A stretch of DNA of 64,000 bases from a virus: IMG/VR virus record IMGVR_UViG_3300010938_000004, positions 1 through 64,000 of that record, one strand, 5' to 3'. The notes under the pieces were generated by a model, which did no database searches, had not been told where the DNA came from, and saw only the letters and a list, made by a program, of their open reading frames with translations. Below, one piece after another: positions 1-64,000 of the stretch; position 1 is the first letter of the stretch, and each line of letters starts with the position of its first letter. Position numbers and translations under genes: made by a program.

Positions 1-234
1 CACCAAGGCACTTTAGCGAAAGACACAGACCCTAATGTCCGCCGGTACCTTGCCCGGAACACGTCTCTACACGAAAAACACCAAGGCACTTTAGCGAAAG
101 ACACAGACCCTGATGTCCGCCGGTACCTTGCCCGGAACACGTCTCTACACGAAAAACACCAAGGCACTTTAGCGAAAGACACAGACCCTGATGTCCGCCG
201 GAACCTTGCCTGGAACACATCCTTACACGAAAAA
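1..234 (+). repeat. 78-bp coding tandem repeat, at least 3 copies (26-aa HEAT/LRV-like repeat)
   Basis: Units 1-78, 79-156 and 157-234 are nearly identical and translate HQGTLAKDTDP(N/D)VRR(Y/N)LA(R/W)NTSLHEK. Confidence 0.95.
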
Positions 235-1800
235 TACCTACACGCGCTGGCGCAGGACTCGCACGCAAACACAGCGGAGGCAGCTAAACGGCAGCTCAAG
301 TCTAGGGGGCTTTTGAAATCCGATTCTCACCAAAGTGAGAACGAGTCTCAGATGCCCCAGCACCAAGCTCCCAAAGCCGAATTGCCGACCCGCGACCTGA
401 GCGATCCGGATGACAAAAAACGGGCTCACGTCGATGCGGCCCTCCACCACGCCGCCTGGTACGCCGGCCACCAAGGCATGCACGAGATGGATAAACACCT
501 GCCCCAGAAGATGAAAAAGTCGCTTGAGCCGGGGATGTCCTACCAGGATCTGGCCAAGGCCAAAATTTACGATTTCCAATCGAAGAGGCTGGTTGCAGAT
601 CTGCCTTCAGTTGAGACCCCTAAGAGAGGCATCGGCACCAAAACAGATCGGCCGGTTAACTTCGTACCCCAGGAGCGCTCCCCCAAGGAGGCGATAGATT
701 TTTTGCGTTTGCGATTCAAAGGACATGATGCGCTGTCTTTTATTGACACGCACCAGTGGCACGGCCACGATGAGCCGTATGTCGGCGGTGACGCAACAAA
801 CATTATGTGGCGCAAACACGAAGGCGACTCAAATCCAAAGACCGGCCATAAGCCGCGCTGGAACGAACCCCATCCTTTCCCGGTGCATCCCGACAAAGTG
901 AATCACGGCGGGACTCTCGGCAAGCGCGTTGCCACGGGCGGCGGCGAACCGTTCCCGTGGATAGACCTGAAGTATGGCGTCAGCAAGCAGATTCTGAAAG
1001 ACAACAAAGACAAGGATCTGACGATCCACACGCGCTCAGACCTCATTGCTCACGATGACTACATGAAGCATCTCACCCCGGGTAAACACAAAATCAAGAT
1101 GCACGTTATGGCCGACAACGACCGCCTGTCTCGTCAGCTGGAGCCCGGTGCTCCAAGCGTCGCGCGCCGCATGGCTGCGGCAAAGAAACTTCGCGATGCT
1201 GGCCATGACGTCACGATCGTGCACGACCAAGTCGAAGGCATCCATGGACATCCGTCAGCGGATCTTCTCGTTGGCAAACACAACGAGGAATTTGGCGAAT
1301 TTAAGCGTGAAGTGAACCAGGTCAAAACTACCGCCAAAGGCAAAGCCCGAATCAAAAGGGCGCTTGGCGGAACGATTGATGAGGCATTCCCGCAGTCCCA
1401 TGGCCCCAGGCTCGTGAAGGCGATCTTGCAGGCCAAGTCCGACCTTTTGAAGGCCAAGATCTACGACCTAAAGACCAAGGAGAAGCTGGCCGATCTGCCC
1501 TCCACGCAGACTCCCAAAGAAGGGGTTCCTGTAGTGCGCGACGGCAAGAAAGAGATCGAGACCAAGACTTACGTGAAAGAGAAATTCAAGCCCACCAAGC
1601 CCAATAGAACCAAGCAGGGGGATGGCGACGTCGAGAAAAAAGATGACAATCAGCCGCTCTGTGAAAATTGCGGCGGCAGCGTCGAGGTGGTAGGAGATAG
1701 TCAGACGTGTGCGAAGTGCGCGCAACCATTGCGCAAGGCCGTCTATTCTATGACCTCCGGCAAACGAATCGACAAAGACCTCGATGAGTCCGATCTGTGA
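1..1800 (+). CDS. Modular (polyprotein-like) phage protein, 5'-partial: HEAT/LRV-like repeats plus a Cys-less radical-SAM(SplB/Rv2578c)-like domain
   Basis: Frame +1 is open from base 1 into the 313..1800 ORF with no stop. Repeats LAKDTDPDVRRYLARN; motif EPFPWID..IHTRSDLI..LSRQLEPGAPS..RRMAAAKKLRDAG; several LxK[SA] motifs. Confidence 0.7.
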   Translation, partial: HQGTLAKDTDPNVRRYLARNTSLHEKHQGTLAKDTDPDVRRYLARNTSLHEKHQGTLAKDTDPDVRRNLAWNTSLHEKYLHALAQDSHANTAEAAKRQLKSRGLLKSDSHQSENESQMPQHQAPKAELPTRDLSDPDDKKRAHVDAALHHAAWYAGHQGMHEMDKHLPQKMKKSLEPGMSYQDLAKAKIYDFQSKRLVADLPSVETPKRGIGTKTDRPVNFVPQERSPKEAIDFLRLRFKGHDALSFIDTHQWHGHDEPYVGGDATNIMWRKHEGDSNPKTGHKPRWNEPHPFPVHPDKVNHGGTLGKRVATGGGEPFPWIDLKYGVSKQILKDNKDKDLTIHTRSDLIAHDDYMKHLTPGKHKIKMHVMADNDRLSRQLEPGAPSVARRMAAAKKLRDAGHDVTIVHDQVEGIHGHPSADLLVGKHNEEFGEFKREVNQVKTTAKGKARIKRALGGTIDEAFPQSHGPRLVKAILQAKSDLLKAKIYDLKTKEKLADLPSTQTPKEGVPVVRDGKKEIETKTYVKEKFKPTKPNRTKQGDGDVEKKDDNQPLCENCGGSVEVVGDSQTCAKCAQPLRKAVYSMTSGKRIDKDLDESDL

Positions 1801-1854
1801 CATCTGAGTACCGCTAGAGAGCTTCCTCATGGTCATCCCGCCCGCAAGGGCAGC

Positions 1855-2277
1855 ATGCTTCTTGTGGGGGCCCAAAATTGGTTGAGGGCTCATGGCGCTC
1901 CAGTCCAGACACACGACATCCATCTATTGTTTCATCCACACTCCGCTCCGCACTGGACAATCGGGGCTGTGTCGATTGATCGCAAATCTGGCAAGGCGCT
2001 GTATCACAAGGCCGAGCACTATGACATCAACGAGGCCCATAAGCAGCTTTTGACTAACATCAAATCGGATCTTGAGGCGGGCAAGGGTCACGATGTCTCT
2101 GAGCATCAGCGAAGGCTTTTGGACAACTCTATCTACAGAATGGGCAAGCTTTCCCATAGGGACATTTTGGGCCTTGAGCCATATGAGACTAGTGGGCACT
2201 CTGAAAGGCTGTATGCGGAGAATGGGAACCCTGGTTATAAGCAACCTGGGCGAATACCTGGTAATGAATCGAAATGA
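1855..2277 (+). CDS. Hypothetical protein; same frame as 1..1800, separated by one TGA
   Basis: Frame +1 is open from 1801 to 2277; His-rich like the upstream protein. Confidence 0.55.
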   Translation: MLLVGAQNWLRAHGAPVQTHDIHLLFHPHSAPHWTIGAVSIDRKSGKALYHKAEHYDINEAHKQLLTNIKSDLEAGKGHDVSEHQRRLLDNSIYRMGKLSHRDILGLEPYETSGHSERLYAENGNPGYKQPGRIPGNESK

Positions 2278-3035
2278 GCAAGAAGATACTCAACTTGCTG
2301 CGCGCGAAGTCAGCTCTTTCCCGAGCCATGGCTGGCGAGCTGAGTGACTTCGTGAAATCCAAAAACGTCCGCGAGAAGACTCGCAATATCACGCACGCAC
2401 AAGCCGACGCTCGTCGCGAGCAGTATGCTAACAAACTAGGCCTGAAGGTGGAGCAGATGTATTGGAATAATCCCGCTCATTATGATGAAGATTTAAAAGG
2501 AAACAAGTACCCAAGGGCGCACGGCAGTAAGCTTAGAGTTGGCGGCCTCTTCGGGGTCGACCACGAATTGGCACATGCGATGATGACGCCTGAGGGGCGG
2601 ACCGTTCGTCAGCACCAGAAGTTCTTAACTGACAATGCCTCTTATGATGATGAGAAAGATTACAGGACGCTGGGTGAGCATGGCCATTCTCATGTCAGGG
2701 CGGTTGACGCAGAAAACATTGCTCGGGTATTGGAAGACAAGATTGACCGACGTGCTGGCGTTAGAAAGCCCAATGCGTTCCGCAGTCGCTCAGCTATTGA
2801 CGACAAGAAACATTTCGATACCTCAGCTCAACAGATGCCCGCCGATGGGGCGGGTGGAGTAGAATCGCTGATGGGTCCCGATGAAGGCTCTGAGGACTAC
2901 CACCGGCGCATCTCTGAAGAAGCCTCCCGCATAGCGCGGCAGTTCGACGAGGGTTTGAAGACCTTCAAGCGCGGCAAAGTTGTGGCGCGCGAGACCCTCG
3001 ACACTAAGATCAGCCAACGAGTCAAGAAAGGGTGA
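2274..3035 (+). CDS. HExxH zincin-like metallopeptidase-domain protein
   Basis: DHELAHA with a downstream E (DAENIA); ATGA overlap with the previous ORF. Confidence 0.55.
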   Translation: MSKKILNLLRAKSALSRAMAGELSDFVKSKNVREKTRNITHAQADARREQYANKLGLKVEQMYWNNPAHYDEDLKGNKYPRAHGSKLRVGGLFGVDHELAHAMMTPEGRTVRQHQKFLTDNASYDDEKDYRTLGEHGHSHVRAVDAENIARVLEDKIDRRAGVRKPNAFRSRSAIDDKKHFDTSAQQMPADGAGGVESLMGPDEGSEDYHRRISEEASRIARQFDEGLKTFKRGKVVARETLDTKISQRVKKG

Positions 3036-3154
3036 GGACCTGGCCAAGTCTCCATTCGTGAGTTATGCGTACGATTCGGAATTTCACGTCGAGGAGCTGG
3101 GAGAGCACAAGGCAACCGTGAAACACAAAGGATAAGGATATACGATCCATCGCT

Positions 3155-3523
3155 ATGGAGAAAATTGATGGCAACCATTGGACTCATTACGCCATTACTC
3201 ACGACGACAGGCCCAAAGCAGCCCTCTGTTATGTCCATTATTTACCACGACCCAGAGAATTACACCGATCGTCTCGGCCGACTGTCGCTTACTTATTCAC
3301 GTCAGAGAAGCACCGGGGCAAGGGGATGAACACAGCCATTCGCTCCCTGACCTTGAAGGGCCACAACGTACTGACCAGTGATACGTCCTTGACCCTTGAC
3401 TCCCAGAGGCAGCGGGAACGTTTCGCCCGCAAGTCAGGGGTGCGCGCCAAAATGGGCTTGATAGGCGATGAAGATCAACATGTTATAGCCCTAAAAGGCA
3501 AACGGCCCAAGAAGCCTCACTGA
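3155..3523 (+). CDS. GNAT-like acetyltransferase
   Basis: YLFTSEKHRGKG acetyl-CoA motif; LTSDTSLT resembles LSSDFALS of the second GNAT in 14348..19105. Confidence 0.55.
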   Translation: MEKIDGNHWTHYAITHDDRPKAALCYVHYLPRPRELHRSSRPTVAYLFTSEKHRGKGMNTAIRSLTLKGHNVLTSDTSLTLDSQRQRERFARKSGVRAKMGLIGDEDQHVIALKGKRPKKPH

Positions 3524-3577
3524 TCAACCACTTACAACCTACCTCGACGGACGACTTTGGCTGGGTATGATCTACCT

Positions 3578-4006
3578 ATGCCCAGGTACTGCAAGAACCT
3601 TGAGTGGCTTCGCCCGTTTGTAGAGGCGGCAGCCAAAAAGCGACTCTTCCCAGCTCACAGGCTGGTGCGGGTCCGCGGCTATCGCACCTCCCTTGGCAGG
3701 GAGGAGTCTCAGTACGGTTCGTGCGCCTGGGAAGGACCGTGGTTTTACGTAAATCTCCGCACCCACGTGAAGATACCCTCCACCGGGCGACGCAGGTGGT
3801 ATCATCGGCCGTGTAGAGCCAGTACAATTCTGGGCTTTTTGGCGCACGAACTATCCCACATGACACATAAGGACCACGACGCCGCTCACCTGGCCCTTGA
3901 GGCTCGCATTCTTGCGGTATTCGCAGCCACCGCTCACAGGCTGGGGGTGCGCGACCTCTCGGCCCATTACGATCGGGTCCGTCTTGACACAAAGCGTAAA
4001 AACTGA
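3578..4006 (+). CDS. WLM/SprT-like HExxH metallopeptidase
   Basis: LAHELSHMTHKDHD; ATG 3578 lies 6 nt after TATGAT. Confidence 0.55.
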   Translation: MPRYCKNLEWLRPFVEAAAKKRLFPAHRLVRVRGYRTSLGREESQYGSCAWEGPWFYVNLRTHVKIPSTGRRRWYHRPCRASTILGFLAHELSHMTHKDHDAAHLALEARILAVFAATAHRLGVRDLSAHYDRVRLDTKRKN

Positions 4007-4096
4007 GACGATTTACTCTTAACAGGAGGAGTGATGAAGGATCGGCCGTCACCACCTTCATGTGGGCTGTCGACTGGAGACGACAGGGGAGGGATC

Positions 4097-4357
4097 ATGA
4101 AAATCAATTACTACAAGGTTAAGCTGAGTCAGGGCGAGACAGTCGTCCGCGCGATAAGCCAGCAAGACGCCGAGCGCTGGGGAATGGCAGAGTTCGGTCG
4201 GTCGAGCCTTGTGTCGGCGGAGTTGGCCACAGACAAGTATATGGAATGGGTGAAAGCTATGGGTGGAATTATTCATCTCACTACGCGCGCTGTTACAAAC
4301 GCGGAGGTCTGTGTGAAAAGACCATGCAGATCCTTGAGAAAGAAGGCCCCCAAGTGA
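4097..4357 (+). CDS. Hypothetical protein
   Basis: RBS GGGAGG before ATG 4097. Confidence 0.5.
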   Translation: MKINYYKVKLSQGETVVRAISQQDAERWGMAEFGRSSLVSAELATDKYMEWVKAMGGIIHLTTRAVTNAEVCVKRPCRSLRKKAPK

Positions 4358-4983
4358 GTGACTCATACATCAAAGTCCAGGGTTTGCCTAAGATGACGCC
4401 CAAAAGGGCGATGTCTCTTCATAGGAAGCTTGGCGTCGCCCTGGACAAGTTGAGCTGCCGCATTGATGCTCAGCATGAGCGCATGCGCTTTGGCTTGTCA
4501 AAAAAGGAGTTAGGAGAGTTTTCTCAATTGCTCAATGACATGGTCGAAGCGTTGCGCCAGCCTGGATGGCCCAAAGATGGGGCGGTGTCTCAGTTTGGTG
4601 TGTCAGCCTCATACAAACGCTTGACCATCAAGATTGCAGCTAAGGATGAGCAGTTCATGTGGGTGAACGTGTTGCTAAGTGGGCCACATCCAGTGGATGA
4701 GTTGGGGCGTACTCATATGGGGCCGCAGTTTTCATTGCGGTTTAGCGATCAGCTGATCGCGATCTTTGGTGGTCTTCCTGGATTTAGCTGCACCGAGCCG
4801 TGGGGCGGGGGTACGTATCAGAGCGCCATATTGAAGGCTGAAGTCGGCAACATGCCAAAATCGCTAGTGGTGGCTGGCAATAATTACGCTGACTCTGAAA
4901 CGCCGGTCGAAGCGCTGAACAAATTTGATGAATGGTTCAATAAAGCGCTGCGTCGCGTGCGCAAACAAAGAGAGCGTAAGTAA
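4354..4983 (+). CDS. Hypothetical protein
   Basis: GTGA overlap with the upstream ORF and TAATG coupling with the next. Confidence 0.55.
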   Translation: MSDSYIKVQGLPKMTPKRAMSLHRKLGVALDKLSCRIDAQHERMRFGLSKKELGEFSQLLNDMVEALRQPGWPKDGAVSQFGVSASYKRLTIKIAAKDEQFMWVNVLLSGPHPVDELGRTHMGPQFSLRFSDQLIAIFGGLPGFSCTEPWGGGTYQSAILKAEVGNMPKSLVVAGNNYADSETPVEALNKFDEWFNKALRRVRKQRERK

Positions 4984-5432
4984 TGCACGACCTGGTGTGT
5001 GCCATAGCGACAGGCCTGGTCACCCTCTACACGACGCAGGCGCAAGAGCTTAGGGCGCTCTCGTCGGTGGAGTCTGCCTTCGGGTCGAACATGAACCACG
5101 CCCTCATCCTGACCGGCATCCACGCCGGCACCGCAGCCGGAGGGCGATACGGAATCATGCCCAAGACCGCCCGCCCTGTGATGTGCCCGCAGCACCCCGC
5201 CTGCCACAGCGACCTGGCTATCGCTCAAGCTTTGACCCAGGACTCGGTGCTGGACCATCATGTGGCAAAAGTGTTGTGGTCGAAGCTTAGGCAGACGAGG
5301 CCCGCGCTGCGCTCCGCGGCAGCCTGGTACTACGGCCCAGCCTGGGACCCCGAGAAGACTGACGAGCAGGTGTGCGCTTCTCCCTACGTGCGCAACTACG
5401 CTGAGGCACTCCTCAAGGAGGTTGCTCGATGA
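4983..5432 (+). CDS. Lytic transglycosylase (SLT/lysozyme-like) domain protein
   Basis: SVES catalytic-Glu motif, AGGRYGIMPKT, AAAWYYGP and terminal YVR resemble SLT motifs. Confidence 0.55.
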   Translation: MHDLVCAIATGLVTLYTTQAQELRALSSVESAFGSNMNHALILTGIHAGTAAGGRYGIMPKTARPVMCPQHPACHSDLAIAQALTQDSVLDHHVAKVLWSKLRQTRPALRSAAAWYYGPAWDPEKTDEQVCASPYVRNYAEALLKEVAR

Positions 5433-5899
5433 CACCCCTATCTTTTGGTTGGCACCCTGGCAGCCAGCTGGAACTCAACGCATACATAGAGAGACTGTTC
5501 CAGCGTAATTTCGATGTGATGTTAAAAATGGATGTGTGCCAGTGTGCCACGTGCGCTGCTAGAGATCTCCAGTTTCCCGCGGCATCTACATACTCGGCGC
5601 TTGATGCCATTTATGTACGGCCATCTTCTGACGTCTACTCTGTCCTGTACAATTTTGTTCAGCACGCCGCTCTTGGCGCCGGGGGCAGATATCGCCGAAC
5701 CGACTGGCGCTTATCTCTGAATAGAGCTACTTTTAAGCAGGACCTTAACCGGTTGCTGTGTAGTTTGGCCGCTTTTGAGATGAAGCCGTGTAAAGTGGAT
5801 GAACATCGGGAGTTTTGGAAGGAGCGGGAGCGGAAATGGGAACACGTAACGATCGCCCTATCTTTGACTTCTGCGGTCCTTGATAGGACGGGAGGATAA
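5429..5899 (+). CDS. Hypothetical protein
   Basis: RBS AAGGAGG, ATGA overlap. Confidence 0.55.
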   Translation: MTPLSFGWHPGSQLELNAYIERLFQRNFDVMLKMDVCQCATCAARDLQFPAASTYSALDAIYVRPSSDVYSVLYNFVQHAALGAGGRYRRTDWRLSLNRATFKQDLNRLLCSLAAFEMKPCKVDEHREFWKERERKWEHVTIALSLTSAVLDRTGG

Positions 5900-6237
5900 A
5901 ATGGACTATCCTTTTAAGCATACGAAGTTTCAGCCATCCATGGAAGAGTGGCGCCGCCCTAAGTGCGGCATGGACCATGGGGTGTTTACCATAGAGACCG
6001 GCTGCGTCGGACCACACACTGCTTCACGAAGAGGATGGCGTCTATTGCCGCAATTGCGAGTATATATAGGTGACGGGCGCAGGGTGGCATAGGCCATTAA
6101 GCGCAAGTTGGACAAGGCCCAGCGAGACGCGGGGCTGGTTACCTGCCCACACTGCAAAGGATCTGGCAAGGTTCCTAAGGGTCAATAGTTGGGAGGTGGC
6201 CCTTGATAACGTGCGTTAGATGGTGTACCATCTAAAA

Positions 6238-6474
6238 ATGCGAAACTTACTCGCAAGCCGGGTCCTAACCCTACTACTCCTGACGATGACTGTGGCCGCA
6301 TGCGGCCACGTGTACGTTGGTGACTATCGAGATGCATATAGGACGCAAGTTACCTGCAGCGAAGAGCCTCGCCACGGGAATCCATTCAGTAAGTCTCCCG
6401 ATAAGGGGATGTGCGAGATTAGGCTGGTGCCTAAGGCATCGTGGTACGGCCCAGATCGCCCCTCCAGGGACTAG
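6238..6474 (+). CDS. Small lipoprotein
   Basis: Signal peptide with lipobox VAAC; TTGATA-17-TACCAT promoter ends 6 nt before the ATG. Confidence 0.5.
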   Translation: MRNLLASRVLTLLLLTMTVAACGHVYVGDYRDAYRTQVTCSEEPRHGNPFSKSPDKGMCEIRLVPKASWYGPDRPSRD

Positions 6475-6500
6475 CGCTCGGCGCGTGGTATAATTTATTC

Positions 6501-7349
6501 ATGGGACGCAAGAACAGACCTTCCCCCACCGTCCCCCACGGCTTTAAGATGCCAGGCATCTCCCTGGGCACCATGACTCCGCCTAAGGTGAGTCCCACAC
6601 TCAACCCCGAGGCATTCCACACGCTGGTGCAGTCACACGGCATACGCATGGTGCATGCGCGCCCCATCCCCTGCCCTTGCGTGCGGGACCTGCGCGGAGG
6701 CGACTCCACCCCCAGTTGTAGTCTGTGCAATCAGGGCTTTCGTTTCTACCAGCCTGTCGAGTTCGTGGGCGTGATGCAGCAGAACACCATGGGCCTGCGG
6801 ACGCAGCAATACGGGGCGCTACAGGTGGACACCGCGGCCATCATCATGCCTCTCAGGGACATCAATGGTGGCACGATGGATGTACAAGTCTTTGACAGAA
6901 TCACGCTTCCGAATCACTCGGTTCGCTACTGGCAGAGGGTGGAGCACTCTCAGACCGGGATAGACCTACTGTCATTTCCGGCCATCAAGGTAGAGATCTT
7001 AGTTGACCGCGAAGAGAATGTCTACAAGCAGGGCGTGGACTTTAATCTGGACGATGCGGGCAGGATCGTATGGACCGGCCAGCGGCGCCCCAAGTGGGAC
7101 CCGATCCAAGAGCAGGGAGGGATTTACTCCGTCTCCTACTACATGCGGCCGGTATTCACCATCATCCAGATACCGCACCAGATCCGGTCTACCCAAGTTC
7201 AGTCGCAGCGGGGGCCTGGCACGACGAATGACCAACAGTTTCATCCTCAGCTAGTGGTGGTGAGGAAGGACTTCATTCCCGAAAGTAAGTCCTACTACTC
7301 CGAAGAGACACTTAGCGCTGATTTCGATCGTGGTTCCATCAGGCGGTAG
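6501..7349 (+). CDS. Head completion/neck protein (Herelleviridae-like)
   Basis: PCPC..CSLC, YKQGVDF..GRIVW..P..YSVSY; TGGTATAAT 6 nt before ATG 6501. Confidence 0.6.
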   Translation: MGRKNRPSPTVPHGFKMPGISLGTMTPPKVSPTLNPEAFHTLVQSHGIRMVHARPIPCPCVRDLRGGDSTPSCSLCNQGFRFYQPVEFVGVMQQNTMGLRTQQYGALQVDTAAIIMPLRDINGGTMDVQVFDRITLPNHSVRYWQRVEHSQTGIDLLSFPAIKVEILVDREENVYKQGVDFNLDDAGRIVWTGQRRPKWDPIQEQGGIYSVSYYMRPVFTIIQIPHQIRSTQVQSQRGPGTTNDQQFHPQLVVVRKDFIPESKSYYSEETLSADFDRGSIRR

Positions 7350-7615
7350 TACAAAGAAGCGCCCGCCTTTAAGGCGTGACTGTTGTGCATATCGAACGCA
7401 TGAGTGGCTAAAATCGTCTCAATCTTACGAAGCAAGAGCCATCCGCTAAATGTGCCGTAGTTTACCCGCCGCCCATCGCCTATCTCTACAAATCAGACTC
7501 CAGGCACGAGGCGCCTTAAGGCGGCATCGCAACTCTTCAGACGGATCGTCTACATATATGTCAAAGCGCCAGTGGTCGCACTCCTGTGGTTTGCTGCTCT
7601 CGGTGAAGAACATGG

Positions 7616-7903
7616 CTACCGACTCTGTCGGTAGTGTATGATGGTAAAAATCTCACTATCCATATGTTTCAAGTAGGTTCCGTAAAATAAGTGAGCCGCC
7701 AGGATCAGTTCGGCTGTGCGAATCTCGTCGAGAGTTTTGGGGCTACACATTGCTGTCTGGTATCGAATCCCACGGTCCTGGGGGGGGGTAAGCAAGAAGC
7801 GCTCCAGGGCGGCCGCCAACTCACTTGTGGGGTTTATCAGGTACAGGTAATAGCGGCGCCTGTCGTTTCTGTGTCGCACATCGTCGGCTGAGAATAAAAA
7901 CAT
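7616..7903 (-). CDS. Hypothetical protein (ELxLA paralog family)
   Basis: IRTAELILAAHLF motif shared with the two neighbouring genes. Confidence 0.45.
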   Translation of the reverse strand: MFLFSADDVRHRNDRRRYYLYLINPTSELAAALERFLLTPPQDRGIRYQTAMCSPKTLDEIRTAELILAAHLFYGTYLKHMDSEIFTIIHYRQSR

Positions 7904-7912
7904 TTTCTACCC

Positions 7913-8257
7913 CTAAGCCTCATCTGCAAGCTCGTATTGGACCAGATAGAGCACTTCCGCTGCGTCATCGAAGGGCGTTATATTTTTGACATATCTACCA
8001 GTGAACCCAAAGCTGGCGAGTGTCAGTTCCACCGCCCTGATTGTTTCGCGACCTTTCACATCTAATGTAAACTTTTTGCCGCCAGTGATTTCGTATTCGA
8101 TATGCATGGTCGCCGTGGCAGCCGATGCCATGATGGCATCTTCTAACATCAAGGCTTGAGACTTAGTCATGCAACTGGCTGGGACACAGATGGTCATCGT
8201 TGCTTTTATTGTCCTTGGGTAATTGTCGAGGATGTAACTGGACAAGAACATGCTCAA
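7913..8257 (-). CDS. Hypothetical protein (ELxLA paralog family)
   Basis: IRAVELTLASFGF. Confidence 0.55.
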   Translation of the reverse strand: MSMFLSSYILDNYPRTIKATMTICVPASCMTKSQALMLEDAIMASAATATMHIEYEITGGKKFTLDVKGRETIRAVELTLASFGFTGRYVKNITPFDDAAEVLYLVQYELADEA

Positions 8258-8763
8258 GCCTTGTAAGAAAAAAAATGATAGAAGATGCCCATGCTGCCGG
8301 AGAATTTCACCATGCAGTGAGCATAGTTATCCATCCTATAGCCAAAGGCAGCCAGTAGCAACTCGCACTTTTTGAAAGTAAAGATGCTGTGAGTCATAAA
8401 ATGCATGTGCGTTTCCGCTGTACTTGTATATGTATATGAAATGCATTCCGAGTTGAGGCTTTTGAGCCGCGAGACTTCATTAATAATGATGGCCTCTTCC
8501 CATGTGGAGAGCTTGGATACGTCAACAGTGAACGCGGCGCGAAAGTCGGCGGCGCATGATGAGGGAAGCAGTCCCTGATTTTTCGCCTGGTTTGACAACG
8601 CATGAAAATGGTCGTCAATGTAGTCAAACGCGTGGGGACTTTTTATTTTGAAGAACCGAAACAACGGAAAGTGCGCCGTTTGATAAGCATATTTGGGGTC
8701 GATCCCTATGGATTTCAAAATTGACCCCAGCGGCCCTATCGTGAACTTAGGCTCACTGTCCAT
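8254..8763 (-). CDS. Hypothetical protein (ELxLA paralog family)
   Basis: FKKCELLLAAFGY; lower GC than the structural genes. Confidence 0.55.
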   Translation of the reverse strand: MDSEPKFTIGPLGSILKSIGIDPKYAYQTAHFPLFRFFKIKSPHAFDYIDDHFHALSNQAKNQGLLPSSCAADFRAAFTVDVSKLSTWEEAIIINEVSRLKSLNSECISYTYTSTAETHMHFMTHSIFTFKKCELLLAAFGYRMDNYAHCMVKFSGSMGIFYHFFSYKA

Positions 8764-8959
8764 CGAAGTGGCCCTCTGGATAGTTGCGGCGCTTTACGAA
8801 GCTTATCTCGTAGTTCTTGCCTTTCACGTGGGTGAACTTGTCGTCTTTCTCCTTGATGGAGATGGTGTTGCACTGGGCGCATTCGACTTGTCGCCCGGAT
8901 ACGTATACTCTAGTGGAGCCACAGCCCTTAACCGGGCACGTTGCTGGAGGGACTCTCAT
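8753..8959 (-). CDS. Small zinc-ribbon protein
   Basis: CPVKGC..CAQC; sigma70-like promoter directly upstream. Confidence 0.5.
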   Translation of the reverse strand: MRVPPATCPVKGCGSTRVYVSGRQVECAQCNTISIKEKDDKFTHVKGKNYEISFVKRRNYPEGHFDGQ

Positions 8960-8965
8960 GGAGAA

Positions 8966-8994
8966 AGTGTACTGGCTTTACTGCTATGCGTCAA
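8966..8994 (-). promoter_or_regulatory. Sigma70-like promoter, leaderless
   Basis: TTGACG-17-TACACT, 6 nt before ATG 8959. Confidence 0.6.
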
Positions 8995-9006
8995 CCTTGA
9001 TGTTAA

Positions 9007-9034
9007 TAGCTCAGTATGAGTAGCTCAGTATGAG
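9007..9034. repeat. 14-bp tandem duplication
   Basis: TAGCTCAGTATGAG occurs twice in tandem. Confidence 0.85.
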
Positions 9035-9063
9035 TCCATCGCACTTTGGTGTACCCTGCTTAG

Positions 9064-9443
9064 ATGCAAATGTCTCCGTTGCTCAGCAAGATGATGGCCG
9101 CACACGGAACTATGCCTACCTACAGCTCGGAGGCGCAACAACAGGCCGCCCTGGCCGACGTCTACGAAAGAGAGCTTCCTGGATGGTCCTGCGAGAGCAC
9201 AGACTCACAGACAAAGACAGGCCCGACTTCTTCGCACCGTCCGAGGGGATTGCTGTAGAACTTAAGACCCAGGGCAGTAGGGCCAGTGTCTTGCGTCAGC
9301 TTAATCGTTACGCGACTCACCCCGACGTCAAGGTGCTGTGTCTTGTGACCTCTAAGGCGAATCTGACTAAGATGCCAGCCTCTCTTAAGGGGAAGCCGCT
9401 CTATGTGACTTTTACTGGTTGGAGAGCGCTATGTACAGGATAG
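9064..9443 (+). pseudogene. PD-(D/E)xK nuclease-like gene, frameshifted near 9180
   Basis: N-half SSEAQQQAALA is in one frame; C-half REHRL..DRPDF..AVELK..RQLNRY is in another. Confidence 0.6.
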
Positions 9444-9702
9444 GGGCTAAGGCATTGCAGCTCAGAAAGTATCTCCCTTTATGATGTCGCTGTCATCTAC
9501 GAAACTTGTCTGCTATCATCTTATGTCGAGCCGGGACAGAAGCAATTGGTCTGGTGACCTCAGGGATACCCTGGACTCTCGTTCGATTCGAGAGCCGCAT
9601 AGCTGCGGGCGGTGGAGCTTTACTCCCACCTGCAGCCTTGCTGGCTGGCGCGCTGGAAGGTTCAATTCCTTCTTGTTTTGTCTCGGCTTTTTTGGAGTTT
9701 CG

Positions 9703-11391
9703 ATGCGGACTTTTGGCACCTTGGCAGTCTCTAAGCGTGACGGCGAGGACATCTTCTTAGCGCGTGACGTAGAGCCGCACGTCGCCATCCGCATGAAGCA
9801 GTTGTTCCCGTTCATCCCCAAGTGGACCGCATCAAGCGAAGGCTACAAGCTTCCTCTCACGCCGGCCATCGCACGCGATCTTGCCTGGTTCATGAGCCGC
9901 TATCCCCTTGAGATGTCCGCGGCGACCAAGCAGAAGGTGAACAACTTGGCTGGTGAATTTGACCAGGCCCAGCTTGAGTTGGAGCGCATCCTGACCGAGG
10001 CCTACGTGCCGCGCCCGGTTGCCATGAAGGGGGAGTTGCGGCACTATCAGGCACAAGCGGTAGATCTCCTGCTCAAGACCAAGCGCCTCCTTGTGGCTGA
10101 CCAGGTGGGCATGGGTAAGACCCTGGTGGGTATAGGCCTTGCGGTGACGCCTGGCACGCTCCCCATGCTGGTGGTGGTCCCGGCCCACTTAACGCTCCAG
10201 TGGCAGGAGCAGCTAGCACAGTTCACGGACCTTCAGGTCCACATTATCAAGAAGGGCATTCAGTACCAGCTGCCCAAGGCCGATGTGTACGTAACCACCT
10301 ATTCGAAGCTCGCCGGGTGGACGGAGCTATTTTCGTCTGGCTTCTTCAAAAGCGCCGTGTGGGATGAGTGTCAAGATCTTCGCCACGACAATACTGAGAA
10401 ATACAAGGCGGCCAACATTCTGCAGGAAAATGCCGAGTACGTTCTGGGCCTGTCGGGGACCCCGGTCTACAACTACGGCAACGAGATCTTCAACATCTTG
10501 AACCTAATCAAGCCGGGGTGTTTGGGTGAGTGGTCCGATTTTTCGCGCGAGTGGCTTGCTTGGGAGAAGAAGGTCAAGAACCCTGAAGCTTTAGGCTCCT
10601 ACCTTAGGGAGCAGCACCTGATGCTGCGAAGGACTCGCAATCGTGCGGCCCCTAATCGGATAGTCCACCGCGTGCCGCACGATCAGAAAGTGCTGGAAGA
10701 TGTCGACGGCGTAGCCAGGCAGCTCGCCACTACCGTAATGTCCGGCTCCTTTGTAGAGAGAGGGCAGGCCGCGCGCGAGCTGGATGTGATGTTGCGTCAG
10801 GCAACTGGGCAGGCCAAGGCCAAGTACGTCGCCGAGTACGTCAAGGTGTTGCTTGAGTCTGGCGAGAAGGTACTCCTGGCGGGATGGCACAGATCGGTGT
10901 ACGAAACGTGGCTAGAGGAGTTGAAGGATTTTAGTCCAGTGATGTACACCGGTAGTGAATCGCCGGCCCAGAAGAAGAAGAGCAAGGAAGACTTCGTTTC
11001 CGGCAAGAGCCAGCTCATGATCATTTCATTACGCTCTGGCGTAGGCCTAGACGGCCTACAGAAGGCGGCCTCTCTCGTGGTGGTGGGGGAGCTAGACTGG
11101 AGTCCGGCTGTACACGATCAGATTTTGGGACGCCTCGATCGCGATGGCCAAAAGGATGAGGTGACTGGGATTTTCTTGGTGGCAGATACTGGCACGGACC
11201 CACTCATGGTGGAGGTTAACGGCCTTAAGTCAGCTCAGTCCCGCGGCATTCTAGACCCAGGCAAGCCTGTAGACCACACAGCGCCTGATGAAAGTCGTAT
11301 CAGGATGCTAGCCGAGGTGGTGTTGAAGAGAAGAGGCGTATTGACGCACCTCGTTGAAGCAGGTACGATCCCCTCAAGGAGAAACCAATGA
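9703..11391 (+). CDS. SNF2-family (SF2) helicase
   Basis: DQVGMGKT, WDECQ, LSGTP, GVGLDGLQ, DWSP..DQILGRLDR. Confidence 0.9.
   Translation: MRTFGTLAVSKRDGEDIFLARDVEPHVAIRMKQLFPFIPKWTASSEGYKLPLTPAIARDLAWFMSRYPLEMSAATKQKVNNLAGEFDQAQLELERILTEAYVPRPVAMKGELRHYQAQAVDLLLKTKRLLVADQVGMGKTLVGIGLAVTPGTLPMLVVVPAHLTLQWQEQLAQFTDLQVHIIKKGIQYQLPKADVYVTTYSKLAGWTELFSSGFFKSAVWDECQDLRHDNTEKYKAANILQENAEYVLGLSGTPVYNYGNEIFNILNLIKPGCLGEWSDFSREWLAWEKKVKNPEALGSYLREQHLMLRRTRNRAAPNRIVHRVPHDQKVLEDVDGVARQLATTVMSGSFVERGQAARELDVMLRQATGQAKAKYVAEYVKVLLESGEKVLLAGWHRSVYETWLEELKDFSPVMYTGSESPAQKKKSKEDFVSGKSQLMIISLRSGVGLDGLQKAASLVVVGELDWSPAVHDQILGRLDRDGQKDEVTGIFLVADTGTDPLMVEVNGLKSAQSRGILDPGKPVDHTAPDESRIRMLAEVVLKRRGVLTHLVEAGTIPSRRNQ
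11341..11369 (+). promoter_or_regulatory. Sigma70-like promoter
   Basis: TTGACG-17-TACGAT, then RBS AAGGAG and ATG 11388. Confidence 0.6.
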
Positions 11392-11675
11392 CTGAACTCT
11401 TCTACGTTACTTCCGCTATCCTGACCGGCGGCAATGGACTTTACGATCAGGAAAGTCTAGTTCACACCTTCTACGATCCGTCGGATGGAAGCCTCCATCA
11501 AGTGCACCAGAACACCCGCCTGGTTCGCACCAGGCTCATGGAGAGTTCCGAGCAATTGGAGCGCAACCAGTTCAACGAGTACGACGGATGGAAAGTCAAT
11601 AATGCAGTGCAGGAACTGGCGGAGCCTCAGGTTCGACAGCTGGAGCGCAGCATGCGCCACCGGAAGCGGCGGTAA
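11388..11675 (+). CDS. Hypothetical protein
   Basis: Promoter and RBS present. Confidence 0.55.
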   Translation: MTELFYVTSAILTGGNGLYDQESLVHTFYDPSDGSLHQVHQNTRLVRTRLMESSEQLERNQFNEYDGWKVNNAVQELAEPQVRQLERSMRHRKRR

Positions 11676-11679
11676 AAAC

Positions 11680-12231
11680 ATGTCGGCTACTCGCGATCGA
11701 AGTCAGGGGATAGGGTTCGTGTACGGCGATATCAGCGAGCTTCTGCGCCGTGGCGCGCCTCAGGGCCCGGTGATTCCTCGCCCAGGGGACCACGTGGTTA
11801 ATTTGCCTGCTCCGGCTGAGCATAAGAAGTCGCCGAAAGATAGCGCGCCAGCTATTGGCACCGACGCGTTCGAGGCCGCTCGCGCCGAGGCGGTCTCAGA
11901 CTCGCCTGAAGACGAGGGGCGACGCGCGGAAAGGGAGAGTGACGCTGCCATTTTGAAGATCAAGAGCAACCTTGACAGGCTGCAAGAGCTACACAGCAAG
12001 CTGCACGCAGTCCTGGCAGAGGAGTTGGGATCGACTAGCAAGAAGAAGTGGACCCATAGGGGAAGGGGCGTTATTATGCATCGCATGCGATACCTATCAG
12101 ACGTACTGTGGACTTTGGCCGTGATCCTGGCCTTTGGGATATTGCTCACCATGAAGGTTCATCTTTCCCACGTGGAGGATGATGAGGCCCCCGGGCCAGT
12201 GGTAGAGGTGGTCCCTGGAGCAGAACCATAA
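11680..12231 (+). CDS. Hypothetical coiled-coil protein (possibly two fused genes; TM segment near the end)
   Basis: DRSQGIGFVY N-terminus, low-complexity linker, KSNLDRLQELHSKLH coil. Confidence 0.5.
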   Translation: MSATRDRSQGIGFVYGDISELLRRGAPQGPVIPRPGDHVVNLPAPAEHKKSPKDSAPAIGTDAFEAARAEAVSDSPEDEGRRAERESDAAILKIKSNLDRLQELHSKLHAVLAEELGSTSKKKWTHRGRGVIMHRMRYLSDVLWTLAVILAFGILLTMKVHLSHVEDDEAPGPVVEVVPGAEP

Positions 12232-12625
12232 AGGCAAGAAAGGAATTGGAATCGACGAAGTAAAGAGGCTGAGGGAAATTGCAGTGAAGCTCATCTAGGT
12301 AGCTGAGGAATTCGAGGGCCTGACGTCCAAGCCGGAATGCGCGTGGACTGATGCAGATTATGACGCTCAGTGCGCATCCAGCTTCGAACTACACCGACTC
12401 CGCGCTGAGCTACTGCATCGATTCCGCACTGAGCTAGAGGAGAAGACTAAAGGCGCACAGGCCGCGGGCGTTCTGTCCTTAAAGGAGGGGAAAGATGCGT
12501 AAAGAACTGCCATTCATTGTGAGGCTTACGATCGGAGTGCTGCTTATGGCCGCACTGATCGCTGTCAAGATGATCCCGCCCAGCCGGTCGCCGGCCATCT
12601 TGCCTGAGACCGTCGAGGCACATCG

Positions 12626-12700
12626 ATGACGAGGTACATCTTTCTCGATGTAGACGGGTGCTGAACAAATTCCCCACCAAGAGTGACCGATCCTATACCC
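12626..12700 (+). pseudogene. HAD-like gene fragment
   Basis: MTRYIFLDVDG, then a frameshift at GGG 12656-12658; adding one G restores DVDGVLN. The end coordinate is approximate. Confidence 0.45.
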
Positions 12701-13025
12701 GGCCTACATCAAGATGCGCCTGTTCTCTCTTCTGTGCTTGCTGTCTATTTATTTGGTAAGGCCATTCATCCCAAAGCTTTGAGGCTAAGTGCTTGATTGG
12801 TAAGCCTCTCAGTCCCTCTGCCGCGCAACAGATAGCAAAGGCTGCCCATCACTTCTTCCAGGTCAAAATGCCCTAGTGCCCCTCCAGCTGGAGAGAGTCG
12901 AGAGCCAGATTAAAAGAATCCAGGACAAAGCCATTCGTGAGGCTTTAGAGCGGCTATTGAAGAACATACACATTCCTCCTTGACACATTGCGCCATCCAT
13001 GAGAAGCTATCTTTACGGAGGGGAC

Positions 13026-13298
13026 ATGGACAAGGAACAGCTTTTCAAGGACTGGATGGCAGCCAAGGCGGCGCTGAGCGTCGCGGAAGAGGCTTATAGA
13101 CAGCTCGACAGGCAGGTGAAAGCTCACCTTGAGGGTTGTGAGGGCTTCCAGGACCAGCAGGGAGCGCTGGTGCTCCGCATGGATGTCCAGTCTCGCCGCA
13201 GCGTGTCCCTGGAGAAGGGCTACGAGATTTTCAAGGAAGAATTTGACAAGATCGTCTCTCGGACCGAGTACGGTGTTGTGCGCCAGGTCAAAGGGTGA
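13026..13298 (+). CDS. Hypothetical protein
   Basis: RBS GGAGG before ATG 13026. Confidence 0.6.
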   Translation: MDKEQLFKDWMAAKAALSVAEEAYRQLDRQVKAHLEGCEGFQDQQGALVLRMDVQSRRSVSLEKGYEIFKEEFDKIVSRTEYGVVRQVKG

Positions 13299-13327
13299 TA
13301 TCGTAGACTTTCACTACCCCCAACCCG

Positions 13328-13369
13328 GAAGCCGGTTCCGCCTTACTGGTGGGCCGGCTTCTTTCTTTT
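13328..13369 (+). terminator. Rho-independent terminator
   Basis: GAAGCCGG..CCGGCTTC stem followed by TTTCTTTT. Confidence 0.7.
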
Positions 13370-13394
13370 GTGCGCGGCGTGGTATACTTGAGTT

Positions 13395-14351
13395 ATGCCT
13401 GACGATCCTAATAATCTGAATCTTCCCAACCACTTCTCTATGGTCTCTTCTCACATACCCGGCAAAGGTGACAGACACGACGAACTACTGCAGGTCCTTA
13501 AGGACGCCGGCTACTCTCCCATCGACACCCAAGGTTCTTGGCAGGGGATAACCGAGAGGGTTGCGGTGGTTCCGCACTCTGGTAGCATACAGAACATGTC
13601 CGACATAGAGAACGTGGCTCAGAATTTCGGCCAGGAGGCCGTGCTGCACCACTCCCATGGGCGCTCCTACCTCTCTCCTCTTACCGGCGGCGTGCTGCCG
13701 GCTGAAGGAGCAGGCTGGGTAGAGGCCAAGGATGGAGAGGATCACCTAAAGGTGGGGAACAAGCGAGTGCGTTTTCATCTCAATGACATATATGATTCGG
13801 AGAAGATCGCCAAGAGCCTTATCGACCGCATCCGTCACCGATGGGTGCCGGCCGCTGCCGCGATAGATCCGCTGCAAGGCCACAAGACTCGCCATTACGA
13901 GTTTGAAGATGGTTGGGCCGGGACGGCCTATCGAGTGAAGCTCCACGATCGCGATGGCGAAATAGTCGGCATGGCCTCTTATCACAAAGTACCCTCAGGT
14001 CTGTTCGAGGAGCGACACGTCTTCACCCACCCGAAACTCCGCGACAAAAAGGCGCTGGCGGTTCAGAGAATGCGCGAGCGCGCCGCTCAGCTGACTGGCG
14101 GAGCGGACATCCTTCACAAGGCCAAGGCCCCTTCGGACCAAGAATTTATCTTCAGTGTTGAGTCGCATCCCAAAGAAAATCGGGTCAATGTGGTGGCGAA
14201 ATCTGATTCGGGCCCTCAAGCCTTGGTTGAGCTTGAGAAGACCGACGACGGCTACCGAGTATTGTCCTACGTGTCCAACGCTCCAGATGAAGAGCTAAGG
14301 AAGAGCTTGCTCTATTACGCCGAAAACGAACTGGGCAGCATAGAAGAATGA
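13395..14351 (+). CDS. Modular hypothetical protein with xK[SA] motifs
   Basis: TGGTATACT 6 nt before the ATG; IAKS and LHKA separate three segments. Confidence 0.7.
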   Translation: MPDDPNNLNLPNHFSMVSSHIPGKGDRHDELLQVLKDAGYSPIDTQGSWQGITERVAVVPHSGSIQNMSDIENVAQNFGQEAVLHHSHGRSYLSPLTGGVLPAEGAGWVEAKDGEDHLKVGNKRVRFHLNDIYDSEKIAKSLIDRIRHRWVPAAAAIDPLQGHKTRHYEFEDGWAGTAYRVKLHDRDGEIVGMASYHKVPSGLFEERHVFTHPKLRDKKALAVQRMRERAAQLTGGADILHKAKAPSDQEFIFSVESHPKENRVNVVAKSDSGPQALVELEKTDDGYRVLSYVSNAPDEELRKSLLYYAENELGSIEE

Positions 14352-17300
14352 ACTCTCACCCGCATATCTATCCGTGGCATGATGGGCACACGACGCACTA
14401 TCAGCTCGCCAAGGGCGAGGAGCACCCGCATGTTAGCGCCCATGGTCCAGTGAATGACCAGGCCGGCGGGAACGAATCGGGCCTGGCCCACGAGATCCTT
14501 GAGCACTATGGAGCGCTCTCGCCAGGTAAGAAGACCAATCTGAAGTTTTACGGCGGATTGGAAAGCATAGAGCATAAGGTGGACCAGCACCTAAAGGACG
14601 CCGGCTACTCTGTCTATTACGCGGGCGGTAAGCATGGTAAGCCCGAACTGGCCTCTAAAAATTACAACACCAAGCACCTGATGATCTATGACCCGACGCC
14701 CGAGTCAGGCGGTGACTTTGGCGATGAGGCCTTCACTCGAACCTGGAGAAAGCTCCACGAGAAAGCCCACGCCGACACTTACGGCGAGGTCAATCGGCAG
14801 TTCGGTGAAGGGCGCCGTCTGGGAAAGCTGGGGAATCGCACCCTCAACGAGATGCAGCGTGCGGTCTACTGGGAGCACCTAGCAGCCCATCGCCAGCGCG
14901 ACCTGGCAAAGCAAATGGGCTACACCATGTCAGATCGAGACTTCGCCCGTGAGTACAACACGGTAATTGGCGATGCGGTTCATCGGGCTATCACTGGAAA
15001 ATTCACCGACCCCGCCGACTTGGGCTTTGAGCCACACGACAAGATGGTACCTATCTCCCATGCGATGTCGGCCCTTAAGGCACAAGCTGATAAACTGGGC
15101 CTGCGCCATGAGCACGATACGCTCCAGGCGGCCCATAGTGAGCTGAAAAAGGACCTTTCTAAGACGCGTGGTCACTCAAAACTTCCCCAATGGGCTAAAC
15201 AGGGTTATCGATTCAAGATCGATCCGCCAGAGAAGCCTTCGTACGGCACACCCGACTACGTTGACGCCCATCATTACGTGAAGACTGGTAAGATGCGCCG
15301 GTTTAGCCATCTTAATAAATCCGTTCTCGCTAAGTCCCCTTTTGGAGATGCGCCAAGTAAGACTCTGCCCTCTACGAGTCGTACTCGCTATCACGACTAC
15401 ACCTCTGTCCTGCCCGAAAAAGCCCGCCAGGAGGGTTACACGATCACCGTGGTCGACTCTTCCGGCATTGACCCGGACCGCGAAAGGTCTTACTTCCAAG
15501 CGCGCATACATCATCCTTCCGATCGGAGCATTCATGGCTGGCTGACTGCAGTCCACGGCAGCAAGACGGGCAACTTGTTTACGATCCACGACACCGCTTC
15601 CTTGGATAAGGAACACCGCGGCAAGGGCCTTGGGCGCGCGATGTACGAGGCGCTGTACCACCATCTAGTGAAGAACGGCGTCCACCATGTGGCTGGCGGC
15701 CTACACACCAAAGAGGCTCAGAGGGTTCATGAGTCGATAGCGCGCAAGCATGGCATTACCATTATGGGCGGTAGGGGTGAAAGCTATTTTTACAAGCTGC
15801 CAATCGCAAAATCAGAATACCAGTCGCTAAACAAGAAGGAGCCCGATCACATCGGCCTCTACCATCTAAGTACGGTTGCCGGGCTGAAAACAATTCATCC
15901 CGACCGCATGGGCACGTCAGGCGTAAAGGCCGAGGAGTACAAGCGGGGCCTGCCCGAGGTCGGGCGTGCGTACTTTTATAGGGATGGGCATGAAGCTGAG
16001 CCTGTGGTGCGAGACGCATCTAAGGTTGTGTACCGAACATCTGTTGACTCGGCGAGCTTGTACGACATGGGCGAGGATAAATGCGGCCACGTGGCCTCCG
16101 CGGTAAAAGAGAATGCCGGCGTTTGGAATCCGGACCGGGTGTACTCGAAAATTCGCGCAGCTGGCTATAAGGGCGTGTATAATTCGCAATCTCGCCTGCC
16201 ACATGTAGTGGCCATGCTGCATCCGGTAGAGGTCCATCACGAGGAGGAGCTGAAAAAGTCCAAGGTCCAGCCCGAGAAGCTGAAAAAATCCGAGACCAAG
16301 GGTCCGAACTGGCGCATGCCGACCGTAGAAGACCTGCACGAAGAGTATAAGACCGAGCGTGGTTTTTTCGAATGCTGGCCTGAAGAAAACCACGTCGATG
16401 TGCCGTCAGCTGAATCCTTCGCCGCTGGCGCGTTAAAGCACGGCCGCATCGAAACGATCGAGTACAAGGATATCAAGTCTAAATTCGATGATCACCATTC
16501 TATCGAAGACGAATACATGGGCGAGCGCGTTGGCAAACTAAAAGAAGCAATGGATTCCGGTGCTGAACTGCCGATGCCGGTGGTTTTCCAGACCCAAGAT
16601 CCGACTTCCACATACCATCACCGGTACATCAATCTCGGCGGCCGTACTCGAATCGGGGCGGCTCTTGCCGGTGGCCATCACGTCAAGGCTCTTGTTATCC
16701 CGTACCCGGAAGAGGGCGAGCCTCTTTACTCGCCGGCCCTGAAGAAGTCCGAAGACAAACCAGCAGAGACTAAGCGCCAGAAGAAGCGCTCGTTCTACGA
16801 GCAGATCGTAGAGGAGAACTACAAAAAGCAGAAGGTGAAGCCTCACTATTTAGGACGGGTTGGCGATATGCACGTCATGATCGCCACCCATCCAGATCAT
16901 GACAATCTCATCGGCCACCATCACTATGCTGAAGATGCCCACAATGCGATGCGACAACTTGAGGGAGCAGCAGGTCAGGGATTTCGCACCTTCATTATGC
17001 ACGGTCCGAAAGCGATGGATGTGGCCAAGGAAATGGGCTACGCCTCCGCTCTTCCGGAAGAGTCCAAGAAGCTGAAGAAGTATGACTTGGCAAAGTCTCC
17101 GCCCGTTGCGGCCTTCGATTCAATCGAACAAGCAGACGACTGGGACGCGCATAATCAGCCCCGGTCAATCTATAGGCCGGGCTACCACACTGTTAAAACT
17201 ACGAAGGTAGGGATGTTTCGCGGAAAAGCTCTTTATCATCATGTCATTTCTGATCCGGTGGCACACAAAAAAGACGACGCGACCGTGCAGCATTTTTTAT

Positions 17301-19105
17301 CTCATCACGCAGATCCGTCGAAGCGCGGCATCTCGCACATTAGCGGAGAAACCTACAAAGGTACCCTGCAGGTGTATGCCAGCAATACAGACAGGCGTTA
17401 TCGCGGGATGGGCCTTGGTGCCAAGCTGTACGATCTGGCAGCCAAACATCACGGCAGCCTAAGCTCTGATTTTGCTCTTTCGGGGGCGTCGGATGCGATT
17501 TACCGCAAGCTCGCTGAGCGGCCTGGATACAAGGCCAAGTTGCGGCCATGGGGGAAAGAGCAGGGACACTATCTTGAATATAAAAAGCCGCAGCCCAAGA
17601 AACTACGCAAGTCAGAGCTGAAGCAGTCTGAAGAAGCCCATCGCCTAGCGGATTCGTGGTCAGCAGATGGCATACCCGATGACAGAGAGGCGCTGCACGC
17701 TGAGATGGCGAAGCCAGAGAACCATGCACTGGCGCGTCAGATGCGCGATCATCTATCTACCCTAGTGCCCACTAAGGATATGAACGGAGAGCGTCATTTC
17801 CTACTGCATCGTAGGCACTCGCGACTGACTGAAAGCGCTATTACGCATGACAAGCCAACTTCTTATAGTGCGCTACCAAAGGGCCGCGTTCATGAGGTCA
17901 TGGATGGTGGATACATCCATAGCGCTTGGGTGCCCGAGAGTAAGGTGTCTTACTCTTTTCTTTACCGGGGCCATGACCCGGAAGCAGAGGTCATCGTATC
18001 GCCTGGCACTTATCAGGTGCACGAGAAGTTCTTTCAAACCTCGAACATGTCTCACCCCGTGCTGGGGCATCCCAAGAACGCATGGGACAACTACTACAGC
18101 GGCTTTTACAGCGACAAGTTTGTAAAGAAGTCCGAAGATCCCGAGCGCACGGATTCTGGCGCTACTCCTCCTGCCCTACCTGGCTCTAGCTTTCGGCCTA
18201 ACAAGGAACCACCCCCTCTGCCTGGAGACCGTGGTAAGCGTTACGCGGCGTACGTCCCTGCTAACCACCTTGCCCATCCTGCGCACTCGGATGGGCGGCT
18301 TAATCATGACTGGGACGCTTTCTATGCGGGCCCCGGTAAAGGTTACACGCACGATTCCACCCAGGCGATGAAGTTCCTTTCAGTAGAGCAGGCGCACAAA
18401 CATCTAAGCCAGCGTGGGAAGATCGATGCTCCTAGCGCTAATGACCACTACTTCGCCGAGGTGTCTGGCAAGGATCTGGAGCGTCTCGTCAAGAATGAAG
18501 GCAAGGAAGTTGCTTCCATTGCCGTAATGCGAGATGGTTGCCTCTTGATGGGGCGACGCAAGGACTCCAATCGTTGGACTTTGCCTGGCGGCCATGCTGA
18601 CCATGGCGAGGACAAGCACGATGCTGCTGCCCGCGAGTTGTGGGAGGAAGCCGGCATCAAGGCCCGGCGCAGGGACTTGAAGCATTTAGCCAGTAAACAC
18701 GTCACCACTTTCACTGGTAAGCAGAAGTGCGTACACGCTTTCTTGTACGAGCATCGGGGCGAGGAACCACACACCAAGAACGACCCGGACAATGAGTGCT
18801 ATGAGTGGAAGTTCATAGACGTGCGCGATGGACTTCCACAAGATATCAAAGAGAATCTGCACAGCCCCAACAACTTGGTTCTGGAAGAGCTAGGGCTCCT
18901 TGGAGAAGAGATCAGCAAGTCCGAAGGGGCCAATCCTCACCGCGGATGGATTCACCCCGATGGCTCATTTACTCCGATCAAGGATCACGAAGATCGTGCC
19001 GGAAGGGGGCCTGAATACCAAAAAGCCGGCCTTGAGGGGAAGCATCATGCCCATGATGCTAATGCCTTCATCCGTAGTGGTATCATCAAGCCTTATAGGA
19101 GTTAG
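14348..19105 (+). CDS. Polyvalent/polyprotein-like protein: zincin, GNAT, ART-like, ParB-like, GNAT, R-S-E ART-like, NUDIX
   Basis: HEKAH; HRGKGLG; LYHLS..GYKG; NLGGRTR; YRGMGLG; LLHR..TSYS..EAE; Nudix box GGHADHGEDKHDAAARELWEEAG. Confidence 0.85.
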   Translation: MNSHPHIYPWHDGHTTHYQLAKGEEHPHVSAHGPVNDQAGGNESGLAHEILEHYGALSPGKKTNLKFYGGLESIEHKVDQHLKDAGYSVYYAGGKHGKPELASKNYNTKHLMIYDPTPESGGDFGDEAFTRTWRKLHEKAHADTYGEVNRQFGEGRRLGKLGNRTLNEMQRAVYWEHLAAHRQRDLAKQMGYTMSDRDFAREYNTVIGDAVHRAITGKFTDPADLGFEPHDKMVPISHAMSALKAQADKLGLRHEHDTLQAAHSELKKDLSKTRGHSKLPQWAKQGYRFKIDPPEKPSYGTPDYVDAHHYVKTGKMRRFSHLNKSVLAKSPFGDAPSKTLPSTSRTRYHDYTSVLPEKARQEGYTITVVDSSGIDPDRERSYFQARIHHPSDRSIHGWLTAVHGSKTGNLFTIHDTASLDKEHRGKGLGRAMYEALYHHLVKNGVHHVAGGLHTKEAQRVHESIARKHGITIMGGRGESYFYKLPIAKSEYQSLNKKEPDHIGLYHLSTVAGLKTIHPDRMGTSGVKAEEYKRGLPEVGRAYFYRDGHEAEPVVRDASKVVYRTSVDSASLYDMGEDKCGHVASAVKENAGVWNPDRVYSKIRAAGYKGVYNSQSRLPHVVAMLHPVEVHHEEELKKSKVQPEKLKKSETKGPNWRMPTVEDLHEEYKTERGFFECWPEENHVDVPSAESFAAGALKHGRIETIEYKDIKSKFDDHHSIEDEYMGERVGKLKEAMDSGAELPMPVVFQTQDPTSTYHHRYINLGGRTRIGAALAGGHHVKALVIPYPEEGEPLYSPALKKSEDKPAETKRQKKRSFYEQIVEENYKKQKVKPHYLGRVGDMHVMIATHPDHDNLIGHHHYAEDAHNAMRQLEGAAGQGFRTFIMHGPKAMDVAKEMGYASALPEESKKLKKYDLAKSPPVAAFDSIEQADDWDAHNQPRSIYRPGYHTVKTTKVGMFRGKALYHHVISDPVAHKKDDATVQHFLSHHADPSKRGISHISGETYKGTLQVYASNTDRRYRGMGLGAKLYDLAAKHHGSLSSDFALSGASDAIYRKLAERPGYKAKLRPWGKEQGHYLEYKKPQPKKLRKSELKQSEEAHRLADSWSADGIPDDREALHAEMAKPENHALARQMRDHLSTLVPTKDMNGERHFLLHRRHSRLTESAITHDKPTSYSALPKGRVHEVMDGGYIHSAWVPESKVSYSFLYRGHDPEAEVIVSPGTYQVHEKFFQTSNMSHPVLGHPKNAWDNYYSGFYSDKFVKKSEDPERTDSGATPPALPGSSFRPNKEPPPLPGDRGKRYAAYVPANHLAHPAHSDGRLNHDWDAFYAGPGKGYTHDSTQAMKFLSVEQAHKHLSQRGKIDAPSANDHYFAEVSGKDLERLVKNEGKEVASIAVMRDGCLLMGRRKDSNRWTLPGGHADHGEDKHDAAARELWEEAGIKARRRDLKHLASKHVTTFTGKQKCVHAFLYEHRGEEPHTKNDPDNECYEWKFIDVRDGLPQDIKENLHSPNNLVLEELGLLGEEISKSEGANPHRGWIHPDGSFTPIKDHEDRAGRGPEYQKAGLEGKHHAHDANAFIRSGIIKPYRS

Positions 19106-19108
19106 CAC

Positions 19109-19795
19109 ATGAACCGTGAGATCAACCCGCTCGCCCAGAAGCTTGCCGACCTGGTAGATCGCGTTCAGGCGCGCCTCCAAGAGAAGTACGAGATGGAGGA
19201 GGCTAAGCGCGAAGAAGAGCAGGGCTACGAAGAGGTAGACCCGCGTGATGGCCGAGTGTACGTGTCTTATGACGGCGACGACATCGGCAATGCCGTGGCA
19301 CGCGCCGAGGAAGAGAACGACCCAGAGAAGCTCAAAGAGATCTCTAACCGCATCGACCAGGGTCAATCCAGACTCAAGCAGTGGGCTCTCGCCCAGAATG
19401 GAGAAGTGGTGGAGGCCGGCGGCGACGAGGGCATGCTGCTGGTGCCGGAGATGGCCTTGGACTCGATCGAGAATGTGCGCCAGGAATATCTAGATACGGT
19501 CGGCGCTACCCTCACTGTTGGAGTTGGACGAGACGTGCGTCAGAGCATCCGGGCCAGAATGGTCGGCAAGCTCCGCGGCAAGAACATGGTCGTGGAATGG
19601 ACTCCTGAGGTCAACCGAGAGTACGAAGCTCGCATGCTAGTGTACGAGCAAGATGAAGGCGCCAAGGTCCGAGGGGCCATGGGCGCTCAGGAGAGCGCGG
19701 TCGAGAAAGCTCTGAGGGAACAGGAACGAGAGGCGCTGCTGGATGAAGACGATGCCCTGATCCCTATCGAGGGATACGCACAAGAAGAGGACTGA
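19109..19795 (+). CDS. mCpol (minimal CRISPR polymerase)/GGDEF-like nucleotide cyclase
   Basis: YVSYDGDDIG, AGGDEG, TLTVGVG, GKLRGKN. Confidence 0.75.
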   Translation: MNREINPLAQKLADLVDRVQARLQEKYEMEEAKREEEQGYEEVDPRDGRVYVSYDGDDIGNAVARAEEENDPEKLKEISNRIDQGQSRLKQWALAQNGEVVEAGGDEGMLLVPEMALDSIENVRQEYLDTVGATLTVGVGRDVRQSIRARMVGKLRGKNMVVEWTPEVNREYEARMLVYEQDEGAKVRGAMGAQESAVEKALREQEREALLDEDDALIPIEGYAQEED

Positions 19796-20176
19796 GCGTC
19801 AGCTGTCAGACCAATGATCCTTCATGCCAAACGAGCTGAAGCGACTCCATTTAACGTGACTAGAGCTTAACATGCGGAATTGTCCCACTCCGCATTTCTT
19901 GCAGCTTCTGTGCTTCCAAGAATCCTCTATGGACCCAGCCGTTTTCCATTTGCCGAACTTGTGTCGGCATCCATAGATTGCAGATAGATTGCAGATAGCC
20001 GACGGTAGCCCTTGAGTAGCCAGCGACTCAATTGAAAGCTGTAATACACCCAAATTACTCAGTGCGCCAGAGCCACCAAAGGCAAAAGATCGAAGGCGGG
20101 AATCCAGGACCGGCGAATCGCATGGGTCGCCCATATTAGAGACGCCAGAAGACCTGATATTGCCATGCTCACTATT

Positions 20177-20929
20177 TCAATTATTTTCTCGCTCTTTATG
20201 CTTGCGCTTTAGGTTATACACTTTGCATTCACCCCGGTCGATTTCGCACATTAGCGGGGCCAGACTGACCCCAGCCTCCACTCCCCCTGCTGCAGCGGCC
20301 CTCTCCTCTAGGCGCTCGATGAATTTGGGGTGCGCCTTGTTTCTTCTCGCCCGCTTGACGACGTCCATTGCCGAGCGTAGGGGGTGCTTCTTAAATTTCA
20401 TGGCATTTTCCATGAACTGCTCGAAGGCTCGATGGTTTTCTTCAGCTTCTTTGCTCACGAACGACACAGACACGAAGGGCAGGATGGCGCTCTTATATTC
20501 TATCTGTGCGTAAATCACCGGTTCGTATCCCCACTCTACAACCCTCTCGCGGGCAATTTTTAGCGCACGCATGTAGCCAGACACTCCTGAATCGGTACAG
20601 CCCCTTAGCATGGCTACGTATCCGCCCGGCTTGTCCTCGTAGATCTGGTCTGCATCATGAATATTTTGGTAGAACATCAACTGATTCCTGAACTGCACCA
20701 AGGCCTCAGTCACCCATTGACCTTGCCAGTCTTGGCAGGACGCCTGGAATACTTCTTGGCGAGCTGGGATGACCCTGATGGTCCAACACTTTCGACCCCA
20801 TGCAACGCAGAACACTGAGCGCCCGGAGAGCAGGGCTCTTTTGACCTCTGGCAGAAAGAGAAGAAAGCCTTCCGAATCGGGAGTGCGCTTGTACTTGTAC
20901 GTATCGTCCCTGTACGTTTGGATGTACAT
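20177..20929 (-). CDS. Hypothetical protein
   Basis: RBS AAGGAGG, 250 aa. Confidence 0.65.
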   Translation of the reverse strand: MYIQTYRDDTYKYKRTPDSEGFLLFLPEVKRALLSGRSVFCVAWGRKCWTIRVIPARQEVFQASCQDWQGQWVTEALVQFRNQLMFYQNIHDADQIYEDKPGGYVAMLRGCTDSGVSGYMRALKIARERVVEWGYEPVIYAQIEYKSAILPFVSVSFVSKEAEENHRAFEQFMENAMKFKKHPLRSAMDVVKRARRNKAHPKFIERLEERAAAAGGVEAGVSLAPLMCEIDRGECKVYNLKRKHKERENN

Positions 20930-20975
20930 CTACCCCTCCTTTTATGCCTTATGATACACAAGCTCTCGATAACCG

Positions 20976-21365
20976 CTAAGCATGGTCGTGATTCCCCCAG
21001 CGCGGGATTACCATCACAACCTCTCGGCAGGCCTGCTTGACAACCTCGTCGTTCTTAGCAAATGCCTTTAGATAGCGCGGATCTTTGCTTGCCGCCATTT
21101 TCAGCATGCGTTTAGGATTCGTCGCTCGGATGGGGCATAGATTGACCACCGCGATTGAAGCAAAGCCAAGATGAGATGCGAAGCCGCACATGCGCCTGAT
21201 GGTGGAGCCATCTACCTCGGCATCTGCTGTCGACGGATTAAGCCCTATGAAGCACACGGTTCCCGGTGCGGCGGCGTCGCTTAGCCATGCCCCCTTGAGC
21301 AGGTAACGAAACCGCAGACATGGGCTTAGAACGGCTGATTTCTCGTCCGTGTCAATCATGACCAC
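20976..21365 (-). CDS. DUF1643-family protein, apparently C-terminally truncated
   Basis: SPCLRFRYLL, FIGLNPSTAD..TIRR, VVNL, WG; the usual terminal HPLY segment is missing. Confidence 0.7.
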   Translation of the reverse strand: MVMIDTDEKSAVLSPCLRFRYLLKGAWLSDAAAPGTVCFIGLNPSTADAEVDGSTIRRMCGFASHLGFASIAVVNLCPIRATNPKRMLKMAASKDPRYLKAFAKNDEVVKQACREVVMVIPRWGNHDHA

Positions 21366-21684
21366 CTGTCCTCCAGGTGACCTTGACCCATGGCTCCGCG
21401 TCGTCGACTGCCTGATAGAAGAGCCGGTCTAGGATATCAGTGATATCAGGCGGTGCCTCGTATTGAGAGCTGTGCTTCAGAATGTGCTTAGCCACATATC
21501 GGCCCATTTTCTTGATGTCCACCACATCGCAGTCAATGTATTCCGGATTATTTTCGAAGGCGTGCTTCATGAGGGCCAATGGCACACGTATCACAAGCTC
21601 ATCGTCCTCAATCTTTGCTTTCATTTGTCGGATCTTTCCCATCAGCAGTCTCCTCATCCTTGATATCTTTCGATGGTCTCCCAC
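21352..21684 (-). CDS. Hypothetical protein
   Basis: Overlaps the DUF1643 start and contains its RBS (GGAGG). Confidence 0.5.
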   Translation of the reverse strand: MGDHRKISRMRRLLMGKIRQMKAKIEDDELVIRVPLALMKHAFENNPEYIDCDVVDIKKMGRYVAKHILKHSSQYEAPPDITDILDRLFYQAVDDAEPWVKVTWRTGGHD

Positions 21685-21861
21685 CAGGAGTGGTGCATGC
21701 CGTCGTGGTCCGTTTACTCACGATACTCCTGTACTTCCTTATACTTTTCCAGCCAGATCGTGTAACCATCGTTCAGCCGCACGGGCAACAGCGCGAACTC
21801 GTGCACGATGCGCCTGTCGCCCGCAACCGGAGGCCGCTCAGTGCGCCAGCGCATTCATGAC

Positions 21862-22254
21862 TCATTGAAGCTCGCGCTCACAGCGCTGAACCGCCATGAC
21901 TCGGATAATTAGCTCATCCGCGGTCATGGGGCCCACAAAATTCAGCTCACACGCTGGATGATTGCCGCGAATGTAGGTCCAAGGGATGACACCCGGAGCT
22001 TCGAGTAGTTTGAAATCCTCCAAGTAAATGAGATCAGCGATCGGCGCCAACAGCGGCTCTGCCTCTTTGAGGCTCGGCTCGTAGAGCTTGCAGCCAAAAC
22101 ACCAACTGGGTTCGGTATTGATAAACACCTGCATCCGAACCTTGCTGGTCTGACGAAAGTAGAACCTACCCCCGTCCGGAATGATCCGATGGTACCTGTA
22201 GGCCCCGAGCGCACAGCTGGACGCCAGAGCGAGCATCAGCAGTAGCATTTTCAT
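21862..22254 (-). CDS. Exported thioredoxin-like protein
   Basis: Signal peptide, WCFGC, and a cis-Pro-like IP motif; RBS GGAGG. Confidence 0.55.
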   Translation of the reverse strand: MKMLLLMLALASSCALGAYRYHRIIPDGGRFYFRQTSKVRMQVFINTEPSWCFGCKLYEPSLKEAEPLLAPIADLIYLEDFKLLEAPGVIPWTYIRGNHPACELNFVGPMTADELIIRVMAVQRCERELQ

Positions 22255-22356
22255 AGTTTTCCCTCCACTCTTCATCATTAGAGCACGCATTGGGCGATAA
22301 AATCTAGTTGAAATTTGCCTAGTAGCCATGCAGACTTTTCCCACAGAGGCGGATAG

Positions 22357-22640
22357 TGAATGATGAAAATTTCGATGTTAAAGCTTTCGAAGAGGCCCTC
22401 AGTGACGCCATGGGCCACGTCGTGGGTTAGAAAAGAGAAATCACCGACGATCCTAAAATCCGAATCGAGACTACCACTCAGTATGCCGACGCAGGCGGTA
22501 TATTCCGCCCCGTGGGGCCGACCGTAAAGGCCCTTAAGCCCGGATGTTATAGCCTGATTGTAGATTCAGCCGGAATAGGCTTTAAGCCTAAAAGCATCGT
22601 CACGGATACCCCGCATCGCTTCAAGGACATCGGACGATGA
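22357..22640 (+). pseudogene. Truncated gene fragment with in-frame TAG, resembling the N-terminus of phage AAA ATPases
   Basis: MNDENF..VVG*KRE..FRPVGPTVKALKPGCY..TD. Confidence 0.35.
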
Positions 22641-23099
22641 GTGATCCTTTCGAAAAAGTCCTAGGCGCCTTGGCTGAACTAAGGGACGAATTGCGCGACG
22701 TCCTTGGTCGGTGGCGCGGATTGCCTATATACATAGGCGCAATCCGCAATGGTGGCACACCCTGCGATATGATGGTCGGCGCCTGCGCCTGTGGCGCCTG
22801 GCACAAGGCAGATGAGTGGCCGCTGCGCCTCTCAAGGGCAAGATTCTTCTAGGAAATCAAGTGTGGCAGTTTATGAACCGTAAACGCAAACCCAGCAAGT
22901 AGAGCCGTGCGAAGGCGATGTGGCCAAAGATTGGGCCTGCCTCGATGCCCGCGGAACTTCTTCCAGACCAAAAGCCCAGCCTGGAGAGGCGAGTAGGCTG
23001 GTCGCCTTGCGGACCGGCATAGCGCCACTGCCGTAGAGGCCACCATCGCCAGAATGTTCGGCATTTAGACAGCCATCTTATCCCTGATAGGATGTAAGG

Positions 23100-23885
23100 G
23101 TGTTCACCCTTACCCTAAGTGAATCCTTTCGGTACAAGATGGCAGAGGTGGCTGGCGCCGCCAAGGAGGCACTGGAGGCCGCGGCCAATCAGGCTGCCCG
23201 AGACCTAGCCTACATGGCTGCCGAGGAATGGCGCAGGCTGGCCTACGAGAGACTCAAGGACACCGCTACCCAGTACGCCGATGGCATAGCGGTCGAAGAC
23301 CTGGGCAACGCGGTTTACCGCGTCAGTCTCGATAAAGACCTTAAGTACTTGGAATCAGGATACAGTTCCTTCGACATGAAACCGGGGCTGCTCAAGAATG
23401 CTAAAAAGTTCTCCAAGCGCGGCTACCCCTACCGTGCCATCCCGTTCACCCACAAGACTACTGGGGACTTCGGCCAGGACCTAAAGCGCCTGCGCGGCGC
23501 CTTCGGAGACCGGGGCAACACGCTTAGCCCGTCCGGCTCCCCCATGGTGGGTAAGGCTTGGTCTCTCCGGCGTGACCCAATGGGCGCCTGGAAGCTTACC
23601 CCGGGCCGCGGGAGCGGAGAGCAGGCCCAACGAGCCTTCTTGACCGATCCACAGCCCACGCGCCACCTAGACGGCCTGCAGAAGACTCAATGGAAGCAGC
23701 CGCTCCGTAAGGGCGGCTTCCGCGTGCGGTCTGAATTCACGACCTTCCGGACCGTGTCTGGTGATCCGCGCTATGCAATGAAATGGCTTCACCCAGGCTT
23801 CCGAGGTGCTGGCTTACTGCCAGAGGTGCAGCGCTGGGCCCTAGCGAATGCCTACCGGGTGCTGGATGAGCTACTCGGTCGATAG
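23100..23885 (+). CDS. Neck/tail-completion protein
   Basis: FDMKPGLL, YRAIPF.H, FTTFRTVS, WLHPG motifs; TGATAGGAT 6 nt before the GTG. Confidence 0.65.
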   Translation: MFTLTLSESFRYKMAEVAGAAKEALEAAANQAARDLAYMAAEEWRRLAYERLKDTATQYADGIAVEDLGNAVYRVSLDKDLKYLESGYSSFDMKPGLLKNAKKFSKRGYPYRAIPFTHKTTGDFGQDLKRLRGAFGDRGNTLSPSGSPMVGKAWSLRRDPMGAWKLTPGRGSGEQAQRAFLTDPQPTRHLDGLQKTQWKQPLRKGGFRVRSEFTTFRTVSGDPRYAMKWLHPGFRGAGLLPEVQRWALANAYRVLDELLGR

Positions 23886-23923
23886 TTCTTACTTTGCACA
23901 TCCCGATGTAGTAAGATCTACCG

Positions 23924-24132
23924 GCAAGAGCAGCGGCGTGGAGGCCTGTACGCGGCAGGCCGAAGTTGGTTACCAGAGGCGCCCTTTGTTTCGCGCTCTA
24001 GGGCGATTTTCGTTTAAGTAACCAGTGAGGACACGCTATGGCCAGCCGTCTGGGCGACGGCAACCCCGGCTCGTATCCGGGTATGGCCTAGACCAAGCGC
24101 CCTAGCCAGTATCAAGCCTGGCCTGCTCTTGT
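23924..24132 (+). ncRNA. Structured tRNA-like ncRNA
   Basis: TTACTT-17-TAAGAT upstream; closing stem CAAGAGCAG/CTGCTCTTG; multiple internal helices; T-tract at the 3' end. Confidence 0.7.
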
Positions 24133-24151
24133 TTTTGAATGAGGAGCGAAG

Positions 24152-25066
24152 ATGATCCACACCCCCGACGTAAACACGCAGTACGTACTTAAAGCAGGTT
24201 TCCGACAGCTCAAGAAGGACCCCGATCGCCTGGTGCGCGAGATCTTCTGCCAATACGCCTCAACAGAGCTGGCCCCATCCTTGGGTGACCCGTTTATTGA
24301 AAAGATTGTAGCTTGGGTGAAAAAGACCGATTTCCCGGTTTACTTGGGCTTCGAGACCACCGACCAACCACCCAAGGTACCATCGACCACTGTCTCACTG
24401 GGCTCTTGCACGCCCAAGCAGTTGTTCATCGGCGACCGCGGTGAGAATACCTACGAGGAGTTGAAACCTTACGAACGACAGGTGGTGGTGGCTGCGTTCA
24501 ATCCCGCAGCTCTTGTATTGAACTCGGACAGCACCGGATGGCTTTTGACTCTTCCTGACTCGATGTCGGATGACGACCAATCCCTATTCACACTCTCCTC
24601 GAACGTCCAGATCAGGGATGCCAAAGGTCAGCTGTTCAATGTCTCGTGGGACGAGGCTGCGGCAAAAACCCTCATCACAAAGGCTTCGACCCCGATACTG
24701 CAGCTCGACGGGACTAAGCTTGAGCTGGTCACCTCGTTCGTAACGTCCTCTTACCAGTCCGGCAGCGCCGTCTACAACTGCAGGGTCGATGTTATCTCCC
24801 TCGGTAGAGATCGCAACGAGACGACATGGATCAGCCATGTCGTCACCTGGATCTTATTGCGCTACCGCATCGTGATGGAGCAGGCGTTCGGCATGGGCCA
24901 GCTATCGGCTCCCATGATTAGCGACCTGGTCCGAGACGAGACGTGGGGAGACCTCGTATGGCAACGCAGCCAGACGCTGACCTCTACGTGCCTTTTCACG
25001 TGGAAAGAAGCCCAGAATACCGACATCGTAGCCATGCTGCTTGAGGTTGACGCAGATCGAGCTTAG
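24152..25066 (+). CDS. Putative tail terminator/completion protein
   Basis: Position between the neck and sheath genes; RBS GAGGAG. Confidence 0.5.
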   Translation: MIHTPDVNTQYVLKAGFRQLKKDPDRLVREIFCQYASTELAPSLGDPFIEKIVAWVKKTDFPVYLGFETTDQPPKVPSTTVSLGSCTPKQLFIGDRGENTYEELKPYERQVVVAAFNPAALVLNSDSTGWLLTLPDSMSDDDQSLFTLSSNVQIRDAKGQLFNVSWDEAAAKTLITKASTPILQLDGTKLELVTSFVTSSYQSGSAVYNCRVDVISLGRDRNETTWISHVVTWILLRYRIVMEQAFGMGQLSAPMISDLVRDETWGDLVWQRSQTLTSTCLFTWKEAQNTDIVAMLLEVDADRA

Positions 25067-25069
25067 GGC

Positions 25070-25165
25070 ATGGAGCCGGAGCATCGCCCAGGCCTTGCGA
25101 TGGCCCTCGCCGAGCCACGGCGAGTTGGCGATCGCTCGTCGAATGTGGACGACGAGGACCAACTC
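25070..25165 (-). mobile_element. IS3-like transposase remnant
   Basis: AIANSPWLGEGHRKAWAMLR resembles the HTH_21 region of IS3-type OrfB. Confidence 0.45.
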
Positions 25166-25302
25166 TTCCAGACGTTGGGCCAGGAACAAGATCCTTGTGG
25201 TTTTCGACTTGGCCATACCTCACAAAATAATCGTACCTCACTGTTTTGGTGAGGCATGCTCATTTGCTGATATTTAGAAACCGGCAACGCTAACCCATTG
25301 CC

Positions 25303-25530
25303 CGGGCGCGTACGGCGGGAGCAGCTCGATCTGGAGCCGTGATTGTCCGGCGAGAAAGCGCTCGACCTTCTTCGACCGGTGCGCGAGGAGTCTGTCCCAG
25401 ATGAGAATGACCGGCCCCTTCGTGTTCTGCTTGAGCTGGCGGAGGAACGCGACGCACTCGTTCGCGCCGAAGTTGGCGTCGGGCAGCAGGCGAAACATCA
25501 ATCGCCCACTGTCCTTCTGGACCAGCCGCA
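25303..25530 (-). mobile_element. IS630-family DDE transposase remnant
   Basis: FLRQL..PVILIWDRLLAHRS..LLPPYAP, truncated before ELNP. Confidence 0.75.
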
Positions 25531-25565
25531 GTAATGGTGGTAAGATCCGAGCCTTAGGAGAACCT

Positions 25566-25832
25566 ATGGCAGGACGAAGAACTCCCAACGATCCTCAACC
25601 CCATGAGCCCTTGGCCTCGAAGCTGCAGGAGCAATCACAGGGGCAACCGCAAGAGACCAGACCACCCGAGAAGGTGCACTTCTACGAGTGGTTCGAGCAG
25701 CTCCTCTCTCGCGACGGGCGTGTTAAGCCCGGTCACATGGCCGGCATCCAGGCTGCGTTCCATGCGGAAAATATCTCCGACAAGGAGACGGCCGAGACCT
25801 ACGAGGCTGCGCTCAAGCGATATGGTTTATAA
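25566..25832 (+). CDS. Small conserved-position protein upstream of the sheath gene
   Basis: TGGTAAGAT plus RBS AGGAG before ATG 25566. Confidence 0.6.
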   Translation: MAGRRTPNDPQPHEPLASKLQEQSQGQPQETRPPEKVHFYEWFEQLLSRDGRVKPGHMAGIQAAFHAENISDKETAETYEAALKRYGL

Positions 25833-26030
25833 ACCATAGATTTTATGGTCAATGTGCTGTACTATTAAGTACATGCATGGCCGAATCGTCGCCTGAGATG
25901 GCGGAGTCAAAGCGCGCTACTCAAGATGGGCTCTTTAAAATCTGGGATGCTGGGAAGAAGAGATGGAGGGCCAGTCGGGCCTGACAGTTGTGCGGGATAA
26001 TCACCTCTGACTAGATGAGGTGATTGGACC

Positions 26031-27815
26031 ATGGCTCTCTCTATCACGTTTCAAGGCCAGACCATTTATCGTGCAGGCGCGTACTCGCTTACCCGAGTTT
26101 CTGACTCGGCCACCAGCTTAGCCCAACTCGGGGTTGTAGCCCTCATTGGTGAGGCGGAAGAGGGCGAGCAGATCGCTGCGACTACTTCGGTGGATGCGGT
26201 CACCTTCACTCCGGACCAGTTTGGCTCCATCGTCGAGAAGTTCGGATCTGGCTATCTGGTTGACAATGCCAAACTCGCTATAAATCCTTCCAACGATGCC
26301 GACATCTTCGGTGGCGCCCAGACCATCATCTGCCTCAAAACCAATGCTTCCACACGCGCCAGCCTGGCGCTGGCGTCGTCCTACGGGACCGTCTACGCCA
26401 AGAAGTACGGTGCGCCCGGCAACCTGACCTCGGTAACGATCACTGGCGCCTCGACGACCCGCGTCATTACGCTAGAGCGTGCGGACCTGGGCATCACGGA
26501 AGTCGGTACGGTTGGCAACGTCGCGGTGCTCACGATCCAGAATACGGACGCGGGCTCCTCGGCCGGAGTCATGTCGATTACGGCGACCCACATCACGACC
26601 ACGATCACTGGTGGCAGTTCCTCGAACCTGTCGCTTCGCAAGGCGGACTTCGCGACGATCCAGGATGTTGTCAACTATATCAACACCTTCACGAACTACA
26701 CGGCTTCGGTCGCCACGGCCGCCGAAGCTCAGTCTTCGCCCGATGTGCTCGACCGCGTCACCGGCGTGGATATCAAGACCGCGGCCTATACGGTCAAGCG
26801 CGATGCGTACGACGTGGCCCAGTTCTTCGCCGAGAGCCAGCTCGTCACCTTCACGCAGACTACCTACGCGGGCCTCCCCGCGGCGGTCGCCAAGACGTTC
26901 ATGTCGGGCGGCGCCAAGGGTGCTACGACCAATGCCCATGTGCAGACGGCTCTCGACTTCCTGAAGAAGACGAACGCGAATTTCGTGGTTCCGCTCTTTA
27001 GTCGCGACGCGACGTCAGACATCACCGATGGCTTGACGGACGCGAGTTCCACCTATACCTTCGATTCGATCACGGCAGCACTTCGGTCCCACCTCATCGA
27101 AATGGGCAACATCAAAGGCCGCAAAGAGCGCCAGGGCTTCGTGGGCTTCGATGGCACCTTCGCGAATGCCAAGATCAAAGCGGCTGCGATCGCCTCTGGC
27201 CTCATCGCCTTGAACTTCCAGCGCGTTGACGCAGTCGGGGCCTCGGGCTCTTTGGCCACTCAGAAACCGCACACCACGGCGGCCATGATTGCCGGCATGA
27301 TGGCCGGTAGTGTGGTCGGGCTCTCCCCGCTTTACAAGTCGGTCAACATCTCTGGCATTTCCACGGCGGCTTCGGACTTCGACCCGGATGCGGACGGCGA
27401 ATCCGCGATCAAGGCGAACCTCATGTTCCTGGAGAAGGACCCGAACGGAGGCTTCCGCGTGGGCAACTTCGCGTCTACCTACGGCCGCACGGACCGGAAC
27501 TGGTACTGGTCGCGTCCCGCGGTGGTGTACGCCTCGTTTGTGGCGTCGCGCTCGATCCGACTGAACCTCGAAGCCTTTATCGGCAAGCGCAACTCGGATG
27601 TGTCGCCCACGTCGGTTGAGAACTTCCTCTCGACGGTGTGCGATAGCCTACGCGCTTCGGGCATCCTAGTGGCCACGGCGGCCAACAAGGGCAGGGGCTA
27701 CACGGCCATATCGGCCAGGCTCGAAGGTAACGTCTACCGCGTGTCGGTCACCCTGACCCTGGTGGAGGCGGTCGAGTTCGTGCTGGCTGACCTTACGGTT
27801 GTCCGGGCGTCGTAA
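26031..27815 (+). CDS. Tail sheath protein
   Basis: N-terminal ITFQGQTIYRAGAYS..ALIGEAEEG; GGAKG; H..EMG..KER; sheath-type C-terminus; 594 aa. Confidence 0.85.
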   Translation: MALSITFQGQTIYRAGAYSLTRVSDSATSLAQLGVVALIGEAEEGEQIAATTSVDAVTFTPDQFGSIVEKFGSGYLVDNAKLAINPSNDADIFGGAQTIICLKTNASTRASLALASSYGTVYAKKYGAPGNLTSVTITGASTTRVITLERADLGITEVGTVGNVAVLTIQNTDAGSSAGVMSITATHITTTITGGSSSNLSLRKADFATIQDVVNYINTFTNYTASVATAAEAQSSPDVLDRVTGVDIKTAAYTVKRDAYDVAQFFAESQLVTFTQTTYAGLPAAVAKTFMSGGAKGATTNAHVQTALDFLKKTNANFVVPLFSRDATSDITDGLTDASSTYTFDSITAALRSHLIEMGNIKGRKERQGFVGFDGTFANAKIKAAAIASGLIALNFQRVDAVGASGSLATQKPHTTAAMIAGMMAGSVVGLSPLYKSVNISGISTAASDFDPDADGESAIKANLMFLEKDPNGGFRVGNFASTYGRTDRNWYWSRPAVVYASFVASRSIRLNLEAFIGKRNSDVSPTSVENFLSTVCDSLRASGILVATAANKGRGYTAISARLEGNVYRVSVTLTLVEAVEFVLADLTVVRAS

Positions 27816-27833
27816 GAGCAAATACATTTGCCA

Positions 27834-28553
27834 CTAAAGTAGCTTAGTGTAAAAAGTATTTTCCATTAACGCAGGAAGGTAAAAACCTTTTACCTTACGC
27901 TTGAGCGCCTTGATGCTGGACTCTTTGTGAGTTTTGATTCTCAAGAACTCTACTCCCCACAAGGCGAACTGAAACTCCAGTACATCTGCGATCTTCTGAC
28001 CGCAAAAATGCGCGACCAGGTCTAAATAGACGCCACAGAACTCTTTCCCATGCGCCGGGAACCTTTTGGACGTGAATACGTGTGCCAGCTCGTGCAGGAT
28101 CAGCCAGTGTGGCACCTTTACTTCGTCATTGGCATCCAGAAAGCTTGCTCGCCGGATGAGTAAGATCGGGGCGCGAGAGGGCGGTCGTCGTCCGATCGCC
28201 GCGTCATACTCAACGTCATCTGGCCCCCACTCAACCCTAACCTCGTGAACCCCGTAGTTCTGCGTCACATGGGCTGCCTGCAACACATCTTGCATGAAAA
28301 ATCCGATTGATTCCAAGCTATCCAGGTGAGCATCTACCTTCAGCTGGTCCTCGGCGGCGTACACCTTATCTGCCTGAGTGTCTAGTGGCCGAACTACCGA
28401 CGCCAATATGCGACACAAGGCGCCCAAGAATAAGGGTAAGAAGTAAATCTTGCTCTCCGTTAAAGGAAACAAGATAATAAAAACCACCATATCCACATAG
28501 TAGGTGGTCATCAAAACACGCCGATCATTCGCCCAGATCTCCTTCAGCTTCAT
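27834..28553 (-). CDS. Membrane-anchored HExxH metallohydrolase (TIGR04338/Rv0185-like)
   Basis: Two TM helices, DTQADKVYAAE, LHELAH..AHGKEF. Confidence 0.65.
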   Translation of the reverse strand: MKLKEIWANDRRVLMTTYYVDMVVFIILFPLTESKIYFLPLFLGALCRILASVVRPLDTQADKVYAAEDQLKVDAHLDSLESIGFFMQDVLQAAHVTQNYGVHEVRVEWGPDDVEYDAAIGRRPPSRAPILLIRRASFLDANDEVKVPHWLILHELAHVFTSKRFPAHGKEFCGVYLDLVAHFCGQKIADVLEFQFALWGVEFLRIKTHKESSIKALKRKVKGFYLPALMENTFYTKLL

Positions 28554-29033
28554 GCTGCCATCTCCGTTTCTTGTTTTGCTTTCCGCATCCGACTCCAGAT
28601 GAGCGCATGAGCTAGGCCGCGGTACCGCACTCTCTCTGGCTTGAAGGCAGCCTTGAGAGTCAGCCAATGGCCCCGACCTATGAACCTCTTCACCAGCTCT
28701 AAGTACACGCCGCAGAACTCCTTGCCGTGCGGGGCGAACGGATCTGGCGTCATCAAATGCACCAGCTCATGGAGCACTACCCACTTGCTGACCGCGCCCA
28801 TGGGGAACTCGACCACGTGCAGGCAGCGCATCGCTTGAGTGCGCTGAAGGCGAGCTTTGATGTTGATCGTGATCATGAGGAAAGTTCTTTTGGTGCCAGG
28901 CGCTGTCGAGAACAGTGGCGATCGTAGCCCTGATGAAATCTTCCCCGCCCTTCTCGTTCTGGGCAAGCATCGTGCGGTGAGTCACCCTCTCAGCCTCGTA
29001 CACCCGAGACCTCTGTGAATTCCTGACCCTCAT
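28550..29033 (-). pseudogene. Paralogous HExxH metallohydrolase, frameshifted near 28877
   Basis: NSQRSRVYEAE is in one frame and LHELVH..PHGKEFCGVYL in another. Confidence 0.6.
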
Positions 29034-29469
29034 GCTTCCTCCTGTATGGCTACCCGCCCCGAACCGCCACACACGTCACATGAGATGTGCCAATCGCACG
29101 AAAGCCAAATCTTTCCTGAGCCCTTACATACGCAGCACTGCTTCTTTTTTAGACGCAGCTGTTTGAGGATGCTGCCATGCTTCTTTCTGAGGATTCGATT
29201 CATGGCCCTCCCTCCGCCCTAGAGAGATCGTGCCATGATTGACATTATGCATCAACTGTCAAGTTATTGACATTTTTGCGGCATCTTTACCCCTTCTTTA
29301 CACTTGCGAGGGAGGCGCAGCCGCTCTAGATGGGCGTGACACAGCCCACCCACGTAGAGCAGCCCGGCATCAACGGTGATGAAAATCGGGTAAGTCTGCT
29401 GCACCGGCTGCGGGCTGATAACTGGTACCAGGAAAGGCAACCAGGCCAGGTATGCGAAGCACAGGTGGG

Positions 29470-30153
29470 TCACGGCTGAGAGCGTATGGTGGTGGCCAAA
29501 AAGGCACGTTGGAGAAGATTTTTCGCCCAAAGCTTCGTTCGCTTCCAGAAAGTGCCTTGCGGGGTCGGCTCAAGCGGCTCCCCATCAAGCGAGACTGCTT
29601 CTGTGCCGAAAACGTCGACGGGCGGCACGCAGTACTGAGCCGGGACGCTGACACTTTTGTCGCTAATCTCGATTAGCCACGGTCGCGAGCCCATGCGAGA
29701 AAATAGATCCTCAACGGGGTAGTAGAGTTCTGATCCGTAATAAGGGTCCTGAACCAGTACGCACTTGGTCTTCCAGGTATCGAGCAGCACGTGCACTACC
29801 ACATAGTGCCACTCCAGCTCCTCTCCTCGCTTGTGGCCCGGGTCTCGGATCAGGGCAATCATCGGCATGAAGAGGCCCTTCACCAGGAGCTGCTCAGGAC
29901 GCCTGATGTGCTTGAAAGCAAGGTTAGCCTCCTTTAGAACTCGCTTCATGTCACGAAACGAAGTTCCGTAGGTTGCGCTGGTCTTGGCGAGCTTCACGAG
30001 GCCCATCTTGGTGTATGGCTTACCGCGGCGCTTCTTGCCGAATAAATCCAGTACCATTTTGAGGCAGCAAGGGCCACATGCCGCACTGTCGCTCTTCTGC
30101 TGACAGAAAGGCAAATTGGATGGCCGGGCTTGGTTGAATGCTGTACGGCTCAT
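29470..30153 (-). CDS. Peptidase C39-like cysteine protease
   Basis: QQ..AACGPCCL, HYVVV, VQDP. Confidence 0.75.
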   Translation of the reverse strand: MSRTAFNQARPSNLPFCQQKSDSAACGPCCLKMVLDLFGKKRRGKPYTKMGLVKLAKTSATYGTSFRDMKRVLKEANLAFKHIRRPEQLLVKGLFMPMIALIRDPGHKRGEELEWHYVVVHVLLDTWKTKCVLVQDPYYGSELYYPVEDLFSRMGSRPWLIEISDKSVSVPAQYCVPPVDVFGTEAVSLDGEPLEPTPQGTFWKRTKLWAKNLLQRAFLATTIRSQP

Positions 30154-30467
30154 AACTCCCTCACAATGAATTCCCCATCTCTCAAGCGGACCACGTGCCG
30201 ATCCACGATGACCTCGTCGCCGTCTTGCATGTTACGCGCAGACTGGAACAAGAAGCGCAGATGCTCGGCATCAGTTACTTTGATGGAAGGCTGATGCCGG
30301 GTCTGGCGCACGGCTTCAACTATGTAGTCCGCCAAGACGGCAAGGCCGGTCACGATGACTAAGCAGACAGCCAGCATTCGCAGGTCGAACAGCCACATGG
30401 GGGTCGTGCGCGCAAGCCACATGCACGCCTCGTAGGCGACATGGTCTGAGCCCAGGAACGACATCAC
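30150..30467 (-). CDS. Hypothetical membrane protein
   Basis: One TM helix; translationally coupled to its neighbours. Confidence 0.5.
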   Translation of the reverse strand: MMSFLGSDHVAYEACMWLARTTPMWLFDLRMLAVCLVIVTGLAVLADYIVEAVRQTRHQPSIKVTDAEHLRFLFQSARNMQDGDEVIVDRHVVRLRDGEFIVREL

Positions 30468-30796
30468 TTCTCCTTCGGCAAAAAGCGCAGGATCTGACTG
30501 CTGAGCCCGCGGAGCCGGCTAGCGAGGCCGGGCACCCTGGTGAGAAATGAAGAAGCGGCAGAGTTGTCGGCTTTCTCCTCCGAGGCGGCGATCTTGTACA
30601 TCGCCGACAGTAGGGTTGAGACGGTTACGTCGAGTCCGTTGAAGTCGACGACACTGACGCGCGGGTCTAGCTCAAATGCCTTGAGCACGTCCTCGGTGGT
30701 CACATACTGCGCCGTGCGACTGCAGTACAGCTTGCGGTTCTCGTACCGCTTGAACTTCAGCGGGGCTTCAGGGGTCTTAAGGTTCGCTTCTTCCAT
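30464..30796 (-). CDS. PhaR-like (PHB_acc_N) DNA-binding protein
   Basis: KRYENRKLY..YVT.ED..VVD.NG.DVT..TL. Confidence 0.75.
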   Translation of the reverse strand: MEEANLKTPEAPLKFKRYENRKLYCSRTAQYVTTEDVLKAFELDPRVSVVDFNGLDVTVSTLLSAMYKIAASEEKADNSAASSFLTRVPGLASRLRGLSSQILRFLPKEK

Positions 30797-30799
30797 GAT

Positions 30800-31999
30800 T
30801 TACTCCTCTTTTCGAAACCTCAACCCCACCGGAAAGCGCGGCTTGCCGTGCTCTGTCCACCCTTGGAACTGTACCGTCAATTGACGCCCTATGTAAAGAC
30901 CTTTGTCCCGCAGCATGTCGGCCAGCGATGAGCGCAGGCCGCGCATGTTGCAAGTAAAATCCTTGCCGTCTTTTGTGATGCACTTAAACACGGCCTTGCC
31001 GGCCATGCGCCCCTCGCCTTCTACGACGCCCACCACGGTGAACTCCTCATCGTGCATGGTCTTGAGCTTGAGCAAGCTGTGCGTGCGAGCGCCCACGTAA
31101 GGCGCAAATCGATCGCGCAGAATTGCTCCCTCGAAGCCGGCTTCGAGCATCTCTGCCAAGAACTCTTGTGCGCCTTCATGAGAAAGAACGTACCGATCGG
31201 GGACGATCTGTACCAGGTGGGAGACGGGTAGAGCATAATGTATCAGCTCATCCACGATCTCACTGCGCCTAAGATCGTATGTCATCCTTTCCTTGCCAGG
31301 GAAGAATCCGTCAAAGATGTGAAGCGGGATCGAAACAGCCTCCGGATTGGGCTCCTTCCGACGCAGTGCGCTCATCATGTGCTCGAAAAGCATTCCGTGA
31401 CGATAAAGCTCTCCGTCCAGCACGACCTTGAATTCGGGCTTTCGCAGCGGGTTCAGGGTGTTCTCTACGATGCTCTTTACCCCATCCTCGACGTGTGGAC
31501 AGGAGGTGATGGCCTTCCGAGAGCGCGACAGCAGCGTAACCTTGCCTCCATCATAGACGGCCAGACAGCGCATCCCGTCAAGTTTGGGCTGGGCAACACA
31601 TGGCCAGGCGATCTTGTGGGAGAAGTCCTCGTACTTCTCGGCCAGCACGGGCTTGTACCCTCCGACCTCATCCTCCCCGCGCTGAGCCTTTTCCAGGTCA
31701 GTCGTATAGCCGGCCTTGAATTTCTTTTGCCACTTCTGCTTAACCAATGCTTCGGCTTGGTCGCGCACGGAGGTCTCGTTGGAGCGACCGACGTTTTTTC
31801 CGCTCTTCACTTGCACGCGATCTACCTGCAGTTGACCATTAAGCGTTCCATGAGTCGTCACCACATAAGTCAGCACGAGCTGAGCTGGCCACTCATTGAT
31901 AGGAACATGCTCTTCTTCCACCGACACGCGCCACACAGACACGGCCCCGGTCTTGGCCAATTTGTAAAGGGGCGGCAGCTCGAAAAACTTCTTGCTCAT
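30800..31999 (-). CDS. ATP-dependent DNA ligase
   Basis: QPKLDGMR, LDGELY, IFD, FEGAILR, LLKLK, PRFP. Confidence 0.92.
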   Translation of the reverse strand: MSKKFFELPPLYKLAKTGAVSVWRVSVEEEHVPINEWPAQLVLTYVVTTHGTLNGQLQVDRVQVKSGKNVGRSNETSVRDQAEALVKQKWQKKFKAGYTTDLEKAQRGEDEVGGYKPVLAEKYEDFSHKIAWPCVAQPKLDGMRCLAVYDGGKVTLLSRSRKAITSCPHVEDGVKSIVENTLNPLRKPEFKVVLDGELYRHGMLFEHMMSALRRKEPNPEAVSIPLHIFDGFFPGKERMTYDLRRSEIVDELIHYALPVSHLVQIVPDRYVLSHEGAQEFLAEMLEAGFEGAILRDRFAPYVGARTHSLLKLKTMHDEEFTVVGVVEGEGRMAGKAVFKCITKDGKDFTCNMRGLRSSLADMLRDKGLYIGRQLTVQFQGWTEHGKPRFPVGLRFRKEE

Positions 32000-32796
32000 T
32001 AGTCCTCCGCCAGAAAGGCCACTTGGTTTTTGAGTGTGTCCCCCAGCCTGCCCTTAAGGATGCTAGGACCACGACTCCGCGGTTGAATGGTGAGCTTTCT
32101 GCAAACTCTTCGAACTACCTTATGGCGCTCTGCCAGCGCATAGGTGTCCGGACTCAATCTGCTCCAGTCCTCTACCGTTAGAAGCTTTTTAGCAATGGGG
32201 CTCAGCTTCTGAGAGATCTCATCCGCTAACTGCATGCGCCGCGCAAACGCACACTGTCGCTTAGTATCACGAGTGACTTCTTTCAGGGCCTCATGATGGA
32301 CGCTCATGTTCGAGCAAGGCGGGATCTTTCTGGCTTTATAGCCGCGAGTCCGCCCCTGATTGTCCATCTTATTTCCGCACCATTTAAGGCGCGAGTAAAC
32401 CCTAGCCTTGATGGTTGAATCTGCCCGAATGACTCGATACAGGCCCGGGTACCGCTTCATGCAGTCGCCAGGGGAAACGATCCCTAGTTTTTGAATTTCG
32501 GCCACAAGTTCATCCGTAGTCAGTTTGCTCCATCTTCCGTATGGCGTCCCATGCCTCGTCAGCGAAACTTTAGCCTGCACCCCAAGAGAGCGCAGGCTCT
32601 TCGAAATCACATCCTCAGCCTGCTTAAGGAGATCCAAGTACCAAAGGCGCCCATAGAACCTGGGATAAAATTTACGCACTGCAGACAGGGAGCCGACTCG
32701 CTCCGGCTGTTCTAGGGCGGCCTTTTGCAGCAACGCGAGCGCAGCATGAGGTGGGTCGCCTGGTCGAAAATTGCTGAATAGTGCGTTGGCTTTCAT
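31999..32796 (-). CDS. Basic hypothetical protein with three short helical repeats, possibly DNA-binding
   Basis: KFYPRFY, KRYPGLY, LSPDTY repeats. Confidence 0.5.
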   Translation of the reverse strand: MKANALFSNFRPGDPPHAALALLQKAALEQPERVGSLSAVRKFYPRFYGRLWYLDLLKQAEDVISKSLRSLGVQAKVSLTRHGTPYGRWSKLTTDELVAEIQKLGIVSPGDCMKRYPGLYRVIRADSTIKARVYSRLKWCGNKMDNQGRTRGYKARKIPPCSNMSVHHEALKEVTRDTKRQCAFARRMQLADEISQKLSPIAKKLLTVEDWSRLSPDTYALAERHKVVRRVCRKLTIQPRSRGPSILKGRLGDTLKNQVAFLAED

Positions 32797-34199
32797 CTCG
32801 CAGCCTTGTGTATGGGTTTAGCCTTGGCGATCGTCCGATACACCTGGCGCATGACCGTGAGTTTGTCCCCATGGAGGTCCACCGGCGCCACCACGTCACA
32901 CCACTCTGTGAGCGACGAAGTCCTTGACTGATCCACCTGCAGGCCAAAGGTGCGCATCCCGCGCGAGCGAAACGCGTCTAGCTTTTGCATAGTGTAAGGG
33001 CTGACTCGATCTTCGCCATCAGTAAGCACCACGAGATCTGCTACCTTGTGATGGACCTTGGCGTTCTTCACCATGCGGCTCAGGCAATGCTCGATAGCCC
33101 GATCGAAGCTTGTTCCTCCGCTTGCGTGAAGCGACAGCACATCACTGGGCTTGATGGTCCAGGCGGCGTCGTTGAACGCCACCACCTCAAAAGGGCGACG
33201 CTGCTGAGCGCAGGCAACCGCCAGGCCCGCGGCCATCGACTTAGCCCACAGCAGGCGCTGCTGGTCCATAGAGCTTGAGCAATCAAGCGCCATCACAACA
33301 GGCCCCATGGCCGACTCGGAGGCCTCGACGGTCTGAATCGGCAGGCGGCCCTCGGCCATCTCCAGAAGGAAGAGATCTTCGTTCATTTCAAGCTTGAACA
33401 GCGCGCTGGGTAGGATCTTCGATAGGTCTGAGCCGAAGGAGATGTCTACCATCTCGCCCGAGCTGTAGGAGTTGGTGAATAAGCACTCAAGCTTAGATGC
33501 AGCTCGTGCACGGCCCATCAGATCAAACAGCTCCAGCAGATTGCGATCCAAGCAAACGGACGGCTCTTTGGCCGCAAACTGAGGAACAGTGTAGTGCTTG
33601 CCAGCCTGCCGGCCGCCAGGAATAGATTTTCCTTGTTCATTGGGGCTCTGGTCCAGCTGCTCAAGCTCGCGCGCGGCAGACATACCAGCCTGCAGGCCCG
33701 CTGCTTGCTCCAGGGCACCTCGCACTGCCTGATTCAGGCCCTCGGAACGCGACCGCTGCTCCTGTTCATCCTTGGGCGGCTTCTGCGTCAGGATCTTAAC
33801 GATCTGCTTCGCAAGCGACAGGACTGACATCGCAGCCACCATCGGGTCCATCAGCGCGCACTCCATCAGGTGCGCCCAGCTATCGGTCTTCGCCAGCTCC
33901 TCAGTAACCTTCTGAGTGGCCTGAGCATGCTCGTCCGCGAACTCGAAGTCTGTTACGCGAGAAGGATTCGACAGCACCTCCTCGGTTTTCCCCACGCTCA
34001 GGACGGCCGCAATGCCCTGACCCACCCGAGTAAGGGTCGTCACCGCTTCCTTGGTGGTCTGTTGCTGGTCGCCCTTCAAGTTGGCGCCAACAAAGACCCG
34101 CTCAGGGCCGCGGCGCTCGATCTGGCGACTCAACACCAGGGCCGTAGACCGTCCAACCAGCACTTCGAGAGGAGATAGGTTTTGACTTTTGTCTTCCAT
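32793..34199 (-). CDS. VWA-domain protein (ViaA-like)
   Basis: MIDAS residues DCSSS, GGT, LTDG. Confidence 0.8.
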   Translation of the reverse strand: MEDKSQNLSPLEVLVGRSTALVLSRQIERRGPERVFVGANLKGDQQQTTKEAVTTLTRVGQGIAAVLSVGKTEEVLSNPSRVTDFEFADEHAQATQKVTEELAKTDSWAHLMECALMDPMVAAMSVLSLAKQIVKILTQKPPKDEQEQRSRSEGLNQAVRGALEQAAGLQAGMSAARELEQLDQSPNEQGKSIPGGRQAGKHYTVPQFAAKEPSVCLDRNLLELFDLMGRARAASKLECLFTNSYSSGEMVDISFGSDLSKILPSALFKLEMNEDLFLLEMAEGRLPIQTVEASESAMGPVVMALDCSSSMDQQRLLWAKSMAAGLAVACAQQRRPFEVVAFNDAAWTIKPSDVLSLHASGGTSFDRAIEHCLSRMVKNAKVHHKVADLVVLTDGEDRVSPYTMQKLDAFRSRGMRTFGLQVDQSRTSSLTEWCDVVAPVDLHGDKLTVMRQVYRTIAKAKPIHKAAR

Positions 34200-34206
34200 G
34201 AGCTTT

Positions 34207-34235
34207 ACTCTATCGTTCTTGACGCGTCATGTCAA
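34207..34235 (-). promoter_or_regulatory. Promoter with overlapping palindrome
   Basis: TTGACA-17-TAGAGT; TTGAC-N7-GTCAA at 34219-34235. Confidence 0.6.
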
Positions 34236-34243
34236 GAACTGAC

Positions 34244-35143
34244 TTATTGAGCGCTGAGCATTCCTCCGGCCAGGCCCAAATCCTGCGCATTCTTGCTGAG
34301 TACGCCGACCGCTACCTCGACTTCTTTGAGCTTGAGCTTAAGATCGTCGGATTTGAACTGGAGCAACTCTGAGTACAGCAGCACGCGCTCCTTGACGTCG
34401 TTGAGGTCGTCGACCCGAGAGGTGACGTAGCGCTCACTGGCGCTCGTGCCCTTATCCTTGACGGCCTTGAGAATGTCTCCCAATTCGGCCTCCACCGAAG
34501 CCGAGAAGCTCTTCCACGCCGCGACGCGCGCCTGCTCGGTGTTGACCACCGGCACCGTACTCACCTCGCAGCCGAATTGCTTGAAAAGCTCCTGGAAAGC
34601 CCGGAACTCTACTTCGTGCGCGGACGGCACGAAGTAGACCCCGCCATTGTCTCGGATGGCGACGCCCTTCAGCCACAGGCGCAGGGCGCGCAGGACCGAC
34701 GTGCGGAGCATGTCCGAGGTGAAGCTCGACTTCAGACTCTCGAACTCTTGCACAATCTGCTCGCGATCGAGACCCTCGACCTTGGCCGTCTTCGTATCCT
34801 TGTCATACACGGCCCTAGTCTCGGTGAAAAACTTGGCTCCCAACTGGTCCTTGTTGATGCTGTCGCTCTCAGACTGGACGATGAGGTATCCCGCTGCCGA
34901 GGCGTCGTCGAGCACCTTGCGGGAAAACACACCCTCTCGGCCCTTGGCCGCCGAACGCACCGCCTTGCTCAGGGCGGACTTTGTCAAGATCTTGGCCAAG
35001 TAGTCCGTCGGGACTCCCGCCGCAGCAAACTTGGCCTCGGCTTCCTCGATGGTGACCCGGAAGCTTCGGATGGTCCAATAGACCACCCACCCCAGAAGCG
35101 GAAAGCCCTCGGCCGACTTAGCGATAGTGATTTTCGTGCTCAT
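34244..35143 (-). CDS. Conserved hypothetical protein (DUF6744/DUF3150-like)
   Basis: LLGWVVYW, GGVYFVP, C-terminal coil; RBS AAGGAGG. Confidence 0.6.
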   Translation of the reverse strand: MSTKITIAKSAEGFPLLGWVVYWTIRSFRVTIEEAEAKFAAAGVPTDYLAKILTKSALSKAVRSAAKGREGVFSRKVLDDASAAGYLIVQSESDSINKDQLGAKFFTETRAVYDKDTKTAKVEGLDREQIVQEFESLKSSFTSDMLRTSVLRALRLWLKGVAIRDNGGVYFVPSAHEVEFRAFQELFKQFGCEVSTVPVVNTEQARVAAWKSFSASVEAELGDILKAVKDKGTSASERYVTSRVDDLNDVKERVLLYSELLQFKSDDLKLKLKEVEVAVGVLSKNAQDLGLAGGMLSAQ

Positions 35144-35167
35144 GATTCCTCCTTGTTCTTCCTGTTC

Positions 35168-35196
35168 AGGCTACTCTTTTTGACGCACTATGTCAA
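35168..35196 (-). promoter_or_regulatory. Promoter with overlapping palindrome
   Basis: TTGACA-17-TAGCCT; TTGAC-N7-GTCAA at 35180-35196. Confidence 0.6.
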
Positions 35197-35392
35197 GCAG
35201 CATCTCGCGGGCTTCGTACATGACGGCCGACGCGTGCAAGTACCCGAGTTCTTCTGCTTCGTAAGCCATAATGGAGAGATCGGCGGCAATCTCCTTCGTC
35301 TTCTTGTGGAGAAAGGACCCACGCGGCACCAGTGGTTTGGTGAGAAGCGTGGGTCCCCGACGGGTCAGGAATTTGACAATGCGCTGAATCAC
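35171..35392 (-). CDS. Hypothetical protein
   Basis: GTGA overlap with the AAA gene stop. Confidence 0.45.
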   Translation of the reverse strand: MIQRIVKFLTRRGPTLLTKPLVPRGSFLHKKTKEIAADLSIMAYEAEELGYLHASAVMYEAREMLLDIVRQKE

Positions 35393-36531
35393 GGCTGAGA
35401 CACTTTCTTCTGGAGCTGCTTCTGGATGTCGTCCAGCTCTTCGACCAACTTCACGCACTGCTCGCGATTGCTCTTCAAGCCCTGCGTGGTGAAAGGTTCG
35501 ATGGTGCCTCTGGCGTTGCGAATGGCCGTGGATATCTTGAATATGTTGTCTGGGCCCAGGTCCTTCGACGGCATGCCCATGATGGCCTTGAAATCCTCTC
35601 GGATCTGGCCCATCGCCTGCTGAGCCATCAGGAGAGTCTCCTTACCGGACTGCACCACCTTGCCGATCGCCACCGCGATCGCCGGCCGCTGGTCCGGGTC
35701 CGTCCACAGAACGTCCGACAGGATGTTCAGGTGGCCAATCCCGACCTGATTGTCACCGTTCAAATACGCAACCGCCTTCAAGAGGCGGGCCGCCTGAACC
35801 CATCGGCGATCTGACACGTAGATGTCTCCACCGGAAAACTCCTGGCGCAGGCTGAACATGGCCTGGACCACGTCATCCGACAGCGGAATCGTGAGGGCCT
35901 CTTCGCGAGCCGCGGACAGGTCGCTATCGGTGATGACCGTCTCCACGGCCTTCAAGGAGGCGCCCGACAGAATCTGCTCGAAGGAAGAGGCTTTGGTGAT
36001 CGGCTCGACATGGATGCGCACCGCGAAGCGGTCATATAGCGCTGCGAGTTCCGGGCTGGTCGGGATCTCGTTCGAGGCGCCCAGCACCATGCGCAGCGGG
36101 ATGCGCTTGGGCGTGGTCCCATCGAAGAAGACCTTCTCGTTCAGAATGGGAAGCAGAGTGTTCAGGATCGCCGAACTGCCCTTGAAGATCTCGTCCAGGA
36201 AGGCTACATCGGCCTCCGGGAGCTTGTGCGCGGTAACCCGCTCATAACGCCCCTCTTTCAGGAGGGGAAACGAGAGCGGTCCGAACAGCTCTTCGGGCGA
36301 GGTGTGCTTGGTCAGGAGCCACGAGAAGTACCGGCCACTGATCGCCTGGGCGAGAGCGCCGCAGAGCGATGACTTGGCGGTGCCCGGGGGGCCCAACAGA
36401 AAGACGTTCTCGCTGGCCACCAGCGCGGCCACGATCGCCGAGATCGCCTGCTCGCGCTCGGGGAAGCGAGCATTCAGCTCCTCCGCGAGTTTTTGAAACT
36501 TGCTGGTATTATTGTTGTTCTTTTGTTCCAT
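35389..36531 (-). CDS. MoxR/RavA-like AAA+ ATPase
   Basis: GPPGTAKS, PEELFGP, FLDEIFK, ASNE, ALYDRF, SDRRW. Confidence 0.9.
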   Translation of the reverse strand: MEQKNNNNTSKFQKLAEELNARFPEREQAISAIVAALVASENVFLLGPPGTAKSSLCGALAQAISGRYFSWLLTKHTSPEELFGPLSFPLLKEGRYERVTAHKLPEADVAFLDEIFKGSSAILNTLLPILNEKVFFDGTTPKRIPLRMVLGASNEIPTSPELAALYDRFAVRIHVEPITKASSFEQILSGASLKAVETVITDSDLSAAREEALTIPLSDDVVQAMFSLRQEFSGGDIYVSDRRWVQAARLLKAVAYLNGDNQVGIGHLNILSDVLWTDPDQRPAIAVAIGKVVQSGKETLLMAQQAMGQIREDFKAIMGMPSKDLGPDNIFKISTAIRNARGTIEPFTTQGLKSNREQCVKLVEELDDIQKQLQKKVSQP

Positions 36532-36739
36532 CTTTCCCTCTCCGTCAGTTTGTCTCAGCCATGAGAATAGCGGGCTTATATGTGGTGCGTCAAGAAGGAA
36601 ATAACGCACTGCCCCGCCGAATGCGCACCTACACTCAGAACACACGAGGCGGGATGGCTAGTTTGTACCTAAAGTGCCGACATTCTTAGTTTTAGATTCT
36701 GAGACCCAGGGTTTACGCCTTGTAGGCTATCCTGTTAGA

Positions 36740-37864
36740 ATGAGAGGCAGACCCTCCACCACCGCGGCCTGTGCCTTTTGCGGCAAAGACGAGAAGGACG
36801 CGGCGCTCATACACGGGATCTCTGGCTCCATCTGCTCTTACTGCGCCGCCGTCGCCAAGGAAGCCTTCGACAAGAAAGAGACCGATGCTGAGGTGAAGCT
36901 GGACTTCAAGCCTCGCGATGTCGCTTCCTACCTGGATCAGCACGTAGTTGGACAGGAACACGCAAAGAAGATCCTTTCAGTCGCAGTTTACAACCATCAC
37001 AAGCGTCTGTCTAAGAAGTTGACAACTGGCAAGAGCAATATCTGGCTCATCGGCCCGTCTGGTACAGGCAAGACCCTGATGGCCGAGTTGGTGGCCAAGT
37101 ACGTGGACGTACCCATGGTGAGCATCGACTGCACCACCATTACGGAGGCGGGATACGTGGGCGACGACCCCGAAATGATCGTGGCCAGGCTCTTCAATGC
37201 AGCTAAGCAGGACCACGCTTTAGCATCAAAGGGACTGGTGTTCTTGGACGAGGTTGATAAGCTGGTAGCCAGCAAGAACGACACGACCAGGGACGTTCGC
37301 GGCAGGGGCGTACAGCAGTCGCTTCTGAAGATGATCGAGGGCTGTGACGTTACTTTCAACCCGTCGGGCCGAAAGAAGTCGTCAGGGGAAACTGTGGAAA
37401 CCATCAACACGAAGGACATGTTGTTCATCTTGGGCGGAGCCTTCGTGGGGCTAGATAACGTTCGCACCCGCAAGGGCATGGGCATAGGTCAGAATCCCCA
37501 CAAGACCAAGACAAAGGGCCCTCCTACCTCTGACGAGCTTGTCTCTTACGGCATGATTCCGGAGTTGGTGGGGCGCGTCCCCATCGTAGCTGAGCTTTAC
37601 CCGCTCGGGCAAGCGCAAATGGAGATGATTCTCTCGGTGGTCAAGAACAACCTCCTGTCTCAGTACGCAGAGTTGATGGCCGCGGAGGGGGTGAGCTTGA
37701 CATTCACCCCGGGATTCGTGACCAAGGTTGCGCGCCTGGCACTCAAGAGCAAGGGCGGCGCTCGATCGCTGCGCACCATCATGGAGGCTTCGCTGCTTGA
37801 CTTGATGTACGACCCGGCCACCACCGAAGTGGTACTGGACGAGAAAGACGTGAGGGAGCCATGA
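36740..37864 (+). CDS. clpX: ClpX ATP-dependent unfoldase
   Basis: C4 Zn finger CAFC..CSYC, VAVYNH, GPSGTGKT, TEAGYVG, DEVDK, GVQQSLLK, GARSLR. Confidence 0.9.
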   Translation: MRGRPSTTAACAFCGKDEKDAALIHGISGSICSYCAAVAKEAFDKKETDAEVKLDFKPRDVASYLDQHVVGQEHAKKILSVAVYNHHKRLSKKLTTGKSNIWLIGPSGTGKTLMAELVAKYVDVPMVSIDCTTITEAGYVGDDPEMIVARLFNAAKQDHALASKGLVFLDEVDKLVASKNDTTRDVRGRGVQQSLLKMIEGCDVTFNPSGRKKSSGETVETINTKDMLFILGGAFVGLDNVRTRKGMGIGQNPHKTKTKGPPTSDELVSYGMIPELVGRVPIVAELYPLGQAQMEMILSVVKNNLLSQYAELMAAEGVSLTFTPGFVTKVARLALKSKGGARSLRTIMEASLLDLMYDPATTEVVLDEKDVREP

Positions 37865-38148
37865 CAGGCACCTGCGCACTCAAACTTCTGGCTTTAGTCT
37901 CGGGACTCTGCTTGTCCGCATCCTTATTGAGCATGCACGCCGTCGAAGGCCCAGAGCTACTGTTGGTGTGCATCTTTTTAGTAGTGTCATTCCTGTGGAT
38001 TACGGATTACTTGGCTAACAGGCTATTTGAGAGCGCTATGCAGAGCTGGGAAGAGAAGGTTCCTCCGGCGCCTGCCCCTAAGCCCAAACTACGCCCGACC
38101 AGGACCAACAATCTGGGCCTGCGCCTAGTGAAGGGCGGCAAAAAGTAA
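37861..38148 (+). CDS. Two-TM membrane protein with Pro-rich tail ending LRLVKGGKK
   Basis: ATGA-coupled to clpX. Confidence 0.55.
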   Translation: MTGTCALKLLALVSGLCLSASLLSMHAVEGPELLLVCIFLVVSFLWITDYLANRLFESAMQSWEEKVPPAPAPKPKLRPTRTNNLGLRLVKGGKK

Positions 38149-38197
38149 GGCTTACCTGTTCGATGTTAGGATCTCCTCTTCTGGGAGAACTCTAAGA

Positions 38198-38656
38198 ATG
38201 CGTCCCCAACTAGCCTCAGCCGCCCGCACCAGAGTAGTGATTAACGGCGTCCCGCGCGCATATATCACGGACTTCTCGGTGTCCGTTCAGGAAAACGTTA
38301 GACAGGTGATTACATTTGGCTCGCCTGCAGCCCGTTCGATCGAGCCTCTCAGCACGTCGTGCTCGGTTCGCATCGGCCGAGTAATCCCACTGAACAACGC
38401 CGATGGCACGCCGGTCAATGCTGGTGTCCACCAAGAAGGCCTGGTTCCTACGATCCAAGACATGATCACCGCCGAGGATATGACGATCGAGATGATCGAC
38501 AAGGTAACCGGCGCAGTCCTGGCCTCGGTTCGCAACTGCCGCCCCACTGGGCACACCCTGTCCATGGCCGGAGCGGCCATTGGCACTCAAAACCTCACCT
38601 TCGTCGGAATTTACGATTCTGCGGGCGACAATTCTCCTGATAAATTAGGCTTTTAA
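38198..38656 (+). CDS. Tail tube-like protein 1
   Basis: 152 aa, beta-rich; LASAART..IGRVIP..IEMIDKVTG..FVGIYD. Confidence 0.65.
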   Translation: MRPQLASAARTRVVINGVPRAYITDFSVSVQENVRQVITFGSPAARSIEPLSTSCSVRIGRVIPLNNADGTPVNAGVHQEGLVPTIQDMITAEDMTIEMIDKVTGAVLASVRNCRPTGHTLSMAGAAIGTQNLTFVGIYDSAGDNSPDKLGF

Positions 38657-38721
38657 GCCTCTGTATCATCAAAATCTCGCGCGAGCGCGCTATGAAGCGT
38701 CTCGCCCTTTTTGTGATCCCA

Positions 38722-39424
38722 ATGAAGTGGCTCTCGCACCCCAAGAACGGGGTCAATTGCTGCCGCCTGCCCCTCCTTACGACCACATCTTCGTGGGCAC
38801 GGACCCGCGTGATGATGACCCCAGACGCGGGTCCGTCAATTCGACGCGATCGTCAATGCGTCAGACACTATCGGTACGACCTTTGATCCGCCCCACGCTG
38901 AGCAGCGAACCTACTGGTACCCGCTCAATGAAGTCGGCAGCTGGGGCTACGGATACTTGTTCTGGCTGGTGAAAATACTGGACCAACTCCATAAGCAGCG
39001 GACCATGACCTATGTTCATTGTCACGCTGGTGCTTATCGGTCTCCCACCGCAGTTTATCTGTGGCTCAGATATAAGGGCCTCTCTATCAAAAAGGCGGCG
39101 CTCATTGCCAAGTCGTGTCTCAAAGATAGTGACGAAGAGACGCTGCTCAAGCTGGCCGAGAAACACGCGTCACGCTTCGTGAATGTGCCAAAGCAAACGG
39201 AGGAGTTCTTCCGTAGGCTGCGCGCGAATCCCAACTGGTCTTTGATGTCGATCTTGACCCAGCCCCTATTGACGATTCCTCCGAGGTCTACTCGAAAGGC
39301 AATAGATCAAAGATTAAGAGTAGTTAAACTAAGATCGGCGACTCTAACCCGCGCAGTTTACATAAGCCGTTTTCTCTCAAAGCTCGGTAACTACACACGA
39401 AGGCTACTGACGACCATCCCTTAG
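38722..39424 (+). pseudogene. Dual-specificity/tyrosine phosphatase, 5' part split by two frameshifts
   Basis: HCHAGAYRS (CX5R); shifts at CCCC runs near 38770 and 38820 join MKWL.., HIFVG.. and FDAIVNAS. Confidence 0.65.
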
Positions 39425-39460
39425 CTGTGCTGTGAGACAATCGAACCGTCAAGAGGTTCT

Positions 39461-39970
39461 ATGTCTCAACCAAACCTTCTGAGCGGAGCGCGCGGCCTCA
39501 TCAAACGCAAGTCTTCCGATGGCTCCTATGAGCCGTTGTACGTCGTGACGTCCGTCTCGATCTCTACTTCTATTGGTGTGCGCCAGACGTTCGTGATCGG
39601 CTCTAAAAACCCGATCAACTCCGATCCAGTCAGCATCACCGCGCGGGCGACGATTGGCCGGGTCATCCCGGTGAATCAGCCGACCAGCTCATCTGCCGAC
39701 CAGTCCAAGGTGACGGCGATCGATCTCAAGCTGGAAGAGAAGATCTTCGAGTCGCTTGAGAAGGAGACGCTGATCATCGAGGTGCAGGACCGCGTCACAG
39801 GCAAGACGGTCGGCGCACTCAAAGAGGCCCGGTTCGCAGGCCGCGACATGGGAGACAGCGCAGGCGACCTGGCGGGTGAGTCGATTCGTTTCGAGGGTAT
39901 CTGGGACGCAGGATATGACGGTTCGGAAAACGTGGCGGTTCTGCTGGGATATGACTCCAGCAACGCCTAA
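39461..39970 (+). CDS. Tail tube-like protein 2
   Basis: Paralog of 38198..38656: LLSGARG..IGRVIP..IEVQDRVTG..FEGIWD. Confidence 0.65.
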   Translation: MSQPNLLSGARGLIKRKSSDGSYEPLYVVTSVSISTSIGVRQTFVIGSKNPINSDPVSITARATIGRVIPVNQPTSSSADQSKVTAIDLKLEEKIFESLEKETLIIEVQDRVTGKTVGALKEARFAGRDMGDSAGDLAGESIRFEGIWDAGYDGSENVAVLLGYDSSNA

Positions 39971-39988
39971 GGCGGAAGGAAGTAACTT

Positions 39989-40519
39989 ATGATCTCAGCG
40001 AGTGACGCGTTCAATGCCATGATGAAGGGAATCCTGTCCCCTCAGGAAGCCCTCACCAAGGTGAACAAGGCCGAGAAAAACAACCTCATCAAGGCCATCA
40101 AGATGGCGCAAGAGCGGTTGAAAGCCATGGCCTCCGAAGATGGAGATGCTATCGCCGCGGGCTACGAGCTTCAGAAGATGAGCCAGCAGCAGCGTTCGCG
40201 CCATCCGGGACCCAGGCCGCAACACGTGCAGTACGGCGAACAGTCGGGTCCGATCTTCACGGATCTGGGCGACTTCTCTCGCCAGGCCCAGCAGTGTGGG
40301 CGGGCTCCTGGTGCGTTCTTCAAGAATGAAGAGTTCGCTATGTGTGGGGATGATCCCATTCCTACCGAGAACAACGGCCTGACCTACCCGTCGTTCGCGC
40401 AGCAGCGCGTAAACCACGGCGGTAAGCCCTATGACTGGAGCAAGCTCCCCAACAAGCCTGCAGATGTGGGCTGGGAAGCTTTCAGTCACTCCAACCAGGG
40501 AAGGGTCAGTTACCGGTGA
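39989..40519 (+). CDS. Hypothetical protein
   Basis: RBS AAGGA; contains VNKA, LIKA and FFKNE motifs. Confidence 0.6.
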   Translation: MISASDAFNAMMKGILSPQEALTKVNKAEKNNLIKAIKMAQERLKAMASEDGDAIAAGYELQKMSQQQRSRHPGPRPQHVQYGEQSGPIFTDLGDFSRQAQQCGRAPGAFFKNEEFAMCGDDPIPTENNGLTYPSFAQQRVNHGGKPYDWSKLPNKPADVGWEAFSHSNQGRVSYR

Positions 40520-42342
40520 GCCACAAAAAGATCAAAGACACGCTCGACAAGATCCGGTCGCAGCTCCTGAAGAACTATTCGCCCTACAAGATCGGCGAGA
40601 AGTTATCTCACCCGGCGATGGGTATGGTCAGCGTGGTCGGAGTCAATTCCGATGCCGAGCATCCTCATTACGAACTGTCCGACGGCAAGCAGAAGGTAAA
40701 GATGCCCTGGGCTAAGTCGAAGAACCTGCGCCCGGTACTTGATGCTGCCAAGGCCGAGATCATCAAGCAAAAGCTTGACGCTCCGCTTACCCATGACGAC
40801 TTGCGTCAAGGCGCGCACCGCGCCGTGGCCCACTTCATGGAAGATGTCCACTCCAATGACCCCGAACGCGTTGTGGTGGCTGTCCGCCAGCTGCGGGCTA
40901 AGAAGGCCCATCTTGGACTGACGCTGGGCGAGCATGCAATCTTGAACCAGGCACACACGATGATCGCTCGCGAGTATGAGAACGCGACCGGCCAGCGCGT
41001 TGCCCCCCTATCCAAGAGTCAGGCATGGAGCTACGATTCCCTGGAGAAGAGTAAAAAGGACTTCAAGGTAGGCAGTTACGCCCTGCATCAAAGCCATGGC
41101 ATCGGCAAGGTGATCGAACACAAAGAGGTCAACGGGCAGCGGTTCCATGTGCTAGAAATCGAAGACGGTGGGGCCCCTAAGAAGGTGTTCACTGGAGTCG
41201 AGAGACTTCGCCCTCCCATGTCCAAGGAAGAGGCAGCCAAGGTTAAGGAGGCGTATCATGCGCCACTTACCTTGGACGATCATTCACCCGAGATGACTTG
41301 GAACAGGCGCTATCGCGATCTCATGGAGATGACGCATGGCAACGAACCCATGCAGCAAGTAAAAGCCATCCGGCAACTTAAGTCCCTAGCTAACTTCAAG
41401 GATCTGTCGTTCGGCGAGCGCAAGCTGCTAGAGCAGAACGTCCGGGCGCTGGGCGCGCACTACAAAATTGCGACTGGCGAAGATCTGGACGCTCCGCCTC
41501 CCGAGGACAAGCCCACGCTGAAACTTGTCAAGCACGAGGCCATCCAGGCCTTGCTTAGCAAGTCGGATGAAGAGCACAGCCCGGAAGACGAGGACATCTA
41601 CTTTCACCCGTCAGGGCCGCTTGGCTTTAAGACTTCCGTGTCAGCTGGCGGCAAGCACCTGGGCGAATTCAGCTCTAATGATGAGGCAGAGGCTGCCGCA
41701 CGTGAATGGACCAATCGGTCTAATTTCTGGCCCAATGTTTGGCGCGTGTCTGACCATGGCAACTATCACCTCGCAAGCAAGGACTTTTACTCGCACCCGG
41801 ACTTCCAGCAGCCTAAGAAGGAAGACGTCAAAAAGTCTGAAGACCAAGGAGAAGGGGCCAAGATCATCAAGCTCCCCACCCTCTACACGCCTCCGGCTGA
41901 GGAACACATTCCGCTGGTTGAACTTGAGAACGAGCTTCACTACCACCTTCATCGCGCCGCGTCTCATGACAATATGGCTAAGCTTCTGGAGATAGCGGCT
42001 GAGACTCTCTACCGCAAGGGCGACCAGATGAGTGGTCACAAGGTCACGGCCGAGAAGCGGGCACACGAGACCGCCAAGGAAGCTCACCAAAGAGCGGCTG
42101 AGAAGACTTACCGGTCGATTGGTGTGTCGGACAAACAGCAGCCTCTGGGCGCCCTTTATCGCAGTCATGTCAGTGAGGGTGGCAAGTTGCTGACAGTGAA
42201 GTACGAGCCTAAATTTGAGCCGTACCAGCCGAAGGTGGAGAAATCCGAGCGCCCGGTGCTGAAAGAGGGCGAGAGCTACTCCTCGCTGCGTAAGCGGGAG
42301 AAAGCAAAGTCCAAGGGTGTCTGTAAGGATTATTCCAAGTAA
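40516..42342 (+). CDS. Modular protein with two CarD/CdnL-like domains
   Basis: FKVG..HGIGKV..LRP..WNRRYR..LSFGERKLLE, preceded by a degenerate copy; xKS(E) linkers. Confidence 0.75.
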   Translation: MSHKKIKDTLDKIRSQLLKNYSPYKIGEKLSHPAMGMVSVVGVNSDAEHPHYELSDGKQKVKMPWAKSKNLRPVLDAAKAEIIKQKLDAPLTHDDLRQGAHRAVAHFMEDVHSNDPERVVVAVRQLRAKKAHLGLTLGEHAILNQAHTMIAREYENATGQRVAPLSKSQAWSYDSLEKSKKDFKVGSYALHQSHGIGKVIEHKEVNGQRFHVLEIEDGGAPKKVFTGVERLRPPMSKEEAAKVKEAYHAPLTLDDHSPEMTWNRRYRDLMEMTHGNEPMQQVKAIRQLKSLANFKDLSFGERKLLEQNVRALGAHYKIATGEDLDAPPPEDKPTLKLVKHEAIQALLSKSDEEHSPEDEDIYFHPSGPLGFKTSVSAGGKHLGEFSSNDEAEAAAREWTNRSNFWPNVWRVSDHGNYHLASKDFYSHPDFQQPKKEDVKKSEDQGEGAKIIKLPTLYTPPAEEHIPLVELENELHYHLHRAASHDNMAKLLEIAAETLYRKGDQMSGHKVTAEKRAHETAKEAHQRAAEKTYRSIGVSDKQQPLGALYRSHVSEGGKLLTVKYEPKFEPYQPKVEKSERPVLKEGESYSSLRKREKAKSKGVCKDYSK

Positions 42343-42358
42343 GAAATACGCATCACAA

Positions 42359-42374
42359 TTAACCTTCGGGTTAA
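42359..42374 (+). terminator. cUUCGg hairpin, possible terminator
   Basis: TTAACC-TTCG-GGTTAA after the 42342 stop; weak U-tract. Confidence 0.4.
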
Positions 42375-42399
42375 CTAGGATGCATAATAAGAGTCCACC

Positions 42400-42870
42400 A
42401 TGCAGCCACAGCTCATATCGGGCCAGCGAATCGTGGTCGAGTTCGACGGCAGGAACATCTCCGCGGGTTTCGTCATGTCGGCCAACATTCTTACTCCACA
42501 CTCCGAAGAATTCGGGGTCGATTCCACCATCCCATTTGAATTGGTGCCCGGTCCGGTCCGGGTGCGCTTCATGCTCAAAATCTACCGCTCGGTGGCGAAC
42601 GACCCCTCTAACATGGGGATCGCCCCTAAGGCTGACCCACAATACGATGGCCGTGACCATCAGACCAGGTATGTGTCCATCGAAGTAAGGGAGCGCCTTA
42701 CCGATCGGACTATCCTATTTTTGCCCAAGTGCGTCATTACCGCGCGGACGATAGAGTCTCAAAGTGAGGACCTTGTGACCGAAGTGTGGTCCGTGACCTC
42801 CATCGGCTATAAGGGGCCCGAGGGCCAAAGGGCCGGTATCTTGCCAACGATCGCGGGCGCCCTGCCTTAA
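42400..42870 (+). CDS. Tail tube-like protein 3
   Basis: QLISGQR..IEVRERLTD; same length and pattern as the other two. Confidence 0.5.
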   Translation: MQPQLISGQRIVVEFDGRNISAGFVMSANILTPHSEEFGVDSTIPFELVPGPVRVRFMLKIYRSVANDPSNMGIAPKADPQYDGRDHQTRYVSIEVRERLTDRTILFLPKCVITARTIESQSEDLVTEVWSVTSIGYKGPEGQRAGILPTIAGALP

Positions 42871-42976
42871 GCCTTGTTCGTTACTGTCGTTTTTCAACAG
42901 CTATGAACAGAATAGTCTTTTCACTACCATCTGAACTATCCGGAAATGCCGGATAGTTACTTCAAGGAGATAGCTC

Positions 42977-43405
42977 ATGCTTAAGATGCTCCCATCGTTC
43001 AACCGTTCCGTCACGATCGACTACACGGGACAGACTACCGGCACTCGATATCAAGGCACCTTCGAGTTCAAGGTAATCCTCGACGCGCAGGAAGAATTGC
43101 GCATGGAGGGGCTGGCGACCATGAAACTCCTGGGCCAAATAGGCCAAGCAGGTGCTGGCTACCAGGAGTTCGCCCGCTCGCTTGCTACTCTGCAAGTATC
43201 TATCTTGAAGTCGCCTGACTGGTGGTCGGACCCCAAGCAGCTCGCCGACGGCGAAAAAGTCTACGATCCGGACCTCATCGCCCACCTGCGGCTCGAACTT
43301 CGTAAGGCGAAACTTGCCTGGCAGGAAGACGTCGGTGTGAAAGCCAAGAAGGCGGAAGAGTCCAATGACAAAAAGCCTGAACCGGTCGAAGCCGCTGGAG
43401 CTTGA
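42977..43405 (+). CDS. Putative tail assembly chaperone
   Basis: Position before the tape measure; G.F.FK, PDWW. Confidence 0.6.
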   Translation: MLKMLPSFNRSVTIDYTGQTTGTRYQGTFEFKVILDAQEELRMEGLATMKLLGQIGQAGAGYQEFARSLATLQVSILKSPDWWSDPKQLADGEKVYDPDLIAHLRLELRKAKLAWQEDVGVKAKKAEESNDKKPEPVEAAGA

Positions 43406-43814
43406 TGAACTGCTCGAAGTTCTGCGATCGCTGGCTTCCGAGCATGCCCGGTCTACTCGTCTTGGCCCTAGGACCAGGGACGAGCTGTGGCTGGCGCTTT
43501 GTTCGTGGTGGAGCGAATACTACAATCGTCCGCTCAAGGACCCGATACTGGAGAAATACACCCTTGAGGAGTTGGCTTACGAATTTTTCCTGAAGAAAAT
43601 GTCTGACCCCGAGACAGTCAAGAAACAAGCGCAAGAGAAGAAAAACAAGGAAGATGAGGAGTGGGCAATAGCAGAAGCGCGGGCTCAGTTCGAGGCGTAC
43701 CAGCAGAAGCTTAAGGCAGCAAAAGCGCCAGAGGGGGAATCTAAGGCGGAGGACGACAAGAAGAGGTTAACGCAGATGGCCGCGGCTATTCCAGATGTCA
43801 AGAAGGTGTTCTGA
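43365..43814 (+). CDS. Putative second tail assembly chaperone
   Basis: WWSEYYNRP.KDP..YT.EEL; directly precedes the tape measure. Confidence 0.5.
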   Translation: MTKSLNRSKPLELDELLEVLRSLASEHARSTRLGPRTRDELWLALCSWWSEYYNRPLKDPILEKYTLEELAYEFFLKKMSDPETVKKQAQEKKNKEDEEWAIAEARAQFEAYQQKLKAAKAPEGESKAEDDKKRLTQMAAAIPDVKKVF

Positions 43815-43879
43815 TAGGCTGCTGGTACGATCTAGGCTCAACGATTTGCTACCAACGGGCCTTCAGTAAATGGTAACTG

Positions 43880-46081
43880 GTGGATAATAATATAGAATTA
43901 CTATTCAAGGCGCGAGTAGACGATCCTTCGTCTACCATCCGCTCGTTCGAGGATCTAGGCAAACAGATCCAGGACGTAATGACTCGTGCCTTCGAGCAGG
44001 CTGCCAGGAATATCTCGCAGACCGTTCAGGGTATAGCTCAGGACGCCAGGAAGACCCTAGTGGACCAACACGGCAACCCGGTTGGCGCAGGCGGGTCGCA
44101 GACGACCAATGAAGGTGGAGTGCCAGGCCAAAGCCCAAACGCATTCACGGGCGTACGCTCCGGCACTTCTGGTCCCATCGGTCTGGGTGAGGCGGGACAG
44201 ATCTCACGCATATTCTTCACGGGTGGGACAGGGGGAGTGTCGAACTCCGTCTACCAGGGCTTGTACGATGCGACCCGCGCTGACATGGCAATGGTCGACA
44301 TCATCAAGGCCCAGAAGGACGCAGGCCTAGACACCGACCTCACGCGATCGGCACCTAACCAGCTCAAGCAGATGCTGGAGAATATGACCGGCGCGATGCG
44401 GGAAGCGACGCAGCGCATCACTGAGATTAATCGCCAACTGGCCGACTCTTCGCTGTCTCCAGAGAAGCGAGCGGAACTAGTAGGACAACTACAGTCGGAA
44501 GCCGCAATGCAGCGAGCAACCAGCAGCCGCGTGCGCGACATCGAAGGCATGCTGCCGGGCCAGGGGCCAATGTTCTCTCCGTACTTCATGACCGGTCTGG
44601 GGGCCGCAATCACAACGGGAGGCTTCGCAACTCAGCTGCCGATGGCCATGCGCGCTCGCGCGGCCGGGATGGCTGGGGTAGACGCTTTTGGATCGCGAGC
44701 CTTCATGGCTGGCGATGTAGGCTCCATCTACGCCATGGAGCAGATGGGCGGGGAAGATGCTGTGCGTCATGCGGCAGGCAGAGAGGCCATGAACTCCTCA
44801 TTGGCCAGAGTGGTCGGTGGCGGCGCGCAGATACTGGCGGGCAGCGCGCTAGGATTCACTGGGCTACCTGGCTTCATGTTGGGTGCTCAAGGGGCTCAGA
44901 TGTTCGGCGGCGCAGTGATGGATCTCATTTCTCTTCCCCAGCAGACTCGCGAGCGCATGGCTCAAGCCGTCGGCTACCGCATGGAGCAAGAAAAAGAGGC
45001 CATAGCCGCGATTCAGTCCGCCTACAACACTCGCATGAGCGCATATGGAAACGCACTGAACATTGGCAACGTGGGCGCCATGCACGTCCTCGATATGTCC
45101 AAAGGGGGCTCCAACGCCCTCCCTCTGGCGGTGCAGCTTCAGCTTAGAGCCCGCCTTGCGGGCGGTGGAGCTGCTCTCTCTACCGAAGACATCATGCGCC
45201 AGATGACGGGGTTGGCTGAAACTGGGCTTTTAGGCGCGCCCGAGATCATGGCCGGCCTATACCAGGGTGGAGTGGGCGCTGGGGCAGTAGGCGGGCTCGT
45301 GAGCTCTCTTCAAGGTCAACTATACGGCGCCGGATTCGACCCGACCGCCATTGGACCGGCATTGGCCGGCATGGCCCAGCAAGCTGGTTCTTTCGTGGGC
45401 GGGGCAGACTCTGCCGTAGCGAATTTCAGAGCCGACGCAGGCCTCGCGCGCCGGATGTATGGATCGGGCGGAGTTACTGCCGCGGAGCTTGCCCAAGGCG
45501 GACGCACGGCAGGAATGTACCGCGATACGATCACTGGCACCGGAGTTGGACAGATAGGAGCGTTCATGGGCCTTATGGGCCTGGGCGTCGAGATGTCCCT
45601 CCCGCAGCTCAGGTTCCTGCAGCGCCGAGGCTTCCAAGTAGACGACGCGACGCTTCGCAAAATGTTCCCAGGCTCAGGGCTCACCTCCTCGAAAGTGCGG
45701 GATGCCCTGGCCGGCGGGTTCGACGACCTGGGCGGCTTCATAGGTGACGAGGCGAAAACCCTAATTCTACAGCAGATGGCACCCGACATGCCATCTGAGG
45801 CCGCGGCGGTGATGGGTATGGGCGCCCGCGAGGCGCTAGGTCAGACTATAGGAGGTCCCGGCGTTTCTCCTCCTACCTTGCGCCAGAATCCGGATCGAGT
45901 GGCTGTGGGCCAGATAACCGCCGCCTTGGAGAAGCAGATGGTGGAGCTGGAAGCGGGGTTTGCTGCCTTGAACAAAATCATAGGCCCACTTCTCATAGCT
46001 GCTGACCAGCTAAAAAGAGCATTTGAGAAGCTCTCGCTTAGCTCCATGACGGGCGGCTACACCCTACACCCGAGGAAGTGA
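43880..46081 (+). CDS. Tape measure protein
   Basis: Gly/Ala/Met-rich helical protein of 733 aa located after the chaperones. Confidence 0.65.
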   Translation: MDNNIELLFKARVDDPSSTIRSFEDLGKQIQDVMTRAFEQAARNISQTVQGIAQDARKTLVDQHGNPVGAGGSQTTNEGGVPGQSPNAFTGVRSGTSGPIGLGEAGQISRIFFTGGTGGVSNSVYQGLYDATRADMAMVDIIKAQKDAGLDTDLTRSAPNQLKQMLENMTGAMREATQRITEINRQLADSSLSPEKRAELVGQLQSEAAMQRATSSRVRDIEGMLPGQGPMFSPYFMTGLGAAITTGGFATQLPMAMRARAAGMAGVDAFGSRAFMAGDVGSIYAMEQMGGEDAVRHAAGREAMNSSLARVVGGGAQILAGSALGFTGLPGFMLGAQGAQMFGGAVMDLISLPQQTRERMAQAVGYRMEQEKEAIAAIQSAYNTRMSAYGNALNIGNVGAMHVLDMSKGGSNALPLAVQLQLRARLAGGGAALSTEDIMRQMTGLAETGLLGAPEIMAGLYQGGVGAGAVGGLVSSLQGQLYGAGFDPTAIGPALAGMAQQAGSFVGGADSAVANFRADAGLARRMYGSGGVTAAELAQGGRTAGMYRDTITGTGVGQIGAFMGLMGLGVEMSLPQLRFLQRRGFQVDDATLRKMFPGSGLTSSKVRDALAGGFDDLGGFIGDEAKTLILQQMAPDMPSEAAAVMGMGAREALGQTIGGPGVSPPTLRQNPDRVAVGQITAALEKQMVELEAGFAALNKIIGPLLIAADQLKRAFEKLSLSSMTGGYTLHPRK

Positions 46082-47715
46082 TGGTCAAATCTCATTCCTC
46101 ATCCGCAGACGCAGCGATCCTGGCGTGGAATTATGACTCCCAGAACACCAGGAAGATCCAGTCAGATGCTGAGATCACCAAGGTCACCCCTCTTCTGGTA
46201 CAGGCCCCTATTAAGAGTATCAACGTATCCGAGACCAAAGGTGCGCCAGCAACCTTCAGTGTTGTGCTGGAAGCAAGCGAGGACTGGCGCTGCAAGATAC
46301 AAGTCGGAGCCTGGTGCGCTATAGTTATCAATGACCAAAAGATAAACAGCATGGATGATGCCGCAGTCGTAGGTAACGGCCTGCGCTGCGTAGGAGTGGT
46401 GAGGTCAGTCAGGTACCGCGAGGTCGTCATGGGCAACGGCGCCGTGGTACGCCGCTACGTGGTATCTGGCCAGGACTACAGTTCTGTCATCACCCGCGCA
46501 TCCTTCTATTCCAACGCTGCGCTCGCGGCGCTCCGCGGGAGCGTTGAGGGTCGAATCATCCTTCAGCTCATGGACAAGCAAGAGCACAAGAAGAAGCTCG
46601 ATGCGCCCAGGGCGACACCGGATGAACTTGTCTACCGTTTCTACAATTTCTTCATGGGTCAGGTGAATTTTACAATCGGTGATGACCGCAAAATCAAGAA
46701 GAATCAGGAGTCAGCGGGCCTCGTCGGCGTCCCGCTCTTGGTTCCGCCCGAGGTGTACCGCTTCATGCGTGGAACCTCGCCCGAGAGCCGTCAGTTCACC
46801 GCTCTGACGCATTACGTTAAGCAGAAACTGCCTGGAGTGATTTCAAACTCCCTGGGCATTGGGTCCAACTCGTCAGTGTGGGGGATCATGCAGGCGTACG
46901 CCAACCTGCCGTTTAATGAGCTTTACGCCACCATGCTTCCTACCACCATCGACGGAAAGCAGCGGCTATTGCCGACCATCGTTCATCGCATGAACCCATT
47001 CTCCAACACCACCGCTCTGAAAGTCGGCACCAACCAGACCTCTCAGGGAGATTCCTCATACGATACTTCGATACGCAGAGACCTGTCGGCAAACCTCGAA
47101 GAGAAGGACCCCTCCAAGGGGCAAGAGCAGATGGAGCACTGCTATGTCTCTAGGATCATCCATGGTGAAGAGGTTTATGACCAGGACTTGGGCCTCTCAG
47201 ACCAAGAGCGGTTCAACTTCTTTTTGTGCTCACCCTCGGTCGCTGGCTCAAGCTCTGAGATGGAGAACGTCATCATCGCCGACGCACTCAAAAACAATAA
47301 GGTGCTCATGGACCGCGCTTCCATGCAGAGGCACGGCCTCAGGCCCATAGTGGATAGCTCAATGTACTCCCTGCCTGGCTACACCACTAAGGACTCTTCG
47401 CCACTCTTGGTCCTCACCGACCAAATGCGCTCGGCCCTTGAGGATGCCTACCTGCTTGAGAACGGGACCATCCGATGTGCTGGGCGCTCAACACACGTAC
47501 CGCTGGGCACGAATGTGTACTTGGTTCATAGGGCCATGGTCTTCCATATAGAAGGCGCAAGTCACGACTACTCTGTGGACGACCGAGGCGAGCGGACATA
47601 CGAAGTGACTTACCGAGTGGTCCACGGCAAACGTTATGACCCTCTGACCGGCATTAAGGGCTATCCCATAGACCACCCCGACTACAAGGCCCAGGCTTCA
47701 CGGAGAGACAAATGA
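46078..47715 (+). CDS. Baseplate hub-like protein
   Basis: Synteny; C-terminal LENGTI..G..GTN..FHIEGASH. Confidence 0.6.
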   Translation: MMVKSHSSSADAAILAWNYDSQNTRKIQSDAEITKVTPLLVQAPIKSINVSETKGAPATFSVVLEASEDWRCKIQVGAWCAIVINDQKINSMDDAAVVGNGLRCVGVVRSVRYREVVMGNGAVVRRYVVSGQDYSSVITRASFYSNAALAALRGSVEGRIILQLMDKQEHKKKLDAPRATPDELVYRFYNFFMGQVNFTIGDDRKIKKNQESAGLVGVPLLVPPEVYRFMRGTSPESRQFTALTHYVKQKLPGVISNSLGIGSNSSVWGIMQAYANLPFNELYATMLPTTIDGKQRLLPTIVHRMNPFSNTTALKVGTNQTSQGDSSYDTSIRRDLSANLEEKDPSKGQEQMEHCYVSRIIHGEEVYDQDLGLSDQERFNFFLCSPSVAGSSSEMENVIIADALKNNKVLMDRASMQRHGLRPIVDSSMYSLPGYTTKDSSPLLVLTDQMRSALEDAYLLENGTIRCAGRSTHVPLGTNVYLVHRAMVFHIEGASHDYSVDDRGERTYEVTYRVVHGKRYDPLTGIKGYPIDHPDYKAQASRRDK

Positions 47716-48647
47716 GTTACAACGAGTACGGAGATGCGATTAGCTACATGCTCGCGCCGGTTGCTGACCAGGCAAGTCAGCGCATGTTCGCGGATCACTC
47801 GATCGCCGTGGGTCAAGTGACCGCTGTCTACGCAGTGGACGACAAAGACAACTACAACTCGAATGACAAGCTTAAGCAGGTTCGGTACGACGTAGAAGTA
47901 TTGGGCCCCAACGGCGAAAGCGAACTCATCCCGCGCTGCGTGGCGATGGGCCCTGCGTGGGCCGGCGGTGCCAATGATTCACTGGAATTCACCTATGAAG
48001 ACCCGGCCCCGGGCAACCAGCCCAATAGATCTCTACGCAAGGGCCATTACGTAGTGGTCGCCTTCCTAGCCGGGAAGCGCGAAAGTGGCGTGATCCTGGG
48101 CTCTCTCGGCCACAGATCCTCGGTCGCGGCCAGGCGACGCCCCAAGAAAGCCGACGGCGCTGTGCTCGTAGGAGAGCTTCGCGGACTCTCCTTCTCGGTG
48201 AACAAAGACGGTGAGTTGAAGGTCACTTTCAATGGGCCGCGCGATGCTTCGGGCAATACCACCTCGGACAAGGGCCCGACCAGCGTGACCTTGGACAAGA
48301 CAGGCAGTGTGGTGGTCGAGACTAATAATCAGCAGAAGATCGTCATAGACCGCGATGCACAAGAGGTAACTGTGACTTGTGGTCCGACATCATGCGTCAT
48401 GAAGGGGAAGAGTGACCTCATTCAGGTCAAGGCAGACAGGGTAGAAGTAGGTGACGCCAATCTGGAGCCAATGGTGACTGGGTACAAGTGGAAGAAAATA
48501 ATGGAGGATCTCATCGACGAGATCATGCGGATCATCCACCCTACTGGCGTAGGTCCGTCAGGGGTGCCGTATAATAACCCCAAGTTCCTCGCCTTACGGA
48601 AGCGCCTCAAGGAGGCGCTCTCCGACCACCATTGGGTAGAGAAGTAA
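47712..48647 (+). CDS. Baseplate spike (gp5/gpV-like)
   Basis: OB-like VVVAFL.G..GVILG, beta-strand repeats, HPTGVGPSG tip. Confidence 0.7.
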   Translation: MSYNEYGDAISYMLAPVADQASQRMFADHSIAVGQVTAVYAVDDKDNYNSNDKLKQVRYDVEVLGPNGESELIPRCVAMGPAWAGGANDSLEFTYEDPAPGNQPNRSLRKGHYVVVAFLAGKRESGVILGSLGHRSSVAARRRPKKADGAVLVGELRGLSFSVNKDGELKVTFNGPRDASGNTTSDKGPTSVTLDKTGSVVVETNNQQKIVIDRDAQEVTVTCGPTSCVMKGKSDLIQVKADRVEVGDANLEPMVTGYKWKKIMEDLIDEIMRIIHPTGVGPSGVPYNNPKFLALRKRLKEALSDHHWVEK

Positions 48648-48651
48648 GAGC

Positions 48652-51216
48652 ATGGCCAGACCTATAAACCTGGGAGTGGACACGAGTCTTGAAGCGTTCT
48701 CCAAGACCACACTCCCGTTTGATCCATCGAGCCTGAACAAGGTAGACGATGCGGTCCCTTTCCAGCTGCCAGGAGACTCCGATAAGACCCTCACTTTCAT
48801 CAGGGCCGAGAACTGGAACAAACTGTTCCACTACTCCTTTATTGTCTACGAAGTAGACGAGTCCGGCGCCATGGGTGCCGCGCCCCTGGCTACGATGCGA
48901 TGGACCTCGAACCGGGTACAGCTGAACATACCGCCGCGGGCGATCCGCATCACTACGCCCTTTGCCATGTCGGTCGTCCCCACCACGAGAGGTGTAGTAG
49001 AGTACGCCTCAGGCACGGCCATCAAGCAGATCACAATCAGCGGCACAACTGGAGTCTTCCCTGCACGTCGCACCTCAGCCAACGCAGCCTCTACGATTGG
49101 TGATAAGATTCTCAACACCGCCAACATCATTGCTCCAGCTGCCGCATCCGCGGTGCGTTCCTTCTTCGAGCAGGCCAAAGCCGTCAAACAGACGATCCTA
49201 GGTTCAGCCGAACGACCCGAGTACCCCGAATTTGAAGACGACCTGGTAAACACGGGCCACTACCAGTTCGCACAGCTGTATCAGTTCCTGGTATCCTACT
49301 CGGAGCACAAGGCCAAGAATCCGAATCTGCGCCTGGTGTTCGAGTGTCCCAAGGACAACGTCGGCTACGTGGTTACGCCCATCTCGTTCTCAGACGAGAA
49401 ATCGGCTGACTCGCCACTCGCGCGCAACTACTCCATCTCGATGGTCGCCTGGGACCAAGTAGATCTGACGGAAGCGCAAGTAGAGGAAGTAAAACGAGAA
49501 CAGTATTCGCCGCGCAACCAGAGCCTGGTGCGCAGCATGGTTGACTCGCTTCAGCAGTTTCGCTCCCTCATCATGCAGAAAGATAACGTGGTTCGGTCAT
49601 TCGGAACTGACGTCAACGCACTGCTTCAGGTGTACAACCAGAGCGTTCTGGCTCTGAAAGAGTTGGGCGGCGTCTCGAAAGACCTAAACGACTTCACTAC
49701 CACGCTCCGTCCAAGCGTCAAGACACTAGCTACCTCTCCAGTGGCGGCTGCTGCGATTGATGCGCTGCAGGCGGCGGCAAGCGGTGGCTCTGTGAATGCG
49801 AAACGCGCACTGGCGACGGGACTGGCAGACCAGAGGGACAACCTCCTCTCGCTGGTGCGAAGTCAACAATCAGCACAGCGCGGGGTGACCCCGCGGGGTG
49901 AGTCTGTCACCTCGGATTCGGCCGGCAAACAAGCCCCCTCACTGCTCCAGGCTTCTCAGAGTGCGGTTGAACTGGCCCTCACCGATCCCGAGGTCGGAGA
50001 GCGCATCGATCTAGACGCCCTAGATGTGGACCCCGGGGTCAGACAGTTGATGGATAAGGACCTGGAAAATTCGCGACAGCTAAGTCAGGCCGACGTGCGT
50101 GCGCTTGTGGTGAGGCTCACGCTCCTATCTGACCAGCTGGCCTACGCCACCGGCAGTATGCCGGATGAATACATAAAAGCTTACAGCCTAAGAGAAGCGA
50201 GCCCACACGAGGAGACCCGACAACTGACGCCGGACGACATCCTGCTGCAGGCCTCCACCTTCGAGGCGATCGCAGCCCTGAATGGGACACTGGCCTCCGG
50301 GCAGTTCTTCGGGAACAAGCAGTTAAGTCCCTTCCCCGAAGCCAGTGTAACAAGTCAGGAGTTCATCCCGGCTCCGCCCTCAGCCTACGTGGTGGGGATG
50401 GACCGCGGCGCTTCCATAGAAGACATGGCGCGCCGGTACCTTGGCTCGGCCTTGAGGGCGAAGGAAATTATCCTTCTCAATAACCTCAGGGCTCCGTTTG
50501 TGGATGAGGCGGGGCAAACTCGTTCGATCTACGCCGCCACGGGCCGCAGGTTCGTGGTCGAGAGTGACGAGGATCTTGAGGTGGGGCAGTACGTCACGAT
50601 CTTGGCTAGTGGCTTGCCCTCGTCGCGACGGCGCATCCTGTCGATCGAGGAGGTGTCAGACAGCTCCTATCTCGTCGTGGTGGATGGCAGCGAGAACCTG
50701 TCTACCTTCACGCCAGCAACTAACCCTTCGATCTCGTTCAGGAAGCCTGGAACAGTTGGGTCAGGAGACACAATCCTCATCCCCTCCAGTGAGCCCACCG
50801 ACCAACCAGACTTTCGAGAGACCTCCTATTACCGCAGGGTGGCGATGGCCGAGCGCATCTTCGGGGTAGACGTCAAGCTCACGCCCGAAAACGACCTCAT
50901 GTACGACCAGTTCGGCAACTTCACCCTCTGCTCGGGCTATGACAATGCCCTTCAGGCTTTGCGGGGTATCATAGAGACAGAGCGCGGGGAGCTTGAGCTT
51001 CATCCAGGGTATGGCGTCCCTTTCAAGGTGGGCATCAGGCGCAGTGACCTAGTGTCAGCGCAGCTTAGGGAGCGCATTAAGGCTCAGATCCTGGCGGACC
51101 GCAGATTCTCAGGGGTAGACGTGGACGTAGAGGTGGGACCAAATTATGTGAACGTGAAGGTTCAAGCTCAAGGTGCCGGAAACACTGGGCTTATACCGGT
51201 AGTGTTCAGGTTCTGA
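48652..51216 (+). CDS. Baseplate protein: tube-initiator-like N-terminus, LysM-like segment, C-terminal gp25-like domain
   Basis: ITISGTTG; IEDMARRYLG..IILLNNL..P; SGYDNALQAL..TERGEL..HPGYG..DRRF. Confidence 0.65.
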   Translation: MARPINLGVDTSLEAFSKTTLPFDPSSLNKVDDAVPFQLPGDSDKTLTFIRAENWNKLFHYSFIVYEVDESGAMGAAPLATMRWTSNRVQLNIPPRAIRITTPFAMSVVPTTRGVVEYASGTAIKQITISGTTGVFPARRTSANAASTIGDKILNTANIIAPAAASAVRSFFEQAKAVKQTILGSAERPEYPEFEDDLVNTGHYQFAQLYQFLVSYSEHKAKNPNLRLVFECPKDNVGYVVTPISFSDEKSADSPLARNYSISMVAWDQVDLTEAQVEEVKREQYSPRNQSLVRSMVDSLQQFRSLIMQKDNVVRSFGTDVNALLQVYNQSVLALKELGGVSKDLNDFTTTLRPSVKTLATSPVAAAAIDALQAAASGGSVNAKRALATGLADQRDNLLSLVRSQQSAQRGVTPRGESVTSDSAGKQAPSLLQASQSAVELALTDPEVGERIDLDALDVDPGVRQLMDKDLENSRQLSQADVRALVVRLTLLSDQLAYATGSMPDEYIKAYSLREASPHEETRQLTPDDILLQASTFEAIAALNGTLASGQFFGNKQLSPFPEASVTSQEFIPAPPSAYVVGMDRGASIEDMARRYLGSALRAKEIILLNNLRAPFVDEAGQTRSIYAATGRRFVVESDEDLEVGQYVTILASGLPSSRRRILSIEEVSDSSYLVVVDGSENLSTFTPATNPSISFRKPGTVGSGDTILIPSSEPTDQPDFRETSYYRRVAMAERIFGVDVKLTPENDLMYDQFGNFTLCSGYDNALQALRGIIETERGELELHPGYGVPFKVGIRRSDLVSAQLRERIKAQILADRRFSGVDVDVEVGPNYVNVKVQAQGAGNTGLIPVVFRF

Positions 51217-51255
51217 GGGTAACAGCTACCCTTTACCAGAGGTGCTTTCGATTTT

Positions 51256-54200
51256 ATGGCCGCCATCACTCTCAAGACCATCCAGCAGCTCATACGCGAC
51301 AAAATCGCCAAGATAGAAGCGGATACCGACGTCAACGACTTACACGCTGGCGCATCGCTGCTCACCGTCATTGAGGCGGCGTCGATGAGCGATCTTGCAA
51401 TCGAAGCCAAGATCTTGCGTGTGATGATCTTGAACAACCTGGACAAGGTCACTGGCGCTGACCTCACCAGGCTTGCGCGGGACCTTGGAGTGCGACCAGA
51501 TCGCTATGGCGCAGAGCCGGCCAAGGTATCTCTGACGCTATCAGACAGCTCCTTCTCCAAGGTGTCGTCTACGATTTACGCAGGTTCTGCTGCCCCGCTT
51601 GCCGGCGCAACGTCGATGCGCATCCTGTCAGGAACCGGTTTTGCCTCCTCAGGGACCGTGCACGTAGGCCGAGGTCTGGCATCCTACGAGTCAGTCGCAT
51701 ACAGCGCTATCGTTAACTCTGGCGCCGGGTATTGGACTTTGACCCTTTCGGCTCCGCTCACCAAAGACCACCTTCAGGGAGAAGAGGTGGTTATGGCGCA
51801 GGGAGGGGACCGAACCGTCTCCTCTACCGACACCGTGCGTGCGCCGTCCACTGGCGGCTCTCCGGTAGTGAACTTCATCCTGGACGACACCTACACGCTG
51901 CTCGACGGTGAACAGTCTCTGACCAATGTGCGGGCGACTGCATCGCTGCCCGGGGCGTCTGGTTTGGTGTCTGTAGGTAGGGTGGTTGAGTTCGCGTCTC
52001 TACCGTGGCCCACGGCCGTGGTTACTAACCCCGAGCCCTCCGCGGGCGGGCGAGACGAGGAGAGCGATGAAGACCTTCGCGAGCGCGTGAGAGACAGATT
52101 CCACACTCTCGCCCGTGGTACTGGAACTTCTATCGAGCGCGCCCTGATAGGGCTGACCGACCCTACTTCTAGCAAGCGGATCATCTCGGTATTCATCAGG
52201 AAGCCAACAACGCCTGGCGAGTATTCCGTAGCGTACATAGACGATGGGACCGGGTTCGAGCCTGAATTCTCAGGAGTGGGCATAGAGAGTGTAGTTACCA
52301 AGGCTGCTGGTACCGAGGAAGACTTTCAGCTCCAGCAAGACGACATCACCAAGGCTCAGCTGGTGTCAGTCGAAAGCGAACCATTCGACCTGTCAGGCGG
52401 AGAAGTGTTCTCCTTTGAGGTCGACGCCGAGAACGAGCTGGTCACTGTAGATGATGCCGACATCGAGGTTCTAGGCCGAGTCACGGCTCAAGAGCTAGCG
52501 GAGACCATTAACCGCTCCTCCACTCTGGTGGAGGCGAGATCTAAGGGCGGGAAGCTGTACGTAACTCCCCTCAAGGACGATCCGGGCTACCTTCGGTGCT
52601 TGGTTCCCTCCACCGGGACCAATGCTAACGATGCGGTGAAGTTCCCCTCAAACAAAATCTACACCCTCAACCTGTACCGCAACGATGACAGGTTGTACCA
52701 AAACGGGCAGGCGGCCTCCATCTACTCGAAGCCCCAAAACCAATGGAGTGGGCTTGCGTCGACCATGTACGGCAAATTCAAGATCGACGGCATCGTAGGC
52801 CCCGAGGTGACGATCGCAGACGCCGACTTCGCGCTCTACAGCAGTTCGACGACGTTGGTCGGTGCGAGCCCCAGCGACTGGGCCAAAGTGCTCAATGCGA
52901 AATTCATCGGGGTGACGGCCAAGGCAGGCGATGACTCGCGCGTCAGGCTCACGTCAAATAAGGGCAAAGACTCTCAGGCGGCGATAGAGGTGCTCTCTAC
53001 TTCTGGCAGCCCGAGTCTGGCTGGGACTATCTTTGAGGCAGGAAGCGCAGCCTCTGGGCGCACATCTGACTTCAAGGTCAACAGACTTACCGGGCTTGGA
53101 AGGCTGTCTGAAAAATTGACATCTGGCGACTCTCTCGCCTCCGGGACTGACATGACGCGAGGCTTTCTTGAAAGCACGGCGTCTGCGACCTACGACCTGT
53201 CCCTGGTAAGCGGAGCCGCGTCACAGTTGGTGCTGGTGCCGGATGATGTGTCTACAATCCGTACGATTGCTCAGTCTGGTAACTTGACCTTCTCGGCCCC
53301 TGGCGGCAACCTTCAGCGGATCGTGTCCAACGTATCCGGACATTTCTCAGGCCTACAGGCAGGGGACTGGGTATACCTGTTTGGGTGGGCTCAGGTGGGG
53401 CTCTACAAGGTATATCGTGTATTTACGACCTCTCTCACCAACGACTCGGTGGAGCTATTCGACCCTAACCCACAGACAGCGGCGTCGAGCGCATGGACTG
53501 CCGACCGCGTGATGGCGGGGTTCAAGACCGTGGGCAGGCCACAGTTGGTCACTCTCCCTTCTGGCAGCGCGGTCACGCGAGCTGCCGTGGTGGCTTCAAT
53601 CAACTCTCAGGTAGAGAGCATGCTCGCCGCAGAAACGGACGCTGGCAAGATCCGGATCTACTCTCTCAGGTATGCGGAAGGAAAAGGCCTTACCCTGGCT
53701 GCGGTCGGCGGGACGGCTCGTGTAGCGTTGGGCTTTACCATTTCGTCAGAGGAGAATGACTCGCCGCACACCGCAGCTCTTGAGTCTGGAGACTTACTGG
53801 GCTATCCGCTGGGCAAGATCAGTGTGACTTCTGCCGACATTTCGGCTCCATACGACACACTAGTCGACTCAGGCGCGCCCTTCACTGCGCAACACGCGAA
53901 TCGGCCTGAAGTGCCGTATTACGGTTCCTCGCAGGCCGCGGTGCGGGTGCCGGAGAATCGCAACTCCACCTCATCCCTCACGCTTCGCGGAGACGCCCCA
54001 GCGCAGTGGGTGGGTTTCGGAACTGAGACCAGGCTATTTTCGCCTCTGGGCTTGATGTTGGGCGAACAGGACACGCTGCTGCTTAGGCTTGACGATGACT
54101 CCACCAAGAAGAACTTCAACGTGCCCTTTTATCAAGATGCCGTGGTCTCCTCGTCCTACGTGGCGACCACTACACAGATGGATCTTGAGGATTCGGCCGG

Positions 54201-57117
54201 CAACAAACTTGCCTCCTCGTCCAGATGGTCTGGTTTCCGATGGGAAGACTTCCGCCTCCTCATGCAGGCTCGGGCAACTCTGACGGCTACCGGCGCCAAT
54301 AACGACGTCGCCCTGAAAGCTCGCCTGTACGGCAGAATCGGGGAGAAAATCCAGGCTGGCTATTACTACCCGTCCGTGGCCGACACCTCGTTGGCTGTCG
54401 CTCACTCTCTCGATTCGGGGAATAGTATCGTGTCTATCGCCATCACCCTTGGCTCCGGCGTGTCCAGGAATATCGGCACGGCCGCGGCGCAAAAGGTGTG
54501 GGTAGATTTCTCTGGTTCGGGCCCCGGCACTTGGAAGTTCCAGTTTTCAGACCCAGTAGACCTGACGTCGGTGGCTGTTGGCGATATCATTTCCGCGGCG
54601 AGCGGTACCGAGTTTGCGGCCAATAACCGTAAGCCGATGAAGATTGCCACCAAGTCTAATCTCAGGGATGTGTCTAAGAGCTTTCAGCACTTGCAAGAGG
54701 ACAAGGTGGCCACGATCGCAACCGGCACCAGCCTAACCTTCACCGACGGCGCAGTAACCCAGTCGATGCAGGTCGGAGACAAGATCCGCATCATGGGTTT
54801 CAAAAAGCAGATCACCGCGGTGGGGACTAACACCATCACTACCGGCACCGGTCAGCAGTTTGCGGCCGGCGGTGGCGTAATCTTCATCAACAGCAATCCC
54901 TACACATACACTTCGTACACGACCGGTACTGGCGTCTTCGCTGGCGTAAGCCCGGACCCTGCAATCTCAGGCGTGCTCGTCGGCGACTTCGCTGAACAGT
55001 ACTTGTCGTCGCCGGTCGAGCGCACGGTCGCGGGTGACATTGGGGCCAGCACTGCGACCTTGAATAGTTCCTACACGAACGACACTGGCTACATCATTCA
55101 GCTCATCCACAAGGCCGTCACGGCCAGCGCTGCTCCGTCCTTCACGGTGGCAGTAAACGACATCATCCAGGTGGCCGGCCAGTTTCTCAGAGTCAGTGCA
55201 GTGGTCTCTACGACTGTCTACAATGTTGACAGCGAATTCACTTTCTCTGGACTTAACTCTGGCGTGGTGTCCCGTATCTACGTGACAGCAACCAAGTACT
55301 CTACCGGAAGCACCGAAGCGGTGGCGTTGGCTAGCGGAACCTCGGTCGACATCTTCCCCCTCAATAGTGACACCGCATCTTCAGTTATCGCCGCGATAAA
55401 CAACTCGGCAGGGGTAGGCTTGCTACTCACAGCGAGCAATGCTTCAGGCAGTAGCGGAGCCGGCACCATCCTCTCGTCCACCGAGGACGAGCTTGGGAGC
55501 GGAACGGCTTACCAGTCACTGCTTGGTGGCGAATCCTACGTACGCAGTAAAAGCGGGTCGAGCCCTGAGTTCACCTTGAAAGAAGCGCTTGGTACGGCGC
55601 CGATCGCTGGCGACTTGGTGAAATTGGTGCCTGCTACTCCCAAGAACGCAGAATCTCTGCTGTCCTCAAAGAATTTTAGCGGGCTACCGATCGTCGCCTC
55701 CACCAAGGTAGTCGGTGCAGGTCGCAAGGTGCAGATCAGCACGGCCGCGATTGGCGGTGCGGGCCAGGTCTACTGTTTGGGGGGCCGCGCAAACGGCGAC
55801 TCGACTCTTCCGGTATACAACAACCCGCGCGCTTTATCTGCCTCGCGTGGAGAACTTGAACTTGATGCATCGGCGCTCACAATGTTGGCGATCGACCAGA
55901 AAGTAAAGATCTCGCAGACAGCGCCGGTCAGAAAATCCTGGCCGTCTACGGCGCCCACTGGCAGCGATACGGTGACCATCTCTAATCCGTCTGGCTCTAC
56001 GGCCAGGCTGACCTTGGGTACCGCTGTACTGGTGTCGAACTACGCCTTTACGCACTCAGGCTCCGTGGTGTGGCTCGTGCGTCGCTTGTCTTCGGGCCTC
56101 ACGCGCTTTCAGGTGCTGTCTGGGACCTCCTCAATTCCGGCCGGACTACTTGAGAATGACTGGGTGTTGGTGGGTAATGGAACGGCCTATGCTGGCAGTA
56201 CTCCAGCCAGCGCCTTCTCGGCCGGCAACCGTGGCTGGTTCCAGGTGAGAAACACCGACAACTCGACCTACTTCGATGTGGAGCTTGAGGAAAGCGTAGA
56301 AGAAATTATCACCACGGCCTCCGCTCCGTTCTTATTCACTTCGTACCACTCAGCTCGGCCGGGTGACAAAATCGTGATCGGGAAAGAAGTGCCGGTTTCC
56401 GATAAGAACCGCGGCACGTTTGTTATCACGAACGTGAACTCCACTACCTCCGTGGATTACGTGAACCCCTCGCTGGTGGTGGAAGGGCCCATCGTCCTGA
56501 CGACCGCGGGAGCCGCAGCATTAGGCGTGAACGATCAGGGGTACTCTTCGTACCGTCAGGTGGTGGCGCTTGCGCCTAAACCCGAGGACCCGCTCAATCG
56601 AGTCTTGGTAACAGTCTCCCCAGGCTACGACCTATCGCTGCACGGTGAACAGTACGGCTCGCGCCTCACCATGAAGGGCAAGCTTGGGTTCTCCACCACG
56701 CCGGTGAACGGGACGAATGGTTACGAATACTGGACTGGCTTGAAACGTTTGGCCCAACGCGTGGTCAGCGGTTATGCCCCTGACTCAGCCCAGTTTGAGG
56801 GTTACAGCGCAGAGGGAGTGTTCGTAGAAGTGAGAGAGCCTCAAACGCAGCGCGTTAGACTGTCGTTCCAAGTCAAAACCAAGGAAGGGGTGTCCCTTTC
56901 AACGGTGTCAGACGACTTAAAAAGCCGCGTCATCTCCTACGTCCAGTCCTTGGGGCTGGGCGACGACGTGGTGTTAGGAGAAGTTATCCGAGCTGCCCAA
57001 GAGACTCCCGGAGTCGAGGCTGTCGTTCTCCTGTCCCCCTCACCTACTGGTGAGCGGGTCACGGTGGGTGACCGAGCTAAGGCTGTCATACGTGCGAGCG
57101 ACATCACGTTGAGCTAA
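51256..57117 (+). CDS. Giant baseplate J-like wedge protein
   Basis: N-terminal GGRDEESDEDLRER..LARGT; C-terminal YVQSLGLGDDV..GV; long beta-rich insertion. Confidence 0.8.
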   Translation: MAAITLKTIQQLIRDKIAKIEADTDVNDLHAGASLLTVIEAASMSDLAIEAKILRVMILNNLDKVTGADLTRLARDLGVRPDRYGAEPAKVSLTLSDSSFSKVSSTIYAGSAAPLAGATSMRILSGTGFASSGTVHVGRGLASYESVAYSAIVNSGAGYWTLTLSAPLTKDHLQGEEVVMAQGGDRTVSSTDTVRAPSTGGSPVVNFILDDTYTLLDGEQSLTNVRATASLPGASGLVSVGRVVEFASLPWPTAVVTNPEPSAGGRDEESDEDLRERVRDRFHTLARGTGTSIERALIGLTDPTSSKRIISVFIRKPTTPGEYSVAYIDDGTGFEPEFSGVGIESVVTKAAGTEEDFQLQQDDITKAQLVSVESEPFDLSGGEVFSFEVDAENELVTVDDADIEVLGRVTAQELAETINRSSTLVEARSKGGKLYVTPLKDDPGYLRCLVPSTGTNANDAVKFPSNKIYTLNLYRNDDRLYQNGQAASIYSKPQNQWSGLASTMYGKFKIDGIVGPEVTIADADFALYSSSTTLVGASPSDWAKVLNAKFIGVTAKAGDDSRVRLTSNKGKDSQAAIEVLSTSGSPSLAGTIFEAGSAASGRTSDFKVNRLTGLGRLSEKLTSGDSLASGTDMTRGFLESTASATYDLSLVSGAASQLVLVPDDVSTIRTIAQSGNLTFSAPGGNLQRIVSNVSGHFSGLQAGDWVYLFGWAQVGLYKVYRVFTTSLTNDSVELFDPNPQTAASSAWTADRVMAGFKTVGRPQLVTLPSGSAVTRAAVVASINSQVESMLAAETDAGKIRIYSLRYAEGKGLTLAAVGGTARVALGFTISSEENDSPHTAALESGDLLGYPLGKISVTSADISAPYDTLVDSGAPFTAQHANRPEVPYYGSSQAAVRVPENRNSTSSLTLRGDAPAQWVGFGTETRLFSPLGLMLGEQDTLLLRLDDDSTKKNFNVPFYQDAVVSSSYVATTTQMDLEDSAGNKLASSSRWSGFRWEDFRLLMQARATLTATGANNDVALKARLYGRIGEKIQAGYYYPSVADTSLAVAHSLDSGNSIVSIAITLGSGVSRNIGTAAAQKVWVDFSGSGPGTWKFQFSDPVDLTSVAVGDIISAASGTEFAANNRKPMKIATKSNLRDVSKSFQHLQEDKVATIATGTSLTFTDGAVTQSMQVGDKIRIMGFKKQITAVGTNTITTGTGQQFAAGGGVIFINSNPYTYTSYTTGTGVFAGVSPDPAISGVLVGDFAEQYLSSPVERTVAGDIGASTATLNSSYTNDTGYIIQLIHKAVTASAAPSFTVAVNDIIQVAGQFLRVSAVVSTTVYNVDSEFTFSGLNSGVVSRIYVTATKYSTGSTEAVALASGTSVDIFPLNSDTASSVIAAINNSAGVGLLLTASNASGSSGAGTILSSTEDELGSGTAYQSLLGGESYVRSKSGSSPEFTLKEALGTAPIAGDLVKLVPATPKNAESLLSSKNFSGLPIVASTKVVGAGRKVQISTAAIGGAGQVYCLGGRANGDSTLPVYNNPRALSASRGELELDASALTMLAIDQKVKISQTAPVRKSWPSTAPTGSDTVTISNPSGSTARLTLGTAVLVSNYAFTHSGSVVWLVRRLSSGLTRFQVLSGTSSIPAGLLENDWVLVGNGTAYAGSTPASAFSAGNRGWFQVRNTDNSTYFDVELEESVEEIITTASAPFLFTSYHSARPGDKIVIGKEVPVSDKNRGTFVITNVNSTTSVDYVNPSLVVEGPIVLTTAGAAALGVNDQGYSSYRQVVALAPKPEDPLNRVLVTVSPGYDLSLHGEQYGSRLTMKGKLGFSTTPVNGTNGYEYWTGLKRLAQRVVSGYAPDSAQFEGYSAEGVFVEVREPQTQRVRLSFQVKTKEGVSLSTVSDDLKSRVISYVQSLGLGDDVVLGEVIRAAQETPGVEAVVLLSPSPTGERVTVGDRAKAVIRASDITLS

Positions 57118-57118
57118 G

Positions 57119-59119
57119 ATGCCTGACTACAAAGAGATAGCTTTCCAGGGACTGGCAGACCGCATCCCTAAGCGGTACAAGCCCAGGTCCAACCCGAACA
57201 TGAAGGGGCTACTCCGCGCACTGGCGGAGGGTGATGGTTACTTAGACGAGCTGATTGCCGCTGTGGCGGACAATTTGACGATCGAAAATGGTGAAGGCCG
57301 ATACCTAGACGACGCTACCGCACGCGTGGGCGTATCACGCGGACTCAACTCTGGCATCTCAGATGAGGCTTACCGCAAGGCCGCGACGATCGTAGGCCCC
57401 GGGCTCAAGAGTGTGCGGGACCCCATCCAGAGGGTGCTTGGCGCACTGTACTCAAGCGATCAGGTAAGGGCCAAGGTAACCACCTCGTCCTTTGAGCCCT
57501 ACGTCATCACTGATGGGGACACCATCATCCTTGAGGTTGACGGTGAAGACGTAAAGATCCGACTAGACTCGGCAGACTTCCAGTCGCCTGGAGCGGCGAC
57601 TGCCGCGGAACTTGCTCGGGTGTTCTCGGTAAGGTCTGGCGGCAAAATAAGAGGGGCGGTCAATACTGTCCCGTCCACAGGACAGAAGGTGTTGATTCTG
57701 TACACCCGCACAGAGGGGTCGTCCGCCTTCATCAGAGTCAAGGCCGGCAACGCTCAATCGCGCCTTAAGTTTCACTCCCCCAGGCCGATATCGCTGGGGA
57801 GTGTCACGTGGACTATCGCCCGGGAAGGCACCTCGGATCTCATGCGTTACACCGCAAGCTCTGGACCCTCTCCGCTCTTTGTGACTCAAGGAGTTAAAGA
57901 AGGCGACTTGGTAACTATCCGCACTGATTGCGGCCTACATGCCAGAAACTGTGGGACTTTTGAAGTCACAACGGTTTTGTCGGAGACCGCGCTCATAGTC
58001 CGCAATCAGGTGGGGCTGCCTCAGTCAGCATCGACCTCAGCTGCGGACGCCATGACTTTCTATGAAAGCGTCGCAGACAATGTACTCCTGCACGACTCCT
58101 TCGCGGCTGTGCTGTCCACCTCTCCCCTTGAGACTCGCGTGGTACTGCCGGTTAACCCACTCCTTAAGTTGGACGGAGTGCCAAGTTCTCGCCACTACTA
58201 CAAAGGGGGGTGGTCTACCGTACTCTCTGCTACCTCAACCACTGCGACTATAAAATTAGCCACCTCCTTCCCTTCGTCTGGGGCTATAGTTCCGGCTGGA
58301 TCTAGGATCAGAGCCAGCTCGGCCGTCACGGCGCAGACGGCCACCACCATCACACTGCAGGACGCAGGCGGCTTCCCAACCAAGGGGGCAGTGTGGTCCC
58401 GCGCCTCGCGCGCTTGGTATTACTACAGCGGCAAGTCTGGCAACCAACTACAGAACGTCACCCCGACCATGCCGGCGACAGACATTGGCCAAGTGGTCGC
58501 CTACTCAGAACGTTTCAAGTACACAGGAAAGACCGGGAACCAGCTCACTGGGGTGTTTCCTGACCCATCTACCTTGGTTGGCTACGAAGTAAGAGCGGGT
58601 CAGGCCTCAAAAACCACAGCGGGTCCCCAGACCGGATACGTATACGACCGCACGAGTCGCAGGGCGCTGACGGAGCTTAGTGCTACGCTGACTGCGCCAG
58701 TATCGGCCGGAGATTTCGCTTCTATCCTGGTGGTATCTGATGTCTCAGCATGGCCAGACCAAGGTTACCTGGTGGTAGAGGGCAATTCAGGGCGAGAGGA
58801 TGGTCCATATCGCTACACGGCGAAACTGGGCACCACACAGCTAGTGGTGGAAATCCCGGGCGGATTTACGCACTCACATCCGGCCGGAGCCCTAGTGCGC
58901 CACGCCCAGTCGAACACTGCCTATTACCCAGTCAGCACCGGAGACGAGGGCGGTTTTTATGCTTTTGGCTCTGGAAAAGCCCGGGAAAGGCTCCAAGAGT
59001 GGATTGTCTCCATGGAGGCCGAGGGAGTCTTCTACAGGTTCGATGTGAGAGAGCCGTCGCGTATTTGGTCAGTTGGTCCGAGCCTTTACGCCTCTGACCC
59101 CATAGGTTCAGTGTCCTAG
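57119..59119 (+). CDS. Baseplate wedge protein (gpI-like N-terminus)
   Basis: GRYLD..GVSR..SDEAYR; follows baseplate J. Confidence 0.6.
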   Translation: MPDYKEIAFQGLADRIPKRYKPRSNPNMKGLLRALAEGDGYLDELIAAVADNLTIENGEGRYLDDATARVGVSRGLNSGISDEAYRKAATIVGPGLKSVRDPIQRVLGALYSSDQVRAKVTTSSFEPYVITDGDTIILEVDGEDVKIRLDSADFQSPGAATAAELARVFSVRSGGKIRGAVNTVPSTGQKVLILYTRTEGSSAFIRVKAGNAQSRLKFHSPRPISLGSVTWTIAREGTSDLMRYTASSGPSPLFVTQGVKEGDLVTIRTDCGLHARNCGTFEVTTVLSETALIVRNQVGLPQSASTSAADAMTFYESVADNVLLHDSFAAVLSTSPLETRVVLPVNPLLKLDGVPSSRHYYKGGWSTVLSATSTTATIKLATSFPSSGAIVPAGSRIRASSAVTAQTATTITLQDAGGFPTKGAVWSRASRAWYYYSGKSGNQLQNVTPTMPATDIGQVVAYSERFKYTGKTGNQLTGVFPDPSTLVGYEVRAGQASKTTAGPQTGYVYDRTSRRALTELSATLTAPVSAGDFASILVVSDVSAWPDQGYLVVEGNSGREDGPYRYTAKLGTTQLVVEIPGGFTHSHPAGALVRHAQSNTAYYPVSTGDEGGFYAFGSGKARERLQEWIVSMEAEGVFYRFDVREPSRIWSVGPSLYASDPIGSVS

Positions 59120-59147
59120 TGTTAAGATGTAGTCAGGAGTCAAAGTC

Positions 59148-62100
59148 TTGGTCCTCACCCGAGTAGCACTGTACGAGAACGAACGCGTTGACCTGGTGGA
59201 TCTTAAATCCATCGAGGCATACGCGCAGACCGACGTCCACTACCTGCTCAGGGGCGTGTACTCGCCCACGAGCTACATCCTGGGCGGCTTCCGGCTCTCT
59301 AACTATTCCGATCTGTTCGCCGCCTCTACACCGGTGAAAATCAAGGCCAGCGATGCAGCGCTCTTCCACCCAGAGGCAGCCACGCAGGCGCGTGGCTTCT
59401 ACGTCAGCGCGGGCAACGAAGACGACATCGAGGTCGCACTCTCCGCCTCTGCTACCAACTACCTTGAGCTTGATCTCAGTACGGAGACCGGCGCGCCTGA
59501 AGCCCGCGTCTTCGTGAATCCGCAGGGCTCGTCCGGAGCCGGGGAAGAGTATGAGGACGTGGTCGACGCCGCCATCTACTTGAAGCTCTCGATCACCGTC
59601 AACACCTCTGGTTTCACCTCCGGCAAGATTCCGCTGTACAAGATCGTGACGAATAGCTCGGGAGTGGCGACCTCAATCACCGACTGTCGCAGACTCCTCT
59701 TCCGATTGGGAACCGGCGGAACCACTCCGGACCCAGACGCCGTCTTCACGTGGCCGTCTGACCCCACGGCGAGCGACGCGCGTGCCGAGAATCCCTCTAC
59801 CTCCACCAGCTCGGCCGCGGCTGACGTTCCGTACGCGGGTGGTGACAAAAACATAGTGAATTTCAAGCAGTGGATGGATGCTGTCATGTCCATCTTGAAG
59901 GAGCTTGGCGGGGGTACTTACTGGTACAGCGACATAGACACTTCGATTGCGGGAGTCCTGCGACAGCTCAACACCGTAGTGGTGGGGAACACCTCCGGAG
60001 CCAAGTGGAGCTGGTCAGGATCGGCGCTTTCAATCACTGATTCGTCTGGTTCTCCCTCTTCTTCCGACAACGTCGCCAAAGTTCGAAGATTGGGCACAAG
60101 CCAAGACCTCAATCTGCGTCGCCAGGATGGCACCGCAAGCACGTCCACGATCGCCATTGCCGACGGTGAAGTGCTCTACATCACACTACCTGCGTCTGGC
60201 AACCAGAACTACAGCGGAGTAGGCTCGGGCGCTGCAAACTACAAGATCGCCACGCGGGCCGCCTTCACGCAGAATGAACTGAACTACTGGATTGCGTATC
60301 GTGAAGGCGCGCGCCTGTACGTCCGAGGCGGTATCGAGCTTGAGGCCAATGAGTCCAGTGAGATTGGCGACACGGTACCCATCACGCTTTTGAATAACAT
60401 TGGATTGGCATCTGAAATTGCGGCACCTTCTTATTCGTCTGATATTCGAGGCACTGCTGCTCAAAGCATCGTGGCGCGTGTCGGCGCCTTGACCGACGCT
60501 CTCGGCGACTACCAGGAAGATCGTTCGGCCATTCTCCGATCGGCGACTGCTTTGACCTGGTCAGGCACACAAGTCTCTTTTTCGTCTGACATTGTGCTCG
60601 ATGTGATTAACACCAAGAATGGTACCGCCAACACGTACACGGTCTCAACCGCGGGGAGTCCCATTGCTCTCTCTGACGGCCAGGTAGCGTACATCTCGGT
60701 CACCCGCGGGTCATCTGGCACTGCGTCCGTAACGGTCGGAGCGGCCACGCCGGCGCAAACGCAAGCTAATAAGGACGTGTTCGTGCTGTTCAAGCGGGTC
60801 GGCAGCGTGCTGCTTGTCCCGTTCAATAAGCAGGTATACACATCGGGTCAAATTGAGTACCTCGGCGGCTCCACACTGGGATCGATCCAAGGGCTGGGTC
60901 CGGATGATTCCATCGTCTTCGACGACTCGACGAACATCTTGTCATTCAATGCGGATAGTGGCAGCGGCAACATGCTGCTCTCGGCCGCAAAGTACATTGC
61001 GAACCGCTCTTCGACTGCAACCTTAGCCGACATCGCGTCCACCGCCACTACCTCGATTAACACTCCTGGCGTACTGGTAGCTACCACGTATACCAGTGGC
61101 CACTACATGCCCGGTATCACTTGGCACACTACAAACGAAAGCGCGACGGTTCCCAAAGCTGCTGTATTTGAATCTCATTCAGGCTCGTCCGGCTCCTCGG
61201 TTCTTATTGGAGTCACTAATACTTTTGCTTCTGGACTAAATAATTTTCACATTTTCACTGCTCGCGGACTAGAAGTAAACAGAACGGCCGCCACTGTCAT
61301 CTATGATCAGTACGTCTCATTACTACTTAGCCCTCCGCCCAGTGCGACTTACAACCAGCTCAGAGTGGCGTCAGCCACCAGCGGCTCTGATTCAACGCGA
61401 GCTGATATCTGGATCGCGACCACTTCAGCTACTTGTGGAGCGGGAGTTTACTTCGATGACTCGGCGACAGGGGAGGCGTGGTATGCAGGCAAAAGTACTA
61501 CCGCAGGCTTGTTCGCAATCGGTTACGCTGCAAATGCCACTGAGTCCAGTCGTCGTGCTGCTGCGAATTTTACTAATGCGCGACTGCTCATGAACTCGAA
61601 CGGAGTCACCGCCCTTGGTGATCAGCCTGCTATAGATACGAATTACGTCCTTTCGCTGCGCCCAACGTCTGGCAGTGATGGTGCCATTAAGCTGGTGAGC
61701 GGTAACGCAAATGCCACTCTAGCGATCGTTGCCCCAAACACAGGTTCAAGTTACATCAACGCCGTCGATGGGTCTGGGCTAAGAATCCTAGATGCGGGCT
61801 CATATGTGGCTACTTTCAATCATGACACCGTACGTGCATTTATGTCAGTCGGAACCAACAGCGCCGGTTCCGAGATCTCTCAAATCGGTCATTTCCACAA
61901 CCCGAGCGGCATATGTCGGGTACGTCTGTCAAACAACACGACGGGCACCACTGGCGGTGGCTACCTGCAAATGGGCACTGCTGACCTGGAACTCCGGAAC
62001 GAACAGAGTTCGGGTGAAATCCATATGGTGATCGATGATACGGACGGCACCCCGACTATCGCAGGAGAGTTCATTTCATCGGCATCGGGTAAGGCCTCTT

Positions 62101-62462
62101 TGGCTATCCCATTCCCCAGGACAGCGTCAGTAAGCGCAATCGGCTTTATCTCTGGCAGTAACGAAATAGCGATTTCTACTTCTTCCAGACGTTTCAAAGA
62201 AGACATCGAAGACTACACGGACATTCGCTCCGAACGGATATACGATCTCCAGCCTGTGAGATTCTGGTATAAAGGCGCCCAGGAAAAAGAGAAGGCTCCC
62301 TATCAGCCTAAATGCGTGGGTCTAATCGCAGAAGAAGTTTACAAAGTTCTGCCCGAAATCGTTCACCTGGACGCTGATATGAAGCCCTACACGGTGAAAT
62401 ACGATTTGTTGACGCTGTATCTGCTCGAAGAAGTGAAAAAGCTCAGGGAGCTTGTAAAGTAA
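59148..62462 (+). CDS. Tail fibre with C-terminal peptidase S74 intramolecular chaperone
   Basis: SSRRFKEDI..LQPVRF.YK..GLIAEEV..LPEIV..YD..coiled coil. Confidence 0.85.
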   Translation: MVLTRVALYENERVDLVDLKSIEAYAQTDVHYLLRGVYSPTSYILGGFRLSNYSDLFAASTPVKIKASDAALFHPEAATQARGFYVSAGNEDDIEVALSASATNYLELDLSTETGAPEARVFVNPQGSSGAGEEYEDVVDAAIYLKLSITVNTSGFTSGKIPLYKIVTNSSGVATSITDCRRLLFRLGTGGTTPDPDAVFTWPSDPTASDARAENPSTSTSSAAADVPYAGGDKNIVNFKQWMDAVMSILKELGGGTYWYSDIDTSIAGVLRQLNTVVVGNTSGAKWSWSGSALSITDSSGSPSSSDNVAKVRRLGTSQDLNLRRQDGTASTSTIAIADGEVLYITLPASGNQNYSGVGSGAANYKIATRAAFTQNELNYWIAYREGARLYVRGGIELEANESSEIGDTVPITLLNNIGLASEIAAPSYSSDIRGTAAQSIVARVGALTDALGDYQEDRSAILRSATALTWSGTQVSFSSDIVLDVINTKNGTANTYTVSTAGSPIALSDGQVAYISVTRGSSGTASVTVGAATPAQTQANKDVFVLFKRVGSVLLVPFNKQVYTSGQIEYLGGSTLGSIQGLGPDDSIVFDDSTNILSFNADSGSGNMLLSAAKYIANRSSTATLADIASTATTSINTPGVLVATTYTSGHYMPGITWHTTNESATVPKAAVFESHSGSSGSSVLIGVTNTFASGLNNFHIFTARGLEVNRTAATVIYDQYVSLLLSPPPSATYNQLRVASATSGSDSTRADIWIATTSATCGAGVYFDDSATGEAWYAGKSTTAGLFAIGYAANATESSRRAAANFTNARLLMNSNGVTALGDQPAIDTNYVLSLRPTSGSDGAIKLVSGNANATLAIVAPNTGSSYINAVDGSGLRILDAGSYVATFNHDTVRAFMSVGTNSAGSEISQIGHFHNPSGICRVRLSNNTTGTTGGGYLQMGTADLELRNEQSSGEIHMVIDDTDGTPTIAGEFISSASGKASLAIPFPRTASVSAIGFISGSNEIAISTSSRRFKEDIEDYTDIRSERIYDLQPVRFWYKGAQEKEKAPYQPKCVGLIAEEVYKVLPEIVHLDADMKPYTVKYDLLTLYLLEEVKKLRELVK

Positions 62463-63753
62463 CCGCGCCCTGCGGACACGCCAGCATGTTGCCGCACAAC
62501 GGCCAACAATCAGTGCTGGGCAACTCAATCTCTCGAAAAGAAGAGCGGGACTCGTAAAGTCTGGCTTTCTTCGTACTCGTAGACGCAAAGAATAGTGGGC
62601 CAGCGATAGTGTCGATCGAGTGCACAAAATACCAATAGGGAGAGATCCATAGCGAATCCCCGCCTCTGCCCACGAGCTGTTTGTATCCAGGGTAAAACAC
62701 CTCCCCTGCTACGCTGACTGGTCGCTGCAGCGTGTAATCATCGTAGTTCTCACCCAGCGCGGGGCTAGAGCCGCAAACCTGGCGAAGCTCTTCCACGGAG
62801 CTATTCCTGTAAAGCCCATCGGCATAGCGGACTTTCTTGACTTCAAGATTGGGCCAAGAAAGCTCCATAATCTGCCCGCTGTAGGTGGATGCTACGTACA
62901 GTGTGTCGCCCTCGAACAAGAGCCCATAGGGCATATTCCATCTCTCTTTTCCGGGCCCATTTCGTCCCACCACGTATCTAAACGCTAAGTCTGGAACCGT
63001 AAATTCCTGGATCATCCCGTTGTGGGCATCTGAGATCAGGACAGTGTCGTCGCTGGGCCCAGGCACCGTGGCCACCGGCCACAAAAAGGAGCCTGGCTCC
63101 CACCCGCGAGAAACTCGCCGGTTAATCAGCTCTCCAGTGGCGAGCGACCAGACGGATATACTCCTATCGCCGAGGCTCGTTCCCACTACGTAATCTCCCA
63201 CAATCGTGCCGCTGTGCGCATTGGGCGTATCCTGCGACCATAAGAAGGACCCATCAAGCAAATTGAAGACACTGACCGAATGGCTGTCGTAGCTCCCAAT
63301 CACTAAGCGATCGCCTTTTACGAACACGCTCTCAGGCGAGACGAGCGATCGGTGGGTAATTTGTCCTTCCAAAACGAGGGAATCTCCCCGAACCTTGAAC
63401 CACAGTACGTTGTTGTGCGGGTAGCTGGCCACGTATAGCAGCTCAGTCTCGCGATGCCAAAATAGGCCGGTGGGCGCCCATGCTGAAATTCTGCTTCCAT
63501 CCGACAACTCAGGGGTAAGCTTCCTGGTGTTCGGCCCATCTAGGTCCATCACGTCCTGGTAGTTGGCCGCGAGCAACCTGCCCTCCACCTTGGCCAAGGA
63601 AACGAAGTACGGGTGGGCGACTTTGCCCATGGAGACATACTGCGTATGCTCGGTAAAAATGGGTAGGATCTCTTGGAACCCGGCATTGTTATTTCGACCG
63701 CAGCTCAACAGTAAGAGCGCACAGGACAAAAGCAGCGTTATCCCATAACGCAT
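62443..63753 (-). CDS. Lipoprotein with NHL/beta-propeller repeats
   Basis: Lipobox LLSC; PTGL..LYVAS, WP..ISDAHN, PYGL..LYVAS. Confidence 0.7.
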   Translation of the reverse strand: MRYGITLLLSCALLLLSCGRNNNAGFQEILPIFTEHTQYVSMGKVAHPYFVSLAKVEGRLLAANYQDVMDLDGPNTRKLTPELSDGSRISAWAPTGLFWHRETELLYVASYPHNNVLWFKVRGDSLVLEGQITHRSLVSPESVFVKGDRLVIGSYDSHSVSVFNLLDGSFLWSQDTPNAHSGTIVGDYVVGTSLGDRSISVWSLATGELINRRVSRGWEPGSFLWPVATVPGPSDDTVLISDAHNGMIQEFTVPDLAFRYVVGRNGPGKERWNMPYGLLFEGDTLYVASTYSGQIMELSWPNLEVKKVRYADGLYRNSSVEELRQVCGSSPALGENYDDYTLQRPVSVAGEVFYPGYKQLVGRGGDSLWISPYWYFVHSIDTIAGPLFFASTSTKKARLYESRSSFREIELPSTDCWPLCGNMLACPQGAVTLQAP

Positions 63754-63885
63754 CTGGGTTGCGGGAAGCTTCAGGTCTTTACGGTTCACCCCTGCCTCCA
63801 TCCAAGTCTACGCCAGCATTGCGCAATGGCCGCCCAGGTAGGGCTTTCTTCTCTCCTCGTCTTTGTGCTTGCGCCCTTTGGGCGC

Positions 63886-63999
63886 CTATTCCAATGATTC
63901 CAAAAGCGTAGACAACTTGCTCTTGCGCTTCTCTAGGGACCGGAGCGCTTTTTCAATTTTCTTTTTCCCAGCCTTGACCGCTTCCTCTCTAGAAAAGAA
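63886..63999 (-). CDS. Partial hypothetical protein (3' end only)
   Basis: FFSREEAVKAGKKKIEKALRSLEKRKSKL..* runs off the window edge. Confidence 0.45.
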   Translation of the reverse strand, partial: FFSREEAVKAGKKKIEKALRSLEKRKSKLSTLLESLE

Positions 64000-64000
64000 A

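Follow-up and report, generated by a model that had tools for sequence, protein, structure and literature searches.

A putative prohead-protease cleavage motif between the domains of His/Lys-rich proteins in a myophage with a SPO1-like head module

A short motif recurs in several large proteins encoded in the window (the whole stretch of 64,000 nt that was analysed), which belongs to a circular 132.4-kb myophage contig with a 111-nt terminal overlap, and the question is whether this motif has a function and in which proteins. A first-pass annotation had taken it for a genome-wide processing or packaging code that lets captured domains plug into virion cargo. We defined the motif as [LIVM]xK[SA], also written h-x-K-[S/A], where h is preferentially Leu and otherwise Ile, Val or Met; the capsid protein can also have Thr as the final motif residue. 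All 13 motifs listed in the annotation were confirmed at their positions by checking the sequence, as was the His/Lys-rich composition of the proteins that carry them (5.7–7.4% His compared with 2.4% in the proteome, and 6–11% Lys). An independent filter (His at least 5%, length at least 300 aa) returned exactly four proteins, the cargo candidates: a 1265-aa ORF and the ORFs at 13395..14351, 14348..19105, and 40516..42342, all on the plus strand, as are the features located within them. The motif looks like the cutting signal of the capsid-maturation protease of the phage, and its recurrence between the domains of these proteins suggests that they enter the head and are cut there into separate host-takeover modules.

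The motif is statistically real and confined to six proteins, namely the scaffold, the prohead protease, and the four His/Lys-rich multidomain proteins. Together these contain 43 sites, compared with approximately 13 after local shuffling within windows of 10–30 residues, and none of 1000 shuffles reached 43. Permuted residue orders of the motif gave counts of 9–25, and the stricter form hxKS[ED] was found 15 times where approximately one was expected (0–1 for its permuted orders). The four cargo candidates have 33 sites compared with 9.4 by composition (p 1.7e-9), and in an unbiased scan of approximately 48,000 three-residue patterns L.KS ranked first in them (14 compared with 1.69, p 3.7e-9). 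The other 171 ORFs of the genome contain 80 sites where 82 were expected, and the proposed code is thus not genome-wide. The codons at the motif sites are diverse, which points to selection on the amino acids.

Although the motif is short and degenerate, the excess over the whole proteome is modest (123 compared with 93), the exact-pattern scan of the whole proteome does not single it out (L.KS ranks 112), and four of the 14 sites of the 1265-aa ORF come from one repeated element, it is highly improbable that Lys-rich composition, internal repeats, and the choice of the motif after the fact account for the count with nothing functional encoded. The excess in the six proteins survives nulls based on composition and on local shuffling, so that Lys content alone does not explain it. 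Global and local shuffles, permuted orders, and the pattern scan single out L.KS in the cargo, and L.KS was singled out independently in the scaffolds of relatives. When the four-copy repeat is counted as one, the 1265-aa ORF still has 11 sites compared with 3.2, and the excess is found again in the set of 49 homologs and at 26 of the 28 related loci, none of which the first-pass annotation had covered.

The motif had also been described as much rarer in the tail proteins. This is true of its density (1.6 compared with 8.7 per 1000 aa), but the tail/baseplate block (43880..62462, plus strand), used as a contrast, has together with the sheath gene (26031..27815) 11 sites in 6760 aa where 11.3 were expected. 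The motif is rare there because Lys is low (3.6%), and it is not avoided.

The head-assembly module lies outside the window and comprises the protease (genome 102444–103073), the scaffold (103703–104488), and the major capsid protein (MCP; 104511–105983). It is SPO1-like: the gene order protease-scaffold-MCP is shared with this Herelleviridae-type phage (gp3.2, gp3.3, and gp6.1), and the MCPs are 28% identical over 93% of the length. The scaffold has seven sites compared with 1.06 expected and the protease three compared with 0.87, which by itself is non-significant (p 0.06). At 26 of the 28 related loci, 4–13 sites are found in the scaffold, the protease ortholog, or both, where approximately 1–2 are expected, and L.KS again ranked first of the approximately 48,000 patterns in 24 scaffolds from relatives (59 compared with 6.0). 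In SPO1, the scaffold contains 11 copies of the motif and the protease five (0.9 expected in each); the MCP has one at residues 21–24 (ALNKA at 20–24), and the portal two (LSKA at 7, LEKS at 31). The MCP N-terminus shows L22 and K24 without exception in 29 sequences, with T or A as the next residue, and a third MCP clade reads QALLKALEAG. By these sequence comparisons, the motif is conserved in the predicted head-module substrates from SPO1 to this phage. The concentration in the scaffold, the protease, and the MCP N-terminus agrees with the processing half of the original proposal; the packaging direction was not borne out. A literature search did not find an h-x-K-S/A cleavage consensus stated for SPO1-like phages. 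No DNA match was found in 50,697 records, and this phage and the metagenomic clade to which it belongs are remote from any deposited phage. Overall motif counts in three complete or near-complete relatives were 132 compared with 106 (G001), 122 compared with 87 (G004), and 109 compared with 84 (G005), with strong enrichment in the scaffold and protease only; the search for polyprotein homologs gave 0 matches in G004 and G005, and a 903-aa homolog in G001 has four sites compared with 2.1.

The protease candidate had no Pfam or PHROG family match and no PDB match by sequence. The best structural match of its AF2 model (pLDDT 81) was T4 gp21 (5jbl_A; Z 11.0, rmsd 2.8 over 124 aa), the VZV protease scored Z 10.2, and ranks 1–35 of a Foldseek search were herpesvirus assemblins (best E-value 3e-3). 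As modelled, the protease has the T4 gp21/assemblin fold. Two sites flank the catalytic domain and are invariant in 24 orthologs: K5 of an N-terminal L.K[SA], and K166-S167, which follows the domain immediately; D19, E23, H47, S124, E126, G127, and K128 are also invariant.

The cargo genes are located outside the head gene cluster, and cargo sites resemble scaffold sites in residue preference: the Ser:Ala ratio at P1' is 22:11 in the cargo, 139:77 in the relatives' scaffolds, and 28:46 at sites that occur by chance in the rest of the proteome. Every domain detected by Pfam falls between motif sites, and the sites avoid domains. Of the four cargo proteins, three are basic (pI 8.7–9.0, the median being 6.9), a property expected of head contents that associate with DNA. 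The 318-aa His-rich ORF (13395..14351) has four sites compared with 0.64 expected, IAKS 13806, LHKA 14112, VAKS 14193, and LRKS 14295, the last two of which were absent from the first-pass annotation. Its N-terminal module (aa 2–141), with a weak SAM-lyase-like match, is joined to an HExxH module in most homologs and is a separate gene in this phage, where the ORF overlaps the next gene by ATGA. That gene encodes a 1585-aa polyprotein (14348..19105) with ten h-x-K-S sites (15311, 15326, 15803, 16250, 16280, 16739, 17087, 17603, 18122, and 18911) compared with 3.5 expected, Ser being at P1' in ten of ten. The modules delimited by the sites are 324, 159, 149, 153, 116, 172, 173, 263, and 61 aa long. 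The conserved N-terminal module contains HEKAH (14756..14770); in its AF2 model, pLDDT is above 90 for approximately aa 50–260 and below 60 after approximately aa 275, and the LSKT, LNKS, and LAKS sites fall where the confidence drops (after approximately aa 270). The module at aa 330–488 contains a GNAT acetyltransferase core (15596..15727; PF00583, 22.9–28.5 bits, cut-off 20.7), and that at aa 1262–1524 a NUDIX hydrolase domain (18512..18838; PF00293, E 1e-16).

The 608-aa ORF (40516..42342), directly upstream of the tail/baseplate block, has five sites, LSKS 41008, LEKS 41041, LSKS 41554, VKKS(E) 41827, and VEKS(E) 42235, which by itself is non-significant (2.1 expected, p 0.06). Its modules are 167, 11, 171, 91, 136, and 32 aa long, and a CarD-like module (41062..41451) lies between sites K178 and K349, with CarD_TRCF_RID at aa 183–231 and CarD_C at aa 254–312, both above Pfam cut-offs; a second CarD_C match is weak (aa 102–157, E 0.0019). 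According to ORF analysis, the ORF that comes first in the window (1..1800) is the C-terminal 599 aa of the 1265-aa multi-module ORF, which begins at genome position 130412, spans the circular junction, and ends at 1800. The window part has LLKS 310, MKKS 511, LAKA 550, LVKA 1411, LLKA 1444, and LRKA 1729 (six compared with 1.55), and the whole ORF 14 sites compared with 3.2 (Poisson 7e-6). The repeated element is L.KA-KIYD[FL].[ST]K..[VL]ADL (copy 3 at 550..615 and copy 4 at 1444..1510, ends approximate). Copy 3 starts with a motif site and opens a Cys-less radical-SAM-like module between sites K852 and K1139 (559..1419), for which the Pfam match is partial (profile positions 47–145) and, with 28.7 bits, below the cut-off of 29.5; the homologs of this module are weakly enriched (220 sites compared with 156.5; reversed motif 206). 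Tandem 26-aa repeats, HQGTLAKDTDP.VRRYLARNTSLHEK, occupy 1..234 (end read by eye from the translation) and continue over the contig junction, and query positions 1–90 gave repeat-type matches.

We compared the polyprotein with 49 large homologs (872–2562 aa), of which the HExxH module is the family-defining part. These have 343 sites compared with 138.8 expected; the reversed motif gave 181 compared with approximately 139, which means that part of the excess is due to local composition, and 10 of the 49 show little or no excess (e.g. P0105, 3 compared with 4.5, and P0117, 3 compared with 4.8). The domain sets vary (NUDIX, GNAT, PI3/PI4-kinase, SAM lyase, topoisomerase IB, SLT, and others), and the order of the modules and their partners differ from one homolog to another. 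Of 104 internal homology ends, 40 are no more than 10 aa away from a motif site compared with 12.3 expected, and controls were at expectation (6 compared with 6.3, and 3 compared with 3.9); as the homologs are mutually related, neither these breakpoints nor the site counts are independent events. Sequence alignment thus places the motif at the apparent module boundaries and homology breakpoints of a shuffling polyprotein family, in agreement with the earlier idea that captured domains plug in.

These findings are consistent with a mechanism in which h-x-K-[S/A] would be the recognition and cleavage consensus of the prohead serine protease. The four His/Lys-rich proteins would be co-assembled into the prohead and cut there, probably after Lys, into domain-sized pieces of approximately 90–290 aa (the HExxH module, GNAT, NUDIX, CarD-like, Cys-less radical-SAM-like, and SAM-lyase-like), which would remain with the DNA and, after ejection, act in the host as effectors of early takeover or of anti-defence. 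If the specificity of the protease is conserved over a wide group of head lineages, motif-flanked domains would stay processable after transfer, which would account for the movement of modules and of entire polyprotein genes from phage to phage. We give slightly better than an even chance to such a prohead-protease cleavage code punctuating shuffling effector polyproteins, with putative packaging and cleavage of the four cargo proteins. It counts against it that the cargo genes lie apart from the head gene cluster, that known prohead-protease substrates mostly lose one propeptide and are not diced at up to 14 sites, and also that the polyprotein's own conserved HExxH module could be the processing enzyme.

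It appears unlikely that this zincin-like module, or some other protease, does the processing at the motif, whether in the cytoplasm or once the proteins have been injected, with the prohead protease playing no part in the cargo. H137, E138, H141, and E154 of the module are invariant in 31 sequences, the module defines the homolog family, and Iyer et al. 2017 (PMC5512222) propose domain release by embedded peptidases. Its best structural match was the ArdC antirestriction protein, a weak one (6sna_A, Z 5.0, rmsd 6.5, 128 aa), and the fold searches were below the range of reliability (Foldseek best E 0.13, VIA Z at most 5.0). The motif, however, fills the scaffold, the protease, and the MCP N-terminus in G004 and G005, which lack a polyprotein homolog, and the same pattern is found in SPO1 head-module proteins; the 1265-aa and 608-aa proteins have sites although HExxH-module homology was not detected in either.

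Another possibility is that the motif in the cargo is an uncleaved docking or linker element of proteins that stay full-length, either recognised by the protease/scaffold core or merely favoured in flexible inter-domain linkers; if the cargo is packaged, it would then be a targeting code instead of a processing code. The sites do lie in low-confidence, linker-like stretches, often within K/E/S-rich linkers such as LKKSKVQPEKLKKSE, and the N4 virion RNA polymerase, a known phage cargo, is described as packaged unprocessed (PMC5512222). Yet shuffling in 10-residue windows, which keeps the linker composition, gives 13.4 compared with 43, no enrichment is seen when the order of the residues is permuted, and the cargo sites have the Ser>Ala and Leu preference of the scaffold sites. 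Furthermore, the two invariant protease sites bracket the catalytic domain where T4/SPN3US-type proteases are reported to autoprocess (PMC10052503). We therefore assign this possibility a small probability.

The prohead-protease reading has partial parallels in known systems. In HK97, the gp4 protease, from the same fold superfamily, cuts the capsid protein delta domain after Lys103, at a Lys-Ser bond, and the motif here likewise has Lys at P1 and Ser at P1'; we know of no scaffold protein and no internal cargo in HK97. The T4 internal proteins (IPI-III and Alt, capsid-targeted) lose one short N-terminal targeting peptide, whereas the proteins of this phage have up to 14 sites each, between domains, and an N-terminal targeting sequence was not identified in its cargo proteins. 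T4 gp21 cleaves at I/LxE in the scaffold, capsid protein, protease, and injected internal proteins, and a three-position motif with aliphatic P3 and fixed P1 is common to several substrate classes in T4 (PMC12991175) and to several predicted ones in this phage, although P1 is Glu in T4 and Lys here and the sequence families of the proteases differ. Injected T4 enzymes, of which Alt is named, modify the host (PMC5512222).

The prohead protease motif of giant phages likewise has Glu at P1 (A-x-E). In phiKZ, 201phi2-1, and SPN3US, this kind of motif has served to predict and confirm head substrates; propeptides are processed at several copies of it, and numerous proteins from inside the head are ejected. 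Nine head proteins of SPN3US are cleaved by gp245 at a three-residue motif that, as here, favours Ser at P1', and the enzyme takes off its own C-terminal propeptide, a further likeness (PMC10052503). The cleavages described there remove N-terminal propeptides of 20–254 aa and do not separate enzyme domains, and those virions were characterised by mass spectrometry, whereas this phage is known from sequence alone.

The architecture of the cargo resembles that of polyvalent proteins, large proteins of phages and conjugative elements with 2–15 unrelated conflict domains, highly variable architectures, and predicted packaging and injection, which their authors liken to RNA-virus polyproteins (Iyer, Burroughs, Anand, de Souza, Aravind 2017, PMC5512222). 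GNAT, NUDIX, CarD, and the HExxH module, with variable partners in the 49 homologs, form the likeness, although the fold searches did not place the HExxH module in the MPTase family of that work. Embedded peptidases are proposed there, with 'prohead' occurring in the reference list only in the available text (PMC5512222), whereas the punctuation found here matches the prohead-protease consensus of the head module of the same phage.

The first-pass annotation had interpreted a short motif in several His/Lys-rich ORFs as a genome-wide processing or packaging code for captured domains. When this motif was taken as [LIVM]-x-K-[SA] (h-x-K-S/A) and counted in 177 greedily called ORFs (42,547 aa), all 13 of the instances listed in that annotation were found in place, and its 'first ORF' proved to be the C-terminal 599 aa of an ORF of 1265 aa spanning the contig junction (genome 130412 to window 1800; genome positions are those of the whole circular contig). 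The motif occurred 123 times versus about 93 expected, a count reached in 1 of 500 shuffles. The excess was confined to six proteins: the 1265-aa ORF (14 sites observed versus 3.2 expected), the 318-aa ORF at window 13395-14351 (4 versus 0.64), the 1585-aa ORF at 14348-19105 (10 versus 3.5), the 608-aa ORF at 40516-42342 (5 versus 2.1, p about 0.06, not significant by itself), a scaffold-like protein (7 versus 1.06), and the protein encoded at genome 102444-103073 (3 versus 0.87, likewise p about 0.06 and not significant by itself). The remaining 171 ORFs contained 80 instances versus 82 expected, and the motif is thus not a genome-wide code. The tail and baseplate proteins did have a low motif density, as the annotation had noted, but this was due to their Lys content of only 3.6%, and there was no shortfall beyond composition (11 versus 11.3). 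A mere effect of Lys content on motif frequency could be dismissed for the six enriched proteins, as they contained 43 sites versus the 12-13 obtained by shuffling in 10-, 15- or 30-residue windows (0 of 1000). Permuted residue orders of the motif gave 9-25 instances in the same proteins, and the strict form h-x-K-S-[ED] was found 15 times versus about 1 expected and 0-1 for its permutations.

The four large ORFs among these proteins, hereafter the cargo candidates, are exactly those selected by a His content of at least 5% and a length of at least 300 aa, and the cargo set can thus be defined without the motif. We enumerated about 48,000 three-residue patterns at six spacings; L.KS ranked first in the four His-rich proteins (14 versus 1.69, p 3.7e-9), and in 24 scaffolds from related phages L.KS was again first (59 versus 6.0) and L.KA sixth. 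The whole-proteome motif search, proposed as a MEME run and performed as this exhaustive scan, did not single out the motif: the top patterns came from one pentapeptide-repeat protein, and after its removal L.KS was only 112th (31 versus 17), with L.K.E 7th and DL.K 11th. A proteome-wide MEME run would probably have missed the motif, which can be found in the right protein subset alone. The pentapeptide-repeat protein itself (genome 112728-113765, minus strand) is N-S-G-rich and contains SG..N 35 times versus 8.8 expected. The ratio of Ser to Ala at the residue following the Lys (P1') was 22:11 in cargo sites and 139:77 in the scaffolds of relatives versus 28:46 in chance sites elsewhere in the proteome (Fisher p 0.007).

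The record is a single contig of 132,520 bp, whose first 64 kb form the window, and because its ends overlap by 111 nt, the genome is circular or circularly permuted, with a length of 132,409 bp. The tail sheath gene (window 26031-27815) and the baseplate genes (48652-59119) identify the phage as a myophage. Its head genes lie outside the window: the portal gene at genome 95145-97076, the putative protease gene at 102444-103073, the scaffold gene at 103703-104488, and the gene of the major capsid protein (MCP) at 104511-105983. The MCP has a match to phrog_752 and shares 28% identity with that of the SPO1 type. Distant blastn searches with window 1-7900 and 40001-47900 revealed no DNA similarity among 50,697 phage records. 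About 95 relatives of the MCP were found in metagenomes, and many of their contigs measure 110-170 kb; a scan of IMG/VR with the MCP as a single protein gave no relative, and an alignment query was needed there. Between the portal and protease genes, genome 99076-100926 (4076-5923 of locus L001) encodes a 616-aa protein of PHROG 1745 ('DNA transfer protein', E 3e-86), adjoined by a 2OG-Fe(II) oxygenase at 100874-101773. A 150-aa ORF between the protease and scaffold genes (genome 103215-103667; L001 8215-8664) is kept in the eight closest related loci with 38-47% identity; it matched no family and contains zero motif sites. For ten further ORFs, either small or neighbouring, PHROG annotation returned a single weak match, to a family of unknown function, and otherwise nothing.

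The protein encoded at genome 102444-103073 and six of its orthologs matched no Pfam or PHROG family, including the S77/S78/U35-type families and the PHROG prohead protease. A PDB sequence search gave no match with the single sequence and only spurious ones (histones) with a profile. The AlphaFold (AF2) model built on 24 orthologs had a pLDDT of 81. When aligned using VIA-align, it matched T4 gp21 (5jbl_A) with Z 11.0 and an rmsd of 2.8 over 124 aa, and VZV assemblin (1vzv_A) with Z 10.2, the next unrelated row having Z 5.1; in a Foldseek search, ranks 1-35 were herpesvirus maturation proteases, with a best E-value of 3e-3. The protein is thus predicted by its model to have the assemblin-like fold of the HK97 gp4 / T4 gp21 / herpesvirus assemblin type. 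In the sequence alignment of the 24 orthologs, H47 and S124 are invariant, and so are K5, in an N-terminal L-x-K-[SA], and K166-S167. The latter pair directly follows the catalytic domain and precedes a stretch with pLDDT below 50. Prohead proteases of this kind are known to trim themselves directly after the catalytic domain. The gene is located between those of the portal and the scaffold/MCP, and the protease-scaffold-MCP order is also seen in SPO1 and in the related loci where a protease ortholog was found.

The classical substrates of such a protease carry the motif as well. At the MCP N-terminus, L22 and K24 are invariant in 29 sequences, with T or A as the next residue. Of 28 related IMG/VR loci, 26 have 4-13 sites, versus 1-2 expected, in the protease ortholog and/or in the ORF that lies upstream of the MCP. 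SPO1 shows the same arrangement: its scaffold gp3.3 has 11 sites, all K-S, versus 0.9 expected, its protease gp3.2 has 5 versus 0.9, its MCP has ALNKA at residues 20-24, and its portal has two sites near the N-terminus. Scaffolds are also motif-rich in a third clade, whose MCPs are only 28-30% identical and carry QALLKALEAG at their N-terminus. In our estimation, h-x-K followed by S/A is likely the cleavage consensus of this prohead-protease lineage. The HK97 prohead-protease site lies between Lys and Ser, and we infer by analogy with it that the cut would fall after the Lys. Such a consensus would have parallels in T4 gp21, which cleaves at I/L-x-E (PMC12991175), and in SPN3US gp245, which does so at a three-residue motif with Ser at P1' (PMC10052503). 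No published h-x-K-S/A consensus for SPO1-like proteases was found in the open-access articles searched.

The cargo candidates, three of which are basic, share their site consensus with the scaffold, the protease and the MCP propeptide of this phage. The 1585-aa ORF has ten sites, all with Ser, which bound modules of 324, 159, 149, 153, 116, 172, 173, 263, and 61 aa; Pfam places GNAT within the 159-aa module and NUDIX within that of 263 aa. The first module, which we refer to as the HExxH module and which was compared with the zincin-like metallopeptidase (MPTase) embedded in polyvalent proteins, contains an invariant HExxH and an invariant Glu (E154). It had no Pfam match, and in the predicted model its fold was confident for about aa 50-260, with confidence dropping at the LSKT, LNKS, and LAKS sites. 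Foldseek found nothing under E 0.1 for this module, and the Z of 5.0 obtained against ArdC (6sna_A) is below the reliable range. The 608-aa ORF has matches to CarD_TRCF_RID (PF02559, 25.1 bits, cut-off 23) and CarD_C (PF21095, 48 bits, cut-off 23.1) between the sites at K178 and K349, and its module of aa 179-349 is predicted on these scores to be a domain of the CarD/CdnL type, whose members are regulators that bind RNA polymerase. The 1265-aa ORF has a radical-SAM-like module between K852 and K1139 (window 559-1419). This module was rejected as a radical SAM enzyme, as it contains zero cysteines and hence no CxxxCxxC iron-sulfur motif, and as its profile match is not full-length, covering positions 47-145 only with 28.7 bits (cut-off 29.5). 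Stand-alone homologs of 197-279 aa exceed the Pfam cut-off, and the module is a widespread mobile one, occurring in proteins that range from 128 to 2933 aa in length.

The HExxH module recruited 49 large homologs (872-2562 aa) from other phages. Their precomputed Pfam content is varied, comprising NUDIX, GNAT, PI3/PI4-kinase, SAM lyase, topoisomerase IB, SLT, and several DUFs. They contain 343 sites versus 138.8 expected, a count whose events are not independent, as the homologs are related to one another, and an excess that is in part due to local composition, since the reversed motif gives 181; in 10 of the 49 there is little or no excess. The annotation had proposed a comparison of orthologs for module swaps with breakpoints at the motif. 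Of 104 internal BLAST ends between the 1585-aa protein and its homologs, 40 lie within 10 aa of a site, versus 12.3 expected by random placement, although kinship among the homologs inflates these counts. The controls gave 6 versus 6.3 for the reversed motif and 3 versus 3.9 for h-x-R-[SA]. The possibility that the sites are recombination scars, kept as DNA, was ruled out by the diverse codons at the motif sites. NUDIX is C-terminal in the 1585-aa protein and N-terminal in two of the homologs (P0101 and P0141). In most homologs, the N-terminal module to which the 318-aa gene corresponds is joined to the HExxH module in one ORF; 13395-14351 and 14348-19105 therefore represent either the fission of one gene or two translationally coupled genes. 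The stop of the former overlaps the start of the latter at window 14348-14351 (ATGA). Phages with MCPs of only 28-30% identity have HExxH modules that are 45-56% identical, which points to transfer between head lineages. For Ser/Ala covariation at P1' between the scaffolds and cargo of the different clades, there was no more than a trend (Fisher p 0.0098 in cargo, 0.16 in scaffolds).

Several results speak against the cargo reading. Among the complete or near-complete related genomes, G004 and G005 lack a homolog of the polyprotein as well as any other protein rich in the motif, and in a third (G001) the polyprotein homolog has four sites only; apart from scaffold and protease, none of the three encodes a giant protein that is strongly motif-rich. 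Enrichment was weak in the homologs of the radical-SAM-like module (220 versus 156.5, with 206 for the reversed motif), and only three homologs of the 608-aa protein were found, too few to assess conservation. We rate the chance that the four cargo candidates are packaged and cut at the motif as about even. The interpretation given in the annotation is partly supported: h-x-K-S/A, common to scaffold, protease, and MCP, points to a processing code, and modules are exchanged, but the code is not genome-wide and a role in packaging is conjectural.

We tentatively propose, as a possibility that falls somewhat short of even, that a broad group of SPO1-like-headed, mostly uncultivated myophages uses the prohead protease on giant His/Lys-rich polyproteins packaged in the head, with h-x-K-S/A-flanked domains as injected effectors. 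Any domain flanked by the motif could be added to such a polyprotein, and the protease would release each as a separate effector. With protease specificity unchanged from SPO1 to these phages, the motif would be a shared interface, through which effector modules and whole polyprotein genes could move between phages.

Such a mechanism would resemble the way in which T4 and phiKZ/SPN3US-type phages process internal head proteins with their prohead protease. The cargo candidates also resemble the polyvalent proteins described by Iyer et al. 2017 (PMC5512222), which have several unrelated conflict/effector domains in variable architectures and were proposed to be packaged and then released by embedded peptidases. 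The GNAT and NUDIX domains of the 1585-aa ORF and the CarD domains of the 608-aa ORF form an architecture of this type, and Pfam sets and module order differ among the homologs. Unlike in either of these systems, the consensus here is the Lys type of an SPO1-like protease and the sites coincide with recombination breakpoints, and in contrast with the single propeptide of T4/SPN3US-type processing, many sites lie between enzyme domains. No account of prohead-protease punctuation of polyvalent proteins was found in the open-access articles searched.

Were the proposal true, DNA phages would have a counterpart of the RNA-virus polyprotein strategy that relies on the capsid-maturation machinery. 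Its confirmation would mean that a four-residue signature shows, from sequence, the head-loaded proteins and their cut positions in a large clade of environmental myophages, where head cargo is otherwise invisible except by proteomics. It would join the prohead-protease substrates of T4 and phiKZ-type phages with the polyvalent-protein literature on predicted injected effectors, whose release mechanism would gain a concrete, testable enzyme and site. It would also provide a catalogue of candidate early host-takeover/anti-defence enzymes (CarD-like, GNAT, NUDIX, SAM-lyase-like, PI3/4-kinase-like, and topoisomerase IB-like modules) and account for the rapid shuffling of these modules. Cultivable SPO1-like phages offer an immediate check of the consensus itself.

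No N-terminal sequence common to the four cargo candidates was seen by eye. The 1265-aa ORF contains four copies of an element of roughly 22 aa, L.KA-KIYD[FL].[ST]K..[VL]ADL, two at window 550-615 and 1444-1510 and two outside the window at genome 131222 and 131342. Seven remote homologs (P0155-P0159, P0161, and P0192) also have the element, at the N-terminal boundary of their radical-SAM-like module and often right after a VKKSE site, and it could be a capsid-targeting or docking tag. Tandem 26-aa repeats (78 nt) extend across the assembly junction (window 1-234 and genome 132300-132520), and their copy number in the ORF is uncertain because the 111-nt terminal overlap falls inside them. Just after the 1265-aa gene are two small ORFs, at window 1855-2277 and 3155-3523, with His contents of 9.3% and 7.4%; they are more His-rich than the cargo candidates and have no motif sites. 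The latter ORF is similar in its residues 49-120 to the 1585-aa polyprotein at residues 1014-1085 (32% identity, E 1.6e-6). A 71-aa stretch with 42% identity is common to the 1265-aa ORF (aa 138-208, genome about 130823-131035) and the 1585-aa ORF (window 18209-18412), a module present in two of the cargo candidates.
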